Source: a virus (lineage: Duplodnaviria; Caudoviricetes). Taken from it: a DNA stretch of 53,015 nt. Where the stretch lies: the IMG/VR virus record IMGVR_UViG_3300040806_000113, positions 1 to 53,015 of that record. One strand, given 5' to 3'. Made by a program: the position numbers and the translations under genes. Each line of letters opens with the position of its first letter. Position 1 is the first letter of the stretch. Of this stretch, positions 1 to 53,015 are shown piece by piece. The notes beneath the pieces are model-generated. The model ran no database searches and had not been told where the DNA came from. It was given only the letters and a program-made list of their open reading frames with translations.

Positions 1-742
1 ACGGGGGAACGATGTCTGGGTCGTACTTATCGTAGCCTTGAATCGAACGATAACCACCCTCGATAGATGGTTCGTAATTACGAAGGATACGAGCCGACCC
101 CGGAGCATTGATACCATGCTGCAACGGGGACATGTTCGTGATGAGGCCACCTTTAAATTCGATGGCGTATGTTTGCCAACGGTCAGGCATGGGCTTACGA
201 TGCCCTCATGTAGATGTTTTCGTTGACCGTTACTGTTCTCATCTGTTTGATACCCTCGTCGAACTTGCGTTGTGAAACCGATGCCATCTCTAGGTTGTCA
301 CGGAACATGTAGGCATAGTACATAGCCCCATCGATGATTACGTGACGAAACCGCTCTGGAATTGTCGGGACATCTGTATTGAGGATGAGGTCAACAGGGT
401 CCATGAAGTATTCGAAGTCTACCTGATAGGCTTTGTCTGGCATAGGAACTACGCCCCACTCACCATTTTGGGTACGGAACACACGCTCTGGAACCGCGCC
501 TAGAGCCGTGTTGGTTTCGTCCTCTTGGTCGATGAACCGGTCCACGTACTCGTCATAGCTAATCTGAGTAAGGTGTTCGGCTCTGCCTAAACCTAGAGTT
601 GTATCCCTGCGAACCCGATAGGTATCAAAATCAACGTACTTTGCTTGAGACGGAATAGGGTATCTGGTAACCCCTGCAGTTAAGGTTTGCTGATATGTGT
701 TGTGATTGAAGGGCCAGCCAAAGTGTGCCTGATTGATATGGC
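1..742. repeat. Terminal direct repeat, copy 1 (circular-assembly overlap)
   Basis: Near-identical to 52274-53015, with about 14 substitutions; it starts and ends inside genes. Confidence 0.95.
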
Positions 743-875
743 GAATAGAAGAGTTTACAGCTTCTTTGATTGCGCTGTAAAACCCCGTAGCTGACGCAAA
801 GTTCGCAGAGGTTAGCTGCGTCTCATTTAGGCGTTTGGCAACATCGTTGGTTAAGCTGAGATAATCATAGGCCAT
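195..875 (-). CDS. Tail tubular protein A / head-tail adaptor
   Basis: 226 aa; N-terminal 'LTNDVAKRLNE' and C-terminal 'DVPTIPERFRHVIIDGA' typical of podovirus adaptors; immediately upstream of the nozzle gene across the circular junction. Confidence 0.7.
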   Translation of the reverse strand: MAYDYLSLTNDVAKRLNETQLTSANFASATGFYSAIKEAVNSSIRHINQAHFGWPFNHNTYQQTLTAGVTRYPIPSQAKYVDFDTYRVRRDTTLGLGRAEHLTQISYDEYVDRFIDQEDETNTALGAVPERVFRTQNGEWGVVPMPDKAYQVDFEYFMDPVDLILNTDVPTIPERFRHVIIDGAMYYAYMFRDNLEMASVSQRKFDEGIKQMRTVTVNENIYMRAS

Positions 876-877
876 AG

Positions 878-1225
878 TTACCGGGTCCTTACTTTGAGGT
901 TAACGGAGCGAATAGCTGTGCTGCCTGTGGAGTCTGTCATCGTGCAGTAAAACGTGTAATTTCGGGTGTTTACTCCGCTGCCGATATTGATGGTAGCAAC
1001 CGTGTCGGTCTGTGTTTGGGACACATTTTGAATGCTGTCCGTGGTTGCTCCGCCTGATGCGGTAGTTAGGTCCTGACCCGAAGCCAAAACTGTACGGGTG
1101 GAATAGTCGTCGGTTTCCACAGACCAGACGACTGTGGAGATGGTTGCGGCACCAAGAAAGCGCGACCAGTCCATGCTGTAGTCGAGCGTCTCTCCGGGGT
1201 CTTTGAAGGGCCATTTGTATGACAT
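878..1225 (-). CDS. Virion structural protein (tail-associated, beta-rich)
   Basis: 'KDPGETLDYSMDW' motif seen in phage tail accessory proteins; tight packing in the operon. Confidence 0.55.
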   Translation of the reverse strand: MSYKWPFKDPGETLDYSMDWSRFLGAATISTVVWSVETDDYSTRTVLASGQDLTTASGGATTDSIQNVSQTQTDTVATINIGSGVNTRNYTFYCTMTDSTGSTAIRSVNLKVRTR

Positions 1226-1228
1226 AGA

Positions 1229-1336
1229 TTACTCCACGTAGACTGTTCTTGTAAAGCTGTTGCCGATACTTTCTACCGCAACAACCCGTGTTTCTTGGGG
1301 AACGTTGATTGTTCGTTCGTAAGTTGTAAGTGGCAT
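1229..1336 (-). CDS. Small hypothetical protein (35 aa, MPLTTYERTINVPQETRVVAVE...)
   Basis: Translated by hand; exactly fills the gap between its neighbours; below the ORF-track cutoff. Confidence 0.5.
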   Translation of the reverse strand: MPLTTYERTINVPQETRVVAVESIGNSFTRTVYVE

Positions 1337-1338
1337 TT

Positions 1339-2673
1339 TTAAGCTGCCCTGTCTATCACTGAGGTACGCCGTCTATCATATAGTTCGCGAACCGCGTTGA
1401 AATCGAAGTGTACTCCGGTATAAGTTCCGGTTCCGACAGTAAAGGTTCCTTGTACACCCGAAATTCCAGCGGTAGTGTGAAGCGTTAAGCTTCCAACGGC
1501 ACCTGCGGCTGCTACCCCTGTCGCTATTCTTTCGGTTGGTTGGTCTTCTACTGTGTTTACAAAACCAACAGCTTCAACACCTGTAAGTGTTAGATTGGCT
1601 GCACCTGTTGCTGTAACAATAATTACATTAGATGCTTCATTCGTAATAGTAGTAGAGCCATTTGTACCATCAAAATGAAGTAGTGCTTCTGTGCTTCCAT
1701 CTAAAGAGTATGCTTCTGTCTCAGGTGTAAAACTTGCGGCAGAAAGACCTGTTGGTGTAGATGCTCTAAATTCGTCTATGTATCCTGTAAATTCTTCAGA
1801 GCCATTTTCTTTAGCCCCAATTACATAGGTATGAGCATTGTATCCTGCACCTGCTTGCTGACCTCTTTGATATCCATCTACAAATACTTCGGTAAAGGCA
1901 AACCTTCTTTGTAGTCGTATATGATGCCAAGTATTGTTACTTAATTGTCCACTAACTGACCTAGTTATAGAATTATCTTTTATTACTTGAAGATTACCAC
2001 TACTAATACGTAAAGCAAAACCAGAGTTAGAGTTTTGTCCATCCCAAAGATGAGCAGTTTGACTTGTTAGCGTTGAAGAGTAAACCCAAAAATCTACAGC
2101 CCACTCTGAACTTGTTAACAGACTTGAAGTGTAACTTGTTGTTACAAAATCACCTGTTCCATCTAGTAGTAAACTAGCAGTGCCGAACTTCTTTTCTGCT
2201 GTAGAAAGCTGTGCATCACCACTTGCTGTAAAAGGTTTAAGAGAATTAAATTCTGCTTCTACCCCAGTAAGAACTTCAGCTAAATTAACCTGTACGGTTC
2301 CTGCGGTGCCTGTTGCACTCACACTGCCCAAAGCTTCAGTCGGCTTTTCTTCTACAGTGTTTACAGAGCCTGTAGCTTGTACTCCTGTTATTGGAGTATT
2401 AATGTTTTCTTTTACGGTGTTAACTGTACCTGTCGCTGACACGCCTACAACAGATACCTTAGTAAATATGTTTACGGTTCCTATTGAACCTGTAGCACTA
2501 ACACCTGTAGGAATACGTTCTGTAACATCTACTTCGAACCCGCCTGCAACTACGAGGGCTATCGCACCAGTCGCAGAAACTCCAGCTATGCTTGCTGTGA
2601 TATCTACTTCGCCGTATCGGGATGTGCCATATATGCCTACCCCGTACCGCGCTGACTGTGCTATGATAGCCAT
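1339..2673 (-). CDS. Tail fibre/spike protein with LamG (concanavalin A-like) domain
   Basis: GVSATG repeats flank a domain with 'KFGTASLLLDGTGD', 'DFWVY', 'WHHI', 'VFVDG' and 'FTGYIDEFR'. Confidence 0.75.
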   Translation of the reverse strand: MAIIAQSARYGVGIYGTSRYGEVDITASIAGVSATGAIALVVAGGFEVDVTERIPTGVSATGSIGTVNIFTKVSVVGVSATGTVNTVKENINTPITGVQATGSVNTVEEKPTEALGSVSATGTAGTVQVNLAEVLTGVEAEFNSLKPFTASGDAQLSTAEKKFGTASLLLDGTGDFVTTSYTSSLLTSSEWAVDFWVYSSTLTSQTAHLWDGQNSNSGFALRISSGNLQVIKDNSITRSVSGQLSNNTWHHIRLQRRFAFTEVFVDGYQRGQQAGAGYNAHTYVIGAKENGSEEFTGYIDEFRASTPTGLSAASFTPETEAYSLDGSTEALLHFDGTNGSTTITNEASNVIIVTATGAANLTLTGVEAVGFVNTVEDQPTERIATGVAAAGAVGSLTLHTTAGISGVQGTFTVGTGTYTGVHFDFNAVRELYDRRRTSVIDRAA

Positions 2674-2683
2674 AGCCGTCTAC

Positions 2684-3121
2684 CTACGCAATGCGAATTA
2701 CGGCGTTGCTTGCATCCGCAGCAGGGAATTCAATAGTCAAGTCACCGGCAGTTGCACTAACAGTTCCGCCGAAGTCGATTACACAGATTGCTTTGTTTGC
2801 CTGTGCTGTGTTATAGATAATACAACCATCTGCGGATACGGTAACGTCTGCGAACACTTCGTCTGTAAAGTCGACGATTGCGGTGGAGCCGTCCAGAGAG
2901 ATAGTTGCACCGTCAAGAACCTGACCACCTGTTGTGTAGTTGGTTCCGCTGGCTTCGTCGCTGTTGCCGGTTACATCTGAATAGTTGGTTGTGCTGGCAT
3001 TGTAGGTGCCACTGGGGGATGCTTTAATTAGAGCAAGTTTCAAGGAATCGGTATCCAAATCATGGACACCACCAAGAACCTCTTGCTTGAAGCTATTACA
3101 CATTGCAGTTGTAATTGCCAT
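2684..3121 (-). CDS. Conserved virion structural protein
   Basis: 'MAITTAMCNSFKQE...LKLALI...DFGG' resembles a widespread phage tail-associated family. Confidence 0.6.
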   Translation of the reverse strand: MAITTAMCNSFKQEVLGGVHDLDTDSLKLALIKASPSGTYNASTTNYSDVTGNSDEASGTNYTTGGQVLDGATISLDGSTAIVDFTDEVFADVTVSADGCIIYNTAQANKAICVIDFGGTVSATAGDLTIEFPAADASNAVIRIA

Positions 3122-3133
3122 GATTTGTGTCTC

Positions 3134-3472
3134 CTAAAGTGAGGTTTCGAAATATTCTTCTAATGCGATTGAGATATTTACCGCGCTATTTGCGCTGGCT
3201 AATCCGCGAACCTTATCGCCGGGGTGCAGATATAAAGGATAGTCTGTAATTTGAAGCAGGGAATTAGGCTGAAGAACCACAGCTTCTGCCAAAGTGTGAT
3301 ACGTTGTAGTAGATACTTCGTACCAGTCTAAACTAAAAGTAACGGCACTGGTAGATGCGTTGTTTATATATATGCTATTAACATCACTCGTAAACCGTGT
3401 AGGAACCGTGTAGATATCCGCGTTACTTGTGGTAAGTACAGTTGCAAGAGTGCGTTTTTTACGTTCAGCCAT
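3134..3472 (-). CDS. Hypothetical virion protein
   Basis: 112 aa, beta-rich, 'IYTVP' motif; coupled start/stop with its neighbour. Confidence 0.55.
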   Translation of the reverse strand: MAERKKRTLATVLTTSNADIYTVPTRFTSDVNSIYINNASTSAVTFSLDWYEVSTTTYHTLAEAVVLQPNSLLQITDYPLYLHPGDKVRGLASANSAVNISIALEEYFETSL

Positions 3473-4239
3473 TATAATAAGTTATTGTCCACAAGGACAC
3501 CCTGAAATGAAGCACCGATTAGATTGTTTGAATTAGAACAGAATGCACGGCACTCTATATCTGTCTTCTCTGGAAAGCGTAGTGGGTACTCATACTTAGT
3601 AATAAGCTGGTTACTTTGTAGTGTGTTAATAAACTGTTTACGAAATACGCCGCCAAACTCACGAACTGAAAGAGATACTACAGCGTAATTATTAGCTAGA
3701 CTAATAGCAGCAGTAAAGTTAAGGTCATCTAAGAATAGACTTCTACCAGCAGGTACAGTGTACAAAGCCATCTGCGTTTGATTGCCGTTAGATAAGTTAG
3801 CGTAGATAGTGCCACCACCTGTTGTCTGAATAAGGATTGTACCAGCGGCAGTGCCAGCAGAACCAGCAGTCAGTACGAAGGCACGGTATACACGTAGCCA
3901 ACCACTAGCATCGCCAACTTGTACTTCTGTCGTACCGTTCAGTGTTACATCAACACTCTGGAATACATAGTTCTCATCTAAACCTTGCACCCTAACTGTA
4001 CGTGCGCCTGTACCAGCAGAAGTATCCGCTGCATCGTCACTAACTATGTAAGCTGTAAACGCCGCTGTAGGCCACGGATAATTACCACCCTGCGTCCATA
4101 TAGTTTCTTCTGTACCATTAATATCTGAGTTAAACCCGAACTTATATAGAGACTCATGCCCGAAGACATCTCCACGAGATACCTGTAGGTCAAAGGGTGT
4201 ACCTTCAAGAATAACTTCTGGGTAGCTAGTAATACCCAT
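3472..4239 (-). CDS. Conserved hypothetical phage protein (probably structural)
   Basis: 255 aa intact ORF; 'KFGFNSDI...ETIW', 'GTGARTVRVQGLD'. Confidence 0.6.
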   Translation of the reverse strand: MGITSYPEVILEGTPFDLQVSRGDVFGHESLYKFGFNSDINGTEETIWTQGGNYPWPTAAFTAYIVSDDAADTSAGTGARTVRVQGLDENYVFQSVDVTLNGTTEVQVGDASGWLRVYRAFVLTAGSAGTAAGTILIQTTGGGTIYANLSNGNQTQMALYTVPAGRSLFLDDLNFTAAISLANNYAVVSLSVREFGGVFRKQFINTLQSNQLITKYEYPLRFPEKTDIECRAFCSNSNNLIGASFQGVLVDNNLL

Positions 4240-4240
4240 G

Positions 4241-4501
4241 CTACTTTACCCTTCTGTAAGGCTTCGTTTTAGCCTGTATCTTTTTAGGTTGTTTGGCGAC
4301 TTGCTTACCAGCTCTAGTTGCTCTTCTTTTAGCAGCAGTGGTTTTCGCATACTCTTCCTTCGATAACGCCTTGATTGCTTTTGCCGGTAGATAACGTTCT
4401 CCGGTTGCTTTGGGTCCCTGTGTGGATGGCTTTCCACTTGCGGTTCTCCACTTTTGATTTGTCCAAGCCTTCAAACTACGTTGTGGTTTGCGAAGTGCCA
4501 T
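4241..4501 (-). CDS. Small basic protein
   Basis: 'SLKAWTNQKWRT...TGERYLP', Lys/Arg-rich. Confidence 0.6.
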   Translation of the reverse strand: MALRKPQRSLKAWTNQKWRTASGKPSTQGPKATGERYLPAKAIKALSKEEYAKTTAAKRRATRAGKQVAKQPKKIQAKTKPYRRVK

Positions 4502-4600
4502 TACTTGTCCCAATTAAACACGTCGCGGTGCTTCTTCCAGAACCAATTGCCTACACGAGTAAAAGGCTTGCCAGTATTTAGCAAACCCAATGCAAGGTAC

Positions 4601-4786
4601 TTAATAAAAATCGATGTCATCCTCGATTTCTTCCATTGCATCAAGCTTTTGATTTGCGTCAACCCACTCTCCCAAAGCAGCGTTAAGCCGTTCGAGATTG
4701 TCTGTACAATGTTTAAAAGTGTATTCCGCATTCTTCTTCTGTGCCTCGTATTTATGTCTTAGGGCTTCTATAGCTAACTGACGCAT
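4601..4786 (-). CDS. Hypothetical protein
   Basis: GAGGAG RBS and a perfect promoter directly upstream. Confidence 0.6.
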   Translation of the reverse strand: MRQLAIEALRHKYEAQKKNAEYTFKHCTDNLERLNAALGEWVDANQKLDAMEEIEDDIDFY

Positions 4787-4804
4787 GGGTTCTCCTCTTG
4801 ACTT

Positions 4805-4833
4805 ATTATAGAAGATAAACCTGTCTGTGTCAA
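4805..4833 (-). promoter_or_regulatory. Consensus sigma70 promoter
   Basis: TTGACA-17 bp-TATAAT on the minus strand. Confidence 0.85.
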
Positions 4834-5279
4834 ATGTTTTGTATGACTACCCATAGTATAGGTAAAATTAAAGAGATAAAAAGGACGATTAATCCCAGCA
4901 TACATAAATTATAAATTAACTCGTCGCGTTTCTGGGCGGCTAAAATCTCCGCTTCTTTTTGTTTCTTACGCAATTCGCCTTGTATTCGTATGATTTCCTG
5001 CCACGCATTCATACCGTGCTGCCCGATAACGAAATTGCGAAGTTCGTTTTCCATCTGTTCAGCCTTTTTCTTGGCTGCGAACGTCTCTAGGGCTTCTTCC
5101 TCTACACTGCCAAATCTACGTCCTTTGGCTTTGCTGTGACTAGTCTTCACGGCGGAGATGGCGTTCATCCAGCGACCTAAATCACCGGACATCGACTCAA
5201 TTTCTTTGCCTACCTGTATGCCTTTTTTGATTGTATTGTAGGCTGTGGTTGCAACAGTGATAGCGGTAATTGGGTCCAT
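4830..5279 (-). CDS. Membrane protein with C-terminal TM helix
   Basis: 'MDPITAI' start, coiled coil, hydrophobic C-terminus. Confidence 0.65.
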   Translation of the reverse strand: MDPITAITVATTAYNTIKKGIQVGKEIESMSGDLGRWMNAISAVKTSHSKAKGRRFGSVEEEALETFAAKKKAEQMENELRNFVIGQHGMNAWQEIIRIQGELRKKQKEAEILAAQKRDELIYNLCMLGLIVLFISLILPILWVVIQNI

Positions 5280-5286
5280 AGCTTCC

Positions 5287-5466
5287 TCATTTTGGTGTTG
5301 GTTTGCATACCGCTGTTATTTTAATTCGTCTGCTATCTCCTACGGGGACTGGTCGTTGGTTAGACAACCGTTCTGCAAAGTATAGGCATTTGTCAATATC
5401 TGCGAACCGCTGGGTCTGGTCGATGAGAGTTGCACCCATGTAAACAGTGAGAACGAACTCAATCAT
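5287..5466 (-). CDS. Small protein with hydrophobic N-terminus and two Cys (59 aa)
   Basis: Translated by hand (MIEFVLTVYMG...DKCLYF...AVCKP); ATGA overlap with the upstream stop. Confidence 0.6.
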   Translation of the reverse strand: MIEFVLTVYMGATLIDQTQRFADIDKCLYFAERLSNQRPVPVGDSRRIKITAVCKPTPK

Positions 5467-5651
5467 TGGTCCTGCAACAACAACAGTTCTAGTCTTTGGA
5501 TAGCCATCTTCATGTCTTGGATAGCGTCCTTGTCTGCGTGACTAACTTGCATATTGCTAACAGTGATAGTTAAGTCGTGGGTTGTTTTCAGGTTCCAACC
5601 AGCAAGGCCAATCATAATAGCCATCAAACCCGTAATAATTTGCTTTTCCAT
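5463..5651 (-). CDS. Small membrane-anchored coiled-coil protein
   Basis: N-terminal TM helix followed by a coiled coil. Confidence 0.55.
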   Translation of the reverse strand: MEKQIITGLMAIMIGLAGWNLKTTHDLTITVSNMQVSHADKDAIQDMKMAIQRLELLLLQDQ

Positions 5652-6013
5652 CAGTCGCGATACCCGCCACCCGCCTTCTTATAGGCTGCGGCTAACATCT
5701 GTGCTTTACGGGCTGACCACTGACCGGGTTTGCCACCCTTGCCACCGGCCTTAATCTGTTCGAAAAGTCGCTTTCTCAAGGTTGGCTTAGTGTAGTTGCC
5801 AGCTTCATTAACTCGACTCTTGCTCTTCGCTTTAGACTTCGACGGTTTGCTAGTTTTTGCAACTTTCCCGCCTTTCTTGAGTTCTTGCTTTTTCTCCACG
5901 CCGCTAAGTTTTCCGGCGTTGGCTGTTGCGTAGAAGACTTGCTCACCCTTTTTACCCCCGTAGGTTTGTTTCATGTTAGACATGATTTTCTTACCTTTAG
6001 TTGTTAGGGGCAT
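5651..6013 (-). CDS. Small basic protein
   Basis: 'MPLTTKGKKIM...GEQVFYA...NYTKP...GGKPGQWSARKAQ', very Lys-rich. Confidence 0.65.
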   Translation of the reverse strand: MPLTTKGKKIMSNMKQTYGGKKGEQVFYATANAGKLSGVEKKQELKKGGKVAKTSKPSKSKAKSKSRVNEAGNYTKPTLRKRLFEQIKAGGKGGKPGQWSARKAQMLAAAYKKAGGGYRD

Positions 6014-6207
6014 CAGTCTTTTTTCCAATCTTCGTAAGCTTTTTTAACACTCATACCCAGTTCTTCGTACCAAGATTTTTCAGCACTATCCGCAGCTTTT
6101 CGGCCCTTATTAGAACTCATCCCTAATTGTTCCCAAAGAGATGTGTCAGGCTTTTGGGTTTGGTCCCAAACTTTAGCCTTGCCTTTAACAACCACAGCTT
6201 TTCCCAC
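6013..6207 (-). CDS. Hypothetical protein
   Basis: GTG start, fills the gap; internal repeat WEQLGMS/YEELGMS; GRKA motif. Confidence 0.5.
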   Translation of the reverse strand: MGKAVVVKGKAKVWDQTQKPDTSLWEQLGMSSNKGRKAADSAEKSWYEELGMSVKKAYEDWKKD

Positions 6208-6208
6208 T

Positions 6209-6694
6209 TTAAAATTCTCCCGCTTTCATAGCGTCTGAAAGTTTAACAGCCCGTCTACCGACCTGCCGTGCCCACCGCGAATCCATCATCTCTATCGCGG
6301 CAATATCAAACCGACCTTCGTGGATAGCGTTCCACATATTCTTGAACTTACACAGCCGGGGGACACCCATATTGAATGCCATGTCCATGAGAATTAATTG
6401 GCGAACAGAGTCGAGGTTTTCTACGCACGGGTGAACTTTACAGAGTTCGTTCTCTACGATGCGAATGTCGTTGAGGGCAAGATACCGTGCATCAGCTTCG
6501 GTAATACCGTGGTCATAGACTATGCCCATATTGGGGATGTCCATGTAATCTAGTTCTTCTTTGGTGATTCCCCGGTCTTTGAGATTGCGACCGATACCTA
6601 TAGTATCGATGCCCAAGCTATCTTCGTAAACAGTCAGGACCATACCTTCGTGTTCGATAAGTTTATCTAGGAAATGCGAAGTATTGTATTTCAT
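6209..6694 (-). CDS. Endolysin, T4-type lysozyme (GH24)
   Basis: Catalytic E-x8-D-x5-T ('HEGMVLTVYEDSLGIDTIGIG'), 'MAFNMG', 'SRWARQVGRRA'. Confidence 0.9.
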   Translation of the reverse strand: MKYNTSHFLDKLIEHEGMVLTVYEDSLGIDTIGIGRNLKDRGITKEELDYMDIPNMGIVYDHGITEADARYLALNDIRIVENELCKVHPCVENLDSVRQLILMDMAFNMGVPRLCKFKNMWNAIHEGRFDIAAIEMMDSRWARQVGRRAVKLSDAMKAGEF

Positions 6695-6930
6695 TTCCGT
6701 GACTCCGTAATACGATGGTTAGACTGACCGGGATTTTTTCCCTCGTGGTTCATCCACACAGCGAACGCTCCGGTCATTGCGCCAGTTACAACAGATACTA
6801 AACCAGCCTGTGCTGCACTGGGTTCTGGTAAGGACATAAACCACTCGACGACACGCCAACTCATCAGCGTCATTACGAGCATCATAAATCTTGGTAGGAG
6901 TTTCCATTCAAGTATCTTTTCTGCAGCCAT
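6691..6930 (-). CDS. Small two-TM membrane protein (lysis module)
   Basis: Two hydrophobic helices, located between holin and endolysin. Confidence 0.6.
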   Translation of the reverse strand: MAAEKILEWKLLPRFMMLVMTLMSWRVVEWFMSLPEPSAAQAGLVSVVTGAMTGAFAVWMNHEGKNPGQSNHRITESRK

Positions 6931-7313
6931 TATTTTTTACCGAAGAATTTAGTTGCCGAACGAACTCCAAAAGAAGCCGCAACGATAACTCCAAGTGAGT
7001 ATTGATACCATTCAGGCATTTCGTTGAGTCGTGCGAATCCATTTGCTACCACGTCTTCCATACCGGGAACGAAAGCTAAAATTAGCGGGATACTAAATAA
7101 GATAGTGAGCCACTCGTCTTTCCACGAGGACTGACTACCTTTAGCCATCTCCAAATCCCAATCAATCTCTCCGGTAGCTTTCTTTTGCATGACAACAGCT
7201 TCAGCTTGTGCCATAGCTACCTTCGTTGCAGACTGGGCTTTCTTTTCTTCTACTTTGCCGCTCAACCAAGTGCTGGCTAAGTCGGCTACGGGTCCAATTA
7301 ATAAGTTTAGCAT
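6930..7313 (-). CDS. Holin (3-TM, GTA-holin-like)
   Basis: 'SWKDEWLTILFSIPLIL...PEWYQY...ASFGVR'; adjacent to the lysozyme. Confidence 0.7.
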   Translation of the reverse strand: MLNLLIGPVADLASTWLSGKVEEKKAQSATKVAMAQAEAVVMQKKATGEIDWDLEMAKGSQSSWKDEWLTILFSIPLILAFVPGMEDVVANGFARLNEMPEWYQYSLGVIVAASFGVRSATKFFGKK

Positions 7314-7314
7314 G

Positions 7315-7593
7315 TTACCACTTTACCTTATCTGCCCAATATGCTGCGGATAACTTACCACGTTTTATGTTCGCAGCGTGACGGGCCTTGAAACTTGCAC
7401 GTTTCTTTTTCATCCGCTCTGACTCACCGGCTTTGGGTTTACCAGCAGTCTTGGCACCCTGTTCGCCAAATCTAATCATCTTGATAGTGTCGCCTTCTTT
7501 GGCAAGAACTACGTGACTTTTAGTAGGATGTTTTGGGGTTCGCTTTGGTTTGTTATATCCTGCGAACGTTTCTCCACGATATTCAATGGTCAT
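7315..7593 (-). CDS. Small basic conserved phage protein
   Basis: 'IRFGEQG...SFKARH...SAAYWADKVKW'. Confidence 0.65.
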   Translation of the reverse strand: MTIEYRGETFAGYNKPKRTPKHPTKSHVVLAKEGDTIKMIRFGEQGAKTAGKPKAGESERMKKKRASFKARHAANIKRGKLSAAYWADKVKW

Positions 7594-7620
7594 AGGGTTT
7601 ACCCCCGGCAAAGGTTATTG

Positions 7621-7649
7621 CTTATATCATAAAACAAAAAAGATGTCAA
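7621..7649 (-). promoter_or_regulatory. Sigma70-like promoter for the lysis-region genes
   Basis: TTGACA-17 bp-TATAAG. Confidence 0.65.
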
Positions 7650-7672
7650 GGGGGCAAGTTGCCCTGCCCCCC
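7636..7672 (-). terminator. Probable intrinsic terminator after the capsid genes
   Basis: GGGGGCAG...TTGCCCCC hairpin followed shortly by a T tract. Confidence 0.55.
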
Positions 7673-7681
7673 GACGGTAGA

Positions 7682-8128
7682 TTATGTGTTGTCGTTGTAT
7701 GTGACAAGCATGTTATCTTCGACGTTGTTACAGTCGCAAATAACAGCCCATACATTGACTTTTGAGTTACAAACAGCAGTTGCACTCAAGAGGTCGATGG
7801 TGTCTGCTGCAGCGTACAGATGTGGAACGTTAGTTGCCAAAGCAGCTTTTTGTCCCGCAGCAGTTTGTACAACAGCAGCAACGTAACGGTCTGGGTCAGC
7901 ACCGTCGCCAAGCGACAATGTACCTGTACCAGTACCTACGGTTAGGATTTCGTATCCTGCTGACAGTACAATTGAACCTGCAGGAACTGAAAGCACCTCG
8001 ATGGTGTCTGTTGCAGCAAGGGTGCTGAAGTCAGAATCTGTCAAGTCAACAACTTGACTCAGGACTTTGACATTTGGACCCTTTGCACTGTAGCCAGTAG
8101 TACCAGCGTTTGCAATTTGAAAAGGCAT
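7682..8128 (-). CDS. Capsid decoration/minor capsid protein
   Basis: Directly after the MCP; beta-rich 'VPAGSIVL...LSLGDGADPDRY'. Confidence 0.6.
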   Translation of the reverse strand: MPFQIANAGTTGYSAKGPNVKVLSQVVDLTDSDFSTLAATDTIEVLSVPAGSIVLSAGYEILTVGTGTGTLSLGDGADPDRYVAAVVQTAAGQKAALATNVPHLYAAADTIDLLSATAVCNSKVNVWAVICDCNNVEDNMLVTYNDNT

Positions 8129-8141
8129 ATCTCAGTCCCCC

Positions 8142-9122
8142 TTACGCTACTGTATCTACAACACCGCGAACGAGTGCTTCTGGGCGAAGGACTTTACGTC
8201 CAAACACATGAAGACCACGAACGATGTCGGAGAAGGTTTCAGTTGACCGAACTACTTCGGTTTTTGCAATGTGAGATGCAGTTGCAACGGCTGACATGTG
8301 ACCAGCCAAAACAACAGACTCACCATCTGCTGCAGCAACACCAGAGATGCTGATTGCATCTGTGCCGCCTGCTACCAGAGCAGTTGACTTGTAGCAGTTA
8401 AAGCCAGCAATCTGACCCTGCATTACAAGACCGTTCCGCAATGGTGAAGTGCCGTCGCCAGTTACCTGAACTTCTGCAAACTTTGCACCGGCTGAGAACA
8501 GCTTGGCGTAGAAAGCAGGAGAAGCAACGAACCAACGGTTCTCTTCTGGAACAGACTGCTCGTCAAGTTCTTTTGCCATTTCGAGCATCAGGTTGACAGC
8601 GTTGTCTGGAGCAGTGTGAACTGCAATTGGTGTACCAGCAGTACCCAGAGCAGTGTTGGTGTTCAACAGACCACCAGCAAGTGATGCGTCGTCAGCACCG
8701 GCAAGGCCAGCACCGTTAGCAATTGCTTGCAGAACGTTGAAGTCGTACTTGCGCTTCAAAGAGTATGCACCTGAAGAAGTAGCCAGTGCCTCAAAGTTAA
8801 CATGAGACTGACGCTCTTCGATGTCATCTATTTTGAACGCAAATGCGTTTGCTTGGTCAACAACCATAGTTGTCTGGTCGTCAGCCAAGTCTTGTGGGTT
8901 AACCACAGAGCCACGTGAGTAGGCACTTACTGTGATTGTAGGTTCTTTAATGATACGTACTGTATCGCCAAAGTTCTCAATTTCGCCAGCGTAATCAGTA
9001 TTCGTGATGTCTTCAGCAACCGAAGCGCGACGAAAAAACTTGAGGACTTTCTGGCTAAAGATTTCCGGTGTAAAGTTACCGGAAGGCAGGTTATTGTAAC
9101 CTGCAGCGCGATTAAAAGCCAT
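8142..9122 (-). CDS. Major capsid protein
   Basis: 'NFTPEIFSQKVL', 'TNTDYAGEI..FGDTVRI', 'DIVRGLHVFGRKVLRPEAL'; follows the scaffold. Confidence 0.9.
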   Translation of the reverse strand: MAFNRAAGYNNLPSGNFTPEIFSQKVLKFFRRASVAEDITNTDYAGEIENFGDTVRIIKEPTITVSAYSRGSVVNPQDLADDQTTMVVDQANAFAFKIDDIEERQSHVNFEALATSSGAYSLKRKYDFNVLQAIANGAGLAGADDASLAGGLLNTNTALGTAGTPIAVHTAPDNAVNLMLEMAKELDEQSVPEENRWFVASPAFYAKLFSAGAKFAEVQVTGDGTSPLRNGLVMQGQIAGFNCYKSTALVAGGTDAISISGVAAADGESVVLAGHMSAVATASHIAKTEVVRSTETFSDIVRGLHVFGRKVLRPEALVRGVVDTVA

Positions 9123-9151
9123 CTGCTTTTCCTTCCATTTTGAGGTTTATT

Positions 9152-10063
9152 CTAAGAGTTGAAGTCGATTCGCCCTTCAGACCGTGCCGCGTCCAATTCG
9201 CTTTCCAGCTTTTCGAACTCGTGCGCTTTCATCTTGGCGATTTGTGAAGCTTTCCAAATCCGTTTACCGTCTGTAGTTTCAGCCTTGATTTCCCGTGCTG
9301 GGGTTTTTGTTACGGCTTCTGCTGCAGATGCAGACTTGGTTTTCTTCTTGGTAGTCGTTAAGCCTGTGTCGGCTTTGTAGAGGTCTATGACCCGTGCCGC
9401 CCATTTCACATCGGTACTGTTCTTGTAGATACCTTCTGCAATAGAGCTTGGCTGCTCTTCTAGCCATGAAAGGAACTGCTGGTCCGTTTTGATTTCATTA
9501 AAGTCGGGGTGCAATCTGAGAAGCTGCTCGTAGGCGTTTTTCTTCTCTAGGGCTTGTTCCCGTTCTTTAATCGAACCTAGTTCTTCACGTAGTTTTGCAA
9601 CCTGTGTTTCGGTCTGCATGCTTGAAACTGTTTGAACAACTTCGAAGACATCTGGATAGCGTTCCTTGAACTCTTCCAGTTCCTCTTGTGTTCGCGGTGG
9701 AGTTACGCCTCGTGGCATTTCCGCCGCATGGTTCGTCATTGTCTGGCGAAGGTTTTCGATTTCACTTTTGAACTCGTTTACCTTGTCGTCATAATGACGT
9801 TTCAAGTCGTCATACCGCTTTTTGTAGTCGTGGTCGTCCGAAGCTTCCTTCTTTTGTTCCACGAAACTATCGCCCGCTTGCTTTTGCTGAGTAGCCGCTT
9901 CTTTTTCTGCAGGGTCAGCATCTTCTTGGGCTTCTACACCCGCCTCATCTTCTTCGTCTTGGTAAACTTCATCGCGGTACTTTCCACGATATAAGTTTTC
10001 GTTGTTGACGGTTCCAAAAGAGTCGTTTGCTTTGTTGGCACGGTGGCCTCTTGCTTTTGCCAT
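9152..10063 (-). CDS. Capsid scaffolding protein
   Basis: Acidic coiled coil, 'YKKRYDDLKRH', C-terminal 'ARSEGRI'; precedes the MCP. Confidence 0.8.
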   Translation of the reverse strand: MAKARGHRANKANDSFGTVNNENLYRGKYRDEVYQDEEDEAGVEAQEDADPAEKEAATQQKQAGDSFVEQKKEASDDHDYKKRYDDLKRHYDDKVNEFKSEIENLRQTMTNHAAEMPRGVTPPRTQEELEEFKERYPDVFEVVQTVSSMQTETQVAKLREELGSIKEREQALEKKNAYEQLLRLHPDFNEIKTDQQFLSWLEEQPSSIAEGIYKNSTDVKWAARVIDLYKADTGLTTTKKKTKSASAAEAVTKTPAREIKAETTDGKRIWKASQIAKMKAHEFEKLESELDAARSEGRIDFNS

Positions 10064-10079
10064 TTTATTTACCTCACTT

Positions 10080-10146
10080 GCGGGGCCACATGGCTGTGGG
10101 TAGCCGCTCCGGTTGTGCTGGGGCCACGGGTTCGTGGGTAGCCAGC
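10080..10146 (-). promoter_or_regulatory. Tandem structured RNA hairpins in the scaffold leader
   Basis: Two copies of GG-CUAC-CCAC(loop)GUGG-CC-CC with a compensatory pair, ending just before the GAGG RBS. Confidence 0.6.
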
Positions 10147-10153
10147 GGATTCT

Positions 10154-11911
10154 TTAGGCTAGGAAACCACCTCGCGCTGCTTGGACAGGCTGCTGTCCGT
10201 TCTGTGCAATGCGCTGTTCGGTTTTCCGAATGCCTCGTTTATTAATCTTTTCTAGGCGGTCTTCGCCTATAATCTTTACTAGGTGTGGGGCGATAGTCAC
10301 TTCACCACTCGACACCGCAATGTCAATCAGGTTTGAATGCCGCTCAAAGTCTTCCGTTGAAAGACCCCTGCGAACCGCTTCCTTTTGGGCATCCATAATC
10401 ATTTTACGGATGTCTTTCTCGCCTGCATACTCTACAGCGGCGGCATTTATGATATAAGTACCCTCTTTAGCCTTCATAGGGCGGTCGTCAGCGACTTTAG
10501 CCCCGTCCGTGACCTGTGATGGCGGAGCGTCTATAAAACCGCTCTGTGAGGCTTGTACCCCTGCTGGCGGGGTTCCGAAGGCGTAGGCGTTTCTGTTTTG
10601 CGGTCTGCCGTGGGTAATCATGCCTCCGCGAGCATCACCGCCCCCGTAGCCATCACCTACAGAACCATCTGCATTGCCTGCACCATCGCTGGTTCCGCCG
10701 CCGGGACCATCATTACTATTGTCGTTACTGTTGTCATTATTGTTATCACCCCAATCTGGTGCAGAAGGTGTAGCAGGTCCGGGACCAATTCCCGGTGGGG
10801 TTGATGGGCGACTTGGTTCTGATGGCGTATCAGGGGTAGAAGGTGTACTGGTGTCGTCATCATCATACGTGTTATAATAGTCGTAATTCATACCGGGCTT
10901 TGTCGAAGCAATGCCAGAGAAATCACCCCCCGGAGGAGTGGTGTCGCCATCACCGGCACTAACATCATAACCCTCATAGCTTTGCTGTTGCTCTTTAATG
11001 GCTTCTTCCAGAGTCATAGCCCCTGTGCGGGCTTTTTGTAAAGCTGCGTCTATTTGTGCGCGAGTGAGGCCAGAAGCGTTAGCTAGAGCGTTTGCATGTT
11101 TGGTACTGCCGTAGTACGATGTTTGTCCCGTGGCTGGGTTGTAAAAGTTTCCGCTAGATGTATAGAAGCCGCTTGGAAGTCCTGCGGTAACGCCATCTCC
11201 TTGGGTATCATAACCAATAGCCATCCAGCCAGCCTGTTTAAAAGTCTGGCCTGTTTCTTTACTCATGCTGTAGCTCCTAGGGACAAAACCCTTAGACAGA
11301 GCCTCTAGCCGAATAGCATCTTCTTGTGAAAGACCTCGCATATTTCCTGTATAGGTCAAGGAACCCGGCGCACGGGTAATTCCACCGGTTCCAAAATCTA
11401 TAGCAAAACCAGTTAGGGATGACCCAGACCCGATTGCTGCAGCGATTTTATTCATGTCGTCGTATTGAATTTCGTGAACCTTATCGGCTACAAAACCCAA
11501 AGGACCGGAAGGCCGCATACTTGCGTGACCAAAAGCATTGGTTACTGTGTCACCCGTTATAAAGGAACCCATTATTTTTCCGGGTATCCCGCCCAAAGCA
11601 CCTATTGCTGTTGCAAAAACAGACTTACCAGAAAAATTAAAATCTACGCGGTCTTTGGGCTTTTGATAGGAATAGCCAGATGTATAAGAAGATGGAACAC
11701 CGAACGTCATGCTGTACATGGGGTCGCCAGCTAGGTTCTTGTCGAAGACATCTGGGCGTGTGTCATCCCTACCATTATCAGAAGCTGTGCCTGTGTCCAC
11801 AGGGTCCACGTCAACCCCTGTCCACGTTCCCAAATCGTATAGGCCATAATACTGGCTACCATAATCAATATTACCAGACAGATACTGTTCTTTAGTTAGT
11901 GCTTCAGCCAT
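10154..11911 (-). CDS. Putative internal virion protein with low-complexity linker and duplicated gpH-C-terminus-like motif
   Basis: 585 aa Gly-rich; PT/ND low-complexity tract; 'EGTYIINAAAV...G' and 'SGEVTIAP..V..IG...L..IN'. Confidence 0.6.
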   Translation of the reverse strand: MAEALTKEQYLSGNIDYGSQYYGLYDLGTWTGVDVDPVDTGTASDNGRDDTRPDVFDKNLAGDPMYSMTFGVPSSYTSGYSYQKPKDRVDFNFSGKSVFATAIGALGGIPGKIMGSFITGDTVTNAFGHASMRPSGPLGFVADKVHEIQYDDMNKIAAAIGSGSSLTGFAIDFGTGGITRAPGSLTYTGNMRGLSQEDAIRLEALSKGFVPRSYSMSKETGQTFKQAGWMAIGYDTQGDGVTAGLPSGFYTSSGNFYNPATGQTSYYGSTKHANALANASGLTRAQIDAALQKARTGAMTLEEAIKEQQQSYEGYDVSAGDGDTTPPGGDFSGIASTKPGMNYDYYNTYDDDDTSTPSTPDTPSEPSRPSTPPGIGPGPATPSAPDWGDNNNDNSNDNSNDGPGGGTSDGAGNADGSVGDGYGGGDARGGMITHGRPQNRNAYAFGTPPAGVQASQSGFIDAPPSQVTDGAKVADDRPMKAKEGTYIINAAAVEYAGEKDIRKMIMDAQKEAVRRGLSTEDFERHSNLIDIAVSSGEVTIAPHLVKIIGEDRLEKINKRGIRKTEQRIAQNGQQPVQAARGGFLA

Positions 11912-12128
11912 TTTTTACAATTGCCTCGTGGTTAACCTTCAGTTGAAGGAGGGTTTCCAGTAAAGCCGCTTTCCCCTGCAGTTGGCGCAGTTCCGACTCC
12001 GATTGTGCCGTTACCAGACCCCTGTAAGTCTGTTCCTTCAGGACTTGGAGATACGCCTCCAGCCCCTGCCATATCTGCGGCTGGGCCAGCAGCGGCCCCA
12101 CCAGCTTCGCCTGTTCCTTGCTGTACAT
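11904..12128 (-). CDS. Small conserved protein overlapping the portal 3' end
   Basis: 'ELRQLQGKAALLETLLQLK' helix typical of the post-portal gene; its stop couples to the next start. Confidence 0.6.
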   Translation of the reverse strand: MYSKEQAKLVGPLLAQPQIWQGLEAYLQVLKEQTYRGLVTAQSESELRQLQGKAALLETLLQLKVNHEAIVKNG

Positions 12129-14058
12129 TTGCCATCATTCCTTTTAACATCTGTGCGTAGAGTTGTGCTTGGTTGGCATCGTTGACTAGGCTGTCTGGGT
12201 CGATATCTTGGGAGATAGCTAGTTCCCGCATCAGGTTAGGTATCTTGATGAACGGTGCCAGCATCGGGTTCGCAACGGTTTGCAACAGGGATGTCAAGCG
12301 TTGTGTGCGAACCTCTTTTTGCATCACGGCTGCAACACCGCGAGGCTTGATTTCCAAGTCGCCTTGGATATCTTCGGCATCTTCATTGAACTGCATGTTC
12401 CATTGGAAATAGGCTTCGCCTAAGGGCTTCAAGAGCATGTCGTCGATGTTCTTGATGACAGTCTTCATGGAGAGACCAGCAGAACCCATCAACATAGAGA
12501 GACCAGCGGCGGTTCGTCCGGTTCCAGATACGCCTGTTTGACCGTGCATGATTGATGGGATGCCCGTCTCTTCATCAGCAAGCTGACGACTAATCTGGTA
12601 CATCTGCAGGTTTTCCCCCGCCGTGTTCGGAAACTTCAAGCCGTTAATGGCTGTTCCGGTAACACCAGACTGGCGACGGAAGATTTTGCCGGGGAAAATA
12701 TCCATGTTCTGTCCCGGTACGAGACTAGCTTCATCCACGTCAAAAACAAGGTTGCCAGCAAGAGCCAAGTTGTCGATAGCCATGCGAACATGACCGTTCA
12801 TCAACTTCTGAGCATCTTCCATATTTTCCGCTACACCAACGCCCCAAAGCTGATAAGGATTAACTTCGTAAGGGAACACTTGGAACGGAATACGGGCTGG
12901 TGTGAACGGGTTTAGGACACAGCGAATAACCATGTTTCCGCAAACCCAGACATTAACCTGTAGTTCGTCGAACTCTGACATCTCGTCAGCTTCAGGAAGA
13001 CCTGCTTCGTAGGCCATCTTGGAATCCAAGACACCCCAATACTCTAGAACCTCGTAACGGTTACCCTGATAATAGGGTTCTGTTTCATCTTCGCGAATAG
13101 TGTCTTCGTAATACTTGTCCTCGTAATTAGGACCTTTGGCAAGACACTCTTCAACAGCCTCTGAAATAAAGTGAGGACGCTTTATAAGCGCACGAAGCTG
13201 TTGGCGATTCATGCGGTGACGTTGAATAACATATTCGCAGTCTTCGATGCTAGTAGCAGATGGGTCAGGGTGGAAATCCCACACAGACACCATTTCAATC
13301 CGTGGAACGGTCTTTTCTTCTGGGTTGTAAAAGCGTTCGCCGTTTTCGTCGCGTTCCCATTTGTGAACACGCTTGAAGAAATTAAAGGGACCTTTTACGA
13401 TACCCGTACCCAAAAGGGCCGATTCAAACACAGCGTTACGCATAACGTTGACTGCGTTCGTGTCGGTTAGCTGGTCGTGAATAACTTTTTCCATTCGAAG
13501 GGCTGCTTCTTGGGCAGGGCTAATCTGAGGTTCGCCCATCCGTGCCGGACCCGCTGCCAAGGGAATACCCTCGTACTTCTTCTGAAGGCCACCAAGAAAG
13601 TCGCCGCCCGGTTTTGCTTGCAATGCACCCGGAGCCAGTTCGCGACCATCACCTTTAAACCCATAGGGGTCTTGAGGTTGCATCTGGTCCAAAGGGGTTT
13701 CCATGTGAGCAAACTCCGCGATACCTTCTGGTACGGGAGTGGCTTCCACAACAAGAGGAAACTTCTTGTTTGCGAACAGGATGTCGATGATTTGACCAAA
13801 CGCTGCAAGAACCTTTGTCTTGGTAATACGAACAAAGACCTTCGACCGTTCTGAATCACGGTATTGGGTCGTTGAATCGTAGATACCCCTGAAGTTCTTG
13901 TAGGCTTGGAGCCAACGCTGTTCGTGGGCGTATCGCCCGTTCTCAGCATCTTCGAACCGTGACTTTACATACGCAGCCAGCCCCGGCATTTGCTCTTCTG
14001 GGGCGTGAACCGAAACAGTAGTGTCGTCGGCTGGTTGGAGAAAGTTATCTTCTGACAT
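11932..14058 (-). CDS. Portal protein
   Basis: 708 aa; 'ITKTKVLAA', 'LGTGIVKGP', 'WDFHPDP', 'WGVGVAE...Q', 'RTAAGLSML'. Confidence 0.9.
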   Translation of the reverse strand: MSEDNFLQPADDTTVSVHAPEEQMPGLAAYVKSRFEDAENGRYAHEQRWLQAYKNFRGIYDSTTQYRDSERSKVFVRITKTKVLAAFGQIIDILFANKKFPLVVEATPVPEGIAEFAHMETPLDQMQPQDPYGFKGDGRELAPGALQAKPGGDFLGGLQKKYEGIPLAAGPARMGEPQISPAQEAALRMEKVIHDQLTDTNAVNVMRNAVFESALLGTGIVKGPFNFFKRVHKWERDENGERFYNPEEKTVPRIEMVSVWDFHPDPSATSIEDCEYVIQRHRMNRQQLRALIKRPHFISEAVEECLAKGPNYEDKYYEDTIREDETEPYYQGNRYEVLEYWGVLDSKMAYEAGLPEADEMSEFDELQVNVWVCGNMVIRCVLNPFTPARIPFQVFPYEVNPYQLWGVGVAENMEDAQKLMNGHVRMAIDNLALAGNLVFDVDEASLVPGQNMDIFPGKIFRRQSGVTGTAINGLKFPNTAGENLQMYQISRQLADEETGIPSIMHGQTGVSGTGRTAAGLSMLMGSAGLSMKTVIKNIDDMLLKPLGEAYFQWNMQFNEDAEDIQGDLEIKPRGVAAVMQKEVRTQRLTSLLQTVANPMLAPFIKIPNLMRELAISQDIDPDSLVNDANQAQLYAQMLKGMMANVQQGTGEAGGAAAGPAADMAGAGGVSPSPEGTDLQGSGNGTIGVGTAPTAGESGFTGNPPSTEG

Positions 14059-14064
14059 CTGATT

Positions 14065-14271
14065 TTAGTAGTCGCGTTCTTCAGCCATTTTCATAACTGA
14101 GGGGTCCACTGCCGTTTTAGTCATTTTCTTCGGCATGTCCTCAGTCAGAACGCCTTGCTTTGCCATTGTGTTGAACTCAAGACCTTCACGATACAGCTTG
14201 GCTGCACCACCTTGGTCGTCAATTGACGTTTTGTCGGAGTTCATAATGTAAGCGGCACCCATCTTATCCAT
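14065..14271 (-). CDS. Hypothetical protein
   Basis: AAGGAG RBS; 68 aa between the recombinase-like gene and the portal. Confidence 0.6.
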   Translation of the reverse strand: MDKMGAAYIMNSDKTSIDDQGGAAKLYREGLEFNTMAKQGVLTEDMPKKMTKTAVDPSVMKMAEERDY

Positions 14272-14281
14272 GGTACTCTCC

Positions 14282-16345
14282 TTATCTAGATAAAAAGCCT
14301 TCGTCTCTTACAGGGGCGGCTTCAGGAACCCTGCTTGGTTCTGGGATAAATCCCGTATCTTCTCTGGCAATACGTGCCATGTCTGTTCGTGACGTTCCCT
14401 GCTCTACTTCGGGGGCTGGGATGAAGTCTTGTCCGGCGTAGGGGCCAGCGGGTTCGAGGGGCTGGTCTTCTGGGCGGAGTTCGCCGGAAGCTAGTTCGCT
14501 AGGAGCGAGCATCATCGGAACTGCAGCGGCGGGGGCAGCAGCAAGACCCAAAGCCCGTGCGCCTACCTCCATACCAACTTCTGCAGCAAACGCAGCAGGT
14601 TCTTGAACCGCTTGGCGAACCGTTTCTATAGCTAATGCGCCACCTACTACCTTGAGAGTTTTCTTGCCAAAGTTATTAATCAAATTATTGAAGTCGATAC
14701 CATTACGGTCTAAGAAACCTTTTGTAGTGTCGGATAAGTCATCAAATGTCTTTGGTTCGGGGGATGTGCTGGTTGGTTTTGAAACAGGAACCTCTTCGCG
14801 AACCGGAAGGTCAAAATAACCTTCGTATCCTGCGGTTTGGGTCGTGATGCGAGTTTCTGGCATCGGGATTTTGGATTGGATATCAAAACCGGCTTCTGCT
14901 GCAGATTTGCCATAAAACGATGACACTTGTGAAGAGAACTCTCTATCTACATCAGATACCTCTCCCGGAAATGCTTTTTGATAACCCGCCAGTTCTCCTG
15001 TAGAACCTTTTGATGCAGCCTTTAAACTACGTCCTTGTAGATATGCTGTTCGTTCTTGAGGTATACCTAGAGATAAAGCAACAGATGAATGTACATTACG
15101 AAGAAGAGGAGAGCCTGTTTTGCCCGGCCCATTTTCTGGATGAAGAGAGTCGTAAAACTTTTTGGTGGATTGGTCGTACATTATCTGAGGGACTTTTACA
15201 GTTCTCAGTATTTTATTTATGTCATCTGTTTTAACTTGTGCGCCTGTTGACTTAGTAAAAAACCTGTCTCCGGGTTTTTTGCCCTGTAGCAATTCTTGCA
15301 AAATAGAATCAGCAACGGGATTTAAAGGTATATTAACCGCACGACCTTTAGCACCCTGCACATCAGCTTCGATGTAAACTGCTCCGGTGTCTGGAAAATA
15401 CTTATCTAAAGTAAGATTTAATACAGCATTAGGTCGCAGACCCGTATTTAAATTGAACAGAATAGCCAATGCTGCAGGTCTAGTTTCAGGGTTATCTAAA
15501 AATTGGGACACCCCTTCAAACAGTCTTGCTTGTTTTTTAGGGTCAGAACTAATTGCTATTTGGGCTTCTGATTTGGGTGGTTCTGCTCTACCAAAGATAC
15601 GTTTGTTTAAGGCTGTATCGGGCTTCTCATCAGGTAGCAACTTGTATTCTGGTGTATCAGGACCTGTTTTTTCTTTAAGAAGAATGCCTACCTGTCTGAG
15701 ATTCTGCATCGCAGCCTTGATAGGCGCATTTTCGTCAAGGCTGGTAAATGTTTTAGATAAAAGAGTGCGACCTTCGGCATCTTTTTCAAACAATCGTAAA
15801 GCTGAACCGGGTTCATCAGCTATTTCTTTAAAATACTGGATAGTAGGCCCAACAAAGTCTTTACGCTTAGATTTTTCAGCGTAAGCTTGGGCAACTTCAC
15901 GGAGAGTAGCGGTTTTGGGGTCGAGGTCAGCCACGGGTTTCTTTGATTCACCTTTAAATTTAAGAGGACTAAGAGGGTCTTTATCTGTTAAACGATTAAT
16001 ATAAATGTCTTCGTCGTCTACATTAATCCACTTAGCAAGTTTTGGGTCTTGCTTAGATGTAGCTTTATACATATAGCCTGCTGTAGCTTCTTGACTATAT
16101 AGCCGTAAGATTTCTTCTTTTGAAACGCCTCTACTAGAAGGTCTTAACTCATCGCCTTGATAAATATCATAGACATCGCCACGCTTCCTTATTTCTTGAA
16201 TATTACCCTTTGTTTGCTTGCCACCAGACCCTTTTTCATTTTTCATAAACCCAATAACAATAAAAGGTTTATCTAAGTCGGCTTCTGTTATAGGCTTACT
16301 GGCAAGACTATTTTCTTTTACAAACTTTATATCGTCGTTTGCCAT
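14282..16345 (-). CDS. Tyrosine-recombinase-domain protein (atypical active site) with long extensions
   Basis: 'LNTGLRP' (box I Arg), 'AKGRAVNIPL' (Lys), 'LLRNVHS' (box II Arg), 'YLQGR' (LGH position), 'LAGY' (Tyr). Confidence 0.7.
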   Translation of the reverse strand: MANDDIKFVKENSLASKPITEADLDKPFIVIGFMKNEKGSGGKQTKGNIQEIRKRGDVYDIYQGDELRPSSRGVSKEEILRLYSQEATAGYMYKATSKQDPKLAKWINVDDEDIYINRLTDKDPLSPLKFKGESKKPVADLDPKTATLREVAQAYAEKSKRKDFVGPTIQYFKEIADEPGSALRLFEKDAEGRTLLSKTFTSLDENAPIKAAMQNLRQVGILLKEKTGPDTPEYKLLPDEKPDTALNKRIFGRAEPPKSEAQIAISSDPKKQARLFEGVSQFLDNPETRPAALAILFNLNTGLRPNAVLNLTLDKYFPDTGAVYIEADVQGAKGRAVNIPLNPVADSILQELLQGKKPGDRFFTKSTGAQVKTDDINKILRTVKVPQIMYDQSTKKFYDSLHPENGPGKTGSPLLRNVHSSVALSLGIPQERTAYLQGRSLKAASKGSTGELAGYQKAFPGEVSDVDREFSSQVSSFYGKSAAEAGFDIQSKIPMPETRITTQTAGYEGYFDLPVREEVPVSKPTSTSPEPKTFDDLSDTTKGFLDRNGIDFNNLINNFGKKTLKVVGGALAIETVRQAVQEPAAFAAEVGMEVGARALGLAAAPAAAVPMMLAPSELASGELRPEDQPLEPAGPYAGQDFIPAPEVEQGTSRTDMARIAREDTGFIPEPSRVPEAAPVRDEGFLSR

Positions 16346-16348
16346 AGG

Positions 16349-18070
16349 TTAATATCCAAAGGTAGCATCATAAGGTTTAAAGGTCTGGTCCTTTATCCCC
16401 TGAAGCGTTTTATGTATAGATTGATAACCAGATGTTCGCGTCATAACCATATATCGCAACGCATCATAGGCATGGTCCTCTGCTCGCGTGTCTACATCTT
16501 CGCTGTTAGTTTTGGAGAGTGGAATGCCTGATAGCTGTGCAATGATATGCTTACAAGTGGAAAAAATCCGCATACGGGGTTCTTTGGAGTACGGGTCGTC
16601 AGCAAGCCGCCTGTGTAGTTCCATTTTTCCTTGAAGACGGTTGCGGTCTGAGGGAGTCCACCTAACCCCGGACCTCATCATAGTTTCTGCGATAGAAGGT
16701 CCGAATCCGGTTTTGTTCCAGCAGGAAGAGTCCAAGACCGTGTAGTGTGGTGTAGGGTCTAACTCTTCACATTCTAATATTTTATCAGCTAATTGTTCTG
16801 CTGTCAAGTGTTTTACGTATAATTCGCGATAAACCCAAATATTGTTATCCCAGTCAATAGCACCCCACAGAACACACGACGGCGACGAGTAGCCGTAGTC
16901 GGCGGCTCGTATGCGGGGCCAGTTCGTGGGAAGGTCAAAATGTTCGACCACATGTCGTGTCCTCGAAAACTCTGGGAAGGCCGCTCCCTCTGCCACATCC
17001 CAATCCCCTTCGAGAAGTCGTCTACGCTCGACTTCTGGGAGTGACCGAAGCATGGCCTCGTACTGACCATCTGCCATCAGGAAGGGGTTATCTGTCAGCC
17101 GTGCTGGGATAAACTTGCGGTAGAACAGAGGCTGACCTGCTTTTGGGTGATTTTCAGGCCACACGAAAGTACGGCCTGTCTCTAGGTCCTTGGCCCCGAA
17201 CGCCTTGTTGGGTTCATGGGCATCAATGTACATTTTCTTAACCCACCAGCCGCCAACACCACCGGGGTTCGCTGTGCAGCGCATGGTCAGGTTTGTCTGT
17301 AACTCAGGGTCTGTAGAACGTAGACGGGAACGAAGATAGTCCCAAACGTAACTCGTTGGGTATTGGGTTATTTCATCTATGCCAATCCAGTTGAACGCCT
17401 GTCCCTGAAAACGGGTAACGTCTTTGTCCCTGTCGAGATAGGTGAACCACATGGTTGCACCAGACGGGAACACCCACGTTGACTTTGACTCACGGAAGAT
17501 GGCTCCGGGAAAAGCCTTGGGGTATAGCTGCTTCGACTTGTCGATGAGTTCGGTTAGCTCGTCTAACGTGCGGCGGAGAAGAAGTCCACGATGATTAGCA
17601 TTGTGACAATAGCGTAGGGGGTCAGCAAGTAGAGCAAACGACTTGCCTCCGCCAGCGGCTCCCCCATAGAGTACATCTTGTTCAGGGGCAGAAAGGAAAT
17701 CTTCTTGAGGCCCCTCGTTAGGTTTGAATATAATAGGCGTGTCATCAATTAGGTCCGTTACGGCTTTGGGTAGTACGTCTAAATCACCAGCGTCTATAAC
17801 GCGGGTCTTGTTGCCGTTCATGGCGTTTTCAATGTTCTTGGCAGCGGTAGTCAGGTCCTTGACCTTTTTGCGCTTGCGAGCAACACGGGTTTCTTCTCGC
17901 TGTTGTTGCTTCTTTGCATTCCGCAACTTCATCTGTACGGAACGCCGCGCACGTTCCCTGTCACTTATATTGTGCGTGGTTTTTGATTCACCGGGTCTTT
18001 TCTTAGGTCTTCCGACCTTGCCTAAGTCTTCTGGGTTCGGGGGGACTAGAACTCTTTTGCGTGGGGCCAC
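16349..18070 (-). CDS. terL: Terminase large subunit
   Basis: Walker A 'YGGAAGGGKS', Walker B 'IGIDE', 'TANPGG', nuclease 'ADYG' and 'DHAYDALRY'; start uncertain (GTG 18070). Confidence 0.93.
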   Translation of the reverse strand: MAPRKRVLVPPNPEDLGKVGRPKKRPGESKTTHNISDRERARRSVQMKLRNAKKQQQREETRVARKRKKVKDLTTAAKNIENAMNGNKTRVIDAGDLDVLPKAVTDLIDDTPIIFKPNEGPQEDFLSAPEQDVLYGGAAGGGKSFALLADPLRYCHNANHRGLLLRRTLDELTELIDKSKQLYPKAFPGAIFRESKSTWVFPSGATMWFTYLDRDKDVTRFQGQAFNWIGIDEITQYPTSYVWDYLRSRLRSTDPELQTNLTMRCTANPGGVGGWWVKKMYIDAHEPNKAFGAKDLETGRTFVWPENHPKAGQPLFYRKFIPARLTDNPFLMADGQYEAMLRSLPEVERRRLLEGDWDVAEGAAFPEFSRTRHVVEHFDLPTNWPRIRAADYGYSSPSCVLWGAIDWDNNIWVYRELYVKHLTAEQLADKILECEELDPTPHYTVLDSSCWNKTGFGPSIAETMMRSGVRWTPSDRNRLQGKMELHRRLADDPYSKEPRMRIFSTCKHIIAQLSGIPLSKTNSEDVDTRAEDHAYDALRYMVMTRTSGYQSIHKTLQGIKDQTFKPYDATFGY

Positions 18071-18077
18071 TGTATAC

Positions 18078-18275
18078 CTATGGCTTTTCTGAACTGGCTG
18101 ATGCTGAACGCCCACGGCTTTCTTTTTTGTTTGCTTTGTCCCACATTTTTAATCCAGCAGCAATATCATCTTTATCATCTCCATATACACGAGAAAGATG
18201 ATTATAAGCTTGTTCTCTACTCATTTTAGTAAAATCAGTAAAGAAGTCTTTTGTGGCCTGATATGCAGATTCCAT
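18078..18275 (-). CDS. Hypothetical protein
   Basis: 65 aa, ends 'RGRSASASSEKP'. Confidence 0.5.
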   Translation of the reverse strand: MESAYQATKDFFTDFTKMSREQAYNHLSRVYGDDKDDIAAGLKMWDKANKKESRGRSASASSEKP

Positions 18276-18279
18276 GACC

Positions 18280-18645
18280 TTAATCCTTATTGCCCATTGC
18301 TTTGCGACCACGGCAAGAAGACATCTTCTTCACACCGCCCTTTTTGGTGCCGTATGCGTAGCCGCGAACTTTGCCGCCCTTGGCTAGTGCGCCTTCTTTA
18401 TTTTGACCGCCCATATTTTCTACTTCTTTAGTAGTAGCACTGTTAAAGCGACGAACACGTTCTTTAATAAACTTATTTCTAGCTATACTGCCCATGCTGC
18501 CTAGCTTTGTGCGCTCTGCTTTTTTTTGTTCAGGACTCAAGGTTTTTATAAATGCCTTGTATTGTTCCATTACATCTTCTGACGGAGGCTTCATACCCTT
18601 GCTACTGTTTAATAGCTGGTCTCCAATGTTGTCAAACATTCCCAT
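18280..18645 (-). CDS. Basic protein with AKGG/YAYG/GRKA motifs
   Basis: GAAGGA RBS; 121 aa. Confidence 0.6.
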   Translation of the reverse strand: MGMFDNIGDQLLNSSKGMKPPSEDVMEQYKAFIKTLSPEQKKAERTKLGSMGSIARNKFIKERVRRFNSATTKEVENMGGQNKEGALAKGGKVRGYAYGTKKGGVKKMSSCRGRKAMGNKD

Positions 18646-18660
18646 AGTCTCGTTCCTTCT

Positions 18661-18828
18661 CTATATAGTATAGTTGGCTTTCCTGCCGCGAACCATGCCA
18701 CCAAAGGCTTTACCGTATCGTTCACGAACCGTTTTGGTTTGCAGTACCTTGTACCGCTCATATTCTTTATTCGTTAAGTTGCTGACGTTTTCCATCGCAA
18801 TCTTTAATATTTCTTTATCACTCCGCAT
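18661..18828 (-). CDS. Small basic protein
   Basis: MRSDKE..., ends 'AFGGMVRGRKANYTI'; overlaps the terS stop. Confidence 0.55.
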   Translation of the reverse strand: MRSDKEILKIAMENVSNLTNKEYERYKVLQTKTVRERYGKAFGGMVRGRKANYTI

Positions 18829-19222
18829 CGATAACCACTTCTTTCTTGGGTGGCAACAGGACAACCCCGTGGATTGCCTGTACGTTGTGGTTCATTGTTT
18901 CTTGTTTGGCTATGCCGACGCGGTTCAGGATACTTTCCGCTGCTTTCATCCGCAGTTCGTCCCCGCGTTCGATATCAGGGGCCGTTACGAGGCTTGCCAA
19001 CTTGTTCGCGGCTGACAAGGAGTGGCCCGCTAACATGACTTTGGTACGCTCTATAATCTCATCAGCCAACCGTTCCTTGAGCCACGTAACTGACTTAGGG
19101 GAATATCCCACGAGTTCGGCAGCAACGGTCATATTGCCGTTGTTTTCGAACAGAGCGTCTAGGAACTGCTCCTGCTTTTCAGTTAGGGCAGCTTTTTTAT
19201 TCGTTTGGGGTAGTAAATTCAT
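18818..19222 (-). CDS. terS: Terminase small subunit (putative)
   Basis: 'LTEKQEQFLDAL...AAELVGYS' HTH typical of TerS; upstream of terL. Confidence 0.75.
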   Translation of the reverse strand: MNLLPQTNKKAALTEKQEQFLDALFENNGNMTVAAELVGYSPKSVTWLKERLADEIIERTKVMLAGHSLSAANKLASLVTAPDIERGDELRMKAAESILNRVGIAKQETMNHNVQAIHGVVLLPPKKEVVIDAE

Positions 19223-19228
19223 GGGGAT

Positions 19229-19429
19229 TTACGTTGGTGTACCTTTTGTATTTGTACACTTCCATTTTATGTTTAGTTCGAACAGGTTTGCACCCGTGGC
19301 GAACTCTGCCATTTCGTCAACACGACGCATACAGTCAGGTTTACTGGCGTAGGGACCTCGTGTGTCGCTCAACTCAACACATTCTTGGGGTGCTGCAGCT
19401 AAACATATTAGTAAGACAGCTTCGAACAT
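19229..19429 (-). CDS. Small Cys-containing protein with hydrophobic N-terminus
   Basis: MFEAVLLICL..., GGAG RBS, first gene after a promoter. Confidence 0.6.
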   Translation of the reverse strand: MFEAVLLICLAAAPQECVELSDTRGPYASKPDCMRRVDEMAEFATGANLFELNIKWKCTNTKGTPT

Positions 19430-19463
19430 GGTGTTCTCCCGCGAACATGTGGCATACCCCTGT

Positions 19464-19492
19464 ATTATGGTGGGTTTTGGAACCGGTGTCAA
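19464..19492 (-). promoter_or_regulatory. Sigma70 promoter of the packaging/structural arm
   Basis: TTGACA-17 bp-CATAAT. Confidence 0.75.
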
Positions 19493-19543
19493 CCCGTTTT
19501 TCACGTGGTTTACTAAAAAATAACCAAAAATGAAAAAAAGGTG

Positions 19544-19572
19544 TTGACAAATGCGGAAAATGACGCTACCAT
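19544..19572 (+). promoter_or_regulatory. Divergent sigma70 promoter firing into the non-coding region
   Basis: TTGACA-17 bp-TACCAT with an A-rich UP-like tract upstream. Confidence 0.65.
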
Positions 19573-19578
19573 AGGACC

Positions 19579-19693
19579 TAGTCCTGCCGGGGTAAACCCT
19601 ATACACACCCAAGCCCCCCGGTTTCCCCCCAATGGTTCGCAAAGTTACATGAATGGTCCCCCTGTTGGTTCGCCCAGCGGGGGGTTTTTCTTT
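19579..19693 (+). ncRNA. Candidate ~110-nt small RNA
   Basis: Lies between that promoter and a GC hairpin plus T tract; no credible ORF. Confidence 0.4.
19658..19693 (+). terminator. Intrinsic terminator
   Basis: CCCCTGTTGG-TTCGC-CCAGCGGGGG stem followed by TTTTTCTTT. Confidence 0.6.
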
Positions 19694-20070
19694 GGGGCAA
19701 CTCCGGTTCCCCCAGAGGTTCGCAAATTAACCATATCGATAACCTAAAAAGTAGAAAAAATATGTCGGGTTTGCATAGCAAATGCAGGGGGGGTGGGGTG
19801 ACCCTTGCGTACCCGCGCACGAGCCATATTTTTATCTTGTTTGTCTCAATCACCGATACCCTAACCCCGCGAACATAAGCCAAACCCCGCGAACACATGG
19901 GAAACCCCATAGCGAACCCGCGCCCGCCCGCGCCCGTGTAGTTGATTTGTCATGCTTGTTTGTTGTGGGGTGGGCTGTCGGTCTGGTAAATGATAGCAAT
20001 CTCGCTGCAATTCCAAACCCAAAACCCCAAGGGATTACCGCCGGTTATCCCCTTTTAATATAACCGGCAT

Positions 20071-20104
20071 AAAAAAACCCCCCCGCCGACTAGGGCAAGG
20101 GGGG
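20071..20104 (-). terminator. Intrinsic terminator ending the early-gene arm
   Basis: C6...G7 stem followed by T7 on the minus strand. Confidence 0.7.
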
Positions 20105-20157
20105 CAAGGCTGGAGCGGGTAAGGGAGGAAACAACCCCGCCCCATGGGTTCGCAAAG

Positions 20158-20625
20158 TTACGCAGGGATACGGTAAATCTTCATGTATCTGCCTGCTTGA
20201 CGGCTGCCAAGGTGGTGAATCTGGACTGTGTAACCGTTCTTTTTCAAGGTGGTTAGCATTGCGTAAATGCTCTGTTTCTTACACTCAAGGTTACCAGCAA
20301 GCACCGGCACCGATTGATACCCGCGCTTTAGTTCCGCAACAAGCCGGTGATGCCGCGCTGCCATCCTATGCCAGTTGTTCGCGGGCTTTGCTGGCTGTTC
20401 GCGGCTGGTATCTTCCCCGCTGCGGTCTTCAAATATCCGCAACAGTTTTTCGGCCTTTTCCTTTTCGCGCTTGGCATAACTGGCTTCTAGTTCGGCAACG
20501 TAACCGCGCCAGATGCGGGTTGCCTCTTCTGTGGCCTTTTCCCGCTCATCGGCACGAATAGCAGACTCAGCGTCAACAAGGTCATTAGCAAGTGATGCAC
20601 GGATTGTTTCAATTGATTTGGTCAT
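20158..20625 (-). CDS. Coiled-coil plus C-terminal winged-HTH protein
   Basis: 'SVPVLAGNLECKKQSIYAMLTTLKKNGYTV...YRI'; own promoter CTGACC-17-TATAAT near 20685-20713. Confidence 0.6.
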   Translation of the reverse strand: MTKSIETIRASLANDLVDAESAIRADEREKATEEATRIWRGYVAELEASYAKREKEKAEKLLRIFEDRSGEDTSREQPAKPANNWHRMAARHHRLVAELKRGYQSVPVLAGNLECKKQSIYAMLTTLKKNGYTVQIHHLGSRQAGRYMKIYRIPA

Positions 20626-20793
20626 TTTGTGGTTCTTTCTGCCCCTCGGGGCGTTGGTTGGTTTAAGCAATAAAGACCGCATATATTATAGAGATTATCA
20701 ACAGTACGGTCAGGCTGCGATAAATTACATAAAGGGCTTCCATGGTTCATATCCCAAACAAGATGCAAACAAGCATCACGATTTCAAGCAACG

Positions 20794-21816
20794 TCATGCT
20801 GCCACCGACAACCAAGCGTCACTATTCAAGACGCTGGCAACCTGTTCATTTCGCTTGCGCTGCACATCATAGACCTTGGCCGTTTTCTTGCCGGTCTGGT
20901 ATTCCTTGCCGGTTTCAAGATTGGTGACGGTCTCATTCGTATGAGTTGCCCAGTGGGTTAGGGCATTATAGGCCGCCCACATTGTCCCGCCCAGTTCGGG
21001 CTTTTCCTTGTCGAACATGTAAAGAAGAGCGTTCATTAGGCGTTCGTTGACACCCTCAAGAACACCGGCTTTTACTGCTCGCCCAGTCTTTGCACAAATG
21101 GTTTCTTTCAGGATGTTCGCGAATTGCTCATCAGACAGCCGCGAACCCTGCCAAGCCCGCATTTGTTCGCGCTGGCTTGTCCACATATCAAGAGAGACGC
21201 CCGCCTTGGTTATCATGGCTTCAACACTCAGATTCTTGGTATGCTTTGCTTTTTGTTGATAGGATTTTTCCCCGCCGAAAACCAAGGTATTGCGGCACAA
21301 GTCACGATATGCGCCGCTGAATATCTGAAAACACCAAGATTTATCAACACTGTTAAAAATATCCATGCGGCACCTTACAAGGTCGCTGCTATCCCCTACG
21401 GTCGTTTGCAGGTCGTTAAAGTGAATAGTGCGATGCGCTCGAAGCCCGCCTTCATAGAGCCGGTCAACAACGGAAACATCACCAAGCGGCAAATCTGATT
21501 CGCCTAGTAAATGCGCCTGTTTTGCAAATAGCCGGTCGTGGGGTTCCAGTCTATAAGAGCGGCCTATTGGGGCAACGTCCAAAACATCACCGGTCGCCTT
21601 ATTTTGTAAAGCCGAATAGTTCGGCATGGCGACAGGTTCCTCAATCATGGTCGAACCCTCAACAGTCTGGCGTAAAGCTTCAATGGGGATTTTGCGAACC
21701 GCTCCAAGCTGGTTGAACAAATCGACGTTTGCAGGGTCGTTATGTTCAAACGTATAGGTGCCGCTACCGCGATTAACAAATCCGGTCGGGCTTTCATTAG
21801 GTACTAAATCAAACAT
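20794..21816 (-). CDS. DUF932/DUF945-family protein
   Basis: 'NSVD', 'RDLCRNTL', 'KHTKN', 'TMWAAYNALTHWATH'. Confidence 0.75.
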   Translation of the reverse strand: MFDLVPNESPTGFVNRGSGTYTFEHNDPANVDLFNQLGAVRKIPIEALRQTVEGSTMIEEPVAMPNYSALQNKATGDVLDVAPIGRSYRLEPHDRLFAKQAHLLGESDLPLGDVSVVDRLYEGGLRAHRTIHFNDLQTTVGDSSDLVRCRMDIFNSVDKSWCFQIFSGAYRDLCRNTLVFGGEKSYQQKAKHTKNLSVEAMITKAGVSLDMWTSQREQMRAWQGSRLSDEQFANILKETICAKTGRAVKAGVLEGVNERLMNALLYMFDKEKPELGGTMWAAYNALTHWATHTNETVTNLETGKEYQTGKKTAKVYDVQRKRNEQVASVLNSDAWLSVAA

Positions 21817-21873
21817 GGTTGGTTATTCCTTCTATTGGTTGTTGGCATGGTATTTGCTACCAGCCTTGATTTG

Positions 21874-21902
21874 TTTATGCCACCGCCCGCCGAATCGGTC
21901 AA
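21874..21902 (-). promoter_or_regulatory. Sigma70-like promoter
   Basis: TTGACC-17 bp-CATAAA upstream of the DUF932 gene. Confidence 0.5.
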
Positions 21903-22044
21903 CAATAAAAATAGATAAATAAAATGGATGCCGCCCCGCGACTCGCGACACCCTTTGCTAATACCGCACCCAGTCCCCCCGAACCACCAAGAACACTGCA
22001 GGTAACATACTAGCCCCAAGAAAAAGTTTAGCGTGGTTGATTTG

Positions 22045-22662
22045 TCATTTGACCGCTTCAACAATTTGGGTAACACCATTGCCCTTTGTATAGCAAAGCA
22101 GGCAATCGCGGCATTTTTGCCCAGTGCAGTTCTGTTCAATCCCTTTAAAATGCTTTTCTACATTGTTAAAAGTTCGGTCGAAAAACTCAGGCACGTTATC
22201 CATGACGCGATTGATTGTTGGGTTGCTGTAAATCAATATCATATTTTCAGGCTTTCTATTATGCCGGTAGTATTTCTGGACAATATCTTTTCGTTTAGTC
22301 CAAAGCGCAAAAGTACAATGCGGATTATATTCGGCAATGCGGTTTAAGTTTTCTAGATGCGTTTCATTTATTAATTCCCCATGGGCGGAAAAACGGAAAA
22401 AGGCATCTAGAATATTTGGCAACATATGGGCGGGGATTATTCCGCCTGATAAAATGTCGCTGTTATGCTGCCAAGCTGGCGCACAGTTTTTCCGCAACCC
22501 TTGCAACATTTCCATTGAATAGCATTTAGTGCAGATTAAATCTGTTTTGCCGCTGCTATACATCTTCTTGCAAAAATCATTTGTTAGCGTGTTAGTGCTG
22601 ATTGCGTGAAAGCCTGCAAGCTTGCCGGTCATCTTGGATATTTTTAAAACTGAATGGTTCAT
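22045..22662 (-). CDS. Gp88-like Cys-rich (Fe-S/radical-SAM-like) protein
   Basis: 'C...ICTKCYS', 'FRFSAHGEL', 'LWTKR', 'CTGQKCRDCLLCY'. Confidence 0.65.
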   Translation of the reverse strand: MNHSVLKISKMTGKLAGFHAISTNTLTNDFCKKMYSSGKTDLICTKCYSMEMLQGLRKNCAPAWQHNSDILSGGIIPAHMLPNILDAFFRFSAHGELINETHLENLNRIAEYNPHCTFALWTKRKDIVQKYYRHNRKPENMILIYSNPTINRVMDNVPEFFDRTFNNVEKHFKGIEQNCTGQKCRDCLLCYTKGNGVTQIVEAVK

Positions 22663-22702
22663 CGGTTCGGGTTCCTTCGTTTGGTTAATTGATTACCTAC
22701 CA

Positions 22703-22909
22703 TTAAGGATAGTAACCGGCATGGTCAAGCCCTTTTATTTGCTGCCCCTGTTTTTTTAGATAGCATTTCGGACAGGACAGCCCCGCCAGTTCGCGAACCA
22801 TCGCCGGTTCCCCGCAATCATCGCAACGATACGCAGGGTTTAGCGTGGTTGGTTTGTCACGTTTTAGCGTGGGCGATTTGTCAAAAGTTTGGCGTGTAGT
22901 GTTTGTCAT
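22703..22909 (-). CDS. Small zinc-finger protein
   Basis: CDDC...CPKC. Confidence 0.5.
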   Translation of the reverse strand: MTNTTRQTFDKSPTLKRDKPTTLNPAYRCDDCGEPAMVRELAGLSCPKCYLKKQGQQIKGLDHAGYYP

Positions 22910-23032
22910 CGTTCAAGGCTCGCTTTAATGTGGCTAATTTGTCACGTTCTGCGTTTGTCACCGGTTCGCGGTTCCACTCTTTGTCACGGATTTGTCTTCT
23001 TAGCGTGAAGTATTTGTCAGCCGTGTTTGTCA
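22839..23032. repeat. Array of 21-bp TTTAGCGTGG-N4-TTTGTCA repeats plus extra TTTGTCA half-sites
   Basis: Full or near-full copies at 22839, 22863, 22888, 22924 and 22999; half-sites at 22954, 22980 and 23026. Confidence 0.85.
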
Positions 23033-23138
23033 GGCGTGGGTCATTTGCCGCGTTGGGGTATCGTGGCGTGATTGCGCTTGTCGAAACATATGCTAATGTG
23101 TGGCGGCACTCCCAAGCGGTTCTCATCTTCTGCCTCAT
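22881..23138 (-). CDS. Hypothetical protein overlapping the repeat array
   Basis: ATGA coupling to the upstream ORF; coding status uncertain. Confidence 0.4.
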   Translation of the reverse strand: MRQKMRTAWECRHTLAYVSTSAITPRYPNAANDPRLTNTADKYFTLRRQIRDKEWNREPVTNAERDKLATLKRALNDDKHYTPNF

Positions 23139-23308
23139 ATATAACTATAATTAAACTCAGCGTCTAAGCCATGCCATGCTTGTTCGTAGGCATAATCCCA
23201 GTTGCTATGATAACCAGTCTCAACATCGTGGTCTGCTTGTCTCTTAGCCCAGTGGTCTAGGCTAGGTTCGTGGTTGAGGGGCAATTCTTCTTGAAATCCG
23301 ATTGTCAT
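23135..23308 (-). CDS. Hypothetical protein (57 aa)
   Basis: Translated by hand (MTIGFQEELPLNHEPSLDHWA...); ATGA overlaps at both ends. Confidence 0.6.
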   Translation of the reverse strand: MTIGFQEELPLNHEPSLDHWAKRQADHDVETGYHSNWDYAYEQAWHGLDAEFNYSYI

Positions 23309-23508
23309 ATGTACTTACTCCAGTAGTTGTCCCAAGCTTCACGCAACATATCAGCATATTCTCTGTCGTTGTGCAAGCCCAAGAAATCGCGGTGCGGTTC
23401 CATCTCTTGCATGAACTCCCCAAAGAACTCGCAGTTGCCTATCTTACTATTGGCAAGATACCAGAAGTCTTCTTCTAGCTGCATTGCCCAAGCCTTTACT
23501 TTACCCAT
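23305..23508 (-). CDS. Hypothetical early protein
   Basis: MGKVKAWAMQLEE, AAGGA RBS. Confidence 0.6.
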   Translation of the reverse strand: MGKVKAWAMQLEEDFWYLANSKIGNCEFFGEFMQEMEPHRDFLGLHNDREYADMLREAWDNYWSKYI

Positions 23509-23689
23509 GTTTTTTCCTTTCGGGTTGAAATACACGAATTTTTGAAATGCCTTCATATACTTCATCTAATTCTTTCCTGATACGCAACGCCGTTTCATAC
23601 ACCTCACCACCGTTACCGTCTTGGTTAGGTAAAAGACCAGCGTTACCGTAATCTATGATGTACTTTAAGATAAGTGAAATGTCGCTCAT
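23501..23689 (-). CDS. Hypothetical early protein
   Basis: Tightly packed in the operon. Confidence 0.5.
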   Translation of the reverse strand: MSDISLILKYIIDYGNAGLLPNQDGNGGEVYETALRIRKELDEVYEGISKIRVFQPERKKHG

Positions 23690-23884
23690 TTAGAAATCCT
23701 CGACTTGTGTCTTGGCCTCTTCGAACTTGCAACGTGTCGTGTAGTAAGCCATCAGCATTGCAGCAAACTCAGGGAATGTTTCCCAATCAGGTCTGCCGTG
23801 TGTATCAAATATGTAATCAATTTCAGTGTCAAGTGGCACCAGTATGGCGTTGACTTGTTCCTTTGGTAGGTTAAGCGTTATCAT
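23690..23884 (-). CDS. Hypothetical early protein
   Basis: Coupled start/stop. Confidence 0.55.
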   Translation of the reverse strand: MITLNLPKEQVNAILVPLDTEIDYIFDTHGRPDWETFPEFAAMLMAYYTTRCKFEEAKTQVEDF

Positions 23885-24222
23885 CTGTCGTCTCCATCGT
23901 AACCATGAAATTTAATGTATTCACGCACCTTATCTCTTGCGTCCTTAACGTGACCATATATGTCATCTAACATGCTGTCAACTATGTCGGCATCTTCTAA
24001 GATTTTAGCTACCTCATTTAAGAACAGCATCATGTCCAAGCTGGTAAATTCAGATAGAACGTGTAGGTCACCTTCCCCATCACAAACATCACACTTACCA
24101 TAGGTGCTAGTTATCCAGCCACCGTTCGCAAAGTCTGTGACCGGTTTGTCGTATTCGGCAATGCCGTCACCATCACAGGCGAGACAGGTTCTAGTCACCG
24201 AATGTCTGGTAGTATAGGTCAT
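23881..24222 (-). CDS. Protein with DnaJ-type zinc finger
   Basis: CLACDGDG ... CDVCDGEG. Confidence 0.65.
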   Translation of the reverse strand: MTYTTRHSVTRTCLACDGDGIAEYDKPVTDFANGGWITSTYGKCDVCDGEGDLHVLSEFTSLDMMLFLNEVAKILEDADIVDSMLDDIYGHVKDARDKVREYIKFHGYDGDDR

Positions 24223-24796
24223 TGTAAAGTTCCCTTCCTAACTCAATTAATCTTTCTTGGTCTTGCTGCAACCAACTAACGAAATGTTCAGCGGCACAAT
24301 CAACAGGGCGAATCGCGTGTTCAAAATCGTAAGCTAAGTGTCGCTCACATGCAACTAGGTAGTTTTTGAATGACGGTTTCTGTTTGCGATAACCCTCGCT
24401 ATCCCAGTCAAACGGCTTTCCATCTGCGTCCAAGACGTTACCATCCTTGTCTGCCCACAAATCGTAATCAAAGCAATCACCAATAACATCATTCCAGAAC
24501 CAATCTAGAGTTGCTTCTCCGAAAGCTTCTTCACGTTCTGTCTCAAAAACAAAGGTCGGCTCACCAGATGTAAACTCATCGTAGTTGTCTTTGTGGTGCT
24601 TGTCGAAGAAATCCGCCATGACAGGTCTGCAAAGTTCAGCTATCTTTTTATCGTGAAAGATTGCCCAGACATCTCGTTCATCATCTAGCTTGTTGTGCAT
24701 CGCTTCATCCCAGCCTAATAGGTCGGGACAACCGTTGCTATTAAATTCAGGAACAACGGCATTGTAATATTCAATTCCAGCTACAATCTTAGTCAT
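24191..24796 (-). CDS. Acidic hypothetical protein
   Basis: 201 aa from MTKIVAG; GGAG RBS. Confidence 0.6.
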   Translation of the reverse strand: MTKIVAGIEYYNAVVPEFNSNGCPDLLGWDEAMHNKLDDERDVWAIFHDKKIAELCRPVMADFFDKHHKDNYDEFTSGEPTFVFETEREEAFGEATLDWFWNDVIGDCFDYDLWADKDGNVLDADGKPFDWDSEGYRKQKPSFKNYLVACERHLAYDFEHAIRPVDCAAEHFVSWLQQDQERLIELGRELYNDLYYQTFGD

Positions 24797-24986
24797 CTTT
24801 TTTCTCCCAATCACTAAGGCTTCCATGTTCCACCGCCCAAAGAACTTCGGCATCGTACCCATCGACTAGGGCTACTGCCTCTACCAGTGCTTTTATCTCA
24901 GCTTCATCAAAACCGTCAGCCTCGACAATCACTTCACGTTCAGTAGTAACGCGAACACGAACCTTATAACTACCTCTATTGCTCAT
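24789..24986 (-). CDS. Small protein, paralog of 25211-25381
   Basis: 'YKVRVRVTTEREVIVEA...EA'. Confidence 0.6.
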   Translation of the reverse strand: MSNRGSYKVRVRVTTEREVIVEADGFDEAEIKALVEAVALVDGYDAEVLWAVEHGSLSDWEKKDD

Positions 24987-25218
24987 AATATCTTCCCTGC
25001 CAATCTTTTATCTTGAACTTGTATGCCATAGCTTTCTTGCGACTGCAAACAATAATTCCACCAATCCAGACTTCGTTGTCTGCAACCTTCACGCGGCGCA
25101 GTCTTTCACCGTGTATCTTGTCGGCTGCATCTAGGGCAAACGAACTGGATGGATAGGGGTTGCTGACACTTGGTCGGGTGAACGGATGTTGGATTACATA
25201 CCATGAAGGATTAGCCAT
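24976..25218 (-). CDS. Hypothetical early protein
   Basis: AAGGAG RBS. Confidence 0.6.
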   Translation of the reverse strand: MANPSWYVIQHPFTRPSVSNPYPSSSFALDAADKIHGERLRRVKVADNEVWIGGIIVCSRKKAMAYKFKIKDWQGRYYEQ

Positions 25219-25381
25219 TCGCTATCTCCTTTGCCCATATAACTTGGGTGTTTTCTCCACCCACCAAGCCTTGCATTTCTATCTGTGCCAATATCCATGC
25301 CTCGTACTCTGTGTTAGCGTGGACAATAACTTCACGAGTTGTCGTTGCTTCTACCTTAACTTCCCAAGTTCGTTTAGTCAC
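25211..25381 (-). CDS. Small protein, paralog of 24789-24986 (56 aa)
   Basis: Translated by hand: GTG start, TKRTWEVKVEATTTREVIVHANTEYEA... Confidence 0.6.
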   Translation of the reverse strand: MTKRTWEVKVEATTTREVIVHANTEYEAWILAQIEMQGLVGGENTQVIWAKEIANG

Positions 25382-25628
25382 GGCTCATCTCCAATCCCAT
25401 CAGGTTCATAACGTCAATCGTTAGCTGGTCAATCAACTCATAGACATCGTTGACATCCCAATACTCGAACGGTTGCCAGTGGTTGTCACTGAGAAAGTTA
25501 TCTAGCTTTTCCTCGTTCCATGTATCCCAATCGCTGGGTAGTGGGGTGGCTAGAAAGTTTGCAGACATACGAGCAAATATCTCTGTGTGTTTAGCTGCAT
25601 ATTCTGCGTGGGTTAGTTTTGTAGCCAT
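25374..25628 (-). CDS. Hypothetical early protein
   Basis: AGGAGG RBS, MATKLTH. Confidence 0.6.
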   Translation of the reverse strand: MATKLTHAEYAAKHTEIFARMSANFLATPLPSDWDTWNEEKLDNFLSDNHWQPFEYWDVNDVYELIDQLTIDVMNLMGLEMSRD

Positions 25629-25638
25629 CGGTTTCCTC

Positions 25639-25860
25639 CTACTCTTCAATCAGGGATTGGGCAAGACGATGATAAGCATCATCCATCTTAACGATATCAT
25701 CGAACGTGGGATGGCAAAGTTCGCGATAGCTACATTGCAACTCATGCCACGCATTCTGTACTTCTTTCAAAGCCCCCTTTTGTTTTGGGGAAAGCTTCTT
25801 CCAAATTTCGAGGCGATTTTCTCTGGTTAGTTCCCATTCAGTCTTCTGTTTTCTAGCCAT
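25639..25860 (-). CDS. Hypothetical early protein
   Basis: GGAG RBS, MARKQKTEW. Confidence 0.6.
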   Translation of the reverse strand: MARKQKTEWELTRENRLEIWKKLSPKQKGALKEVQNAWHELQCSYRELCHPTFDDIVKMDDAYHRLAQSLIEE

Positions 25861-25920
25861 TTCATTTCTCCATCGGCTGTTGATATATAACCAATATCGG
25901 AAACAAAAAGGGGTGTCAAC

Positions 25921-25955
25921 AAAAAAAAACGAGGCCAGAAATAAATCTGACCTCG
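25921..25955 (-). terminator. Intrinsic terminator
   Basis: CGAGGTCAGA...TCTGGCCTCG followed by a T run, then a TTGACA. Confidence 0.75.
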
Positions 25956-26011
25956 CTTCCCAACCAACCAAGGAAACAAAGGGTAACCACTCCCCCTGTT
26001 CAACCTTACTA

Positions 26012-26272
26012 CTAAACTACTTCGTAAGGTGTCCCTAGTTTTACCAAGACTTGACGGTTCTTGTCAAGCCACTTTTTACAATCATTTTCACTTTTTCCCA
26101 CGAACACGGAAATGTCCAGTAAGTAATCTACACAATCTTTTTTCTTCACCAGTTCGCGGTCAGTCTCTCCGATTCGAACAGATGAGACAGGTGCATTGAC
26201 AATCCACGAACCGTCTTTGCGTTGCCATACTTCGATGGTAGGTTTCTTAGTCTGTAGAGATGTTTGGGTCAT
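26012..26272 (-). CDS. Hypothetical protein
   Basis: 86 aa, overlaps the end of the RHH gene. Confidence 0.5.
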   Translation of the reverse strand: MTQTSLQTKKPTIEVWQRKDGSWIVNAPVSSVRIGETDRELVKKKDCVDYLLDISVFVGKSENDCKKWLDKNRQVLVKLGTPYEVV

Positions 26273-26459
26273 TATCTTCATCCAATGCTTCAACGTAAAG
26301 TTCAATTGCGTCACGAATTAAATCACCTGCACTGACTTGCTCCAAGCTTTTCTTTTGCAATCGTGCAGCGTGTCCTGCTACTTTTTCATATTGTTCAACA
26401 GACATCAACAAACTATATGTCTTTGTCGGTTCAGGTATCTTTGCTGGTCTTCCCATCAA
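26247..26459 (-). CDS. Ribbon-helix-helix (CopG/Arc-like) regulator, putative
   Basis: Beta strand 'KTYSLLM', helix 'VEQYEKV', helix 'SAGDLIRDAIELYV'. Confidence 0.6.
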   Translation of the reverse strand: MMGRPAKIPEPTKTYSLLMSVEQYEKVAGHAARLQKKSLEQVSAGDLIRDAIELYVEALDEDNDPNISTD

Positions 26460-26580
26460 TAAGTTCCTTCTTTGCTAGTTTATCTAATTTAGATTTCTTT
26501 TTATTCGGAATAGTTTTATTCTTATATTTACTATCTCCTAATAGTTTAGCTATAGGGTTTATTTTAATTATTTTATTCAT
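26431..26580 (-). CDS. Small Lys-rich protein in an AT-rich patch
   Basis: MNKIIKINPIAK..., 49 aa. Confidence 0.45.
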   Translation of the reverse strand: MNKIIKINPIAKLLGDSKYKNKTIPNKKKSKLDKLAKKELIDGKTSKDT

Positions 26581-26656
26581 AATAGGTTTACCTGTATGGT
26601 TACTGTTCATAATGCGTATCACGGCTGTCAAGTGTTCGTCAACTAAAAAAATGCTA

Positions 26657-26688
26657 TTGACACGATTTTTATTGTGGGGTATTTGTCA
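26657..26688 (+). promoter_or_regulatory. Promoter of the replication operon overlapped by a copy of the 21-bp repeat
   Basis: TTGACA at 26657, weak -10 (TATTTG); TTTATTGTGG-GGTA-TTTGTCA at 26668-26688. Confidence 0.55.
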
Positions 26689-26705
26689 GGGCATAGGAGA
26701 AGCCC

Positions 26706-27500
26706 ATGACAGCTTGGTTGAAAGATTATGTGAACGGTTTGTCAATAGCATCGGAAGGTCGTCTGCGGATGGACTGCCCAGCTTGCGGCAAGAAGAATAC
26801 GTTTAGTGTTTCGGATACAAATGGTGAACGCCTATGGTTTTGCTTTCATGCAGACTGCGGGGTTCGCGGGCGTACTGGTTTTAGAATCAGAAGTGACACA
26901 CCATACCATCCCCTGTTGCGAAAGACAACACCAGTTCGCGAACCACTTTGCGAACCGGAGTTCCAGCTTCCCGATACTATTGTCCCTGTGTCGCGCAGTG
27001 AAGAAGCCGTGCGATATTTGAAACAGGTCAATGCCTATGATGCGTACCTTGCGGGGCGTGTCGATATTCGTTATGACTTCAGAATGAACCGTGTTGTTTA
27101 CCTGATTAAAGATGGTAGACGAACCGTTGATGCTGCTGGTCGTAGTTTAGTTAATGCCAAACCAAAATGGTGGAGATATGGAAAATCAGGTAATCCTTTC
27201 GTCTGCGGAACTAACCGTGTCGGTGTTGTTCTGGAAGACTGTGCTAGTGCTTGCAGTGTATCTAGTTTTCTTTCGGGGGTAGCCCTCTTGGGAACCAACT
27301 TACAGGATAGCCACTTGTCAACCTTGAGACGTTATGATAGATTGCTCGTTGCATTAGACAAGGACGCTACAAAGAAAGCCCTCGAAATGGTTCGCAGAAT
27401 GCAGGCCATAAGGCCAACAAGTTTAGTTGTTTTAAACAAAGATGTGAAAGACATGACAGATGATGAACGAATCACAACCTTCAAGAAATACCTCTATTGA
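26706..27500 (+). CDS. DNA primase (zinc finger plus TOPRIM)
   Basis: CPAC...CFHADC; 'VLEDCASA', 'ALLGT', 'VALDKDA'. Confidence 0.85.
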   Translation: MTAWLKDYVNGLSIASEGRLRMDCPACGKKNTFSVSDTNGERLWFCFHADCGVRGRTGFRIRSDTPYHPLLRKTTPVREPLCEPEFQLPDTIVPVSRSEEAVRYLKQVNAYDAYLAGRVDIRYDFRMNRVVYLIKDGRRTVDAAGRSLVNAKPKWWRYGKSGNPFVCGTNRVGVVLEDCASACSVSSFLSGVALLGTNLQDSHLSTLRRYDRLLVALDKDATKKALEMVRRMQAIRPTSLVVLNKDVKDMTDDERITTFKKYLY

Positions 27501-28701
27501 ACTACAGGTTCTGGGGTTTCTTTTAAATAACAATTTCTACAACAGGGTAAAGAACATTGTCACTCGTGATATGTTCGAGGGACGGTATGCCACCCTGTTC
27601 GATACAATTACCTATGCCCACAAGAATTACGGAACGAACCTATCTCGTGACCAGTTGGATTCCCTGTTCATGGACAGGAACCCTGCAATGCCTAACAGCG
27701 CAAAGCAAGAAGTGTTTGATATCATTACACAACTTAGCGAACACGTTAGTGAAGCAGGTGACCTAGAGTTAGACGTGACCAAGAACTTCTGGGTTCGTGA
27801 CCGTGCAAGGCAGATTGGTGAGAAGGCTATTGCCATCTTCACTGGTGAGTCCGAACACTTTGGTGAACTCAAGACCCTTATTGATATGGTCGAAGATGGT
27901 CGCATGTCCGACAAGACAACCTACAGTGAAATGGACAAAGACTTTGTTCAGCTAATGGAAGAAGAAGTTGGCGAACCAGACTTTCCATTCACTTGGGATT
28001 TAATGAGCGAACACCTTGGCGGTATGGACAGAGGTAACCTTGGAATTATATTTGCCCGCCCCGAAGTGGGTAAGACAACCTTCTGTGCCTTTGTTGCAGC
28101 TAGTTACGTCAAGCAAAAACATAAGGTAGTCTATTGGGCGAACGAGGAACCGGCAGAAAAGATTAAGCTAAGAATTATCCAAAGTTTCTTTGGCTTGACA
28201 CGAGAGGAAATGTCTGCGGGTGCGGATGCCTTGTCCCATCGTTACGCAGAAGAGATTGCACCATATCTTACCGTGATGGATTCGGTTGGCACATCGATGG
28301 AAGAACTGAACGAGTACGCCCAGCTAAACGAACCGGATGTAATGTTCTGTGACCAGTTAGACAAGTTCAAGGTATCTGGTGAGTTCAACCGTGGGGATGA
28401 ACGCCTAAAGGAAACATATGTCGTGGCTCGTGAGATTGCCAAGCGCAACAAACTACTGGTGTGGTCAGTTAGTCAGGCAAGCTTTGAGGCACATGACAGG
28501 CAGTTCATCGACTATGCTATGCTAGACGGTTCGCGAACCGGCAAGGCTGGTGAGGCAGATGTAATCATCGGTATCGGCAAGACCGGTACGTCAGAAGAAG
28601 AGAACACCACACGGCACATCTGCATTTCAAAGAACAAACTCAATGGTTGGCACGGTATGTTTACTAGCCACATTGATGTGCAGCGGGGGGTATATTACTA
28701 A
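27460..28701 (+). CDS. Replicative DnaB-like (SF4) helicase
   Basis: Walker A 'ARPEVGKT', 'FCDQLD', 'SQA', 'GEADVIIGIG', 'KNK'. Confidence 0.9.
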   Translation: MMNESQPSRNTSIELQVLGFLLNNNFYNRVKNIVTRDMFEGRYATLFDTITYAHKNYGTNLSRDQLDSLFMDRNPAMPNSAKQEVFDIITQLSEHVSEAGDLELDVTKNFWVRDRARQIGEKAIAIFTGESEHFGELKTLIDMVEDGRMSDKTTYSEMDKDFVQLMEEEVGEPDFPFTWDLMSEHLGGMDRGNLGIIFARPEVGKTTFCAFVAASYVKQKHKVVYWANEEPAEKIKLRIIQSFFGLTREEMSAGADALSHRYAEEIAPYLTVMDSVGTSMEELNEYAQLNEPDVMFCDQLDKFKVSGEFNRGDERLKETYVVAREIAKRNKLLVWSVSQASFEAHDRQFIDYAMLDGSRTGKAGEADVIIGIGKTGTSEEENTTRHICISKNKLNGWHGMFTSHIDVQRGVYY

Positions 28702-29288
28702 TGAATGTCTTGACCTTCGACGTGGAAACAACCCACAAACCCAAAGCCAATGGTTCGACAACTGCCTTGCCATACTTCGGAAACTCTTTAGTTTCAAATG
28801 GTTACAAGTGGTTGGGTGAGCCACACGTTCACTATCACTGTTATTACCACAGTGTTCGCGAACCACATGAGTTCGCTTTCGAATTGTTCCAAGCTGCTCT
28901 TGACAAAGCCGACGTGGTTGTGGGACAAAACATAAAGTTTGATTTATCTTGGATTCGCGATTGCGGGTTCGTTTATGAGGGACATGTATATGATACAATG
29001 GTTGCAGAATATATTCTTGCCCGCTCCCAGAGGTGGCCTCTTTCACTTGCTGCTCTTGCAGAAAAGTATAGTGATGTGCAAAAAGAGAAAGACCTCGTTG
29101 CGCCGTATTTTAAGGAAGGCAAGACCTTCTACGACATACCTTGGGAAATAATAGAAACGTATGGAAAGGCTGATGTCATTTCCACAGAGCAAGTAGCCCT
29201 TGCACAACTCGAAGCCTTTGGCACTACATTTGAGGAACTATTCAATGAACAACCAAACACTCTTGCCCACTTTGCGTCTGTCGCTTGA
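28701..29288 (+). CDS. 3'-5' exonuclease domain of family A DNA polymerase (separate ORF)
   Basis: ExoI 'FDVET', ExoII 'QNIKFD', 'DTM', ExoIII 'YGKAD'. Confidence 0.85.
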   Translation: MNVLTFDVETTHKPKANGSTTALPYFGNSLVSNGYKWLGEPHVHYHCYYHSVREPHEFAFELFQAALDKADVVVGQNIKFDLSWIRDCGFVYEGHVYDTMVAEYILARSQRWPLSLAALAEKYSDVQKEKDLVAPYFKEGKTFYDIPWEIIETYGKADVISTEQVALAQLEAFGTTFEELFNEQPNTLAHFASVA

Positions 29289-30792
29289 GATGACAGATGT
29301 GCTGTCCCGTATCGAACGGAACGGCATCAAGATTAATAGACAAACATTGTCTGACATTCGCCGCGAATACGAGGATGAACTGTTTACCCTCGAACGGCGG
29401 CTACAAGAACTGGCTGCGGAAGCTATGGGTGACACCCCCATCAACCTTGACAGTCCAGATGACCGTTCCAAGCTGTTCTATTCCTGTAAGGTAAAGGACA
29501 AGTCCCGCTGGGCTGGTCTGTTTAACTTGGGTCACGAAATTCGCGGTGCAGGACGCAAACCAAAACGCCGCACACGGATGAGCCGTGCCGACTTCAAACG
29601 CAACGTTGTGAACGAGACGGATGTACTGTTCAAGACCCGTGGTAGTCAATGTGCCGATTGCGGGGGCGTGGGGCGTTATACAGCCCGCAAGAAGGACGGA
29701 ACGCTAGGTAAGGCTATCAGAATCTGTAAGCCCTGTCAGGGGGCTGGTGTGCGCTATACATCGACAGGTCAAGTTGCGGGGTTCAAGTTAGTTCCTCGTG
29801 ACCCCTACGATGTGGCTGCTGCCGGTTTCAAAACAGATAAGGAAACTTTGGAAAGTATGTTCACATCCCTGCGGGGTGAGGCTCGTGAGTTCGCAGAAGC
29901 TTACATCCGGTACAGTGCTGTTCGAACTTACCTTCGTTCGTTTGTCGAGGGTATGGAAAACAACATGGATGGTGAGGGGTTTATCCACACGGAGTTCATG
30001 CAATGTGTTACGGCAACAGGTCGTCTATCGTCTCGCAACCCGAACTTCCAGAACATGCCACGAGGTACTACCTTTATTATCAGGCGGGCTGTTGAAAGCC
30101 GGTTCGAGGGTGGGTCAATCCTCGAAGGTGACTACGCCCAGCTAGAGTTTAGAGTGGCTGGTTTCCTTGCGGATGATGAGGGCATCAAGACTGATGTGGA
30201 TGCCGGAACAGATGTGCATAGCTATACTGCCAGTGTCATAGGGTGTTCGCGGCAAGATGCCAAGGCTCACACCTTCAAGCCACTCTATGGTGGTGTGTCG
30301 GGTACAGATGACCAGAAACGATATTACAATGCGTTCAAGGAAAAGTATAACAATGTTACCAAGTGGCATGAGTTCCTTCAGAAACATGCCGTAACAAAGA
30401 AGTACATCCAGCTTCCTTCGGGCAGGCAATACGCTTTTCCTCATGCAAGGTGGACTGATTGGGGTGCAGCAACAGACCGGACTGCAATCTGCAACTATCC
30501 TGTTCAGGGGTTTGCAACTGCTGACCTTCTGCCTATGTCCTTGATTATGCTGGACAAACGAGTTCGCGAACTGAACTTGCGTTCGGTTATCTGCAACACG
30601 GTTCACGATTCCATCGTCATGGATGTGTATCCCAGCGAGGAAAAAAAATGTATTGACGTGATGGCTGAATGTATGTTAGCTATCCCGTTGGAATCAAAGA
30701 ATAGGTATGGGATTACCTATGATATGCCAGTTGGTATCGAACTAAAAATGGGTAAAAACTGGCTTGACTTGGAAGAAGTACTTACTGTATAA
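29245..30792 (+). CDS. Family A DNA polymerase domain with DnaJ-type zinc finger
   Basis: 'CADCGGVG...CKPCQGAG'; 'TGRLSS', motif A 'DYAQLE', motif B 'KAHTFKPLYG', motif C 'VHDS'; GAGGA RBS before ATG 29245. Confidence 0.92.
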   Translation: MNNQTLLPTLRLSLEMTDVLSRIERNGIKINRQTLSDIRREYEDELFTLERRLQELAAEAMGDTPINLDSPDDRSKLFYSCKVKDKSRWAGLFNLGHEIRGAGRKPKRRTRMSRADFKRNVVNETDVLFKTRGSQCADCGGVGRYTARKKDGTLGKAIRICKPCQGAGVRYTSTGQVAGFKLVPRDPYDVAAAGFKTDKETLESMFTSLRGEAREFAEAYIRYSAVRTYLRSFVEGMENNMDGEGFIHTEFMQCVTATGRLSSRNPNFQNMPRGTTFIIRRAVESRFEGGSILEGDYAQLEFRVAGFLADDEGIKTDVDAGTDVHSYTASVIGCSRQDAKAHTFKPLYGGVSGTDDQKRYYNAFKEKYNNVTKWHEFLQKHAVTKKYIQLPSGRQYAFPHARWTDWGAATDRTAICNYPVQGFATADLLPMSLIMLDKRVRELNLRSVICNTVHDSIVMDVYPSEEKKCIDVMAECMLAIPLESKNRYGITYDMPVGIELKMGKNWLDLEEVLTV

Positions 30793-30793
30793 T
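30764..30793 (+). promoter_or_regulatory. Internal sigma70 promoter
   Basis: TTGACT-18 bp-TATAAT in the polymerase 3' end. Confidence 0.6.
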
Positions 30794-30829
30794 CCCTTTA
30801 CGCTTAACGCTCATCTAAGGAGAAACAAC

Positions 30830-31687
30830 ATGAGCAATGAACTACAAATGTTGAATGATGAAATGAACACCTTCCTGACTGCATTCGAGTCAGGTAACGA
30901 AGAAGCCCTCATGGAAATGAGTGGACAGGCTGACCCAAACAACAAGCCGAAGATTGGTCTGCCTAGACTAAATATTAATTACGATACAGAGACAGATGAT
31001 GGCACATTGCTAAGACGCGGTGCATGGCGCATCTGGAACGGTTCTGCACCTGTATATGCAGACAAGGTTTTTGTACGTCCCTTGCTGCGAACCTTCGAGT
31101 GGTCAGTGTGGAATCAAGAAGAAGGTAAGTTTTCTTGCAAGTCTGTGCAGAAGCGCAAACTAGCTGGGGACTTTCCTGACACACTAGGCGGTAACAAGTG
31201 TGGTCGTTTGTCTCGTCAAGAAGAAGAGGCACTAAGTCAAGATGACCCACGGGTTTTGTTGAGCCGCTCTGTTAGCTGCAATCAGGTAATCTACGGAATC
31301 ATCGATGCACCTGAAGCAGCATATGCAGATGGTACTGCAGCACCTGTAGAGCAGATGCCGTTCATGGCATACTTCAAGCGTTCTGGTTACCGTCCGGTCA
31401 ACGACTTCATTCAGAAGCAGCTTACAGACCGTAAGATTCTGATGCACAAGGCGTTGGTTGAGTTCACCACAGAGAAGCAGAAGAACGGCGGTGTTGTCTA
31501 CTGGACACCGAAGCTTGCCTTTGTAAAGGAAGTGTCTGGTACGGAAGACGGTGATAAGGCTTTGATGAAGGACTTTGCCGACACCGTGAATGCACACAAC
31601 GAGTCTGTGTTCGCAGAATACAAAGCTGCACAGAAAGCTACTGCTTCTTCTGATGACATTGACCTGTCACATCGTCTGGCTGGCTAG
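30830..31687 (+). CDS. Putative ssDNA-binding protein
   Basis: TAAGGAG RBS; position after the polymerase; 'LPRLNIN' motif; function inferred. Confidence 0.5.
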   Translation: MSNELQMLNDEMNTFLTAFESGNEEALMEMSGQADPNNKPKIGLPRLNINYDTETDDGTLLRRGAWRIWNGSAPVYADKVFVRPLLRTFEWSVWNQEEGKFSCKSVQKRKLAGDFPDTLGGNKCGRLSRQEEEALSQDDPRVLLSRSVSCNQVIYGIIDAPEAAYADGTAAPVEQMPFMAYFKRSGYRPVNDFIQKQLTDRKILMHKALVEFTTEKQKNGGVVYWTPKLAFVKEVSGTEDGDKALMKDFADTVNAHNESVFAEYKAAQKATASSDDIDLSHRLAG

Positions 31688-31689
31688 TC

Positions 31690-32583
31690 ATGTTACAACT
31701 CGTAGAAGTCCAAGACTTCCTACAGAAAGCGGGGCGGGGGGAGATTGACTCCTCTCGCCTCGAACATCTGATAGAACAGTTTGGCGAGGATTGTAAAGCT
31801 GCTATGCGGAAACAGTTCTCTAGCCGTGGTGATTACCGGGTTCGTATGTCCGGTGTTGGTCGCCCCTTGTGTCAACAACAACTTGAGAAGCAGGGCAACA
31901 AACAAGACGTTGCCTACAATGATATTGTGCGGTTCGCAACCGGTGACCTCTTAGAAGCATTCGCCATTCTTGTGATGCGGGCTGCTGGCCTAGATGTCGT
32001 TGCGGAACAGAAGAAGTGTTCCCTCGAACTAGGTGGGCAAACCGTCAACGGAACCCTGGACATCATCTTGAACATCGATGGTGAAGAAGAAGTCTGGGAT
32101 ATCAAGACAGCAAGCCCGTGGTCGTTCGACAATAAGTTTTCTGGGCGCGGTGGCTATGATGTTATCAAAGAAGATGACCCATTTGGTTACGTTATGCAGG
32201 GACACCTGTATGGAGAGTCAGAGGGTAAACGCTTTGGTGGATGGATTGTAATCAACAAATCGACAGGCGAGTGGGATTTCGTAGAGGCACCCCGCGAACA
32301 GTCTGAAGACCGCAAAGCATATCTAGAGGATGCGAACAAACGTGTCGAGGCAATCGTCAATGATGCACCATTCAAAGTACCGTTCCAGTCTGTTCCTGAG
32401 ACAGTTACAATAGACAGACAGAAGGTAGAGACAGGCAACCGCCTGATGCCCAAGACTTGCACCTTCTGTTCCTTCAAGACAAAGTGCTGGAAGAATGCTG
32501 AACTAGCCCCGAAGATAACATCTAAGGCGCGGTTCAAACCCCACGTCTGGTACACAAAGCTTGTGAAGCGGGAACTAGACTGA
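31690..32583 (+). CDS. PD-(D/E)XK (Cas4-like) exonuclease
   Basis: 'RMSGVGRPLC', 'GTLD', 'DIKT', 'QGHLY', 'CTFCSFKTKC'. Confidence 0.8.
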   Translation: MLQLVEVQDFLQKAGRGEIDSSRLEHLIEQFGEDCKAAMRKQFSSRGDYRVRMSGVGRPLCQQQLEKQGNKQDVAYNDIVRFATGDLLEAFAILVMRAAGLDVVAEQKKCSLELGGQTVNGTLDIILNIDGEEEVWDIKTASPWSFDNKFSGRGGYDVIKEDDPFGYVMQGHLYGESEGKRFGGWIVINKSTGEWDFVEAPREQSEDRKAYLEDANKRVEAIVNDAPFKVPFQSVPETVTIDRQKVETGNRLMPKTCTFCSFKTKCWKNAELAPKITSKARFKPHVWYTKLVKRELD

Positions 32584-32978
32584 TGCCTGTTTTGTACACA
32601 CGTGAGTACCCCCACGAACTGTTCGACTTGAATCCGCAGCTTTACTGTGTGTTCGTGGAGTCACATGAACGTCGTGGGGGTGGTCGTTCTACTGTCAGGG
32701 TTCGCAGCTTGGAAATATCCCTACCCCTTACTTTACGAGACAACTACTCGCCAGACGGTTCCTTGAAGTCAGACACAGAAGTACGTGACATAAAACTCAT
32801 AGAAGAGGAATTTCAGAACATTGCTCATCACTTGCGACAGGGGTTGGTAGTATGCCTACCGACAATGGAAATCTCAAAAGAAATATCGCAGCTAGAAAAA
32901 CGGTCCCCAAAAGTAGGACAGTATCTGTTAAAAAGGCTAGAAGGGGTGAAGGCGGGATTTCCGCTGCTAGGATTATGA
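32583..32978 (+). CDS. Hypothetical protein
   Basis: Coupled start and stop. Confidence 0.55.
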   Translation: MPVLYTREYPHELFDLNPQLYCVFVESHERRGGGRSTVRVRSLEISLPLTLRDNYSPDGSLKSDTEVRDIKLIEEEFQNIAHHLRQGLVVCLPTMEISKEISQLEKRSPKVGQYLLKRLEGVKAGFPLLGL

Positions 32979-33349
32979 GACAAACACGTTACCGTTCACA
33001 GTTCGAGATTAACCTTGCTAGGTCACTGGCAGAGAAAAAGATTGCCTTCGAGTACGAACAGGCAAAGCTACAATACATACCCAAGCCGCGAACATATACG
33101 CCAGACTTCTATTTACCTGAACAAGATATCTACATAGAAGCGAAGGGTCATTTAGATAAGGGCGACAGGGTAAAGATGCAGCTAATCAAACAACAATACC
33201 CCGACTTGGATATTCGCTTTGTATTCGTTCGGGCCACGAACAAGATTTACAGAGGCAGCAAGACCAGTTATGCTGATTGGGCGAATCGTTATGGTTTCCC
33301 ATGGGCAGAAGGTAGTGTGCCAGAGGAGTGGTTTAAAAATGACGGATGA
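32975..33349 (+). CDS. T7 gp3-like endonuclease I / Holliday junction resolvase
   Basis: 'YRSQFE', 'YTPDF', 'IEAKG', 'LDIRFVF'. Confidence 0.88.
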   Translation: MRQTRYRSQFEINLARSLAEKKIAFEYEQAKLQYIPKPRTYTPDFYLPEQDIYIEAKGHLDKGDRVKMQLIKQQYPDLDIRFVFVRATNKIYRGSKTSYADWANRYGFPWAEGSVPEEWFKNDG

Positions 33350-33692
33350 TAGGGATTATGAGGTTGGTAGCTTGTTGCCTGACCGGTGGTACATTATCTT
33401 AAAAAGAAAGGATGATGAAAGCTTCAATATGACAGCCTACGATACAACTCCTTTACCTGACGATGAAGAATACATGGACGCAGGGTTCGTGGCACAACAA
33501 GGGATTGTTGAGATGCTAGAGAACGACTTCGACAGACTCATACAAGCAGGGTTAGCCCGCATATCTTTTATGGAAATGAAGGATACTATCCTACAGGAAC
33601 TAGAGGATGAGGGCGTGGAGTTCGAACCTCGTGACCGTATAACCAGTCGTGATGAAAACATAGTTAAAGTAGATTTTGGAACAAAGCAATGA
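33339..33692 (+). CDS. Acidic hypothetical protein
   Basis: Ends 'NIVKVDFG'; overlaps its neighbours. Confidence 0.55.
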
Positions 33693-34009
33693 AGTTAGAT
33701 GAATTTCAAATGAGAGCAGAGGATACTGCTATCTATCCAAACGAGTATTCTGTTGTTTACCCTGCATTGGGTTTGGCAGGAGAAGCTGGTGAGGTAGCAG
33801 ACAAGGTAAAGAAGATTCTTCGTGACGGCGAACCTCATCTTTTCTACAAAGATGATATTGCAAAAGAACTAGGTGACGTGCTATGGTACGTTGCAATCTT
33901 GGCACGAGACTTGGGCTACAGCCTAGAAGAAGTGGCACAGATGAATCTAGACAAATTATATAACCGTAAAATTCGCAACGCTTTGCAAGGCAGCGGAGAC
34001 GACAGATGA
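33689..34009 (+). CDS. mazG: MazG-like nucleotide pyrophosphohydrolase
   Basis: '[16 protein letters not shown]...KELGDVLWY'. Confidence 0.88.
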
Positions 34010-34293
34010 GACACGAGGCATACATGAAGTGTATGGAAGATGAAAATGAACAGGCCGGTAAGATGGCCTATGGCGGTGTTGATATGGTCAACAGTCCGCC
34101 TCACTACAACGCAGCGGGAACAGAGTGCATAGATGCAATCCAAGCTGCAACCCTTGACGGGTTCGAATATTACCTGCAAGGAAACATAATGAAATACCTG
34201 TGGCGATATCGTTACAAGAATGGTAACGAGGATTTGAAGAAAGCGCAGTGGTATTTAAATAAACTATTAGAGGTTCGAGGAGAGAACAAATGA
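34006..34293 (+). CDS. DUF3310 protein
   Basis: 'VNSPPHY', 'ECIDAI', '[21 protein letters not shown]'. Confidence 0.88.
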
Positions 34294-36218
34294 GTAACCA
34301 ACTACCAACACCGTATCAACAATTCATTCACAAGTCACGCTATGCTCGCTGGATAGATGGCGAACAGCGCAGAGAGAACTGGAGTGAGACTGTAGACCGC
34401 TACATATCTTTTATGCTCGAACAGGTAAAAGGTAAGTGCGGTGTAGAACTGCCTACGTCTGTTCGCGAAGAAATCGAGGAAGGTATCCTGTCCCTGAGGG
34501 TGATGCCATCGATGCGGGCAATGATGACTGCAGGCCCTGCCCTTGCACGAGATAATGTCTGCGGCTACAACTGTAGCTACATTCCTGTTGACAGCCCTCG
34601 TGCCTTTGATGAGTGCATGTACATCTTGATGTGCGGTACAGGTGTTGGTTTCTCTGTTGAACGTGAGAATGTAGATAAGCTGCCTGTGGTTAGCGACAAC
34701 TTCAATGATTCAGATACTGTGATTAAAGTAGGCGACAGCAAGCCCGGATGGGCAAAGGCACTTCGCGAACTTGTTGCGTTACTATACGCTGGTCAGGTTC
34801 CATCGTGGGACATGAGCGAGGTTCGTGAAGCTGGTGCGCGGCTAAAGGTTATGGGTGGACGTGCTAGTGGTCCACAACCTCTTGCTGACCTCTTTAACTT
34901 TGCTGTTGAGATATTCAAGAAGGCACGTGGTCGCAGACTGTTTCCGATTGAGTGCCACGACTTGATGTGTAAGATTGGCGAGATTGTTGTTGTAGGCGGT
35001 GTTCGCCGCAGCGCACTCATCAGCTTGTCGAACCTCAACGATGACCAGATGGCACATGCTAAGTCTGGCATGTGGTGGGAGACAGAGCCGCAGCGGGCGT
35101 TGGCGAACAATTCTGTGTCTTACAAGACAAAGCCTGAGATGGGTACGTTCATGCGTGAATGGCTTGCCCTGTACGACAGCAAGTCTGGTGAGCGTGGTAT
35201 GTTCAACCGTGAGGCTGCTGACAAGCAGGTTGCCCGCAACGGTCGTCGTGAAACAGGCCATATGTGGGGTACAAACCCCTGTTCTGAGATTATCTTGCGG
35301 GGCTACCAGTTTTGCAACCTGTCGGAAGTAGTGGTTCGCGAAATGGATTCCTTGGAAGACCTAAAGGCAAAGGTTCGAGTAGCTACCATTCTTGGAACCT
35401 TGCAGTCAACCCTAACTGATTTTAAATACTTGAGGAAGATATGGAAAGACAATACAGAGGAAGAGCGTTTGTTAGGCGTGTCCTTGACTGGTATCATGGA
35501 CCATCCCGTTTTATCCAAAAATACAGACAGCAAGCGTTGGCTCGAAGAGATGCGCGAAGTCGCAGTGGAGACAAACAAGGAGTTTGCGAACATGCTTGGA
35601 ATCCCACAGTCGGCTGCAATCACTTGTGTAAAGCCGTCGGGTACTGTGTCACAACTGGTGGACGCAGCGAGCGGGATACATGCAAGACACAACGACTACT
35701 TCATCAGAACCGTTCGCGGAGATAACAAAGACCCCCTGACACAGTTCCTGATTAATAGTGGTGTCCCTGCAGAGCGTGACGTTATGAAGCCGGACTCAAC
35801 AACCGTCTTTAGCTTCCCTATGAAGGCACCGGATGGTGCTGTTACCCGAACACAAACAACTGCCATTGAGCAGCTAGAGTTGTGGAAGACTTATGCTATC
35901 CACTGGTCCGAACACAAACCATCTATCACTGTGTCTGTCAAGGAACACGAATGGATGGACGTGGGGGCTTGGGTCTACGAGAACTTTGACGTTGCCTCTG
36001 GTGTGTCGTTCTTGCCGCACAGTGACCACACGTACCAACAGGCTCCATATCAGGACATCGAACCTGATGAGTACCTAGAATGGAAGCAGCGCATGGAAGT
36101 TGTCACGATTGACTGGGATAAGTTATCTGAGTTCGAAAAGGAAGATAACACCAGTGGTTCGCGGGAACTAGCCTGTACAGCAGGGGTCTGTGAAGTCGTG
36201 GACCTGAGTGCAGCATGA
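34290..36218 (+). CDS. nrdJ: Class II (adenosylcobalamin-dependent) ribonucleotide reductase
   Basis: 'GGVRRSA', 'TNPCSEI', 'VKPSGT', C-terminal 'CTAGVC'; no NrdB partner. Confidence 0.9.
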   Translation: MSNQLPTPYQQFIHKSRYARWIDGEQRRENWSETVDRYISFMLEQVKGKCGVELPTSVREEIEEGILSLRVMPSMRAMMTAGPALARDNVCGYNCSYIPVDSPRAFDECMYILMCGTGVGFSVERENVDKLPVVSDNFNDSDTVIKVGDSKPGWAKALRELVALLYAGQVPSWDMSEVREAGARLKVMGGRASGPQPLADLFNFAVEIFKKARGRRLFPIECHDLMCKIGEIVVVGGVRRSALISLSNLNDDQMAHAKSGMWWETEPQRALANNSVSYKTKPEMGTFMREWLALYDSKSGERGMFNREAADKQVARNGRRETGHMWGTNPCSEIILRGYQFCNLSEVVVREMDSLEDLKAKVRVATILGTLQSTLTDFKYLRKIWKDNTEEERLLGVSLTGIMDHPVLSKNTDSKRWLEEMREVAVETNKEFANMLGIPQSAAITCVKPSGTVSQLVDAASGIHARHNDYFIRTVRGDNKDPLTQFLINSGVPAERDVMKPDSTTVFSFPMKAPDGAVTRTQTTAIEQLELWKTYAIHWSEHKPSITVSVKEHEWMDVGAWVYENFDVASGVSFLPHSDHTYQQAPYQDIEPDEYLEWKQRMEVVTIDWDKLSEFEKEDNTSGSRELACTAGVCEVVDLSAA

Positions 36219-36373
36219 ACTGCTGGCATTGCAAAACTGAACTTATTTGGGATAGTGATGTTGACAGGGATGATGATTTGTACTACATTATGGTCACATT
36301 CCTGCACTGTCCCAAATGTGGTTCAGATGTAGAAGTTTGGTTACCTAACATTGAGGAGAATACCAGTGAGTGA
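36215..36373 (+). CDS. Small zinc-ribbon protein (52 aa)
   Basis: Translated by hand: MNCWHC...CPKC; ATGA overlap with the RNR stop. Confidence 0.65.
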   Translation: MNCWHCKTELIWDSDVDRDDDLYYIMVTFLHCPKCGSDVEVWLPNIEENTSE

Positions 36374-36590
36374 AGAACAAAAAGACATCATTACGATTGA
36401 TGGAACAGAGTACGATTTCGATACTTTGGAAGACAAGCAGAAGTACATCATCAACCAGATTCGTGATTTGAACGGTAAGATTGCACAGGCGCAGTTTGGC
36501 ATCGACCAGCTTCGAACAGCACAGTCTGCCTTTACGAACATGTTGGTTGAATCTGTTCAAGAGAAGAACGAAGAGGGAGAGGCAGCATGA
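36366..36590 (+). CDS. Hypothetical coiled-coil protein
   Basis: GAGGAG RBS, GTG start, 'ITIDGTEY'. Confidence 0.6.
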   Translation: MSEEQKDIITIDGTEYDFDTLEDKQKYIINQIRDLNGKIAQAQFGIDQLRTAQSAFTNMLVESVQEKNEEGEAA

Positions 36591-37012
36591 CCTCGATGGA
36601 ACCGGCAGTCTGTGACCGCAAGAAGTTCGATATCGATTTATCCTACGGCAAGGTTCGCGAACAACAAGTTGCGAACATGCTTACAGATAAAAAGATTGAG
36701 GTTAAATCTGAACGTGGCATGTGGATGAAAACTGGCAACATAGCCATAGAGTACGAATCCTATGGCAAGCCCAGTGGCATAGAAGCAACTGAAGCAGACT
36801 ACTGGTTCCACAACCTTTGCATTGGTGACGACACTTTTGCAACCTTGGTGTTTGACGTGCCGTCCTTGAAACGCATCATAAATAATTTAGATTACAAAAA
36901 ATCCGTGAGCGGTGGAGACAACAACGCTTCACGGATGTACCTTCTGAATCTACAGAAGTTGTTTTCAACAGATGTAATTAAGGCGTATAAAGATGAGCAA
37001 CAAACATCCTAA
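36587..37012 (+). CDS. Putative PD-(D/E)XK-like nuclease
   Basis: 'FDIDL..G...E', 'IEVKSE', 'TGNIAIE', 'ADYW'. Confidence 0.55.
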   Translation: MTSMEPAVCDRKKFDIDLSYGKVREQQVANMLTDKKIEVKSERGMWMKTGNIAIEYESYGKPSGIEATEADYWFHNLCIGDDTFATLVFDVPSLKRIINNLDYKKSVSGGDNNASRMYLLNLQKLFSTDVIKAYKDEQQTS

Positions 37013-37217
37013 AGCTGAACTCTTTAAACTCACGGCTCATCTAAATGACAAGGGCAATGTAGAGATGGATTTGGAGTGTGTAGACCCCGACCAGTTTGCT
37101 CGCCTAATGGAAAAAGACCTGCCACAGTATGAAGGAACCTTCAAGGTAGCAAGTCTTTTACGTTATTTAAAGTCTGTTGGTGATGAAATGATGGAGAAGT
37201 CTAGCCGCTATATCTAG
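36993..37217 (+). CDS. Hypothetical protein, last gene of the plus arm
   Basis: 74 aa ORF. Confidence 0.55.
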   Translation: MSNKHPKAELFKLTAHLNDKGNVEMDLECVDPDQFARLMEKDLPQYEGTFKVASLLRYLKSVGDEMMEKSSRYI

Positions 37218-37369
37218 TGCTTTTCTTGAACCTTAAACCTAGCCCGTAAACTAGACCCCTTGTGACGCTTATAGCCGTCCTTGGGGTTTTTCATTAGCTG
37301 GTATCCACTGCCCTTCTTCATCCAGTGATAGCCTTTAGGTGCAGGAACGGTTTTGATTTTAGTAGCCAT
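37214..37369 (-). CDS. Small basic protein (51 aa), last gene of the minus arm
   Basis: Translated by hand: MATKIKTVPAPKGYHWMK... Confidence 0.6.
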   Translation of the reverse strand: MATKIKTVPAPKGYHWMKKGSGYQLMKNPKDGYKRHKGSSLRARFKVQEKH

Positions 37370-37604
37370 TCTTCTTCTTGGCCTTTCCACCGTACATCAT
37401 ACCCATGCCCTTTTGCTGACGAGGTTGCATAGGATTGAACATGCTTGTCATGCTTGTCTCTGGGTTCATAGGGCTGCGAACCATTGAGCCATAGGCATAG
37501 CCCTTGGTCTTGCCGCCACGAGCCATGAAGCCCATCTTGTTGCGAACAGGCTTGGGTAGCTTGGCAAGTCCCTTATTGTCCTTCGGTATTGGTTTCATTT
37601 TCAT
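37359..37604 (-). CDS. Small basic protein with ARGG/YAYG motifs
   Basis: AGGAG RBS; 'GLAKLPKPVRNKMGFMARGG'. Confidence 0.65.
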   Translation of the reverse strand: MKMKPIPKDNKGLAKLPKPVRNKMGFMARGGKTKGYAYGSMVRSPMNPETSMTSMFNPMQPRQQKGMGMMYGGKAKKKNGY

Positions 37605-40600
37605 CTCCTATTAAGGCAGGTAATTCACGTTGACCCATGCGGGCTAGTTCTGTTGTTGCGAACTCTACAAGAAGTCCGTTTAAGTTGTCTACATCTGTTC
37701 GTGTGACCAGTTCCGGGTATTTGAACATGTTGTTGATGATGCGGGCTGCTTCCTTGTTACCGGCTGCAAGCTGTAATACCTCAATGCCGGATTGTGCAGC
37801 CATACGTACTGCGAACTCCGAAGTGACGTATAGCGGGCTAACCATGCCACGGCTGATGTTGTACAAGCGGCTCAAACCTTCATTGACAGAGTACCCTTTG
37901 ACAACACCTTCTACGCTACGTGCTTGTGAAGTAGCGGCACGGTCTAGGAAGTCTGCAATGTCTGTTAGATAATTTACGTGGTCTGCACCTAGTATCATCT
38001 CCAACATTTCACGATGTTCCTGAACATCTGCCAGCATAACTTCTGGTGTTGTGAATTGACGAACCTTCATTTTGCCGCCATCCAAAGCAGTCATACGCAT
38101 ACCTTGTGATGGGGCTAATCCGCCACGATTCATAAACGCCTTTGATACAAGACCACTGACGGCCCTGTCAAACATAGCTTCTGCTTCGTCTGCAGATTTA
38201 CCTGTCTTGACAACTGCTGGGATAAATGTGTCGCGAAGAGTGTCGAACCTTGTCTCACTACCATTCAAGACAAACTGTTCGTAAAACTGGTCAGGTGTAA
38301 TATCTCCCGTGAACCGCTGCAAGGCGTTCAGGGAATCTGCATCCATCTTGATATTGTTGTCTGCGTTGCGACGAACTTGGCTCTCAACGTTTGCAAAATC
38401 ATCTGCGAACTCTTTGTACCGTTTGCGAACCGCTTTGTTCTCCCGAATGATGCGGCTGATGTCACGGGCTTCTGAATACATATCACCTAAGTTCACCAAA
38501 GGTACGTCGATGTTCTCACCGTTTTGACGAATGGTTACAGTTGTCAGGTCGTTCATCAAACCTTCATCTGCAAGGTTCTTGAAGCTATATCCGCCTTCTA
38601 ACACACTTGCAGGACCGTCTGTCTTTTCGAACACGGCAATAGCCCGCTCTGTCCAGTCAGCGTAGATTTGTTCGTTGACTAGGTTTTGAATAGCCGCGAA
38701 CTTTGCCTTGCCTTCTTCTGTATCCAGATTGAAGACAGTTTGTCCATCAACACGGTCACCCCAATCTGTTGCAAGGTTATCAATCATGCTGCGAATATCA
38801 GCTTGGTCTGCAGGCTTGTTGTTCAAAGCACCTGTGATTTTGTTGGTCAGGGGACGTATATAGCCGAACGGGTTGCTCTGTTCATTTATGTACCGATACC
38901 GTGTCATACTATTGGCATCGACTTCCCTTTTCTCTGGGCCTTGACGGGCATCGTCCAGTTTGCGAACCGTACTTCCCCTGCGGAGTCTATCACCAATCTC
39001 ACTGCGATATGTTTCGCGGGCTTTTGTCAATAGAGAGAAGGTTTCACCGTCTTGAGTACGGATTAAGTTATCCATGTTAGCCGCGAACATCTGGACTTCA
39101 CGCCCTAGTTCTGGCTTAGATTCGCGCACACCGTAGGCATAATCCCTAAAAGCACGTCGCATCTCGTCGACCTCATAGGCATTTGCCTGTGCAAAGGGAC
39201 GGAAGCTGGGCGAGATTCGCTGCATTTCGAGGGCAATTTCTAGGTCTGACATGTTTTCGACCAGTTCTTGACCGAACCCGTTAGCTACCAGTGTTTGTCT
39301 AATCTCACCCATGGTTTCTGCAGGAATGGTTCGTTTAACCATATCATCAAACGTCCGATAAGCTATGCGACCCATACGGCCTGCAAAGAACTGACCGCTG
39401 GGGCTAAAGAAGCGAGCCATGTCTGTTTCACCTGCTTTGCTCATCAGGTCGATAACAGCATCGTGCATATCAATAGGTGGTGCAGTCTTAGCGGCTTCGC
39501 GAACCGCATTGTATGCTGCCTTGCCTTTTGCATACATGCTTTCTAGATGAGCATCTAGGGCATCTTCCATAGCGCGAGATAAACCTGCAACATATCCCCG
39601 TCCCTTACCGCGACGAGACTTCAAGCTGCTAACTCTATCTGTCACACCAGCATAGATATCTGTAACGACCTCGCCTATTGTTTTACGTTCGTCAACAATC
39701 TGGCCTAAACGCTTCTTCAAGGCAACGTCTGCTTCCACTAGGTTGTCAAGGAATCCTTCAGGAACATCAATTGTTGGGTCTGATAAAACCTGTTTGCGGA
39801 TATCCCCCAAGATTTCTAGGGTACTTTCCGAACGGCGGTTCAAATCATCCTTGAACTTGGCGGTTGCATTGCGGGTGTTATCCAACATTGCTTGGATTGA
39901 TTCGCGGTCTGCAATACCATCAGTTACCCGGACAAACTCTTGGAAGTTGTCCAAGGCTAGTTCTGTTGCGCGAACCTGTGCATCAGCCTGCTTCATTAAT
40001 TCAACCATATAGGTTGCATCCATGTTCTTCAGCTTCTTTGCGTCAATCTTATTTATAGACATCGCATGAAGGGCTGCAAGAGGTCCCAAGTTCGAAGACT
40101 GTGCGAACGACATAGTAAACAGTTCTTTAGCCTTATCCCGTGACTCTTCAGGGAATTGGCTTACGATACGGTCTTGTAACTCGACGTAATCATCGACAGC
40201 CTTCAAGATTTTTTCACGGGCTGCAGGGCTAGAGGTGTTGTTCACCAAGTAAATAGAATAGTTGATTGCCTTGCGCTGTTCAGCAGTTAGCTTAATACCA
40301 GTCGCTGCTTCGTAATCTTTTAGGGTGTTGTCTGTAATATTGAAACCCTTGTATTTTCCAAAGGTCATAAAATCGGCTACGGCAGCAACGTTCGACCCAA
40401 CACCGCCCCGTGGTGCTGACAGGAATTTAGAGGCTTGTCCCCCGATAAAACGGGTAGTTGGTGCGCCTATAGTCATCATGCCTATCAAGCCGATTGCCTC
40501 TGCAGCCATAGGGTCCATACCATATGCAGAAGATAAATACGCCCGTCCAGCAAGCTGTCCTGCAGACAAGATTAAAGCATCCTCCACATTTTGCTTTAGG

Positions 40601-42030
40601 TATGGATATGCCTTGAGGGTGTACATAGATTGCATTTTGCGGTTGATTAGGTTTTGCCGCTTGCCTTCTAGCACCTTATATTCGGCACTGTTCTTGGCAA
40701 CACCTTTGCGAACCAGTGCGTCCATCTCAAGGTCGGTGTTCCGCAAGTCATCGTTCAAACGACCCATAGCTTGTGTGGTTCGCTGTTGGCTAACCCCAAT
40801 GCTAAGAGCCTTCAAGTTGATTTTGTTGCGTCCCTCTGCCTGATTGATAATCTGTGCAGCCTCGAACGGGTCGTCCACATCGTCAAGGATGCGGCCCATA
40901 GCTGTACCTTTGTAGGAGTCCTTCAGTTTCTGGAACTTGCGTAAGGTTCGCTCGCCTCTTAGCACACCCGGTCCTGCCATACCAACTACATTCTCAAGGA
41001 ACATAACCCCAAACTGTTCGGAACGAGGCAGTTCGTTGAATGCAAGGTCTATGAGGTTCGCGGCTGCTTCTTCTGTGATGAACTCTTTTGGCTGTAGTTC
41101 GCCATCGACCTCTATCATTGTTTGAGCGTTGTATTGGTCTAATGTAATTTCACCCGCATCTAGCCTGCGTTTAAATTCATCGTGAATGCTATCATTAAAC
41201 GCCATCTTCATTGTTGGGTTTGGAATTACAGAATTGATTGCCTTGTAGGTGGAGTCTAAAGCTTGTTGAATATCGTTACCTCTTGCACCCCATTCAGATG
41301 AAAAATCAGTTCCTTTTTCTTTTGCATCGAAAAGGGCACCTGCTGCGTTATATCCCATGATACCCATCATAGGGATGCCGGTTGCCACGAACTGTCCAGC
41401 TTCTGCAAGCCGCGTCTCTAAAGAATTATAGAAGTCCCCAGTTTCAAACCGGTCAACAAAGATTTGACGAACCGCTGGGTCAGGCACATACTGAGATACA
41501 AGATTATCAAGATTGACACGGTTCTGGGCGTAGCGTTCCGCAGCCGGAATCATCAAGGGGTCTTGGACCACTTGGGCTGCAACCACCTCGCCTTCACGAA
41601 CAAATGGGATGATAACATCTTCACCGGGAACCTGTGGCTGAGATGACTTTGCCCACGCAGAACGCAGAGCAAGCATAGCCTTCGGATTGCTGTTCGCAAA
41701 CTCCAAGACACGATTGTTAATCGTAATGTCCCCAACTTTCTCTACTTTACCAGCAAGAACATCTTCCCACGCAGCACCAGTCTGCTGGGCCTGTACGTCT
41801 TGGGCAGCAGCAGGGGCTAGAGTTTTAGTTTCGGTAACAGGAACGTCCAGAACAGGGTCGTTTACAGTGGTTGTTCGCGAAACAGGCTCGTCGAGCATCA
41901 CCTTGTTTTCTACAGGTGCAATGGAAATACGAGGAGGCTTGGTATCTGTAGCGGGAGCGTCACCTGATGTGTCGAACCCTATGATATCCCGTTCAGCAAC
42001 AGGCTTAACATTTTCTTGTGGCTCTGCCAT
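37573..42030 (-). CDS. Large internal virion (ejection) protein
   Basis: 1485 aa, helical, last large gene of the structural arm as in podoviruses; function by position. Confidence 0.65.
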   Translation of the reverse strand: MAEPQENVKPVAERDIIGFDTSGDAPATDTKPPRISIAPVENKVMLDEPVSRTTTVNDPVLDVPVTETKTLAPAAAQDVQAQQTGAAWEDVLAGKVEKVGDITINNRVLEFANSNPKAMLALRSAWAKSSQPQVPGEDVIIPFVREGEVVAAQVVQDPLMIPAAERYAQNRVNLDNLVSQYVPDPAVRQIFVDRFETGDFYNSLETRLAEAGQFVATGIPMMGIMGYNAAGALFDAKEKGTDFSSEWGARGNDIQQALDSTYKAINSVIPNPTMKMAFNDSIHDEFKRRLDAGEITLDQYNAQTMIEVDGELQPKEFITEEAAANLIDLAFNELPRSEQFGVMFLENVVGMAGPGVLRGERTLRKFQKLKDSYKGTAMGRILDDVDDPFEAAQIINQAEGRNKINLKALSIGVSQQRTTQAMGRLNDDLRNTDLEMDALVRKGVAKNSAEYKVLEGKRQNLINRKMQSMYTLKAYPYLKQNVEDALILSAGQLAGRAYLSSAYGMDPMAAEAIGLIGMMTIGAPTTRFIGGQASKFLSAPRGGVGSNVAAVADFMTFGKYKGFNITDNTLKDYEAATGIKLTAEQRKAINYSIYLVNNTSSPAAREKILKAVDDYVELQDRIVSQFPEESRDKAKELFTMSFAQSSNLGPLAALHAMSINKIDAKKLKNMDATYMVELMKQADAQVRATELALDNFQEFVRVTDGIADRESIQAMLDNTRNATAKFKDDLNRRSESTLEILGDIRKQVLSDPTIDVPEGFLDNLVEADVALKKRLGQIVDERKTIGEVVTDIYAGVTDRVSSLKSRRGKGRGYVAGLSRAMEDALDAHLESMYAKGKAAYNAVREAAKTAPPIDMHDAVIDLMSKAGETDMARFFSPSGQFFAGRMGRIAYRTFDDMVKRTIPAETMGEIRQTLVANGFGQELVENMSDLEIALEMQRISPSFRPFAQANAYEVDEMRRAFRDYAYGVRESKPELGREVQMFAANMDNLIRTQDGETFSLLTKARETYRSEIGDRLRRGSTVRKLDDARQGPEKREVDANSMTRYRYINEQSNPFGYIRPLTNKITGALNNKPADQADIRSMIDNLATDWGDRVDGQTVFNLDTEEGKAKFAAIQNLVNEQIYADWTERAIAVFEKTDGPASVLEGGYSFKNLADEGLMNDLTTVTIRQNGENIDVPLVNLGDMYSEARDISRIIRENKAVRKRYKEFADDFANVESQVRRNADNNIKMDADSLNALQRFTGDITPDQFYEQFVLNGSETRFDTLRDTFIPAVVKTGKSADEAEAMFDRAVSGLVSKAFMNRGGLAPSQGMRMTALDGGKMKVRQFTTPEVMLADVQEHREMLEMILGADHVNYLTDIADFLDRAATSQARSVEGVVKGYSVNEGLSRLYNISRGMVSPLYVTSEFAVRMAAQSGIEVLQLAAGNKEAARIINNMFKYPELVTRTDVDNLNGLLVEFATTELARMGQRELPALIGDENETNTEGQ

Positions 42031-42033
42031 TTA

Positions 42034-43929
42034 TTAAGCCCCCATTCCTATTGCTTTCAAAATCGCTTCCATAGATGCAGGTTTCGTACCCTGCTCATCA
42101 GTGAAGAAATTACCCTGTCCATCTGTATAGTATCCAGAGGGGTCTAATACAAGGCCCGTCTTAGGCTCTTCAGCGGCGGATGCTCCAACGGAAGGCTTGG
42201 GTGTTGTAGCTGCATAGTTCGCAGATTCGATACGGCGGATTACTCCGTCGGCTTTCAAAATACGGGCTTCTCGTTTCCCGAATTCTCCTGCTGGAACTTG
42301 AGCAACTTCGTAGAGGACCGCCAGTCTGGTGCTGTTGTTTTCAAAATCACTGATAACCTGACCTAGACCTGCAGTAGCTTGAGGTTTAGATACAAACAAT
42401 CCTGTCTGTCCTAGACGGCGTAGTTGAATTTCAAAGTCTTGGTTTGATAGACGACCTGATGGGTCAACAGCGCGAGCCATCTGTGCTGCAAGAGACAACT
42501 TCAAAGAGTCGATTACAGATAGGTTTTTGGCAGATTCAGGTGAAAGAAATCCAGAGCGCACTGCAACTTCTGTCAAGGTTGCTGCGTCTGTACCCTCTGC
42601 AGTTTCAAAACTTCCAAAGAACTGCTGTAACTGACCACCTTCACCAAAGATACCAAACCCTACGCTTTGCATAGCTGCTTTAAGACCTGTAGGAGTATTA
42701 TCCTTTTTAAGAAGTTCATCTAACTGTTGCAACTGGCGCAAAGCAGTTTGATTAGCCTCGTACTGGTCGATAACCTGCGAACGGTTCAAGCCATTAGATT
42801 TAAAGTAATCGTCGGCAGGCTTCATCTTAACACGACGTTTATTGAAACCTATTACGGGAACATTATCTTCCTTTAGCTTAATCAAAGGGGCATATGCTTG
42901 AATAGCTGCGCGACGGTCTCCGCCAAACTCTTCTTGAACATAGTTCGCGAACTGCTGGTTCATGGCTTGGTTACCACCCATAGTTCTTGCTAGGTCGCCA
43001 AATCCAAACTGTTCCATCTCTACTGCAGACAGAAGAGTTGAGTAGGCAGACTCCGCATCTTCAGCACGGGCCACATCTGAAAAGTTCGTTATGAATTTTT
43101 GAACACCTTCTTTATCGGCTCCGTATCCCAAGTTTGCTGATATGCGGCCTAGAGCATCTAGCTGGTTCGGGTCAGCGAACTCTACTACAGACTCTTTTCT
43201 CTTACCCTCTTCTGTTCTAAAAGAGAATATAAAGGCTTTGTCTGGGCTGCTGATATTGCCAACGTTTAATTCTTTTTCTATCAGTTTTGCGTGTGCATTT
43301 ACGGTTACTTGGTCGCTTGCCTTTGGCTGGTTCTCAGCCTGTGGGTCTAGTTCGTTTAAGAAATTAAATAGACTTTTATAGCTGTCTTGCGGATGGATGT
43401 ATTCAGATTCGATTTCTCCAGATACTGGATTTATCTTACGCTGCCCATCAATATAGTAATCCCCATATGTGAACACATCTGTTTTAAACGCTGCGAAATC
43501 CTGCGGATTCTGAAAAAAGTGTTCTCTCATGCGTTGCCGTTCTTCGGGTTTGCGAACAATATCGTTCATGGTTCGCAGCCAAGTACCACCTGCACGGAGT
43601 TTGTTGTCTGGGCGAATATCTTCTTCCCATTTTTTAAAGGGTTTAGGAAACTGAAGTTGATTATAGCCAAAACTAGAATCTACGTTATTCATCGTATTAG
43701 CTAGGGTTGTGAAATCCATGCCACCCCCCATACCGGAGGCTTTTATAAGTTGTGCAGCAACGCCTTTATCACCCTCTTTGGATTTAAGTATATCTACCCC
43801 AGAGGTAAACAATAGCTTATTTCTTTCTGCATCTGCTTCTGCGTTAGCTTTTCTTTGAGCAGCAGCTTCAGCATCCATCTCACGCTTGCCCTGCACCATG
43901 CCGTTAACAAATGAAAGTAAAGCAGTCAT
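42034..43929 (-). CDS. Internal virion protein
   Basis: 631 aa; 'GRLSNQD' motif; position. Confidence 0.55.
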   Translation of the reverse strand: MTALLSFVNGMVQGKREMDAEAAAQRKANAEADAERNKLLFTSGVDILKSKEGDKGVAAQLIKASGMGGGMDFTTLANTMNNVDSSFGYNQLQFPKPFKKWEEDIRPDNKLRAGGTWLRTMNDIVRKPEERQRMREHFFQNPQDFAAFKTDVFTYGDYYIDGQRKINPVSGEIESEYIHPQDSYKSLFNFLNELDPQAENQPKASDQVTVNAHAKLIEKELNVGNISSPDKAFIFSFRTEEGKRKESVVEFADPNQLDALGRISANLGYGADKEGVQKFITNFSDVARAEDAESAYSTLLSAVEMEQFGFGDLARTMGGNQAMNQQFANYVQEEFGGDRRAAIQAYAPLIKLKEDNVPVIGFNKRRVKMKPADDYFKSNGLNRSQVIDQYEANQTALRQLQQLDELLKKDNTPTGLKAAMQSVGFGIFGEGGQLQQFFGSFETAEGTDAATLTEVAVRSGFLSPESAKNLSVIDSLKLSLAAQMARAVDPSGRLSNQDFEIQLRRLGQTGLFVSKPQATAGLGQVISDFENNSTRLAVLYEVAQVPAGEFGKREARILKADGVIRRIESANYAATTPKPSVGASAAEEPKTGLVLDPSGYYTDGQGNFFTDEQGTKPASMEAILKAIGMGA

Positions 43930-44468
43930 TATTTAGTCTCCTTATTTTCATCATCGGTAAGAAAACCGCGCTCTTCTGGTTCGCGGGGCTTATTGCCTTC
44001 ACGGATAGTGGCGTTGACAGTTTCTTGAATGAAGGTAAACATGCTTGGATTGTTTTGCTTCATCATACGGAAGAAGGTTTCATCGTCCATTTCGTTTTCT
44101 TTATCCGCGTCGTCGTTCTCGAACAGGCGGTACGGAATGTTCTCTTCTTCTGCCATGTTCGCAAGGAAGATAGCCAAAGATGGTTTCATCAACATGCCCA
44201 TATCAGGAGTGAACAGCCCCTCTTGGAACCCTGTAAAAATAATGCCTTCGATGATAACTTCGATAGAGATACCGACCATCATCAGCTTTAGCAACTCTTG
44301 CTTTACTTTAGGCTTCTTGATTTTATTAATTGCTTTTTCTAGGGCAATGTCTGGGTCAACGTCTTGCGGTGGCTGTCCCCAAGGCCATTGAGAATTGTCC
44401 TGTGTTAAGGAATGTCCCGGAGGTGCTTCAGCGAACATGTCTCCAAGGCGAGGGTCTCTAATAGCCAT
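43929..44468 (-). CDS. Conserved virion-associated protein
   Basis: 'APPGHSLT....WPWGQPP' motif. Confidence 0.6.
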   Translation of the reverse strand: MAIRDPRLGDMFAEAPPGHSLTQDNSQWPWGQPPQDVDPDIALEKAINKIKKPKVKQELLKLMMVGISIEVIIEGIIFTGFQEGLFTPDMGMLMKPSLAIFLANMAEEENIPYRLFENDDADKENEMDDETFFRMMKQNNPSMFTFIQETVNATIREGNKPREPEERGFLTDDENKETK

Positions 44469-44983
44469 TATCCCAGTTCCACTTCTTTAGCGGCAGTCCG
44501 AACAGGGGCTGCAGATGTAGGAGTAACCCGTCCTAAAGATGGTGAGCCAACGCCTAATGTCATCTGACCTTGCCGTTTTGTAAGATATTGTTTTGAAATT
44601 TCGTTTAGTTGCGGGTTGAAATTTGTACGACCGGCAGTTGCGCGGATAGCAGCCTGTATATCTGGGTTTCTTAAACCTACGGGGTTACGTGCTGCGGCTA
44701 GTGCTGCCGCTGCTGAAGAGGGTGCAGAACCAATGTCAGCAACCTTCATTTTGGATGCGCCCATAGGCCCGCCTTTTTCTTGAGAGTCTAAGTAGTATTT
44801 AGCACCGCTTTTTAGGAACTGACTCATACTTGCATCACTACCAAAAAAATCTGCGGCAGGGTCTAGGAATCCGCGAACCCCACCACTAAAACCAACTAAA
44901 TCTCCGCTTTCCCACTCTTCTGTACCCATTACAAAGTCCCAAGCAGGCTCTATAAAATCTACAATTGTGTCCCATAAACTCAT
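44468..44983 (-). CDS. Putative internal virion protein
   Basis: 171 aa; coupled start/stop. Confidence 0.5.
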   Translation of the reverse strand: MSLWDTIVDFIEPAWDFVMGTEEWESGDLVGFSGGVRGFLDPAADFFGSDASMSQFLKSGAKYYLDSQEKGGPMGASKMKVADIGSAPSSAAAALAAARNPVGLRNPDIQAAIRATAGRTNFNPQLNEISKQYLTKRQGQMTLGVGSPSLGRVTPTSAAPVRTAAKEVELG

Positions 44984-44999
44984 ATCTAAATCCTATCTA

Positions 45000-46331
45000 T
45001 TAAGATGCGGCCCAGCGAATAAACCAATTGCCCAAGCCCTTCATCAACTCGTCTTTTTGTTCTTGGCTGTACATGTCCTTGGCGTTTGCATAGTTAAAAG
45101 CAATCCGGGCCAAATCATGTTCGCGGGCCAGCGCATTTTCACTTTTCTGAAAGTTCCAAGCTGCGTTGTCGCGGTAAGATTGCCAAAGGTTGTTCTGAGC
45201 GTTCGCAGTCATGTTGTAAGCATTTTGAGTGTTTATACGGTTGGTTTCGTTTTGGATAGCCGTGTTCGCAGTGTTGATTTCCCTGCGCCAAACGACATTC
45301 GACTGGTCAACCGCGAACTTCATCTGCGAGTTGAACTTGTCCCGCGAATCCTTCATGCTTGCATTGAACTGGTTCATTGCGTTAGCTTCGGATGTATTGA
45401 ACTGACGCATAGCAGCAACACGGTTCGCGTTCGCAGTATCCACCTGTGCGCCTAGTTCCGCAAAGAACTCTTCTACCTGCAGTTCATTCTTGGCGTTGAA
45501 CTGACGACGGGCATTCTCTTCAGCGGCATCCTTGAACAGCCCTTGAACCAAGCTTTGGTAAGTTAGGGTGTTTGCTTTTTGTTCGTTGTCAAGGTTCTTT
45601 AGGTCTACAGACAGGAATGCCTGTGCGTTTGTAACGGCAGCCGTCATGCGGGCATTCAAATTAGCCTTGTCCATCGCCGCGAACGTAGCAGCGTTAGCTA
45701 GGGCAGTTTGCTGCTTGTTGTTGAGGTTCGCTAACTGGATGGTTGCGTATTTGTTCGCATCTTGCTGGGCAATAGTAACCCCAGATTCCATCAGGGCCTG
45801 TGTCATTGCGGCCCCTGCCATCGAACTGGCACCCAATCCACGAGCCTGCATAATGGAACCAATTTTGCGAACCGCTGGAGCAGCCCAAGGGGGCATTGGC
45901 GCACCACTTTGCAGGGATGACATTAGCTGACCTAGCTGATACTGTGTGGTAGCCCGTGGGTCTAGCTGGTCTGTTGCTGCAGTAGCAATAGCCCCTGCAG
46001 AGGGGCCAGCTTGTACACCTGTCATATCAACGTAAGGGCCTGTGGGGGTTAGGGTTGCCCCCGTCATTGGTCCCAAGGCTGTTAAATCGGTTGTTACATC
46101 ATCTACCCCTGCGATTTGCCCGACCCCCGGAGCAACGCCAGTAGGGGCTGTGGTGGTTAAACCAGAGGTGTCGGCAGTGGTGGTTCCGGCAGTGGGGGCT
46201 GCACCCACAGTCTTACCGGAAGTGTCCATTATAGTGTCTGGAGTTTCCGAAATAAAGGTCGGGGTTACCGTTGGCATATCGCTAGTGTCTCCACCAGCCG
46301 TTTTTTCCATTTCTTTTTTTATATCCACCAT
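45000..46331 (-). CDS. Putative internal virion/pilot protein
   Basis: Gln/Asn/Ala-rich coiled coil ('QFNA' repeats), 'ARGLGASSMAG'. Confidence 0.6.
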   Translation of the reverse strand: MVDIKKEMEKTAGGDTSDMPTVTPTFISETPDTIMDTSGKTVGAAPTAGTTTADTSGLTTTAPTGVAPGVGQIAGVDDVTTDLTALGPMTGATLTPTGPYVDMTGVQAGPSAGAIATAATDQLDPRATTQYQLGQLMSSLQSGAPMPPWAAPAVRKIGSIMQARGLGASSMAGAAMTQALMESGVTIAQQDANKYATIQLANLNNKQQTALANAATFAAMDKANLNARMTAAVTNAQAFLSVDLKNLDNEQKANTLTYQSLVQGLFKDAAEENARRQFNAKNELQVEEFFAELGAQVDTANANRVAAMRQFNTSEANAMNQFNASMKDSRDKFNSQMKFAVDQSNVVWRREINTANTAIQNETNRINTQNAYNMTANAQNNLWQSYRDNAAWNFQKSENALAREHDLARIAFNYANAKDMYSQEQKDELMKGLGNWFIRWAAS

Positions 46332-46334
46332 ACC

Positions 46335-46559
46335 CTAGTCCCTTTGCAAAACCTTATCCAACTTATCCTCGACCCGATGCAAGGCTTCCATGACCTGCCG
46401 CATATCGTTGCGAACATCTTCACGAGTTGCGTACTCTTCGCGTGTCTTGTTAACCAAGATACTCAAGCGTTTCTGTTCACCGTTTTGTTCCTTTAGGAAC
46501 CACGCCAGACCAGCCACGAACAGGCCGATGAGCATATCGATGAGGCTGGTCATGTCCAC
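46335..46559 (-). CDS. Small TM plus coiled-coil protein
   Basis: Hydrophobic N-terminus; 'LVNKTREEYA...RVEDKLD'. Confidence 0.6.
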   Translation of the reverse strand: MDMTSLIDMLIGLFVAGLAWFLKEQNGEQKRLSILVNKTREEYATREDVRNDMRQVMEALHRVEDKLDKVLQRD

Positions 46560-46569
46560 TGGTCAACCC

Positions 46570-46812
46570 CTACGCTGTGTAGGAGTTGCCAGCAGAGATA
46601 GCGGCATTGGCTGCTGTCATGTCTTCTGTAGTCCAGAAGTCTTTTGCAACCATGATTTCCAGATGCTCAACATTACGGTCTACGCAATCCTGCTTATCTG
46701 CTGCATCATCGTCTGCCATAGCTGTGCCAGCAATAATAGCATTGATGAGGTCAACGCTGTGACCCATTGCTGTGTAATGCTGTGCGATTTGTTCTGCTGT
46801 TAGTTCGTCCAT
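46570..46812 (-). CDS. Tail-fibre-associated small protein
   Basis: Follows the fibre gene; AAGGAG RBS; 'RNVEHLEIMVAK'. Confidence 0.6.
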   Translation of the reverse strand: MDELTAEQIAQHYTAMGHSVDLINAIIAGTAMADDDAADKQDCVDRNVEHLEIMVAKDFWTTEDMTAANAAISAGNSYTA

Positions 46813-46829
46813 TTTAATCTCCTTGTAAA

Positions 46830-49800
46830 TTAGGACTCAAGTGCGGCTATACGAGCCTCTAGTGCTTCTATTCTTGCTGTTAATGCTGTGATTGTTTCTT
46901 GCTGTTCTTGGATGGCTTTGATGCACAGCGACACCATATTGCCGTAAGCTAATGCGTCTGGTTCGCCATCATCGTTATACTGCACAAACTCTGTAAGTCC
47001 AGCATCGTGGACTTCTTCAGCAATAAAGCCGCCAAATGTAATGCCACTTTCAGATTCTTTTTTGCTCCTGTATATAACAGACCGCAGTTTTAGTACGTCG
47101 GCAAGACCGTGTTCAGCGTCTTGAACATCTGTTTTGTACTTCAAAGAAGATGTTGCTCTGTACAAGTTTCCCGAAGAGTCAACATACACATTAGCCGTTG
47201 CCGCACCAGTAACGCTGTATACCTCTAAGCAAAACAAGCCAGAACCATTCATCCGCATCCGTGGATTACCATCGCCATCCGACAGCACGATGTAGTTGCT
47301 GGCTGTGCGGATGTCTAGGCCGCCTTGATTGCCCGAATATGAGCCAAGGATGGTGTTTTTAGAACCTGTTGTTATAGCCGCACCAGAAGCACCATTTGGG
47401 CCAGAAGGCCCGATAAATGTGTTATAATTGCCAGTAGTATAATATCCGCTCTGCAAACCAATGAATGTATTCCCAATACCAGTAGTATTACTAAACCCCG
47501 CCTGATAACCCAGTGCCGTGTTGTAGCCAGCGGTGGTGCTGGAGTTTAAGGTTTGATGACCAATAGACGTATTGTACGAACCAGTTGTGTTTGTATACAA
47601 AGCACCATAACCAAGTGCGTTATTGTGAGCGCCAGTGGTAGTTAAATATAAAGATTCACTTCCAACGGCATTGTTGTAATTGGCTGTCGTATTTGAACGT
47701 AAAGCACCATTACCGATTGCAACAGTTTTGGCTCCAGCAGTATTACTGCGCCCAGCCTCAAAACCCACAGCCGTGTTCCAGGATGCGGTGGTGTTGTTAA
47801 AAAGTGAATAAGAACCAAGTGCTGTATTGCCAATCCCCGATGTATTGGCGCCTAGTGCTTCTACGCCAAATGCCGCATTGTAATACCCAGAAGTATTACT
47901 ATCCAGCACCAATGCCCCGACACCAGTGTTAGCGGCAGATATATTATTAACACCTGTCCTATACCCCATAAACGTGTTGTAGTCTGAAGCCGTTGTTCCG
48001 CTATATCCAGCTTCGTACCCGACAGCGGTGCTGTAGTTGGCGGTGGTGTTGGCGTAGAGTGCATAACTACCATAAGAAGTATTGTATGCACCTGTAGTAT
48101 TTAACCTTGAAGCAAGATAACCCATTGCGGTGTTATCAACACCAGTTGTGTTAGCGTCTAACGAAAGATAGCCTAGTGCGTTGTTTCTTGTTCCTGTTGT
48201 ATTTGATTGCAAAGCAGCATAACCCACAGCAGTGTTGTTATTAGCGGTGGTGTTGGCTGTTAATGCACTATGACCAATAGCAGTGTTGTTAGCACCTGTA
48301 GTATTTGACTTTAACGAGTTGTAACCTAGCGCAGAATTATTATAACCAGTTGTGTTTAGCTGACCAGATGTAAAACCAATGTGAGCGTTCTGTTCGCCAG
48401 TCGTATTACTATACCCAGCCTGATAACCCACTGCTGTGTTGCCAGATGCGGTGGTGTTTTGATTTAAAGCTTGCATACCTACAGCAGTGTTATAGCTGCC
48501 TGTAGTCGATGAAAATAAAGCACCTTCGCCAACTGATGTAATATTTATACCTATTGTATTGCTATACAAATTAGCTTTACCCACAGCAACATTTGCTGAC
48601 CCAGTGGTATTACTATACCCAGCCTGATACCCAACGGCAGTGTTGTTGCTTGCGGTGGTGTTGGATAAAAGTGCAGAACCTCCAACTGCTATATTATTAA
48701 GTCCTGTGGTGTTATCTCTTAATGTAGATACTCCAACAGCCACATTTTCGTAACCTGTAGTATTATTAGCCAAAGAACCCCAACCAACTGAAGTCAATGA
48801 GAAACCTGTTGTGTTATCAAGAAGCGACTGATAGCCGATTGAGGTATTGTTTGCACCCGTAGTATTACTATAAGCCGCCTGATACCCCACCGCAGTGTTG
48901 TTAGCTGCAGTGGTGTTGTTTCTTAATGCAGCACTGCCTACCGCCACATTGTAATTACCAGTGGTGTTGTATTGCAGTGTTGAACCAGAGCCATACCCGC
49001 CACCTATCGCGGTGTTTTCTGTGCCAGTTGTATTAGAGTATAAAACAAAATAACCAAGAGCAGTGTTGCCATTGCCCGTAGTGTTTGAATATAAGGATTG
49101 AGTACCAATTGCGGTTGCACCTTCGCCAGTAGTATTGCTATACCCAGCCTCATAACCCACTGCTGTGTTGTTGTCGGCGGTGGTGTTGGAGAGCAGTGCA
49201 CCAGTTCCCATTGCTGTGTTGTATGACCCAGTTGTGTTTGTGTACAATGCTGGTATGGTTTCAGAGCCACCAAATGCGCTGTTACCTTGCCCTGTAGTGT
49301 TCAAACCTAACACATAATCACCAAAGGCACTATTATTAACACCAGTTGTATTATTTTGTGCGGCTCTGTTACCAACAGCGGTATTGCCAACAGCGGTATT
49401 TGCATACAGAGCCTGATACCCCACAGCAGTGTTGTTGCTTGCGGTGTTCGCTGTAAGTGCATCTGCACCAATCGCTGTATTTGACGCACCAGACACATTG
49501 CTGTCCAGCGCAGTATCACCCAACGCCACATTGTTTGTGCCAACAGGATAGTTACCATCCAGCTTAATTGTGCCGCCGTCTACACTGACATTGCCAGCTA
49601 CTGTGAGGCCGTCTGTGACTGCTGTGCCTGTTACGTCAATGCCTGTGGCGGTGGTTTCTAGTTTGTTAGAACCACCATAAAATAAAATTGCTGGCCCGCT
49701 TTCTTCTAAATATAGATAATTTTCTGTTCCTGCTACATTTTGAATGCGGACCTGATTGCTAGCTCTAATGTTTAAATCGCCAGTACCAGTATCATCAATG

Positions 49801-50279
49801 TAGCTGTTATTCCCATCATGGTAAATCTGCAAGTCAGACCCAGCACCAAAGATAGCCTTGTCGTTGTCGCCGAAGGTCAGGTCAGTTGAAGACAACGCAA
49901 CGACCCCTGTACCGTCTGGTGCAAGGGTGATGTTACCGTTTGTGTCGGTGCTTGAGATGGTGTTACCGTCTACACTGATGTTACCGATGTATGCAGCCCC
50001 GTCGAGATACATATCCTTGAACTGCAAGGCAGCGGTTCCAATATCCAACGTGTTCGTGGTCTTCGGCTTGATTTCTGTGGCACTTGCAATGAAATCTTGA
50101 ACCGGACCAAGCACGGTAATCGGCGCACCTTCTGCTGCCGTGCCATCGTGGGTGTGGCCCGTTGATTCGTTAAACGCAGATTCTACCGCATCGAACTCAC
50201 CGTCGAGGTCCGAAGCGTTGATGATGTTGCCATCTGCAATGTTATTACCTGTGTCGTTTCGTGTGTAACCTTGTCCCAT
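46830..50279 (-). CDS. Long tail fibre with ~14-aa NTT(G/A)xxNTAVGxxAL repeats and C-terminal intramolecular chaperone (peptidase S74-like)
   Basis: N-terminal anchor 'IADGNIINASDLDGEF'; dozens of repeats; 'SSLKYKTDV...GFIAEEV...IKAIQE' followed by a coiled coil. Confidence 0.85.
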   Translation of the reverse strand: MGQGYTRNDTGNNIADGNIINASDLDGEFDAVESAFNESTGHTHDGTAAEGAPITVLGPVQDFIASATEIKPKTTNTLDIGTAALQFKDMYLDGAAYIGNISVDGNTISSTDTNGNITLAPDGTGVVALSSTDLTFGDNDKAIFGAGSDLQIYHDGNNSYIDDTGTGDLNIRASNQVRIQNVAGTENYLYLEESGPAILFYGGSNKLETTATGIDVTGTAVTDGLTVAGNVSVDGGTIKLDGNYPVGTNNVALGDTALDSNVSGASNTAIGADALTANTASNNTAVGYQALYANTAVGNTAVGNRAAQNNTTGVNNSAFGDYVLGLNTTGQGNSAFGGSETIPALYTNTTGSYNTAMGTGALLSNTTADNNTAVGYEAGYSNTTGEGATAIGTQSLYSNTTGNGNTALGYFVLYSNTTGTENTAIGGGYGSGSTLQYNTTGNYNVAVGSAALRNNTTAANNTAVGYQAAYSNTTGANNTSIGYQSLLDNTTGFSLTSVGWGSLANNTTGYENVAVGVSTLRDNTTGLNNIAVGGSALLSNTTASNNTAVGYQAGYSNTTGSANVAVGKANLYSNTIGINITSVGEGALFSSTTGSYNTAVGMQALNQNTTASGNTAVGYQAGYSNTTGEQNAHIGFTSGQLNTTGYNNSALGYNSLKSNTTGANNTAIGHSALTANTTANNNTAVGYAALQSNTTGTRNNALGYLSLDANTTGVDNTAMGYLASRLNTTGAYNTSYGSYALYANTTANYSTAVGYEAGYSGTTASDYNTFMGYRTGVNNISAANTGVGALVLDSNTSGYYNAAFGVEALGANTSGIGNTALGSYSLFNNTTASWNTAVGFEAGRSNTAGAKTVAIGNGALRSNTTANYNNAVGSESLYLTTTGAHNNALGYGALYTNTTGSYNTSIGHQTLNSSTTAGYNTALGYQAGFSNTTGIGNTFIGLQSGYYTTGNYNTFIGPSGPNGASGAAITTGSKNTILGSYSGNQGGLDIRTASNYIVLSDGDGNPRMRMNGSGLFCLEVYSVTGAATANVYVDSSGNLYRATSSLKYKTDVQDAEHGLADVLKLRSVIYRSKKESESGITFGGFIAEEVHDAGLTEFVQYNDDGEPDALAYGNMVSLCIKAIQEQQETITALTARIEALEARIAALES

Positions 50280-50294
50280 AGTGGTATCCTTCTA

Positions 50295-52463
50295 TTACCT
50301 ACGCCCGTAAGTGCCGTATTCGAGCGTTAGAGCATCTAAAGAGTGTGGTGGGTTTGTTGAATTGGTTCGGAACTGTATCGAAACAACATACCCAGAGCCT
50401 ACTGTTTGGTTTTCAAAGAGGCGTTGTATCGTTCCGCCGTATGAGCCTGTTCCAAAAATGGAAGTTCCGTAAAAGGCCGGGGCAGTAGCCCCCGACGTGT
50501 TGTTAAATGAAAATGGGTTTGGTTGAATAATCCCAGCTTCGTCAAAATCAAATAATAGGTTTACTTCTGATGAGTAACTTCCCTGCGGGTCTGTGTACAA
50601 GAACATTTTGTAGATTGTCTTGCGAATGCGGGGGTCGTTGATTGGGATGTAAGGAGTGGCAAATGTCGAGTAGATGTCGCTCTCATCCAAGCTGTTCCCC
50701 GATTCCATCTGATAAACGTATCCGGTTGTGTTCGCGAACACGATGGTTTCAATTCCTTCGTAGAGATTGCTACTGGCAACGTACGCCTTGAATCCCCGCA
50801 ACTCTGCCCAGTTGATTCCCTGCTCCACCTGCGAACCGATGATACCCTGTGATGCGTCTGCCGAAAAGTTCGTGTTGTACCCAAACAGCCTGTACTGGCT
50901 CTTCGGTCTGATTACCACGCTACTAAACGAGGTGTTACGGTTCACAAAGTTGGTTACGTCATCTTGTATCGGCTTCGATACAACGGCAAGGTTGAAGTCC
51001 CCTACCCTGTCGGTTGCAGACAAACTTCGTATTCCGTCTGGTCCCAAGTAAAGTACGTCCCCGCCAATCTCTTGAATTGTGTCGGTTTTGGTACAGCCGG
51101 TATCCAGAGTAATAGGCTGAAGCTGGAAATCTCCAATCGTATTGCCTACCAGTCGCTTGATAGACCTCTCACTAAATATTATAAGCTGTTCTCTGAAAAT
51201 AATCAAGCCCGTAATTGCACTTCCGACATTTATTGTTCCTGCGCCACTTGCTGCAGAGAAGTCGTCGAAGGTATAAGGGGCTGTAAACAGCAGGTTCGAA
51301 CCCTTTGCAAAGAAAAGCTGGTTCTTGAAGTTTGCTACGTGGCCTGCGCCGTTACCGTCCGTAGGAATACTGTCGAGGGCGGTAAAGAACGTTCCGTCGT
51401 ACACAAATGGTACGTTGGCCCCATCGACCCCTACCATGTAGTCGGTTCCGCTGTAGTTGAAGTTCACGAACCGGTGTTTGTCCATGCCGGTGCGGTCTAC
51501 AGAAAGGAACGTCAAGGCTGCGTTATTTGCAGGGCTGCTGTTCAGGGCAGGGTCGATAGCAAAGGTTGCAGAGCCACTGGTAACCGTTGGGGTAGCTGTC
51601 AAGGTGTAGATTAGGTCTACGCCTGCAATCGTAAAGGTGTCGCCGACCTGTGGTGTTCCTGTGATGCCATCTACGACCAAGCTAGTACCGGTTTGCGAAC
51701 CGCCGTCTACCAAGACAGTACCATAGTTGGGTGTGTTTACCTTTGTCCACCCCGAACCCGTTGATTTAAACAGGTCCGAACCCCGTGCTGCAATCACTGC
51801 GCTTTCGAAGGTGTGTACCCCTTGAATGATTCCAGAGCCAGATACAAAGGTTAGGGCATCTTGGTCTGACGGGTTGACAACCATCGTTTGGTCTAGGGTC
51901 AAGGTAGCCCGTTTGTTCACAGAACTAAAAGAGACACCGCCAGATGCAATCGTGTAGCGGAACGACAGAACGGCATCATCTGCAGGTGCTACTGTGATTG
52001 CCGGAGTGATGGTCAGGGTAGATGCCGTACCTACGAGAGCGGTTGCGGCACTCACTGTGTAGACTGTGGTATCCCCAGCAATAGTAAATGTGTCGTTTGC
52101 AGATGGAGCAACATCCAAGCCATCTACGTCGAGGCTCGTTCCTGTCTGTGCCGCGCCATCTACAGCCCCGCCAGCAAGAGAAAACACGTCGGTTGCGGCA
52201 GGTTCGGTGTAGATGTTGCCGACAATCAGGGTTGTGCCGCTCTGTCCGTTGCCGTGAACCAGTGGCGCACCGTACGGGGGAACGATGTCTGGGTCGTACT
52301 TATCGTAGCCTTGAATCGAACGATAACCACCCTCGATAGATGGTTCGTAATTACGAAGGATACGAGCCGACCCCGGAGCATTGATACCATGCTGCAACGG
52401 AGACATGTTCGTAATGAGGCCACCTTTAAATTCGATGGCGTATGTTTGCCAACGGTCAGGCAT
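50295..52463 (-). CDS. Tail tubular protein B / nozzle with inserted repeated beta domains
   Basis: 722 aa after the adaptor; 'NYEPSIEGGY', 'TIQEIGGDVLYLGPDGIRSL'. Confidence 0.75.
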   Translation of the reverse strand: MPDRWQTYAIEFKGGLITNMSPLQHGINAPGSARILRNYEPSIEGGYRSIQGYDKYDPDIVPPYGAPLVHGNGQSGTTLIVGNIYTEPAATDVFSLAGGAVDGAAQTGTSLDVDGLDVAPSANDTFTIAGDTTVYTVSAATALVGTASTLTITPAITVAPADDAVLSFRYTIASGGVSFSSVNKRATLTLDQTMVVNPSDQDALTFVSGSGIIQGVHTFESAVIAARGSDLFKSTGSGWTKVNTPNYGTVLVDGGSQTGTSLVVDGITGTPQVGDTFTIAGVDLIYTLTATPTVTSGSATFAIDPALNSSPANNAALTFLSVDRTGMDKHRFVNFNYSGTDYMVGVDGANVPFVYDGTFFTALDSIPTDGNGAGHVANFKNQLFFAKGSNLLFTAPYTFDDFSAASGAGTINVGSAITGLIIFREQLIIFSERSIKRLVGNTIGDFQLQPITLDTGCTKTDTIQEIGGDVLYLGPDGIRSLSATDRVGDFNLAVVSKPIQDDVTNFVNRNTSFSSVVIRPKSQYRLFGYNTNFSADASQGIIGSQVEQGINWAELRGFKAYVASSNLYEGIETIVFANTTGYVYQMESGNSLDESDIYSTFATPYIPINDPRIRKTIYKMFLYTDPQGSYSSEVNLLFDFDEAGIIQPNPFSFNNTSGATAPAFYGTSIFGTGSYGGTIQRLFENQTVGSGYVVSIQFRTNSTNPPHSLDALTLEYGTYGRR

Positions 52464-53015
52464 GGGCTTACGATGCCCTCATGTAAATGTTTTCGTTGAC
52501 CGTTACTGTTCTCATCTGTTTGATACCCTCGTCGAACTTGCGTTGTGAAACCGATGCCATCTCTAGGTTGTCGCGGAACATGTAGGCATAGTACATAGCA
52601 CCATCGATGATTACGTGACGAAACCGCTCTGGAATTGTTGGGACATCCGTATTGAGGATGAGGTCAACAGGGTCCATGAAGTATTCGAAGTCTACCTGAT
52701 AGGCTTTGTCTGGCATGGGAACCACGCCCCACTCACCGTTTTGGGTACGGAACACACGCTCTGGAACCGCGCCTAGAGCCGTGTTGGTTTCGTCCTCTTG
52801 GTCGATGAACCGGTCCACGTACTCGTCATAGCTAATCTGAGTCAGGTGTTCGGCCCTGCCTAAACCTAGAGTTGTATCCCTGCGAACCCGATATGTATCA
52901 AAATCAACGTACTTTGCTTGAGACGGAATAGGGTATCTGGTAACCCCTGCAGTTAAAGTTTGCTGATATGTGTTGTGATTGAAGGGCCAGCCAAAGTGTG
53001 CCTGATTGATATGGC
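52274..53015. repeat. Terminal direct repeat, copy 2 (nozzle 5' end and truncated adaptor gene)
   Basis: Matches 1-742. Confidence 0.95.

Follow-up and report, generated by a model that had tools for sequence, protein, structure and literature searches.

A hyper-abundant GCGAAC-centred word written into an estuarine phage genome through synonymous codon choice

Why should a phage genome repeat one short word, GCGAAC (GTTCGC on the other strand), far beyond chance, and what might read it? The window analysed here, the whole 53,015-nt stretch of record IMGVR_UViG_3300040806_000113, comes from an uncultured estuarine phage with an HMO-2011-type genome. A sequence-only reading had estimated about 130 matches where 20–25 would be expected; our recount gave 142 over both strands against 24.21 ± 4.92 in 100 dinucleotide shuffles (largest 36; none of the 100 reached 142), and the genome-wide enrichment is confirmed as real. 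The ends of the window overlap (bases 1–300 equal 52274–52573 at 99%, offset 52,273) and therefore the match at 609 is also the match at 52882 and is counted twice, leaving 141 unique matches in 52,273 bp. The matches occupy 133 separate places with a mean spacing of 396 bp and a coefficient of variation of 1.01, a Poisson-like arrangement, and their density in the window is 2.68 per kb.

An asymmetric word built from synonymous codons

GCGAAC is the top hexamer of the window by base composition (6.2-fold), under a maximal-order Markov model (142 against 106.8, z = 6.1) and under a synonymous-shuffle null (z = 16.6). The sequence-only reading's description of copies on both strands and in varied reading frames also holds: 74 lie on the plus and 68 on the minus strand, and the 134 matches inside 71 crude ORFs are spread over all six frame/orientation classes (34, 29, 28, 24, 11 and 8), with eight more outside these ORFs. 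Sense and antisense copies number 66 and 68, and this even split with respect to transcription speaks against an RNA signal.

The hexamer forms the core of a longer asymmetric word (about 8 nt), with two pyrimidines on its 5' side and C or A on its 3' side. A pyrimidine is present at position −1 in 111 and at −2 in 125 of the 142 copies, C or A follows directly in 103, and CGAAC is the most conserved part. The four octamers made up of two pyrimidines plus the hexamer occur 28, 24, 27 and 22 times, compared with 1.3–1.6 each by composition. Nine copies of a 10-bp palindrome, GTTCGCGAAC, had been located by eye and every coordinate proved exact (Table 1); 100 dinucleotide-preserving shuffles gave a mean of 0.04 and never more than one. 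Nine of the 14 coding positions able to encode the palindrome do so, and sites one mismatch away are also in excess (21 against 5.4). The palindrome accounts for only 9 of the 133 places, and outside overlapping pairs the flank is simply two pyrimidines rather than a mirror half-site; this makes the unit asymmetric and accounts for the palindrome as two copies that overlap. As the unit, an asymmetric word of about 8 nt is better supported than the palindrome. The palindrome at 26934 and the copies at 26862 and 26950 form three places within 94 bp in the 5' part of the primase gene (four hexamer matches, the palindrome being counted once per strand).

The word has been built into the phage genome almost entirely via synonymous codon choice, up to near saturation. 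The sequence-only reading had allowed that the enrichment might vanish once codons and dipeptides were preserved, but it persisted when codons were shuffled synonymously within each gene (300 shuffles), a procedure that keeps every protein, every dipeptide and per-gene codon usage: 142 matches were observed against 51.06 ± 5.28, with a maximum of 70. Codon permutation leaves 35.6 ± 5.1. Synonymous choices clearly favour the motif, with 134 of the 379 coding positions able to carry the hexamer filled against 35.2 predicted by codon usage and, when two 5' pyrimidines are included, 99 of 210 filled against 13.2 expected (7.5-fold). Among alanine codons, GCG, which comes first in one reading of the word, is used least (13%), and the hexamer goes against the codon usage of this 47% G+C window.

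The same genome avoids many other words. GATC is absent (GCGATC: 0 against 18.7) and 25 of the 64 six-base palindromes are missing, so the phage probably meets many restriction systems; palindrome avoidance this extreme suggests hosts that restrict heavily.

Distribution along the genome and among relatives

A non-coding cluster noted earlier is present, with eight matches between 19441 and 20153, about four times the genome mean. These intergenic copies (19438–20161) are embedded in two repeat families, one with four copies of 17–22 nt and one with three of 23 nt, and are conserved in the relatives L004, L005 and L007. The region also contains divergent sigma-70-like promoters (19492–19464 on the minus strand, 19544–19572 on the plus strand) and terminator-like hairpins (19658–19694, plus; 20103–20068, minus). 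The inverted repeats at 20367–20404 and 19866–19908 provide 34-nt arms that are 76% complementary.

Copy orientation is strict in one 4.7-kb domain. Left of the switch, 13 of 20 possible plus positions are filled and none of nine possible minus positions, while to the right the figures are none of four and six of eight. In permutations, the longest run of 15 has P = 0.004 and adjacent opposite runs totalling 22 were seen in 0 of 5000. This suggests that orientation can matter, although the domain is not reproduced in the motif-rich relative L325, whose gene is 68% identical and holds 20 sites of mixed orientation. Across the whole genome there is no switch of word orientation such as an origin would cause, a lack of polarity that fits the circular or permuted genome suggested by the end overlap.

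The sparse segments described from the sequence alone correspond to match-free gaps at 1383–2850, 3206–5077, 8166–9690, 10370–12268, 14798–16434, 22964–24124, 46961–48392 and 49446–50730. The accompanying idea that absence marks recently acquired DNA stands only in part: the gaps at 10.4–12.3 kb and 14.8–16.4 kb coincide with stretches unaligned in the closest relatives, but well-conserved genes are poor too, with 1 of 8 possible positions filled in the major capsid protein gene and 2 of 13 in the large terminase gene. The filled share in the window is 0.42 for replication genes versus 0.24 for head and packaging genes.

Table 1. Coordinates of the word and of associated features in the window.
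Feature	Position	Strand	Remarks
Genome-wide GCGAAC/GTTCGC set	609..52887		142 hexamers (141 unique); 74 on +, 68 on −
10-bp palindrome, two overlapping opposed word copies	1383..1392		in coding region
Second-longest word-free stretch	3212..5076		1,871 bp between matches
Longest word-free stretch	10376..12267		10.9–11.9 kb unaligned with closest relatives
Word-free stretch in variable 687-aa ORF	14804..16433		weak integrase-like domain; unaligned in L001, L002, L004
Regulatory intergenic region	19438..20161		upstream of small-terminase gene; 8 word copies
Two tandem 19-nt repeats	20367..20404		word in each; inverted relative to 19866–19908 copies
10-bp palindrome	22789..22798		
Small lysine-rich ORF	26431..26631	−	
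10-bp palindrome	26934..26943		inside 5' part of primase gene
10-bp palindrome	28529..28538		
10-bp palindrome	28854..28863		another copy at 28871
10-bp palindrome	30562..30571		
10-bp palindrome	36653..36662		another copy at 36671
Strict-orientation domain	37476..42222		mostly within one 1485-aa gene; copies all + up to 40708, all − from 40778
10-bp palindrome	42943..42952		
Tail-spike-like gene	46830..50279	−	internal repeats; 3/22 possible positions filled
10-bp palindrome	50730..50739		
End overlap	52274..53015	+	repeats bases 1–742; identity checked over first 300 nt (99%)

Comparison with relatives shows a trait that, as judged from their genomes, belongs to one sub-lineage of HMO-2011-type phages. 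HMO-2011 and distant relatives are without GCGAAC enrichment, close relatives have it in common with the window, and all 15 relatives with a helicase at least 91% identical show 5.2–9.2-fold enrichment. Window sites are kept above the all-hexamer control rate in L001 (17/19; control 0.71), L002 (15/16; 0.60), L003 (18/21; 0.59), L005 (12/19; 0.36) and L007 (11/21; 0.31). In the portal gene the number of encodable positions is equal everywhere (13–19); of these positions, 46/115 are filled in the window's subclade, 9/85 in L008 and L010–L013, and 34/833 in L029–L080. Positions turn over among relatives with density kept, the behaviour one would expect if the signal is distributed. The degree of enrichment grades with the phylogeny and falls in segments that are variable or exchanged; on one relative's contig it reaches 8.1-fold at the helicase locus (L238) versus 2.7-fold at the portal locus (L014). 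It is 3.8–4.0-fold in L305, L308 and L309, which do contain GATC, and in L297–L299 and L307 (helicase 72–73%, primase 55–56% identical) there is neither enrichment nor a replacement word. Elsewhere the core recurs with another preceding base, the T form at 5.9-fold in L285/L294 and the A form as the top word in L314–L316. Built up synonymously on both strands and in all frames, bound to one lineage and retained at its sites, the word is a maintained DNA-level signal and not a coding or RNA signal; the synonymous shuffle and the site retention both support the central proposal of the sequence-only reading, a selected signal overlaid on coding sequence.

Bacterial genomes show nothing comparable. 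In 401 + 401 genomes from two bacterial classes, a small sample that may not cover the class of the host, nothing resembled the word pattern of the window; none of the 802 reached 2.68 per kb, the highest being 1.61. In the four richest (G203, G706, G329 and G608) the hexamer ranks 370th–475th and the pyrimidine flank is absent (G423, the densest of the 802, was left out of this ranking; its first contig has 1,587 bases). Plain mimicry of the host's general oligonucleotide usage, with the word common in the host for reasons of its own, is thus very improbable, even though some genomes carry the hexamer at 2–3.5 times a reversed control (8573 against 2478 in G706, 4450 against 1476 in G329) and high-GC phage contigs reach 2–4.7 copies per kb. 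In the richest genomes the word is one among hundreds that are codon-driven, whereas in the window it runs contrary to codon usage, and the hexamer profiles of the window and G203, the sole genome compared, correlate poorly (r = 0.27).

Candidate readers of the word

Our best single guess, and a tentative one, is that the word acts like Chi for a host recombination nuclease. It would most likely be read on unwound DNA by an enzyme tracking along the genome. A RecBCD- or AddAB-type nuclease of the phage's host would recognise the word, and recognition would turn it from breaking down the phage DNA, linear and apparently circularly permuted, to recombination, a protection that would be especially useful in hosts with heavy restriction. 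Entry can occur at either end of a permuted genome, so that both orientations would be needed. The sequence of the word matches no Chi familiar to us. Its statistics resemble those that PMC12315714 gives for the Chi-rich coliphages LLS and P1 and Pseudomonas phage MD8: the asymmetric Chi octamer is the most frequent of its length, about 25-fold over chance, overlapping octamers rank next, codon usage is no explanation and lineages differ sharply in carrying it. In the window likewise the top octamers contain the word, at tens of times over chance, and overlapping words follow. The differences are also marked. The window has one copy per 0.4–0.5 kb, about four times the density of known Chi-rich phages (one per 1.9 kb), its orientations are equal whereas theirs are 20/23 or all on one strand, and its word has two degenerate positions. 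Chi richness in lambdoid phages goes with absence of a recombination module, according to the same source, whereas the present phage encodes its own Cas4-like exonuclease and endonuclease I. Further points against a Chi-like role are the 1.61 per kb maximum among the 802 sampled genomes, the placement of copies inside conserved repeats beside promoters, which a Chi site need not have, and the failure of L325 to repeat the polarity domain. Enrichment also tracks the replication module and persists in GATC-containing relatives, which a phage-encoded reader would explain as well or better.

One such reader would be the phage's own replication machinery, the word being a start or loading site because the zinc-finger/Toprim primase, together with the DnaB-like helicase, would need this unusually long template word. 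Both strands would then have to carry it about once per kilobase, seeding lagging-strand synthesis. We consider this unlikely, since known primases recognise trinucleotide cores and no phage genome enriched in primase sites has to our knowledge been reported; moreover, L297–L299 and L307 have related helicases and primases but neither enrichment nor a replacement word, no origin-type strand switch is seen, and related modules infecting related hosts would produce the linkage to the replication module just as well. What speaks for it is an N-terminal CxxC...CxHxxC zinc finger, a weak Toprim match and DNA-primase PHROG matches, a spacing of about one per 0.7–1 kb per strand, an asymmetric word used in either orientation, the closer association with replication than with structural genes (8.1- versus 2.7-fold; 0.42 versus 0.24), the T and A core forms, as drifting protein specificity would give, and the group of copies in the primase gene itself. 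Alternatively, a sequence-specific duplex-DNA-binding protein (a phage regulator, the small terminase, a small basic protein or a host nucleoid protein) might use the copies to coat, organise or mark phage DNA, which seems distinctly unlikely. The eight copies immediately upstream of the small-terminase gene, which lie in longer conserved repeats flanking divergent promoters, would suit it, as would the filled (9/14) and near-miss (21 against 5.4) palindromes and a lysine-rich ORF detectable in 13/14 rich, 6/16 intermediate and 2/11 poor relatives (loci of at least 12 kb). That correlation is confounded by relatedness, however, and L315 and L316 carry a homologue (58–60% identity) yet reach 1.3-fold, whereas L286 reaches 5.6-fold without one. 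The pyrimidine flank and asymmetric unit, the strict local polarity, unexpected for a symmetric site, and the free turnover of positions, unlike operators, count against it too, and the ORFs scanned yielded no HTH or RHH family. The stoperators of cluster A mycobacteriophages are likewise many copies of an asymmetric protein-binding word across phage coding regions (binding of the present word being putative), but these are 13 bp, number about 25–35 per genome and are oriented with transcription, compared with 141 copies here. The DUS/USS of Neisseriaceae and Pasteurellaceae, which serve DNA uptake by competent cells, are asymmetric 9–12-mers at about one per kilobase in both orientations, in genes and terminator hairpins; they belong to host chromosomes, and nothing in this analysis links the window's word to transformation.

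The word could also be the preferred target of a host DNA-modification system, more targets placing more protective marks on progeny DNA, by Dnd phosphorothioation of GAAC/GTTC or by an adenine methyltransferase of the BREX, type III or type IIL kind, whose sites have A at position 5. This is improbable: we know of no precedent for a phage enriched in a restriction or modification target, nor is such enrichment a described property of the Dnd consensus, and extra targets would ordinarily make a phage more vulnerable; where the base before GAAC is not C, the enrichment is only about 1.2-fold (473 against a derived value of about 392); the specificity extends to 8 nt, as read from sequence alone; and no modification gene was found in the scanned ORFs (20 against PHROGs and 30 against Pfam, overlapping sets). 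Still, the core tetramer is identical to the Dnd consensus of Salmonella and E. coli as given in PMC4507180 and shows the highest enrichment of any tetramer under the synonymous-shuffle null (781 against 544), such marks lie on both strands and are orientation-free, fitting the 74/68 split, and restriction pressure on the genome is heavy. Dnd and Ssp hosts modify only a small share of consensus sites, according to PMC8053081, so site number could matter. We give little credence to a neutral drive, in which a context-specific bias of repair or replication, similar to very-short-patch repair and perhaps linked to the phage polymerase, would turn near-cognate sequences into the word without any function. 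None of four transition neighbours is depleted (28 against 29.1, 33 against 30.7, 57 against 52.2, 69 against 47.9), known context biases come nowhere near an 8-nt specificity with 7.5-fold filling, and no methyltransferase or Vsr-like gene was found among the ORFs scanned. Encodable positions have kept their number, so the response is confined to silent sites, as weak selection would predict. The graded, amelioration-like enrichment, lower in exchanged segments, and its travel with the replication module do fit such a drive, and continual reconversion would likewise explain the extra site retention. A process of this type has been proposed as the origin of the cyanobacterial word HIP1, GCGATCGC, which is also a hyper-abundant short word kept by selection inside coding sequence and which neither codon preference nor amino-acid motifs explain (PMC4390886; PMC5861425). 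HIP1 is a true palindrome, quasi-periodic, carried by cellular genomes and tied to two orphan methyltransferases, whereas the window's carrier is a phage, its unit is asymmetric and Poisson-spaced, and GCGATC is absent.

A Chi-like role remains our preferred, if tentative, reading. Whatever the reader, nearly half of the gene positions able to carry the word are filled with the proteins unchanged, which points to a genome-wide DNA-reading system.

Enrichment and extended form of the word

The hexamer GCGAAC and its complement GTTCGC were found 142 times in the window, compared with 24.2 ± 4.9 in dinucleotide-preserving shuffles; one of these copies is an end duplicate, leaving 141 sites. The two strands carry 74 and 68 copies, and the reversed control word is present 23 times, a 6.2-fold difference. 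This is the most over-represented hexamer both by base composition (6.2-fold) and under a maximal-order Markov model (142 versus 106.8 expected), and it also heads the ranking under a third null model based on synonymous shuffling. All nine of the 10-bp palindromes reported by the sequence-only reading (at 1383, 22789, 26934, 28529, 28854, 30562, 36653, 42943 and 50730) were confirmed, where 0.04 would be expected.

That reading had also taken the word to be a DNA-level signal overlaid on the coding sequence, and the enrichment does indeed survive shuffling that preserves codons and dipeptides. Synonymous codons were shuffled 300 times within 71 crudely called ORFs, a procedure which keeps the proteins, the dipeptides and the codon usage of each gene, and this yielded 51.1 ± 5.3 copies (maximum 70) as opposed to the observed 142. 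Permutation of whole codons gave 35.6 ± 5.1. When words of each length from 4 to 8 are ranked against the synonymous-shuffle null, this word and its sub-words come first. If an encodable position is defined as a place where synonymous codons could write the word, and fill as the share of such positions that carry it, then 134 of 379 positions are filled, where 35 would follow from codon usage. Enrichment is seen even though GCG is used least among the alanine codons (13%), and all six frame and orientation classes are occupied (34, 29, 28, 24, 11 and 8 copies), with 66 copies sense and 68 antisense relative to the genes. A coding artefact was rejected because the enrichment outlasts both the synonymous and the codon-permutation shuffles and because all six frames carry the word. 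A very-short-patch-like signature was sought in the window and not found.

The real unit is longer than the hexamer and asymmetric. The core CGAAC occurs 308 times and is preceded by G in 46% of copies. In the hexamer, a pyrimidine occupies position -1 in 111 of the 142 copies and position -2 in 125, T is found at -3 in 67, and C or A follows directly on the 3' side in 103; beyond about 4 nt the flanks are random. The leading octamers all include the hexamer, and the four formed by two pyrimidines and the hexamer are present 28, 24, 27 and 22 times (101 in total, against about 6 by composition). This 8-nt form fills 99 of 210 encodable positions (47%), where 13.2 would be expected. The most fitting interpretation of the palindrome is a pair of opposed copies that share two bases, each providing the pyrimidine flank of the other. 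The palindrome is written at 9 of the 14 coding positions able to encode it, while four hold one half and one holds neither. Pair spacing is enriched solely at start-to-start distances of 5 (nine pairs) and 3 (four pairs), which led us to reject a composite fixed-spacing site, including one of the LexA type. A regular spacing was rejected because the gaps between the 133 places are Poisson-like (CV 1.01), and a dispersed longer repeat because the flanks are random past about 4 nt.

Placement of the word in an HMO-2011-type genome

The window is the complete record of the virus, and the genes present are those of an HMO-2011-type podovirus, with a portal identity of only 44–53% to the closest cultured phages (pelagiphages, roseophages and HMO-2011). 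The public runs containing the phage sequence are labelled as estuary metagenomes. Positions 52274–53015 repeat positions 1–742 at an offset of 52,273 (the 300 nt compared are 99% identical) and both ends cut through ORFs. These repeated ends look like the overlap of a circular assembly, and the unique genome is probably about 52.3 kb (about 52,273 bp), assembled as a circle. In addition to the genes listed in the table, endonuclease I and MazG are encoded, and a neighbouring 307-aa ORF resembles Pam3 gp34/DUF5895. No annealing protein or nuclease inhibitor was identified among the ORFs scanned, and a tRNA scan of the window returned no genes. Between the portal and large-terminase genes lies a 687-aa ORF that varies among the closest relatives; its match to the phage integrase family is weak and below threshold (22.2 bits; cut-off 27.1). 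The tail-spike-like gene contains 9–13 diverged repeat copies at spacings that are multiples of 51 nt (17 codons).

Coordinates of features in the window and fill of encodable positions by genome region
Feature	Position	Strand	Fill
Tail-side genes	1–7.6 kb		0.33
Major capsid protein	8142–9122	-	
Portal	11932–14058	-	
687-aa ORF	14282–16345	-	
Large terminase	16349–18115	-	
Small terminase	18818–19222		
Head and packaging genes			0.24
Promoter and hairpin unit	19544–19694	+	
Conserved non-coding block	19728–19840		
Early small ORFs			0.32
Small lysine-rich ORF	26431–26631	-	
Primase	26706–27500	+	
DnaB-like helicase	27460–28701	+	
Family A polymerase with separate exonuclease ORF	28701–30792	+	
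Cas4-like exonuclease	31690–32583	+	
Ribonucleotide reductase	34290–36218	+	
Replication genes			0.42
Large virion-protein genes	37–46 kb		0.49
Polar domain	37476–42222		
Tail-spike-like gene	46830–50279	-	
Repeat copies in tail-spike-like gene	47479–49446		
Tail-spike region			0.19

The proposal that absence of the word marks recently acquired DNA was only partly borne out. Two of the longest empty stretches (10.4–12.3 and 14.8–16.4 kb) do not align with the closest relatives, but the word is likewise scarce in the conserved genes for capsid and terminase, and recent import can therefore be only part of the explanation.

Density peaks in a regulatory gap of 0.8 kb that lies upstream of the small-terminase gene. 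All eight copies in this gap are contained in longer repeats of two families, near divergent sigma-70-like promoters and a pair of terminator-like hairpins, and are conserved in three relatives. Rfam searches of the intergenic region returned sub-threshold matches only. The promoter and hairpin unit listed in the table consists of a sigma-70-like promoter (TTGACA, 17 nt, TACCAT) followed by a strong terminator-like hairpin some 110 nt further on. It is conserved in the portal-centred loci L004, L005 and L007 and, on this arrangement, could encode a small non-coding RNA. The adjacent non-coding block of about 110 bp, at 75–91% identity to many relatives, is the most widely conserved non-coding element seen; it also aligns in the motif-poor loci L008, L009, L018, L023, L026, L028, L038, L041, L048, L052, L055 and L065.

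A global strand polarity was rejected on the basis of a runs test (z -1.42; 74 versus 68 copies). There is a local polar domain, in which all copies between 37.5 and 40.7 kb are on the plus strand (13 of 20 possible plus positions filled, versus 0 of 9 possible minus positions) and all copies between 40.8 and 42.2 kb are on the minus strand (6 of 8 possible minus positions, versus 0 of 4 plus). The switch, at about 40.75 kb, lies inside a gene for a 1485-aa protein, and this one gene contains most of the domain. When filled positions were redrawn within genes, a run of 15 had P = 0.004 and adjacent opposite runs totalling 22 appeared in 0 of 5000 redraws, both statistics having been chosen after the pattern was seen. 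The pattern is common to relatives at 83–97% identity by descent. In the motif-rich relative L325, whose gene is 68% identical, 20 copies are present in mixed orientation, and for this reason we give the local polarity little weight.

Distribution among relatives, bacteria and other viruses

Relatives were sampled as 80 portal-centred IMG/VR loci (L001–L080) and as further helicase-centred loci. Among the 80, enrichment is restricted to one well-supported 18-member clade and is graded inside it, from 4.3- to 4.8-fold in the four closest loci and 5.4- and 5.1-fold in two others down to 0.4- to 0.7-fold in L008 and L010; outside the clade it is about 1-fold or zero. HMO-2011 has 13 copies in the 50 kb examined, compared with 17.6 expected. 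Every relative offers 13–19 encodable positions in the portal gene, of which 46 of 115 are filled in the subclade of the window, 9 of 85 in L008 and L010–L013, and 34 of 833 in 52 distant loci. With encodable positions equal and fill unequal, the difference is purely one of silent codon choice. Motif-rich relatives retain window sites above the general hexamer rate (12 of 19 in L005, rate 0.36; 11 of 21 in L007, rate 0.31), whereas L010–L012 keep 0 of 26, versus about 0.23 for hexamers generally. Site positions turn over among a limited number of usable places without loss of density, which argues for a distributed signal as opposed to individual operators.

The trait is stronger and more widespread in the helicase-centred loci. 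All 15 loci with a helicase identity of at least 91% are enriched 5.2- to 9.2-fold, those at 77–84% identity 1.6- to 8.9-fold, and those at 69–73% 0.8- to 4.0-fold. L014, L238 and L319 belong to one 46.5-kb IMG/VR contig that is strongly mosaic with respect to the window (helicase 98%, 1485-aa protein 91%, portal 85%), and its enrichment is 8.1-fold around the helicase (L238) versus 2.7-fold around the portal (L014). Several sub-lineages have the hexamer as their top word but differ in flank preferences, and in two of them another base precedes the CGAAC core: the T form is enriched 5.9-fold in L285 and L294, and the A form is the top word in L314–L316. No substitute word was seen in lineages that do not have it. 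The core replication genes occur in motif-rich and motif-poor lineages alike and only small accessory ORFs differ, a contrast that is confounded by relatedness. The AT-rich gap that separates the early operon from the replication operon contains a small lysine-rich ORF. Homologues were detected in the majority of motif-rich relatives and in few of the motif-poor relatives, although there are exceptions.

The notion that each clade has its own hyper-abundant word was not upheld, because the top words of other clades are strand-asymmetric codon repeats. The exception is CTGCAG, which reaches 6–10 times composition in the low-GC relatives L044, L029–L036 and L064. L044 also carries GCTGGTGG, the E. 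coli Chi octamer, six times within 18.5 kb (0.15 expected), in one orientation throughout and on the strand carrying the portal gene; these copies may be due to glycine codon repeats.

The same genome displays an extreme restriction-avoidance signature. GATC is absent from the window, against 151 copies expected from synonymous shuffles and 206 from composition, and 25 of the 64 six-base palindromes are missing, for which 283 occurrences are expected. CCWGG (2 versus 71), CTCGG (1 versus 51) and GAGCT (5 versus 64) are similarly depleted. The GATC-free state extends over L001–L010 and L014–L028, but not L011–L013 or L029–L080, and thus defines a wider clade than the word does, while the word-bearing relatives L305, L308 and L309 are not GATC-free. 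These differing distributions show that the two traits are separate layers. Equally, the word is not supported as a by-product of palindrome avoidance, since L008, L010 and L017–L025 are GATC-free and palindrome-poor, yet have the word at 0.4- to 1.8-fold.

The hexamer was then counted in 401 alphaproteobacterial and 401 gammaproteobacterial genomes (tallies which include the unpublished-flagged genomes G044, G244, G443, G545, G700 and G712, with no conclusion depending on any single one of these), a sample that may not contain the host of the phage. None of the 802 exceeded 1.61 copies per kb or a 3.5-fold ratio to the reversed control, compared with 2.68 per kb and 6.2-fold in the window, and the palindrome reached at most 20 copies in 1.9 Mb among the 401 Alphaproteobacteria. 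Four of the richest genomes (G203, G706, G329 and G608) are ordinary in their use of the word: it ranks 370th to 475th in them and first in the window, and two pyrimidines precede it in 24–41% of copies versus 71%. Such saturation is therefore not a common bacterial property. Portal relatives were found in bacterial genomes at only eight loci, in MAGs of unrelated taxa, and these look like binned phage contigs. Among the 80 matches listed in a scan of viral contigs for the palindrome adjoining another copy, one was a relative (L115), the others were mostly high-GC contigs in which the hexamer is codon-driven, and none was an unrelated phage of similar G+C with the signature.

Possible readers of the word and what they would mean

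Genome-wide selected short words such as Chi, uptake sequences, KOPS and HIP1 have each exposed a machine that reads DNA in bulk. We tentatively rank a Chi-like role first, as a possible rather than a probable reading, because the features of the word best match those of words read by enzymes travelling along DNA: an asymmetric 8-nt unit in both orientations, no link to transcription, random spacing, high silent fill, retention with turnover, and confinement to one lineage. To our knowledge, Chi enrichment in phages LLS, P1 and MD8 is also the sole documented phage precedent. Chi is the commonest octamer in all three and codon usage does not explain it (PMC12315714). Under heavy restriction, protecting broken phage DNA would become valuable. 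As a Chi would be, the word is short, asymmetric and, under three null models, the top-ranking word of its length in this phage. An orientation bias toward a DNA end, as in cos phages, was not found (one local polar domain in an otherwise balanced genome), although this expectation may be inapplicable to a permuted genome. Against a Chi-like role, richness in Chi accompanies the lack of a recombination module in lambdoid phages (PMC12315714), whereas this phage has its own Cas4-like exonuclease together with endonuclease I; the word is also about four times as dense as in known cases, and its enrichment is linked to the replication module. The replication-module linkage would be accounted for at least as well by a phage-encoded reader, for instance the primase acting with the replication machinery. 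In favour of the primase are its zinc finger, a per-strand spacing of about 1 kb that resembles that of Okazaki fragments, and the drift among lineages of the base preceding the core, but we consider this specific assignment unlikely. A phage-intrinsic, genome-wide mark read by a replication-module protein (the zinc-finger primase or a partner) and co-evolving with it across the estuarine and marine lineage is a speculative reading, and one that we take seriously.

The remaining explanations were given less credence. A site for a duplex-binding protein is unlikely. The operators and stoperators of phage repressors are oriented with transcription, number a few tens and are fixed, unlike the 141 sites described here (66 sense, 68 antisense) with their changing positions, and no pairs are found at the distances of the LexA box (GAAC-N4-GTTC, distance 9, opposed; GTTC-N7-GTTC, distance 11, direct). 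A neutral repair drive is as unlikely as a duplex-binding site. Use of the word as a restriction or modification target (Dnd, BREX, type III or IIL), with GAAC/GTTC as the consensus for phosphorothioation, is quite unlikely. This known consensus does lie inside the word, but this is a resemblance only. The unit of HIP1 is a palindrome, whereas here there are 9 palindromes among 133 places and otherwise any two pyrimidines serve as the flank. No family corresponding to a HIP1-like cognate methyltransferase was detected in the ORFs scanned against PHROGs and Pfam (about 25 small ORFs fall outside that scan), and a host enzyme is possible. The function of HIP1 is described as still open (PMC5861425, PMC4390886). 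Plain mimicry of host word usage is very unlikely.

The kind of phenomenon is already known from Chi-rich phages and HIP1. Our literature search, which did not extend to supplementary tables where Chi-like motifs may be listed, turned up neither this word in phages nor motif saturation in those of the HMO-2011 type. Here the carriers are uncultured but widespread estuarine and marine podoviruses, the fill is unusually high (47%), and the word accompanies an almost complete purge of restriction palindromes. The signal is strong and clean, common to many environmental genomes and directly testable. If the word is the Chi of the host, it would provide a sequence handle for host assignment and be the first Chi described in that host group. 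If phage proteins read it instead, it would impose a novel type of constraint on the coding sequences of viruses and serve as a marker of module exchange, imported segments being recognizable by their scarcity of the motif. Were the mark read by a replication-module protein, this would be the first virus to recode nearly half of its available silent positions for its own DNA-reading machinery, and the drifting base before CGAAC in sister lineages would be a record of the changing specificity of that protein.

Follow-up and report, generated by a model that had tools for sequence, protein, structure and literature searches.

Autoregulation of scaffolding protein synthesis in phage P22 has reportedly been known since 1985, and papers of that year by Casjens & Adams and by Wyckoff & Casjens are said, by their titles, to deal with it. 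We know of no RNA operator that has been defined for this autoregulation. The passages of a bioRxiv preprint that treat the subject describe P22 scaffold synthesis as translationally autoregulated, with the N-terminus of the protein implicated, and the control as post-transcriptional and dependent on unassembled scaffold (bioRxiv 10.1101/2022.12.13.520362). A "portal protein/mRNA interaction" has also been proposed for P22, and is cited in a passage of another article as an idea without experimental evidence (PMC5529062).

The locus considered here lies in a complete virus record (CheckV estimate 100%) of 53,015 bases, which was analysed at full length and is referred to below as the window. 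Its head module resembles the surroundings of P22 gene 8 in the order of portal, scaffold and P22-like coat genes, and in a scaffold of 303 aa in both phages. The portal-scaffold gap of P22 is, however, only 13 nt long and does not contain the motif described below, and the two scaffolds have no homology detectable in the searches run. Relatives of the window's major capsid protein carry the annotation of P22-like coat proteins. The closest isolates by head-module proteins are HMO-2011-type marine podophages (of Pelagibacter, Roseobacter and Puniceispirillum); against Pelagibacter phage HTVC033P the capsid protein shows 59% identity and the scaffold about 40%. The scaffold-like protein itself matches phrog_13678 (E 3.8e-57), a function-unknown family, and no Pfam family above cut-off. 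Its AF2 model is mostly helical (pLDDT 70.8) and returned no Foldseek match in the PDB at E<=0.001. We infer that it is probably the scaffold from gene order, protein length and this predicted helical fold, and use that name throughout. Its stop codon is separated by 29 nt from the major capsid protein gene downstream.

Two hairpins between a stop codon and the scaffold ribosome-binding site

Two hairpins occupy the gap between the upstream stop codon and the ribosome-binding site of the scaffold gene (Table 1), the TAA of the 585-aa gene being followed after 7 nt by hairpin 1. In each, a basal stem leads into an asymmetric internal loop (5' CUAC / 3' CC), above which come an upper stem and an apical loop. 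These parts are GCUGG/CCAGC, CCACG/CGUGG and AACC around the loop of hairpin 1, and GCGG/CCGC, CCAC(A)/(U)GUGG and GCCA around that of hairpin 2. The initial annotation had described tandem hairpins before the scaffold ribosome-binding site, and its coordinates and description prove exact on the minus strand; the identical internal loops, the differing apical loops, the lack of a U tract and the four nucleotides between hairpin 2 and GAGG can all be seen in the sequence. Past hairpin 1 stands ACAACC, and past hairpin 2 AAGUGAGG. The compensatory change from G-C to A-U, which had been offered as a sign of covariation, is real between the two copies but falls at a position that is often unpaired in relatives: the top pair of the upper stem is A.A in 41 of 97 distinct leaders, and the solid covariation is found at other pairs.

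Table 1. Features of the head module and of the scaffold leader, with positions in the window
Feature	Position	Strand	Remarks
Large terminase	16349-18115	minus	head module
687-aa protein with a weak integrase-like stretch		minus	head module
Portal	11932-14058	minus	head module
585-aa protein gene	10154..11911	minus	no family match; TAA stop 10156-10154
Hairpin element, whole	10080..10146	minus (mRNA)	67 nt; from sequence
Hairpin 1	10117..10146	minus	GCUGG-CUAC-CCACG-AACC-CGUGG-CC-CCAGC
Hairpin 1 internal loop	5' CUAC 10141-10138, 3' CC 10123-10122	minus	from sequence
Linker	10108..10116	minus	ACAACCGGA, between hairpins 1 and 2
Hairpin 2	10080..10107	minus	GCGG-CUAC-CCACA-GCCA-UGUGG-CC-CCGC
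Hairpin 2 internal loop	5' CUAC 10103-10100, 3' CC 10085-10084	minus	from sequence
GCCAU, apical loop of hairpin 2	10090..10094	minus	complementary to AUGGC (script)
Shine-Dalgarno GAGG	10072..10075	minus	4 nt (AAGU) past hairpin 2, 8 nt before AUG
Scaffold start codon AUG	10063..10061	minus	from sequence
AUGGC, start codon and first two bases of codon 2	10059..10063	minus	partner of the hairpin 2 loop
Scaffold-like gene, 303 aa	9152..10063	minus	between portal module and coat gene
Major capsid protein gene	8142..9122	minus	phrog_267 major head protein, E 1.2e-65

Taken alone, hairpin 1 has a predicted minimum free energy (MFE) of -13.6 kcal/mol (z -3.9) and hairpin 2 one of -11.2 kcal/mol (z -1.8). 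For the 67-nt element the predicted value is -26.7 kcal/mol (z -2.2), with both hairpins in the minimum-energy fold; the stability of the wider 121-nt region is ordinary (z -0.48). The Shine-Dalgarno sequence (SD) is predicted to be unpaired in nested folds, as is the AUG.

The architecture is unique within the window. A scripted scan of both strands returned these two hairpins only, shuffled sequences giving a mean of 0.47 occurrences with 3-bp stems and 0.04 with 4-bp stems, and the core pattern common to both hairpins occurs twice in the window and never in 100 shuffles. A covariance model of the single hairpin (R1), built from an alignment of 73 distinct hairpins and run on the window with filters off, scored hairpin 2 at 39.3 bits and hairpin 1 at 37.8 bits, the third-ranked site anywhere in the window reaching 10.0 bits. 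No Rfam 15 family matched the window at gathering thresholds, nor did any match region 9950-10300 at E<=10 with lax filters, and the element is not terminator-like: a terminator consensus scan found no such site at 10080-10146 on the minus strand. On both counts the initial annotation, which had named a known terminator or an Rfam family as identities that would undo its proposal, stands. A scan for sigma-70-like promoters (-35 and -10 hexamers, 16-18 nt spacing) returned none at the element, the nearest promoter-like site on the minus strand being 10737-10709. An A-rich, -10-like AAT word before hairpin 1 was set aside as the stop codon of the upstream gene.

Conservation, covariation and gene linkage among relatives

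Relatives were collected by routes of differing bias. Selection by scaffold protein, which is unbiased for the RNA, gave 57 IMG/VR loci and, via a scaffold alignment, 80 more, with nine from genome assemblies. A DNA pattern scan with the hairpin core gave at least 119 IMG/VR loci, and the matches listed (at least 119) are scaffold leaders, bar three chance matches in G+C-rich DNA. The 98 distinct leaders of alignment A1 were picked by a script that accepted only paired stems with the CTAC/CC architecture, and about half of them come from the pattern scan, which fixed the core of hairpin 2; both the pairing percentage and the constancy of hairpin 2 in A1 are therefore partly by construction. 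More generally, E-values from R1 are rough, and several of the counts below were taken from alignments that had been selected for the structure or fitted to it.

In the 57-locus set, R1 matched upstream of the gene at 55 loci, the other two being without upstream DNA, and all 125 matches of a 320-kb search that included 12 isolate loci lay on the sense strand of the gene. R1 matched at 72 of the 80 further loci, in part by construction, as contigs on which it was trained recur in that set, and 132 of 133 matches were sense. Four of the remaining loci are without upstream DNA, and four carry variant hairpins recognised by eye. The variants that R1 missed include GG-CUAC-UUAUAC...GUAUAA-CC-CC paired with GG-CUAC-UCAC-AAUAU-GUGA-CC-CC, and GGAG-CCAC-...-CA-CUCC. 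With these variants included, the motif precedes every protein-selected scaffold homologue that has upstream DNA. It reaches homologues down to about 25-30% protein identity in phages of alpha- and gammaproteobacteria, among them phages of Pelagibacter, Roseobacter, Puniceispirillum, Rhizobium, Aeromonas and Vibrio.

Two hairpins are present in 84 of 94 distinct leaders, one in nine (some of them cut by contig ends) and three in one. The isolate HTVC104P has two hairpins with A/U-rich stems, and a single hairpin abuts the SD in HTVC033P, CRP-2, CRP-13, CRP-235, CRP-738, Aeromonas phage 1233 and Vibrio phage CHOED. HMO-2011, the freshwater podophage ctYwJ313 and Rhizobium phage RHph_N3_19 carry a larger single element, which may be read as two CUAC/CC loops head-to-head on one helix, although the minimum-energy fold pairs GGCUAC/GUGGCC instead. 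The last hairpin lies 0-7 nt from the SD in most of the lineages listed. Isolate genomes contain one or two R1 copies each, at sites that had themselves trained the model. Five MAG/SAG assemblies (1-4 Mb, with scaffold homologues) gave matches at E<=0.1 in scaffold leaders only, 150 of 454 and 150 of 1222 first-look candidates having been scored in two of them, and the contigs may be mis-binned phage. A 17.9-bit match in HMO-2011, antisense within a MazG gene, was judged to be a chance occurrence.

As the initial annotation had anticipated, the structure is conserved and covaries when homologous leaders are aligned. RNAalifold predicted both hairpins from the 98 leaders, with double changes at 9 of 15 pairs. 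For the full two-hairpin structure, double changes occur at 11 of 19 pairs (195 cells), 0-9 double-change cells remain when the partner is slid by 1-3 columns, and the covariation score was reached by none of 500 shuffles. The single-hairpin alignment of 73 sequences has double changes at 8 of 10 pairs, and its covariation score of 0.584 falls to 0.010-0.072 on sliding the partner. The basal stem of hairpin 1 alternates between GCUGG/CCAGC, GUCAG/CUGAC, GUCGG/CCGAC and CGCAG/CUGCG, and upper stems between CCAC/GUGG, CCGC/GCGG, CCGU/ACGG, CUGU/ACAG and CUAC/GUAG. In the Pelagibacter phage HTVC104P the replacement is complete, hairpin 1 being CAAG-CUAC-CUUCUA-GAAA-UAGAAG-CC-CUUG and hairpin 2 UUAG-CUAC-CUUC-AGUUAA-GAAG-CC-CUAA, followed by AGGAGG. 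On the sense strand, G.U or U.G outnumbers A.C or C.A by 14 to 4 in the core pairs, and G.U outnumbers A.C by 9 to 0 in the upper stem; this excess indicates pairing in the sense-strand RNA, as the antisense would show the reverse.

While stem sequences vary freely, the loop core is retained across relatives as G|YYAC|C ... G|CM|C. In alignment A2 nothing varies at G5, A8, C9 or C10, at the G that closes the upper stem, or at the C that follows the 3' loop. The invariant core runs from the G-C pair that closes the basal stem, through A and C at positions 3-4 of the loop, to the C-G pair with which the upper stem opens. Of 81 distinct hairpins, 62 have CUAC/CC as the internal loop, seven CUAC/CA, six CCAC/CA, five CCAC/CC and one UCAC/CC, and the further variants AUAC/AC and ACAC/CC are found in phages of Vibrio, Roseobacter and Aeromonas. 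The apical loop of hairpin 1 ranges from 3 to 8 nt and has no conserved letters. The linker is kept as ACAACCGNN in the window's clade; in A1 its A46, C47 and C48 are invariant and adjoining positions are at least 90% conserved.

The apical loop of hairpin 2 is kept in the window's clade (as AGCCAU or AGCCAA), which that of hairpin 1 is not, and its complementarity to the start of the scaffold gene (Table 1) has counterparts elsewhere: UCCAU with AUGGA in the HTVC033P type, UCUUCCA with UGGAAGA in lineage L286, GUCA with UGAC in L259 and GACA with UGUC in L283. With all GCCA/AUGGC cases collapsed to one lineage before the permutation test, complementarity between loop and start codon, covarying with the second codon, is present in 5 of 37 collapsed loop/context lineages and absent in 32; permuting the contexts gave a mean of less than one match, and 4 of 20,000 permutations reached five (p about 0.0002). 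In lineages L255 and L265 the matching loop is that of the first hairpin. Judged from sequence, this complementarity appears to be an added feature of some clades, the window's included, that lies outside the core motif. It could allow a pseudoknot between hairpin loop and start codon, in which GCCAU:AUGGC would be stem 2 and the connecting strand would contain the SD. Pairing of the linker or of the internal loop with the SD was also considered by eye and discarded as inconsistent across clades.

A long open reading frame on the same strand ends within 90 nt of the first hairpin in 80 of the 94 distinct leaders, at a median distance of 7 nt. So close an upstream frame means either that the element is intercistronic in a polycistronic message or that a promoter lies inside the upstream gene. 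Parts of the region are covered by 13 metatranscriptomic RNA runs, all as assembled contigs. Summed contig depth in four runs from four studies was high over 8083-10175 and dropped upstream of 10176 in three of the four; in the fourth, X6, it is low everywhere and nil over 9854-10175. Such depth cannot rank genes or show ends, conserved genes also recruit contigs of relatives, and we base no conclusion on it. A contig from run X7 ends at 10191 and continues into adapter sequence, a single case to which we attach no weight.

Proposed translational control of the scaffold gene and competing readings

Within the intercistronic leader of the scaffold mRNA, these hairpins would act as a conserved, structured RNA that regulates in cis. 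Our favoured explanation, to which we give roughly even chances, is that they are a protein-bound translational operator of the scaffold gene, possibly autogenous. Each hairpin would offer the same asymmetric loop (G|CUAC|C opposite G|CC|C) on freely changing stems, and a fixed loop on free stems is the signature of a site that is read by a protein. Control would be exerted at translation initiation, as is suggested by the last hairpin abutting the SD and, in the window's lineage, by an apical loop able to pair with AUGGC. A bound protein, one per loop or a dimer over both, may block or trap the 30S subunit, and the binder might do so by stabilising the pseudoknot between hairpin loop and start codon. 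The structure, its conservation and covariation, and its strand specificity, position and uniqueness are observed; protein binding, the identity of the binder and repression as the outcome are matters that we infer. The conserved asymmetric loop, the two copies and the constant position relative to the SD favour an operator over a plain stability hairpin. The initial annotation had already suggested an operator with two protein-binding sites, and its central idea fits the fixed loop, the paired copies and the SD-relative position; two sites are not obligatory, however, as many lineages have one hairpin.

The favoured binder would be a head-module protein, most simply the unassembled scaffold. 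The motif travels with the scaffold family over hosts and was not found elsewhere in the examined genomes, and head-module proteins are the only ones obviously common to the phages that carry it, both of which point to a protein of this kind. Naming the scaffold in particular leans on analogy with P22 and is tentative; autogenous control in the style of P22 would match scaffold supply to capsid assembly. That analogy, also drawn in the initial annotation, holds in so far as the P22 scaffold has been described as translationally autoregulated, and stops at the RNA, since P22 is without the motif: the best R1 match in its genome with filters off reached 10.8 bits (E about 1), and none lay at the gene 8 leader. 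A further suggestion, that the Arg-rich N-terminus (MAKARGHRANK) provides the binding surface, meets the difficulty that this sequence is conserved in the window's clade only. Other clades keep the motif while their scaffold N-termini are acidic or unrelated, and if the scaffold binds, the Arg-rich tail is probably not the universal determinant. The scaffold regions conserved in all clades are a basic helix, YKKRYDDLKRHYD, at about residues 78-112, and the C-terminal two-thirds. No recognisable RNA-binding domain was found in the scaffold by Pfam or PDB fold search, and the Pfam, AF2 and Foldseek outcomes neither support nor contradict an RNA-binding fold.

The same leader may be read in terms of message decay. 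It is somewhat unlikely, in our estimation, that the hairpins are an intercistronic processing or stability element, near which a late polycistronic mRNA would be cut, or to which it would be decayed, leaving them to cap either the scaffold-coat segment at its 5' end or the upstream segment at its 3' end. Scaffold and coat messages would then outlast that of the portal region, setting stoichiometry, and a ribonuclease or protective factor would recognise the conserved loop. The predicted stability of the hairpins suits this role, as does their filling of the stop-to-SD gap, with no room for a promoter between and none predicted. A simple exonuclease block, however, needs no invariant asymmetric loop. 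RNase III requires about two helical turns, and the helices here total 9-10 bp per hairpin and are broken by the loop, which is short of a T7-type RNase III site; some phages have a basal stem of no more than 2-3 bp. Abutment on the SD and complementarity of loop and AUG also point to initiation rather than decay. Initiation might be served by a cis-only structure with no trans factor, the hairpins insulating the SD from the sequence before it and from ribosomes that terminate 7 nt upstream or, alternatively, a loop/AUG pseudoknot fixing the translation efficiency of the scaffold relative to its neighbours. An SD and AUG predicted to be unpaired, a constant SD-relative position, covarying loop/AUG complementarity and the upstream stop 7 nt before hairpin 1 are consistent with such a device. 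We nevertheless consider it improbable, as insulation would not keep CUAC/CC over hosts and any stem composition and most lineages are without pseudoknot potential.

Signals acting before translation fare less well. The put RNAs of phage HK022 are two-hairpin antiterminators that modify RNA polymerase, and an attenuator or put-like antiterminator would here govern read-through into the scaffold and coat genes. Two adjacent nascent-RNA hairpins with internal loops, conserved in both sequence and structure, have the appearance of such a signal. The missing U tract, the lack of a terminator-like site at or just past the element, the existence of single-hairpin lineages and the contact with the SD, which this account leaves unexplained, nonetheless make it very improbable. 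At the level of DNA, the covarying palindromes are palindromic too, and could be extruded as a cruciform or single-strand hairpin for a DNA-binding or HUH-type protein, or represent a REP-like repeat; GTAG, which complements CTAC, is the recognition word of REP/RAYT systems and the tetranucleotide beside REP palindromes. This account we hold to be scarcely probable at all: 125/125 and 132/133 matches lie on the sense strand, G.U exceeds A.C on that strand, GTAG would sit inside the hairpin and not beside it, and each genome has two copies, no others having been found in the phage or, at E<=0.1, in the five MAG/SAG assemblies as scored. REP palindromes occur as many dispersed copies, and the copies in the window are two and adjacent.

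Returning to the protein-bound operator, a more specific form of it is possible, if less likely to be right than wrong. A free scaffold or portal dimer would sit on the C-loop-like sites (see below) and lock the loop of hairpin 2 onto the AUG, and scaffold translation would stay off until the protein is used in procapsids, making the leader an RNA operator that senses assembly. In a bolder form, the leader RNA may also be a nucleation platform for portal-scaffold complexes. Were the sensing operator real, scaffold autoregulation would have its first defined RNA operator, in one of the most abundant phage groups of the ocean. With a length of 28-67 nt and obvious determinants, the element offers a mutable handle on the old question of how tailed phages match scaffold synthesis to assembly.

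Comparison with described RNA elements

As a short element of clear signature that precedes every scaffold homologue examined and is absent from Rfam, the hairpins are a candidate new family of cis-regulatory RNA. A new RNA family is indeed what they appear to be, and full-text searches of the libraries used found no paper describing such a motif. HMO-2011-type phages infect SAR11, SAR116 and Roseobacter and are described, in passages of a genome paper devoted to them, as a dominant and widely distributed marine viral group (PMC9038755). A term search of the main text of that paper returned no hairpin, stem-loop, promoter or intergenic (PMC9038755).

At the level of structure, the closest likeness may be to the C-loop, which is described in passages of two papers as an asymmetric loop within hairpins, often with C as the first base of its longer strand, that contains two multi-paired cytosines and an exposed adenine and serves as a site of RNA-protein binding (PMC9516175, PMC2952876). 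Under the sequence definition given in the first of these (an asymmetric internal loop of a hairpin, C often being the first base of the longer strand; PMC9516175), both copies in the window qualify. The likeness, as judged from base sequence, would extend to an A between pyrimidines within a longer strand of CUAC, or CCAC as a variant. Classical C-loops are roughly 3x1, as we read the segment lengths of a published account (PMC2952876). The loop in the window differs in being 4x2, or 3x1 if its outer C and C oppose.

Hairpins of a stabilising or processing kind are found in the Rhodobacter pufQ-pufB region, and T7 has intergenic RNase III sites with internal loops. The present element resembles both in lying between cistrons whose products are needed in unequal amounts. 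It differs from them in its much shorter helices and in that the conserved part is the loop, not the length or strength of the helix. ANTAR targets consist of two hairpins with conserved hexaloops, a pattern not seen here, where the loops of hairpin 1 are of 3-8 nt and without conserved letters.

Self-bound translational operators offer close functional parallels, and include the E. coli S15/rpsO pseudoknot, the two-hairpin ThrRS/thrS operator and the hairpin of the MS2 coat protein. In thrS, two hairpins serve a dimer; in rpsO, a loop pairs near the start codon and the bound protein traps the ribosome. The window's element has no sequence or Rfam similarity to these operators, and its own loop/AUG pairing is suggested by complementarity, in a minority of lineages. 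What it would share with them is a small hairpin, or hairpins, at the SD and AUG and a protein that recognises an irregularity in the helix. The kind of element, a leader hairpin operator, is familiar; the family, its loop signature, its tie to the scaffold gene and the covarying pairing of loop and start codon appear to be new.

A larger element in three scaffold leaders

In the scaffold leaders of HMO-2011, ctYwJ313 and Rhizobium phage RHph_N3_19, one bigger element replaces the hairpin pair. We read its layout as GG-CUAC-helix-CC-[inner hairpin]-CUAC-helix-CC-CC, an arrangement which would present the CUAC/CC loop twice, in two-fold fashion around a common helix. If read correctly, such an arrangement would fit a dimeric binder. 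Minimum free energy folds are at odds with this layout, however, and pair GGCUAC with GUGGCC instead.

Hairpin-like sequences and the linker

In one distant clade (L055, L056 and L057, handles of relatives' scaffold loci), the scaffold ORF itself contains, approximately 125 nt past the start codon, a third hairpin built in the same way (CAGG-CUAC-...-CC-CUUG/CCUG). This hairpin scores 14-17 bits with R1, our covariance model of the single hairpin, and could be either a chance occurrence or an additional site. R1 also has a weak match in HMO-2011 (17.9 bits, E 0.008), antisense within a MazG-like gene, which is probably due to chance. The linker between the two hairpins of the window, ACAACCGNN, is conserved, and (A/U)ACC words are also found in the linkers of unrelated clades, such as CCUACCGA and CUACCAAA.

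A possible fragment end nearby and other reading frames

A single metatranscriptome contig (run X7) stops at window position 10191 and continues into sequencing-adapter letters, a hint that a fragment may end there, 45 nt ahead of hairpin 1. No promoter-like site was found upstream. Elsewhere in the window, the 687-aa protein matched phrog_216 in PHROG (E 1.2e-7); its match to PF00589 in Pfam (E 1.3e-4) fell short of the cut-off. Neither the 1485-aa nor the 585-aa ORF matched PHROG or Pfam.

Coordinates of the features discussed (L-numbers denote relatives' scaffold loci)
Feature	Location	Strand	Remark
Larger element before scaffold SD	L178:1244-1293		HMO-2011
Larger element before scaffold SD	L187:1286-1325		ctYwJ313
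Larger element before scaffold SD	L185:1344-1392		Rhizobium phage RHph_N3_19
Third hairpin	L055:993-1025; matching place in L056, L057		one distant clade
R1 match	NC_021864.1 16517-16553	-	HMO-2011
Inter-hairpin linker	window 10108-10116	-	
687-aa protein	window 14282-16345	-	terminase-portal interval; weak integrase-like stretch
1485-aa ORF	window 37573-42030	-	
585-aa ORF	window 10154-11911	-	
Scaffold-coat gap	L178:2176-2415; L180:2323-2650; L181:2164-2493; L182:2176-2442; L188:2170-2390		HMO-2011 and CRP phages

The scaffold-coat gap in HMO-2011 and CRP phages

An R1 search of the scaffold-coat gaps of HMO-2011 and the CRP phages returned no hairpin. The words found there include ACUACC and GGCCC, reminiscent of the hairpin core, and in several of these phages the gap opens with a promoter-like GTGTTGAC...TATAAC. 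The scaffold-to-coat distance is 220-330 nt in HMO-2011 and the CRP phages, compared with only 29 nt in the window.

What the first reader, a model, noticed from the sequence alone, without database searches (positions are those of the whole stretch)
14282..16345. Tyrosine-recombinase-domain protein embedded between terminase and portal, built like an ejected virion protein
Seen: a catalytic-domain-like segment (~14980-15480) keeps box I Arg (TGLR), Lys (AKG), box II Arg (LLR) and a downstream Tyr (LAGY). The HxxR His is not conserved, LGH reads QGR and the Glu after box I is absent. A core-binding-like segment (TLREVAQAY) precedes it, with ~140 extra N-terminal residues and a ~190-aa C-terminal tail containing an Ala-rich hydrophobic stretch and ending 'EGFLSR', echoing 'GGFLA' (10154) and 'RGFL' (43929 gene). 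Known: phage integrases normally sit in early/lysogeny modules next to attP; none is in the early arm here. Inference: a late-expressed, possibly packaged and injected recombinase/resolvase/topoisomerase-like enzyme acting on genome ends or concatemers, or a catalytically dead DNA clamp.
Basis: partly seen in the sequence, partly recalled or inferred. Interest (0 to 1): 0.85.

Follow-up and report, generated by a model that had tools for sequence, protein, structure and literature searches.

The report
Recombinase embedded in phage head operon
An uncultured lineage of marine phages carries a divergent but apparently working DNA-recombinase gene between its DNA-packaging and portal genes, with a swappable enzyme core and a conserved tail peptide that hints it is tethered to, or loaded into, the virus head.

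Summary
ORF 14282-16345(-) encodes 687 aa and lies 3 nt after the large terminase gene (TerL), just upstream of a 68-aa ORF and the portal gene. The window is a complete HMO-2011-type podophage genome. Residues 139-520 fold as a two-domain tyrosine recombinase. With the core-only model, all listed Foldseek hits at E<=1e-3 are Xer, lambda Int or Tn1549 Int. Protelomerase TelA is weaker and no topoisomerase IB appears. Pfam stays below threshold.

R304, K333, R416, R439 and Y455 are conserved across the family. The canonical HxxR His is lost, and Arg replaces the His/Trp.

The family is small (98 representatives of 1.84 billion). It has no significant match among 50,697 deposited phages, and pattern scans found none in 185,579 prokaryote genomes. 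It is always in the TerL-portal slot.

The gene is modular: an optional N-terminal module, a deeply divergent core, and a disordered tail. The core is under purifying selection (dN/dS 0.03-0.11) but is exchanged as a cassette. The tail evolves with the backbone and ends in a conserved GF(L/I/V) peptide, shared with two other virion-module proteins.

Best reading (0.4): an active late recombinase tethered to the head, probably packaged and co-injected. Packaging, activity and DNA target are untested. An ordinary integrase is unlikely.

The parts
14282..16345 (-). Whole gene 'X', 687 aa: tyrosine-recombinase-like protein of the head/packaging operon
   Evidence: ORF. Homologs. Fold.
15935..16345 (-). 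Optional N-terminal module, residues 1-137, 'type A'; beta-rich, modelled at low to moderate confidence
   Evidence: Occupied in about 30% of the 120 homologs. Other loci carry a different 'type B' module or none. No Pfam family. Secondary structure.
15551..15931 (-). Core-binding-like helical domain, about residues 139-265, includes TLREVAQAY
   Evidence: Core model has pLDDT 84.7. Foldseek alignments of 315-362 columns at E<=1e-3 span both domains of Xer, lambda Int and Tn1549 Int.
14801..15550 (-). Catalytic domain, about residues 266-515. Codons: R304 15434-15436, K333 15347-15349, R416 15098-15100, H419 15089-15091, R439 15029-15031, Y455 14981-14983
   Evidence: PF00589 profile positions 9-118 match residues 280-384. 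These residues are invariant in alignment A2. Family-wide counts. Coordinates checked.
14369..14800 (-). Disordered, variable tail, residues 516-659, with an Ala/Gly-rich predicted helical pair at about 574-598
   Evidence: pLDDT below 50 for 558-687. At least three non-alignable linker types. Nucleotide identity follows the backbone, not the core.
14285..14368 (-). Conserved C-terminal peptide, residues 660-687: ED-x-G-F/M-I/V ... R-x-P-E-A-A-P ... x-G-F-L/I/V
   Evidence: It is the only strongly conserved block of the tail alignment; G, A, G and F are invariant in 23 sequences. The motif is in the last 12 aa of 110 of 120 close homologs and 24 of 56 distant representatives of at least 500 aa.
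16349..18115 (-). Terminase large subunit, immediately upstream (3-nt gap)
   Evidence: Terminase_6N and phrog_979 at 6.5e-62. Upstream of X in 65 of 67 loci; the other 2 contigs start inside X.
14065..14271 (-). 68-aa ORF between X and portal, highly conserved, no known family
   Evidence: Up to 96-100% identical in backbone-close loci, lower (down to 58%) in more distant ones. No Pfam, PHROG or NCBIfam match.
11932..14058 (-). Portal protein; its own C-terminal tail carries a conserved GExGFTGN
   Evidence: SU10_portal 7e-30 and phrog_332. F699 and G701 are invariant in 22 sequences.
10154..11911 (-). 585-aa protein after the portal: hypervariable body, conserved C-terminal part ending GGFLA (same layout as X)
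   Evidence: Mosaic profile. Homolog C-termini GGFLA, GGFLT, GGFISL, ERGFLD... No family match.
43929..44468 (-). 179-aa ORF in the tail/injection block with ..ERGFLTDDENKETK at its C-terminus (third GFL carrier)
   Evidence: No PHROG or NCBIfam family.
19464..19492 (-). Sigma-70-like promoter (TTGACA-17-CATAAT, 11 of 12) at the head of the TerS-TerL-X-portal operon
   Evidence: This is a consensus match only; the number of sites in the region is not above the shuffle expectation.

Best explanation
X is a catalytically competent but highly derived tyrosine recombinase. It is made late, together with terminase, portal and head proteins. Its long disordered tail and conserved C-terminal GF(L/I/V) peptide tether it physically to the head-assembly or packaging machinery. 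Most likely the peptide acts as a capsid-targeting (cargo-loading) signal, so that a few copies are enclosed in the procapsid and leave with the DNA at infection. There the recombinase core (R304-K333-R416-R439-Y455) would cut and rejoin DNA through a 3'-phosphotyrosine link before any phage gene is expressed. Possible jobs are circularising or otherwise processing the incoming genome, or acting on host DNA.

Shown: the fold, the residue conservation, the operon position, the clade-wide synteny, the cassette-like exchange of the core with the tail linked to the backbone, and the shared terminal motif.

Inferred: catalysis, tethering, packaging, injection and the DNA target.
For: Fold:
- The core model has pLDDT 84.7 and pTM 0.73.
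- 13 PDB hits reach E<=1e-3. The 12 listed are all XerA/Xer, Tn1549 Int or lambda Int, aligned over 315-362 columns.
- The top 3 hits in the BFVD viral structure library are integrases.
- 18 of 21 diverse cores hit PF00589 at E<=0.01.

Catalytic set:
- It is invariant in 21 sequences down to 40% identity.
- Family-wide counts are R304 72/72, K333 54/66, R416 64/65, R439 64/65 and Y455 49/55. Five of the 6 Tyr misses have a Tyr a few residues away.
- The R416-to-R439 spacing of 23 equals the canonical Arg-to-His/Trp spacing. That canonical value is recalled, not tested here.
- dN/dS is 0.03-0.11 within allele classes.

Late and head linkage:
- Gaps to TerL, the 68-aa ORF and the portal are 3, 10 and 6 nt. 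The promoter lies upstream of the small terminase gene (TerS).
- The gene order is the same in every locus long enough to show it. TerL in 65 of 67 loci and portal in 49 of 67, with the rest truncated; 12 of 13 on each side.

Tail as an anchor:
- Window versus L008 gives dS of 0.29 (TerL), 0.45 (portal) and 0.23 (X tail), but 2.7 for the X core.
- P0191 has a tail at least 90% identical by eye on a core about 31% identical.
- The only conserved tail block is the last ~28 aa.
- The motif also ends p585 and ORF 43929-44468, and lies in the portal's own C-tail.

Precedents (passages read):
- P1 DarB is encoded beside the portal gene and is loaded by a 30-aa terminal signal; T4 IPIII has a comparable signal (PMC9024508).
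- N4 ejection protein gp51 docks beside the portal and is absent from empty particles (PMC13434306).
Against: - There is no direct evidence that X is in virions. No cultured phage carries X or p585, so no proteome exists.
- Known capsid-targeting signals (T4, P1) are N-terminal, not C-terminal.
- No recombination site was identified. The window has no inverted repeat of 20 nt or more with nearby arms, and the repeats upstream of TerS do not co-vary with the core allele.
- His II of the canonical hexad is missing, and Arg replaces His/Trp III. Activity is therefore not guaranteed.
- Pfam stays under its gathering score.
- One natural variant (L025/P0077) lacks the 21-residue segment that holds the Tyr.
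- A promoter-like site inside TerL (16807-16779) could give X its own expression.
Confidence: 0.4

Rival explanations
1. X is a late recombinase or resolvase that is not packaged. It acts in the infected cell on replicating phage DNA, resolving multimers, branches or Holliday junctions, or processing concatemers before packaging. Its tail docks it onto the portal/terminase/procapsid so that it works where DNA is packaged.
For: It shares the fold, catalytic-residue and operon evidence of the main reading. Its position directly after TerL fits a packaging-coupled task. The lytic phage phiCbK has a tyrosine recombinase for which its authors proposed resolution of replicative intermediates or multimers (PMC3556154, passage read). 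The tail is linked to the structural backbone.
Against: It does not explain why the core exists as several ancient alleles swapped between near-identical genomes. A housekeeping resolvase acting on the phage's own DNA should co-evolve with that DNA. No candidate site was found. Cultured HMO-2011-type relatives manage without the gene.
Confidence: 0.25
2. X is an ordinary phage integrase for lysogeny that happens to sit in the late operon.
For: The fold is closest to integrases and Xer recombinases. 12 of the 120 listed homologs are named 'integrase' by a source. Integrase cassettes are commonly exchanged between related temperate phages, which would fit the allele swapping. Some HMO-2011-type phages are temperate (PMC9038755, passages).
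Against: The published HMO-2011-type integrases lie upstream of the replication module, not here (PMC9038755). There is no non-coding DNA next to X for an attP: the gaps are 3 and 10 nt. The window has no tRNA gene. Pattern scans of one genome for each of 185,579 species found no relative of X. The 8 MAG contigs with a related portal show no X match; where both TerL and portal were found, the gap is 247-1146 nt. Tails of about 130-200 aa ending in a conserved terminal peptide, and family lengths of 520-750 aa, are unlike integrases. X is co-oriented and tightly packed with TerL and portal.
Confidence: 0.12
3. X is a selfish or accessory cassette (moron- or homing-like) parked in the permissive TerL-portal gap, with no role in the phage's own life cycle.
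For: X is absent from cultured and more distant HMO-2011-type phages. In those, the gap holds nothing or small unrelated ORFs. The core is exchanged horizontally.
Against: X is present in every locus of the clade that reaches the slot. It is always intact. One exception is the in-frame deletion in L025. The core is under strong purifying selection. The tail is co-inherited with the head genes, and its terminal motif is shared with other virion-module proteins. No second location was ever seen.
Confidence: 0.1
4. X is a catalytically inactive structural or DNA-clamping protein that only keeps the recombinase fold.
For: His II is lost, the His/Trp III position is changed, and the Glu after box I is missing. 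The Tyr region is modelled with low confidence. One variant lacks the Tyr segment.
Against: Both Arg residues, the extra Arg, the Lys and the Tyr nucleophile persist across the whole family. In dead homologs the nucleophile is usually not maintained; that is general knowledge, not tested here.
Confidence: 0.08

Closest known systems
Simple tyrosine recombinases of the lambda-Int/Xer/Cre superfamily (XerA 5hxy, XerH 5jk0, Tn1549 Int 6emz, lambda Int 1z19, Cre 1nzb)
   Same: Two-domain core-binding plus catalytic fold. Box I Arg, beta-hairpin Lys, box II Arg and the Tyr nucleophile are conserved.
   Different: Pfam score is below threshold, and only the first two thirds of the catalytic profile align. 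His II is replaced by variable residues. His/Trp III is replaced by an invariant Arg. An invariant His sits 3 residues after box II Arg. The Tyr is 16 residues after that Arg, not about 9 (the usual value is recalled). The protein is nearly twice as long, with an optional N-module and a tail of about 170 aa. It lies in a head operon.
Conventional integrases of HMO-2011-type phages (subgroups I-III; CRP-3 integrates)
   Same: Same phage group and same enzyme superfamily.
   Different: Those lie upstream of the replication module and go with lysogeny (PMC9038755, passages). X lies between TerL and portal in genomes that have no such integrase. X has no significant match in any deposited phage.
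Tyrosine recombinase gp143 of the lytic Caulobacter phage phiCbK
   Same: A tyrosine recombinase in a phage not known to lysogenise; its authors suggested resolution of replication intermediates (PMC3556154, passage).
   Different: gp143 is a 208-aa bare catalytic core discussed among the replication genes. X is 687 aa with both domains plus a tail, and lies in the head module.
Capsid-targeted, injected enzymes: P1 DarB and T4 internal protein IPIII
   Same: These are enzyme cargo loaded into the head through a short terminal peptide and delivered with the DNA. darB is the ORF next to the portal gene (PMC9024508, passages and table). X has a variable payload on a conserved address peptide.
   Different: Their signals are N-terminal, and packaging has been shown experimentally. 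X's peptide is C-terminal and packaging is only inferred. The payload is a recombinase, which I found nowhere described as packaged.
Protelomerases / telomere resolvases (TelA 4dwp, ResT 8vs5, TelK)
   Same: Long tyrosine-recombinase relatives with extra domains. Distant members of the X family often have Tyr at the His II position (15 of 65), as I recall for resolvases.
   Different: The fold match is weak (TelA E 1e-2, ResT E 5.3). His III is Arg, not His. The genome has no long palindromic target.
N4-type ejection protein gp51
   Same: A short helical hairpin docks beside the portal of a podophage with a related portal type and leaves on ejection (PMC13434306, passage). X's tail has a predicted helical pair.
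   Different: No sequence or fold relation was tested or seen. This is an analogy only.

Membership tests
Tyrosine recombinase superfamily (lambda-Int/Xer/Cre; Pfam PF00589) | Two-domain fold: helical core-binding domain plus catalytic domain | tested here: met
   The core model has pLDDT 84.7. 13 PDB hits reach E<=1e-3; the 12 listed are all tyrosine recombinases, aligned over 315-362 columns. The top 3 BFVD hits are integrases.
Tyrosine recombinase superfamily (lambda-Int/Xer/Cre; Pfam PF00589) | Sequence profile match above Pfam's gathering score | tested here: not met
   Scores are 22.2-25.2 bits against a cut-off of 27.1, covering profile positions 9-118 of 172 only. 18 of 21 family cores reach E<=0.01, best 7.3e-6.
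Tyrosine recombinase superfamily (lambda-Int/Xer/Cre; Pfam PF00589) | Catalytic Arg (box I), Lys, Arg (box II) and Tyr nucleophile | tested here: met
   Invariant in alignment A2. Family-wide counts: R 72/72, K 54/66, R 64/65, Y 49/55, with 5 of the 6 misses having a nearby Tyr.
Tyrosine recombinase superfamily (lambda-Int/Xer/Cre; Pfam PF00589) | His II (HxxR) and His/Trp III | tested here: not met
   Position 413 is P in the window and variable elsewhere (Y 15, Q 14, S 8, A 8 ... of 65). Position 439 is Arg in 64 of 65.
Tyrosine recombinase superfamily (lambda-Int/Xer/Cre; Pfam PF00589) | Cleavage and rejoining of DNA through a 3'-phosphotyrosine at a defined site | not testable with these tools
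   Needs biochemistry. No candidate site was found.
Temperate-phage integrase (lysogeny module) | attP next to the gene, and integrated prophage forms in host genomes | tested here: not met
   The gaps around X are 3 and 10 nt. The window has no tRNA gene. No relative was found in genome contigs. Related portals occur on 8 MAG contigs without an X match. The host is unknown, so absence is not proof.
Protelomerase / telomere resolvase | Large palindromic resolution site and closest fold to TelK/TelA/ResT | tested here: not met
   No inverted repeat of 20 nt or more has adjacent arms. TelA scores E 1e-2 and ResT E 5.3, behind 13 recombinase hits.
Type IB topoisomerase | TopoIB fold or profile | tested here: not met
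   No TopoIB chain appears among the rows listed (to rank 50) of the 58 Foldseek matches at E<=10. Pfam gives no topoisomerase family at E<=10.
Capsid-targeted / ejected virion proteins (T4 IP, P1 Dar type) | Short conserved terminal address peptide on a variable payload | tested here: met
   The last ~28 aa are the only conserved tail block. The motif is in 110 of 120 close homologs and 24 of 56 distant ones. It is shared with p585 and ORF 43929-44468. That it works as an address is inferred.
Capsid-targeted / ejected virion proteins (T4 IP, P1 Dar type) | Physical presence in the virion and release on infection | not testable with these tools
   No cultured carrier exists. Proteomics or cryo-EM is needed.

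The most novel reading that the evidence does not exclude
These phages package a working site-specific tyrosine recombinase inside the capsid. Packaging uses a C-terminal cargo-loading peptide, GF(L/I/V), that several head-internal proteins share, much as encapsulins address their cargo. The enzyme is injected with the genome, so DNA is recombined (circularised, integrated or rearranged) before any gene is expressed. The enzyme core is kept as a set of ancient, interchangeable alleles, which implies different DNA or host specificities under frequency-dependent selection. This would be the first phage known to deliver a recombinase as a virion protein, and a new C-terminal class of capsid-targeting signal.
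Probability: 0.25. Interest if true: 0.85.

Novelty: new variant of a known kind. Interest (0 to 1): 0.68.

Why it matters
HMO-2011-type phages are described as a dominant and broadly distributed marine viral group (PMC9038755 abstract). A whole uncultured branch of them carries, inside its most conserved operon, an enzyme class normally tied to lysogeny, in a form and place that do not fit lysogeny.

If the protein is packaged, it extends the list of enzymes that phages inject (RNA polymerases, anti-restriction proteins) to site-specific recombinases. It would also define a short C-terminal address peptide that could be reused to load proteins into capsids.

The exchange of deeply diverged enzyme cores on one conserved tail is a clean natural example of payload/address modularity in a virion protein. 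It points to an unknown specificity, DNA site or host factor, under diversifying pressure.

Practically, automatic annotation of this gene as 'integrase' would wrongly flag these phages as temperate.

Tried and rejected
Complex prediction. I ran portal (alignment A5, 708 aa) with the X tail (A6, 158 aa). The tool's verdict was no answer, score 0.00, with no controls run. It counts neither for nor against binding. After seeing that the portal's own tail carries a GF motif, I think the scaffold or the major capsid protein may be the better candidate receptor.

Structure libraries. pdb_via_wide and pdb_via were not on the machine. The full-length model (pLDDT 63) gave only XerH at E 1.5e-3 and 4.1e-3. 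Re-folding the core alone solved this.

Searches that found nothing useful:
- phmmer against PDB sequences.
- The profile of A1 against PDB gave XerH at E 0.054, plus chance hits of the Ala-rich tail to chemoreceptors.
- Pfam on the N-terminal modules and tail.
- NCBIfam gave only a 15.7-bit L25/Ctc scrap on residues 45-92.
- ESM Atlas, for the N-module and for p585.
- PHROGs, for the 1485-, 631-, 179-, 171- and 443-aa virion-block ORFs.

An idea that the type A N-module is an AP2/arm-binding domain rests only on its predicted three strands plus a helix. No profile supports it, so I dropped it.

The genomic context of the YxxR-type members other than P0191 is therefore unseen.

Reads. All runs are kept as contigs, so ends, strands and expression levels cannot be read. 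The near absence of RNA-library contigs over 19416-20717 is cover-absence only and is not used as evidence. The same holds for the low RNA-library depth over X. A 160-nt skip inside X in one RNA-run contig (15610 to 15771) was laid at 90% likeness and probably comes from another allele.

Literature. Searches found no description of a recombinase between terminase and portal, or of a virion-packaged tyrosine recombinase. The library lacks most subscription journals, and supplements were closed. The supplementary gene tables of PMC9038755 could list this gene. P1 Cre as a cyclisation enzyme near the pac site is recalled only; one search retrieved nothing usable on it.
Full report
WHAT IS THERE. 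The window is a complete viral record of 53,015 bp, with CheckV completeness 100%. Its two ends overlap by 742 nt, with 728 of 742 positions identical. Portal, terminase and capsid place it among HMO-2011-type marine podophages. The best portal matches are Pelagibacter phage HTVC033P (52.5%), HTVC115P, Roseobacter phages CRP-1, CRP-2 and CRP-207, and Puniceispirillum phage HMO-2011.

ORF 14282..16345(-) encodes 687 aa, here called X. It starts 3 nt after the stop codon of the large terminase gene TerL (16349..18115). After 10 nt comes a 68-aa ORF, and after 6 more nt the portal gene (11932..14058). Next are a 585-aa ORF (p585), a scaffold-like protein (phrog_13678) and the major capsid protein (phrog_267). 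A strong sigma-70-like promoter (11 of 12) lies upstream of the small terminase gene TerS at 19492-19464. No convincing terminator on the coding strand separates TerS from p585. One promoter-like site lies inside TerL. These are consensus matches only.

FOLD AND FAMILY. Sequence profiles see only a weak, partial integrase signal. PF00589 scores 22-25 bits against a cut-off of 27.1, covering profile positions 9-118 of 172. phrog_216 'integrase' scores 1.2e-7. 18 of 21 diverse family cores reach E<=0.01.

The full-length AlphaFold model is confident for residues ~140-510 and disordered for 513-687. With it, Foldseek found only XerH-DNA complexes, at E 1.5e-3 and 4.1e-3. The top three BFVD hits were integrases.

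Re-folding residues 139-520 alone, with a 21-sequence alignment (A2), gave pLDDT 84.7 and pTM 0.73. That model gave 13 PDB hits at E<=1e-3. The 12 listed are XerA/Xer, Tn1549 integrase and lambda integrase; rank 11 was a further chain of a listed entry. XerH, IntI and Cre follow just behind. Alignments run over 315-362 columns at E<=1e-3, which covers both the core-binding and catalytic domains. Protelomerase TelA appears only at E 1e-2 and ResT at E 5.3. No topoisomerase IB appears among the listed rows. Pfam at E<=10 lists no topoisomerase or telomere-resolvase family.

So X is a two-domain tyrosine recombinase by fold, closest to the simple Xer/Int/Cre type, and too divergent for curated sequence thresholds.

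ACTIVE SITE. In A2 (40-83% identical to the window), R304, K333, R416, N417, H419, R439 and Y455 are invariant. I left one sequence, L025, out of A2. It has a 21-residue in-frame deletion that removes the Tyr segment.

Across the representatives from the exhaustive profile search, counts at aligned positions are:
- R304 72/72
- K333 54/66
- R416 64/65
- H419 45/65
- R439 64/65
- Y455 49/55

Five of the six Tyr misses have a Tyr a few residues away, which looks like alignment offset.

The canonical His three residues before box II Arg is not conserved (P in the window; Y 15, Q 14, S 8, A 8 ... of 65). The His/Trp III position holds an invariant Arg, 23 residues after R416. That spacing matches the canonical one, which I recall and did not test. 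H419 lies one helical turn after R416 and may substitute for the lost His; this is inference. The Tyr sits 16 residues after R439, in a segment of low model confidence.

Within allele classes the core has dN/dS of 0.03-0.11 (dS is near saturation in several pairs). These facts favour a working enzyme over a dead scaffold.

DISTRIBUTION AND SYNTENY. The word-indexed search gave 263 relatives at E<=1e-3 among 8000 scored candidates, with the best 120 listed. Of those 120, 12 are named 'integrase' by a source and 2 carry a precomputed PF00589 hit.

The exhaustive profile search of 1.84 billion representatives found only 98 proteins at E<=1e-3. Most full-length ones are 520-750 aa. Ordinary-length integrases appear only at the weak end.

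No deposited phage among 50,697 has a significant match; the best are E>=0.4 scraps on integrases. Pattern scans of one genome for each of 185,579 species found none.

In IMG/VR I examined 67 loci. TerL is directly upstream of X in 65; the other 2 contigs begin inside X. The portal is downstream in 49; the other 18 end first. No other order was seen. In 13 more distant loci, where X is 30-45% identical, TerL is upstream in 12 and the portal downstream in 12.

Cultured HMO-2011-type phages have TerL next to the portal, or only small ORFs between them. Of eight MAG contigs with related portals, none shows an X match; in the five with both TerL and portal the gap is 247-1146 nt. Those contigs look like mis-binned phage contigs. 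None shows an integrated X-bearing prophage.

The published integrases of this phage group lie upstream of the replication module, and subgroups IV-X are reported to lack lysogeny genes (PMC9038755, passages read). The window has no second PF00589-like gene and no tRNA gene.

MODULAR ARCHITECTURE AND MOSAIC EVOLUTION. X has four parts.

(i) An N-terminal module is occupied in about 30% of the 120 homologs. It comes as type A (window, L005), an unrelated type B (L013, L022, L025, L027, L049) or nothing (L008, L036, L045 and the distant groups).

(ii) The recombinase core.

(iii) A disordered linker has at least three non-alignable types, each with an Ala/Gly-rich hydrophobic stretch.

(iv) The last ~28 residues are the only conserved tail block: ED-x-G-F/M-I/V, then R-x-P-E-A-A-P, then x-G-F-L/I/V.

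X is less conserved than both neighbours in 48 of 48 loci where all three genes align over at least 300 residues. Median identities are TerL 85%, X 56% and portal 88%.

The divergence is not uniform. Against L010, nucleotide identity is 90-98% over TerL and 50-71% over the core. It is 82-95% over the tail and 88-95% over the 68-aa ORF and portal. Window versus L008 gives dS of 0.29 (TerL), 0.45 (portal) and 0.23 (tail), but 2.7 for the core, with dN 0.30 against 0.014-0.048. P0191 carries a tail at least 90% identical by eye to the window's on a core only ~31% identical, which still shows R, K, YxxR, R and Y.

The core is therefore an old, interchangeable cassette. The tail belongs to the structural backbone. 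N-modules assort independently of core type.

p585 shows the same layout: a hypervariable body (5-50% nt identity) and a conserved C-terminal part (83-94%).

One independent DNA run gives a hint. Its contigs end at both edges of X: records end at 14391, span 14397-16165, and start at 16265. The X contig has a lower mean depth (5.7) than its neighbours (12-16). This is what co-existing alleles on a shared backbone would produce. The data are contigs, not reads.

THE C-TERMINAL PEPTIDE. A motif [GSNDE]-F-[LIVM] lies within the last 12 residues of 110 of 120 close homologs. It is also in 24 of 56 distant representatives of at least 500 aa. Some distant subgroups end instead in ..V-x-Y-P...

Among 247 distinct ORF C-termini in the fetched loci, all 36 that end in GF[LIVM] belong to ORFs of at least 400 aa. 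By length these are homologs of X and p585. p585 homologs end GGFLA, GGFLT, GGFISL, ERGFLD.. or EGFVNN.

In the window, the motif occurs at the end of X, p585, ORF 43929-44468 and one probably non-coding frame, among 62 ORFs of at least 100 aa. The portal's own low-complexity C-tail carries GExGFTGN, with F699 and G701 invariant in 22 sequences.

A variable payload, a disordered linker and a short conserved terminal peptide make up the logic of an address signal.

HOW IT MOST LIKELY WORKS. Shown:
- A recombinase fold with a conserved catalytic set.
- Co-location and probable co-expression with head genes.
- A tail that evolves with the head module.
- A terminal peptide shared by proteins of the virion blocks.

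Inferred: the peptide tethers X to a head component, and X is enclosed in the procapsid and released with the DNA. The scaffold, the capsid interior or the portal region are candidate receptors.

Precedents:
- P1 DarB is encoded next to the portal gene and is loaded by a 30-aa terminal signal; T4 IPIII has a comparable signal (PMC9024508, passages).
- In N4-like podophages an ejection-protein hairpin docks beside the portal and vanishes from empty particles (PMC13434306, passage).

An injected recombinase could circularise or otherwise process incoming DNA, or act on host DNA, before transcription starts. The coexistence of ancient core alleles suggests differing specificities or an arms race.

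The main rival is a non-packaged, packaging-coupled resolvase, as proposed for phiCbK gp143 (PMC3556154, passage). It explains the position but not the allele diversity. An ordinary integrase, a selfish cassette and a dead clamp are each disfavoured, as set out under the rival explanations.

THE DNA TARGET REMAINS UNKNOWN. The window has no inverted repeat of 20 nt or more with neighbouring arms. The 19430-20160 spacer holds three direct copies of GTAACTTTGCGAACC-like repeats and GC-rich hairpins. The same repeat occurs unchanged in loci with a different core allele (L008, L010, L014, L022). It follows the backbone, not X, and may be a regulatory or pac-related element.

LIMITS. Nothing here shows the protein in a particle, an enzymatic activity or a DNA substrate. 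The host is unknown. All read data were contigs. The one complex prediction gave no verdict; it is listed under Tried and rejected.

Noticed in passing
window 1-742 and 52274-53015: The two ends of the record are a 742-nt direct overlap, with 728 of 742 positions identical. It falls inside an ORF (195-875 / 52468-53013). This looks like a circular or permuted assembly closed over two strain variants rather than a true terminal repeat. The unique genome is about 52,273 bp.
   Followed up: partly
window 19627-20161 (minus strand): There are three direct copies of a 22-nt element (core GTAACTTTGCGAACC), each near a GC-rich hairpin followed by a T run, in the 730-nt spacer upstream of the late promoter and TerS. 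The element is conserved in related loci whatever their X allele. It may be a regulator-binding or pac-related site.
   Followed up: partly
window 22026-22944: There are four copies of a 22-nt repeat (GTTTAGCGTGGTTGATTTGTCA on the + strand) between small minus-strand ORFs. Read on the minus strand it resembles a repeated promoter or operator.
   Followed up: no
window 10154-11911 (p585): The protein after the portal has a hypervariable, low-complexity body (Pro/Asp/Asn/Gly-rich) and a conserved C-terminal ~150 aa ending GGFLA. It has no match in Pfam, PHROGs, NCBIfam or deposited phages. It shares X's payload-plus-address layout.
   Followed up: partly
window 11932-12140 (portal C-terminal tail): The portal ends in a Gly/Ala/Pro-rich tail of about 70 aa with a conserved GExGFTGN motif (F699 and G701 invariant in 22 sequences). 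This echoes the GF motif of X, p585 and ORF 43929-44468.
   Followed up: partly
L025 1479-3446 (protein P0077): A natural X variant has a 21-residue in-frame deletion that removes SLK...YQQAFP, including the presumed nucleophile Tyr. The rest of the protein, including the tail, is intact. It could be a dead allele or an assembly error.
   Followed up: no
window 46830-50279: A 1149-aa ORF holds a long array of 51-nt (17-aa) periodic repeats at 47479-49446. This probably marks a repetitive fibre or beta-helix tail protein.
   Followed up: no
window 18200-18900: The stretch between TerS and TerL (ORFs of 121, 77 and 67 aa) is another island of low identity (14-52% nt) between otherwise 90-98% identical backbones.
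   Followed up: no
window 37573-46331: A block of large ORFs (1485, 631, 179, 171 and 443 aa) has no PHROG family at E<=1e-3. By position these may be internal or ejection proteins of this podophage.
   Followed up: partly
window 20794-21816: A DUF932 protein (E 4.8e-20) is encoded at the start of the minus-strand early block. A GP88-like protein lies at 22045-22662.
   Followed up: no
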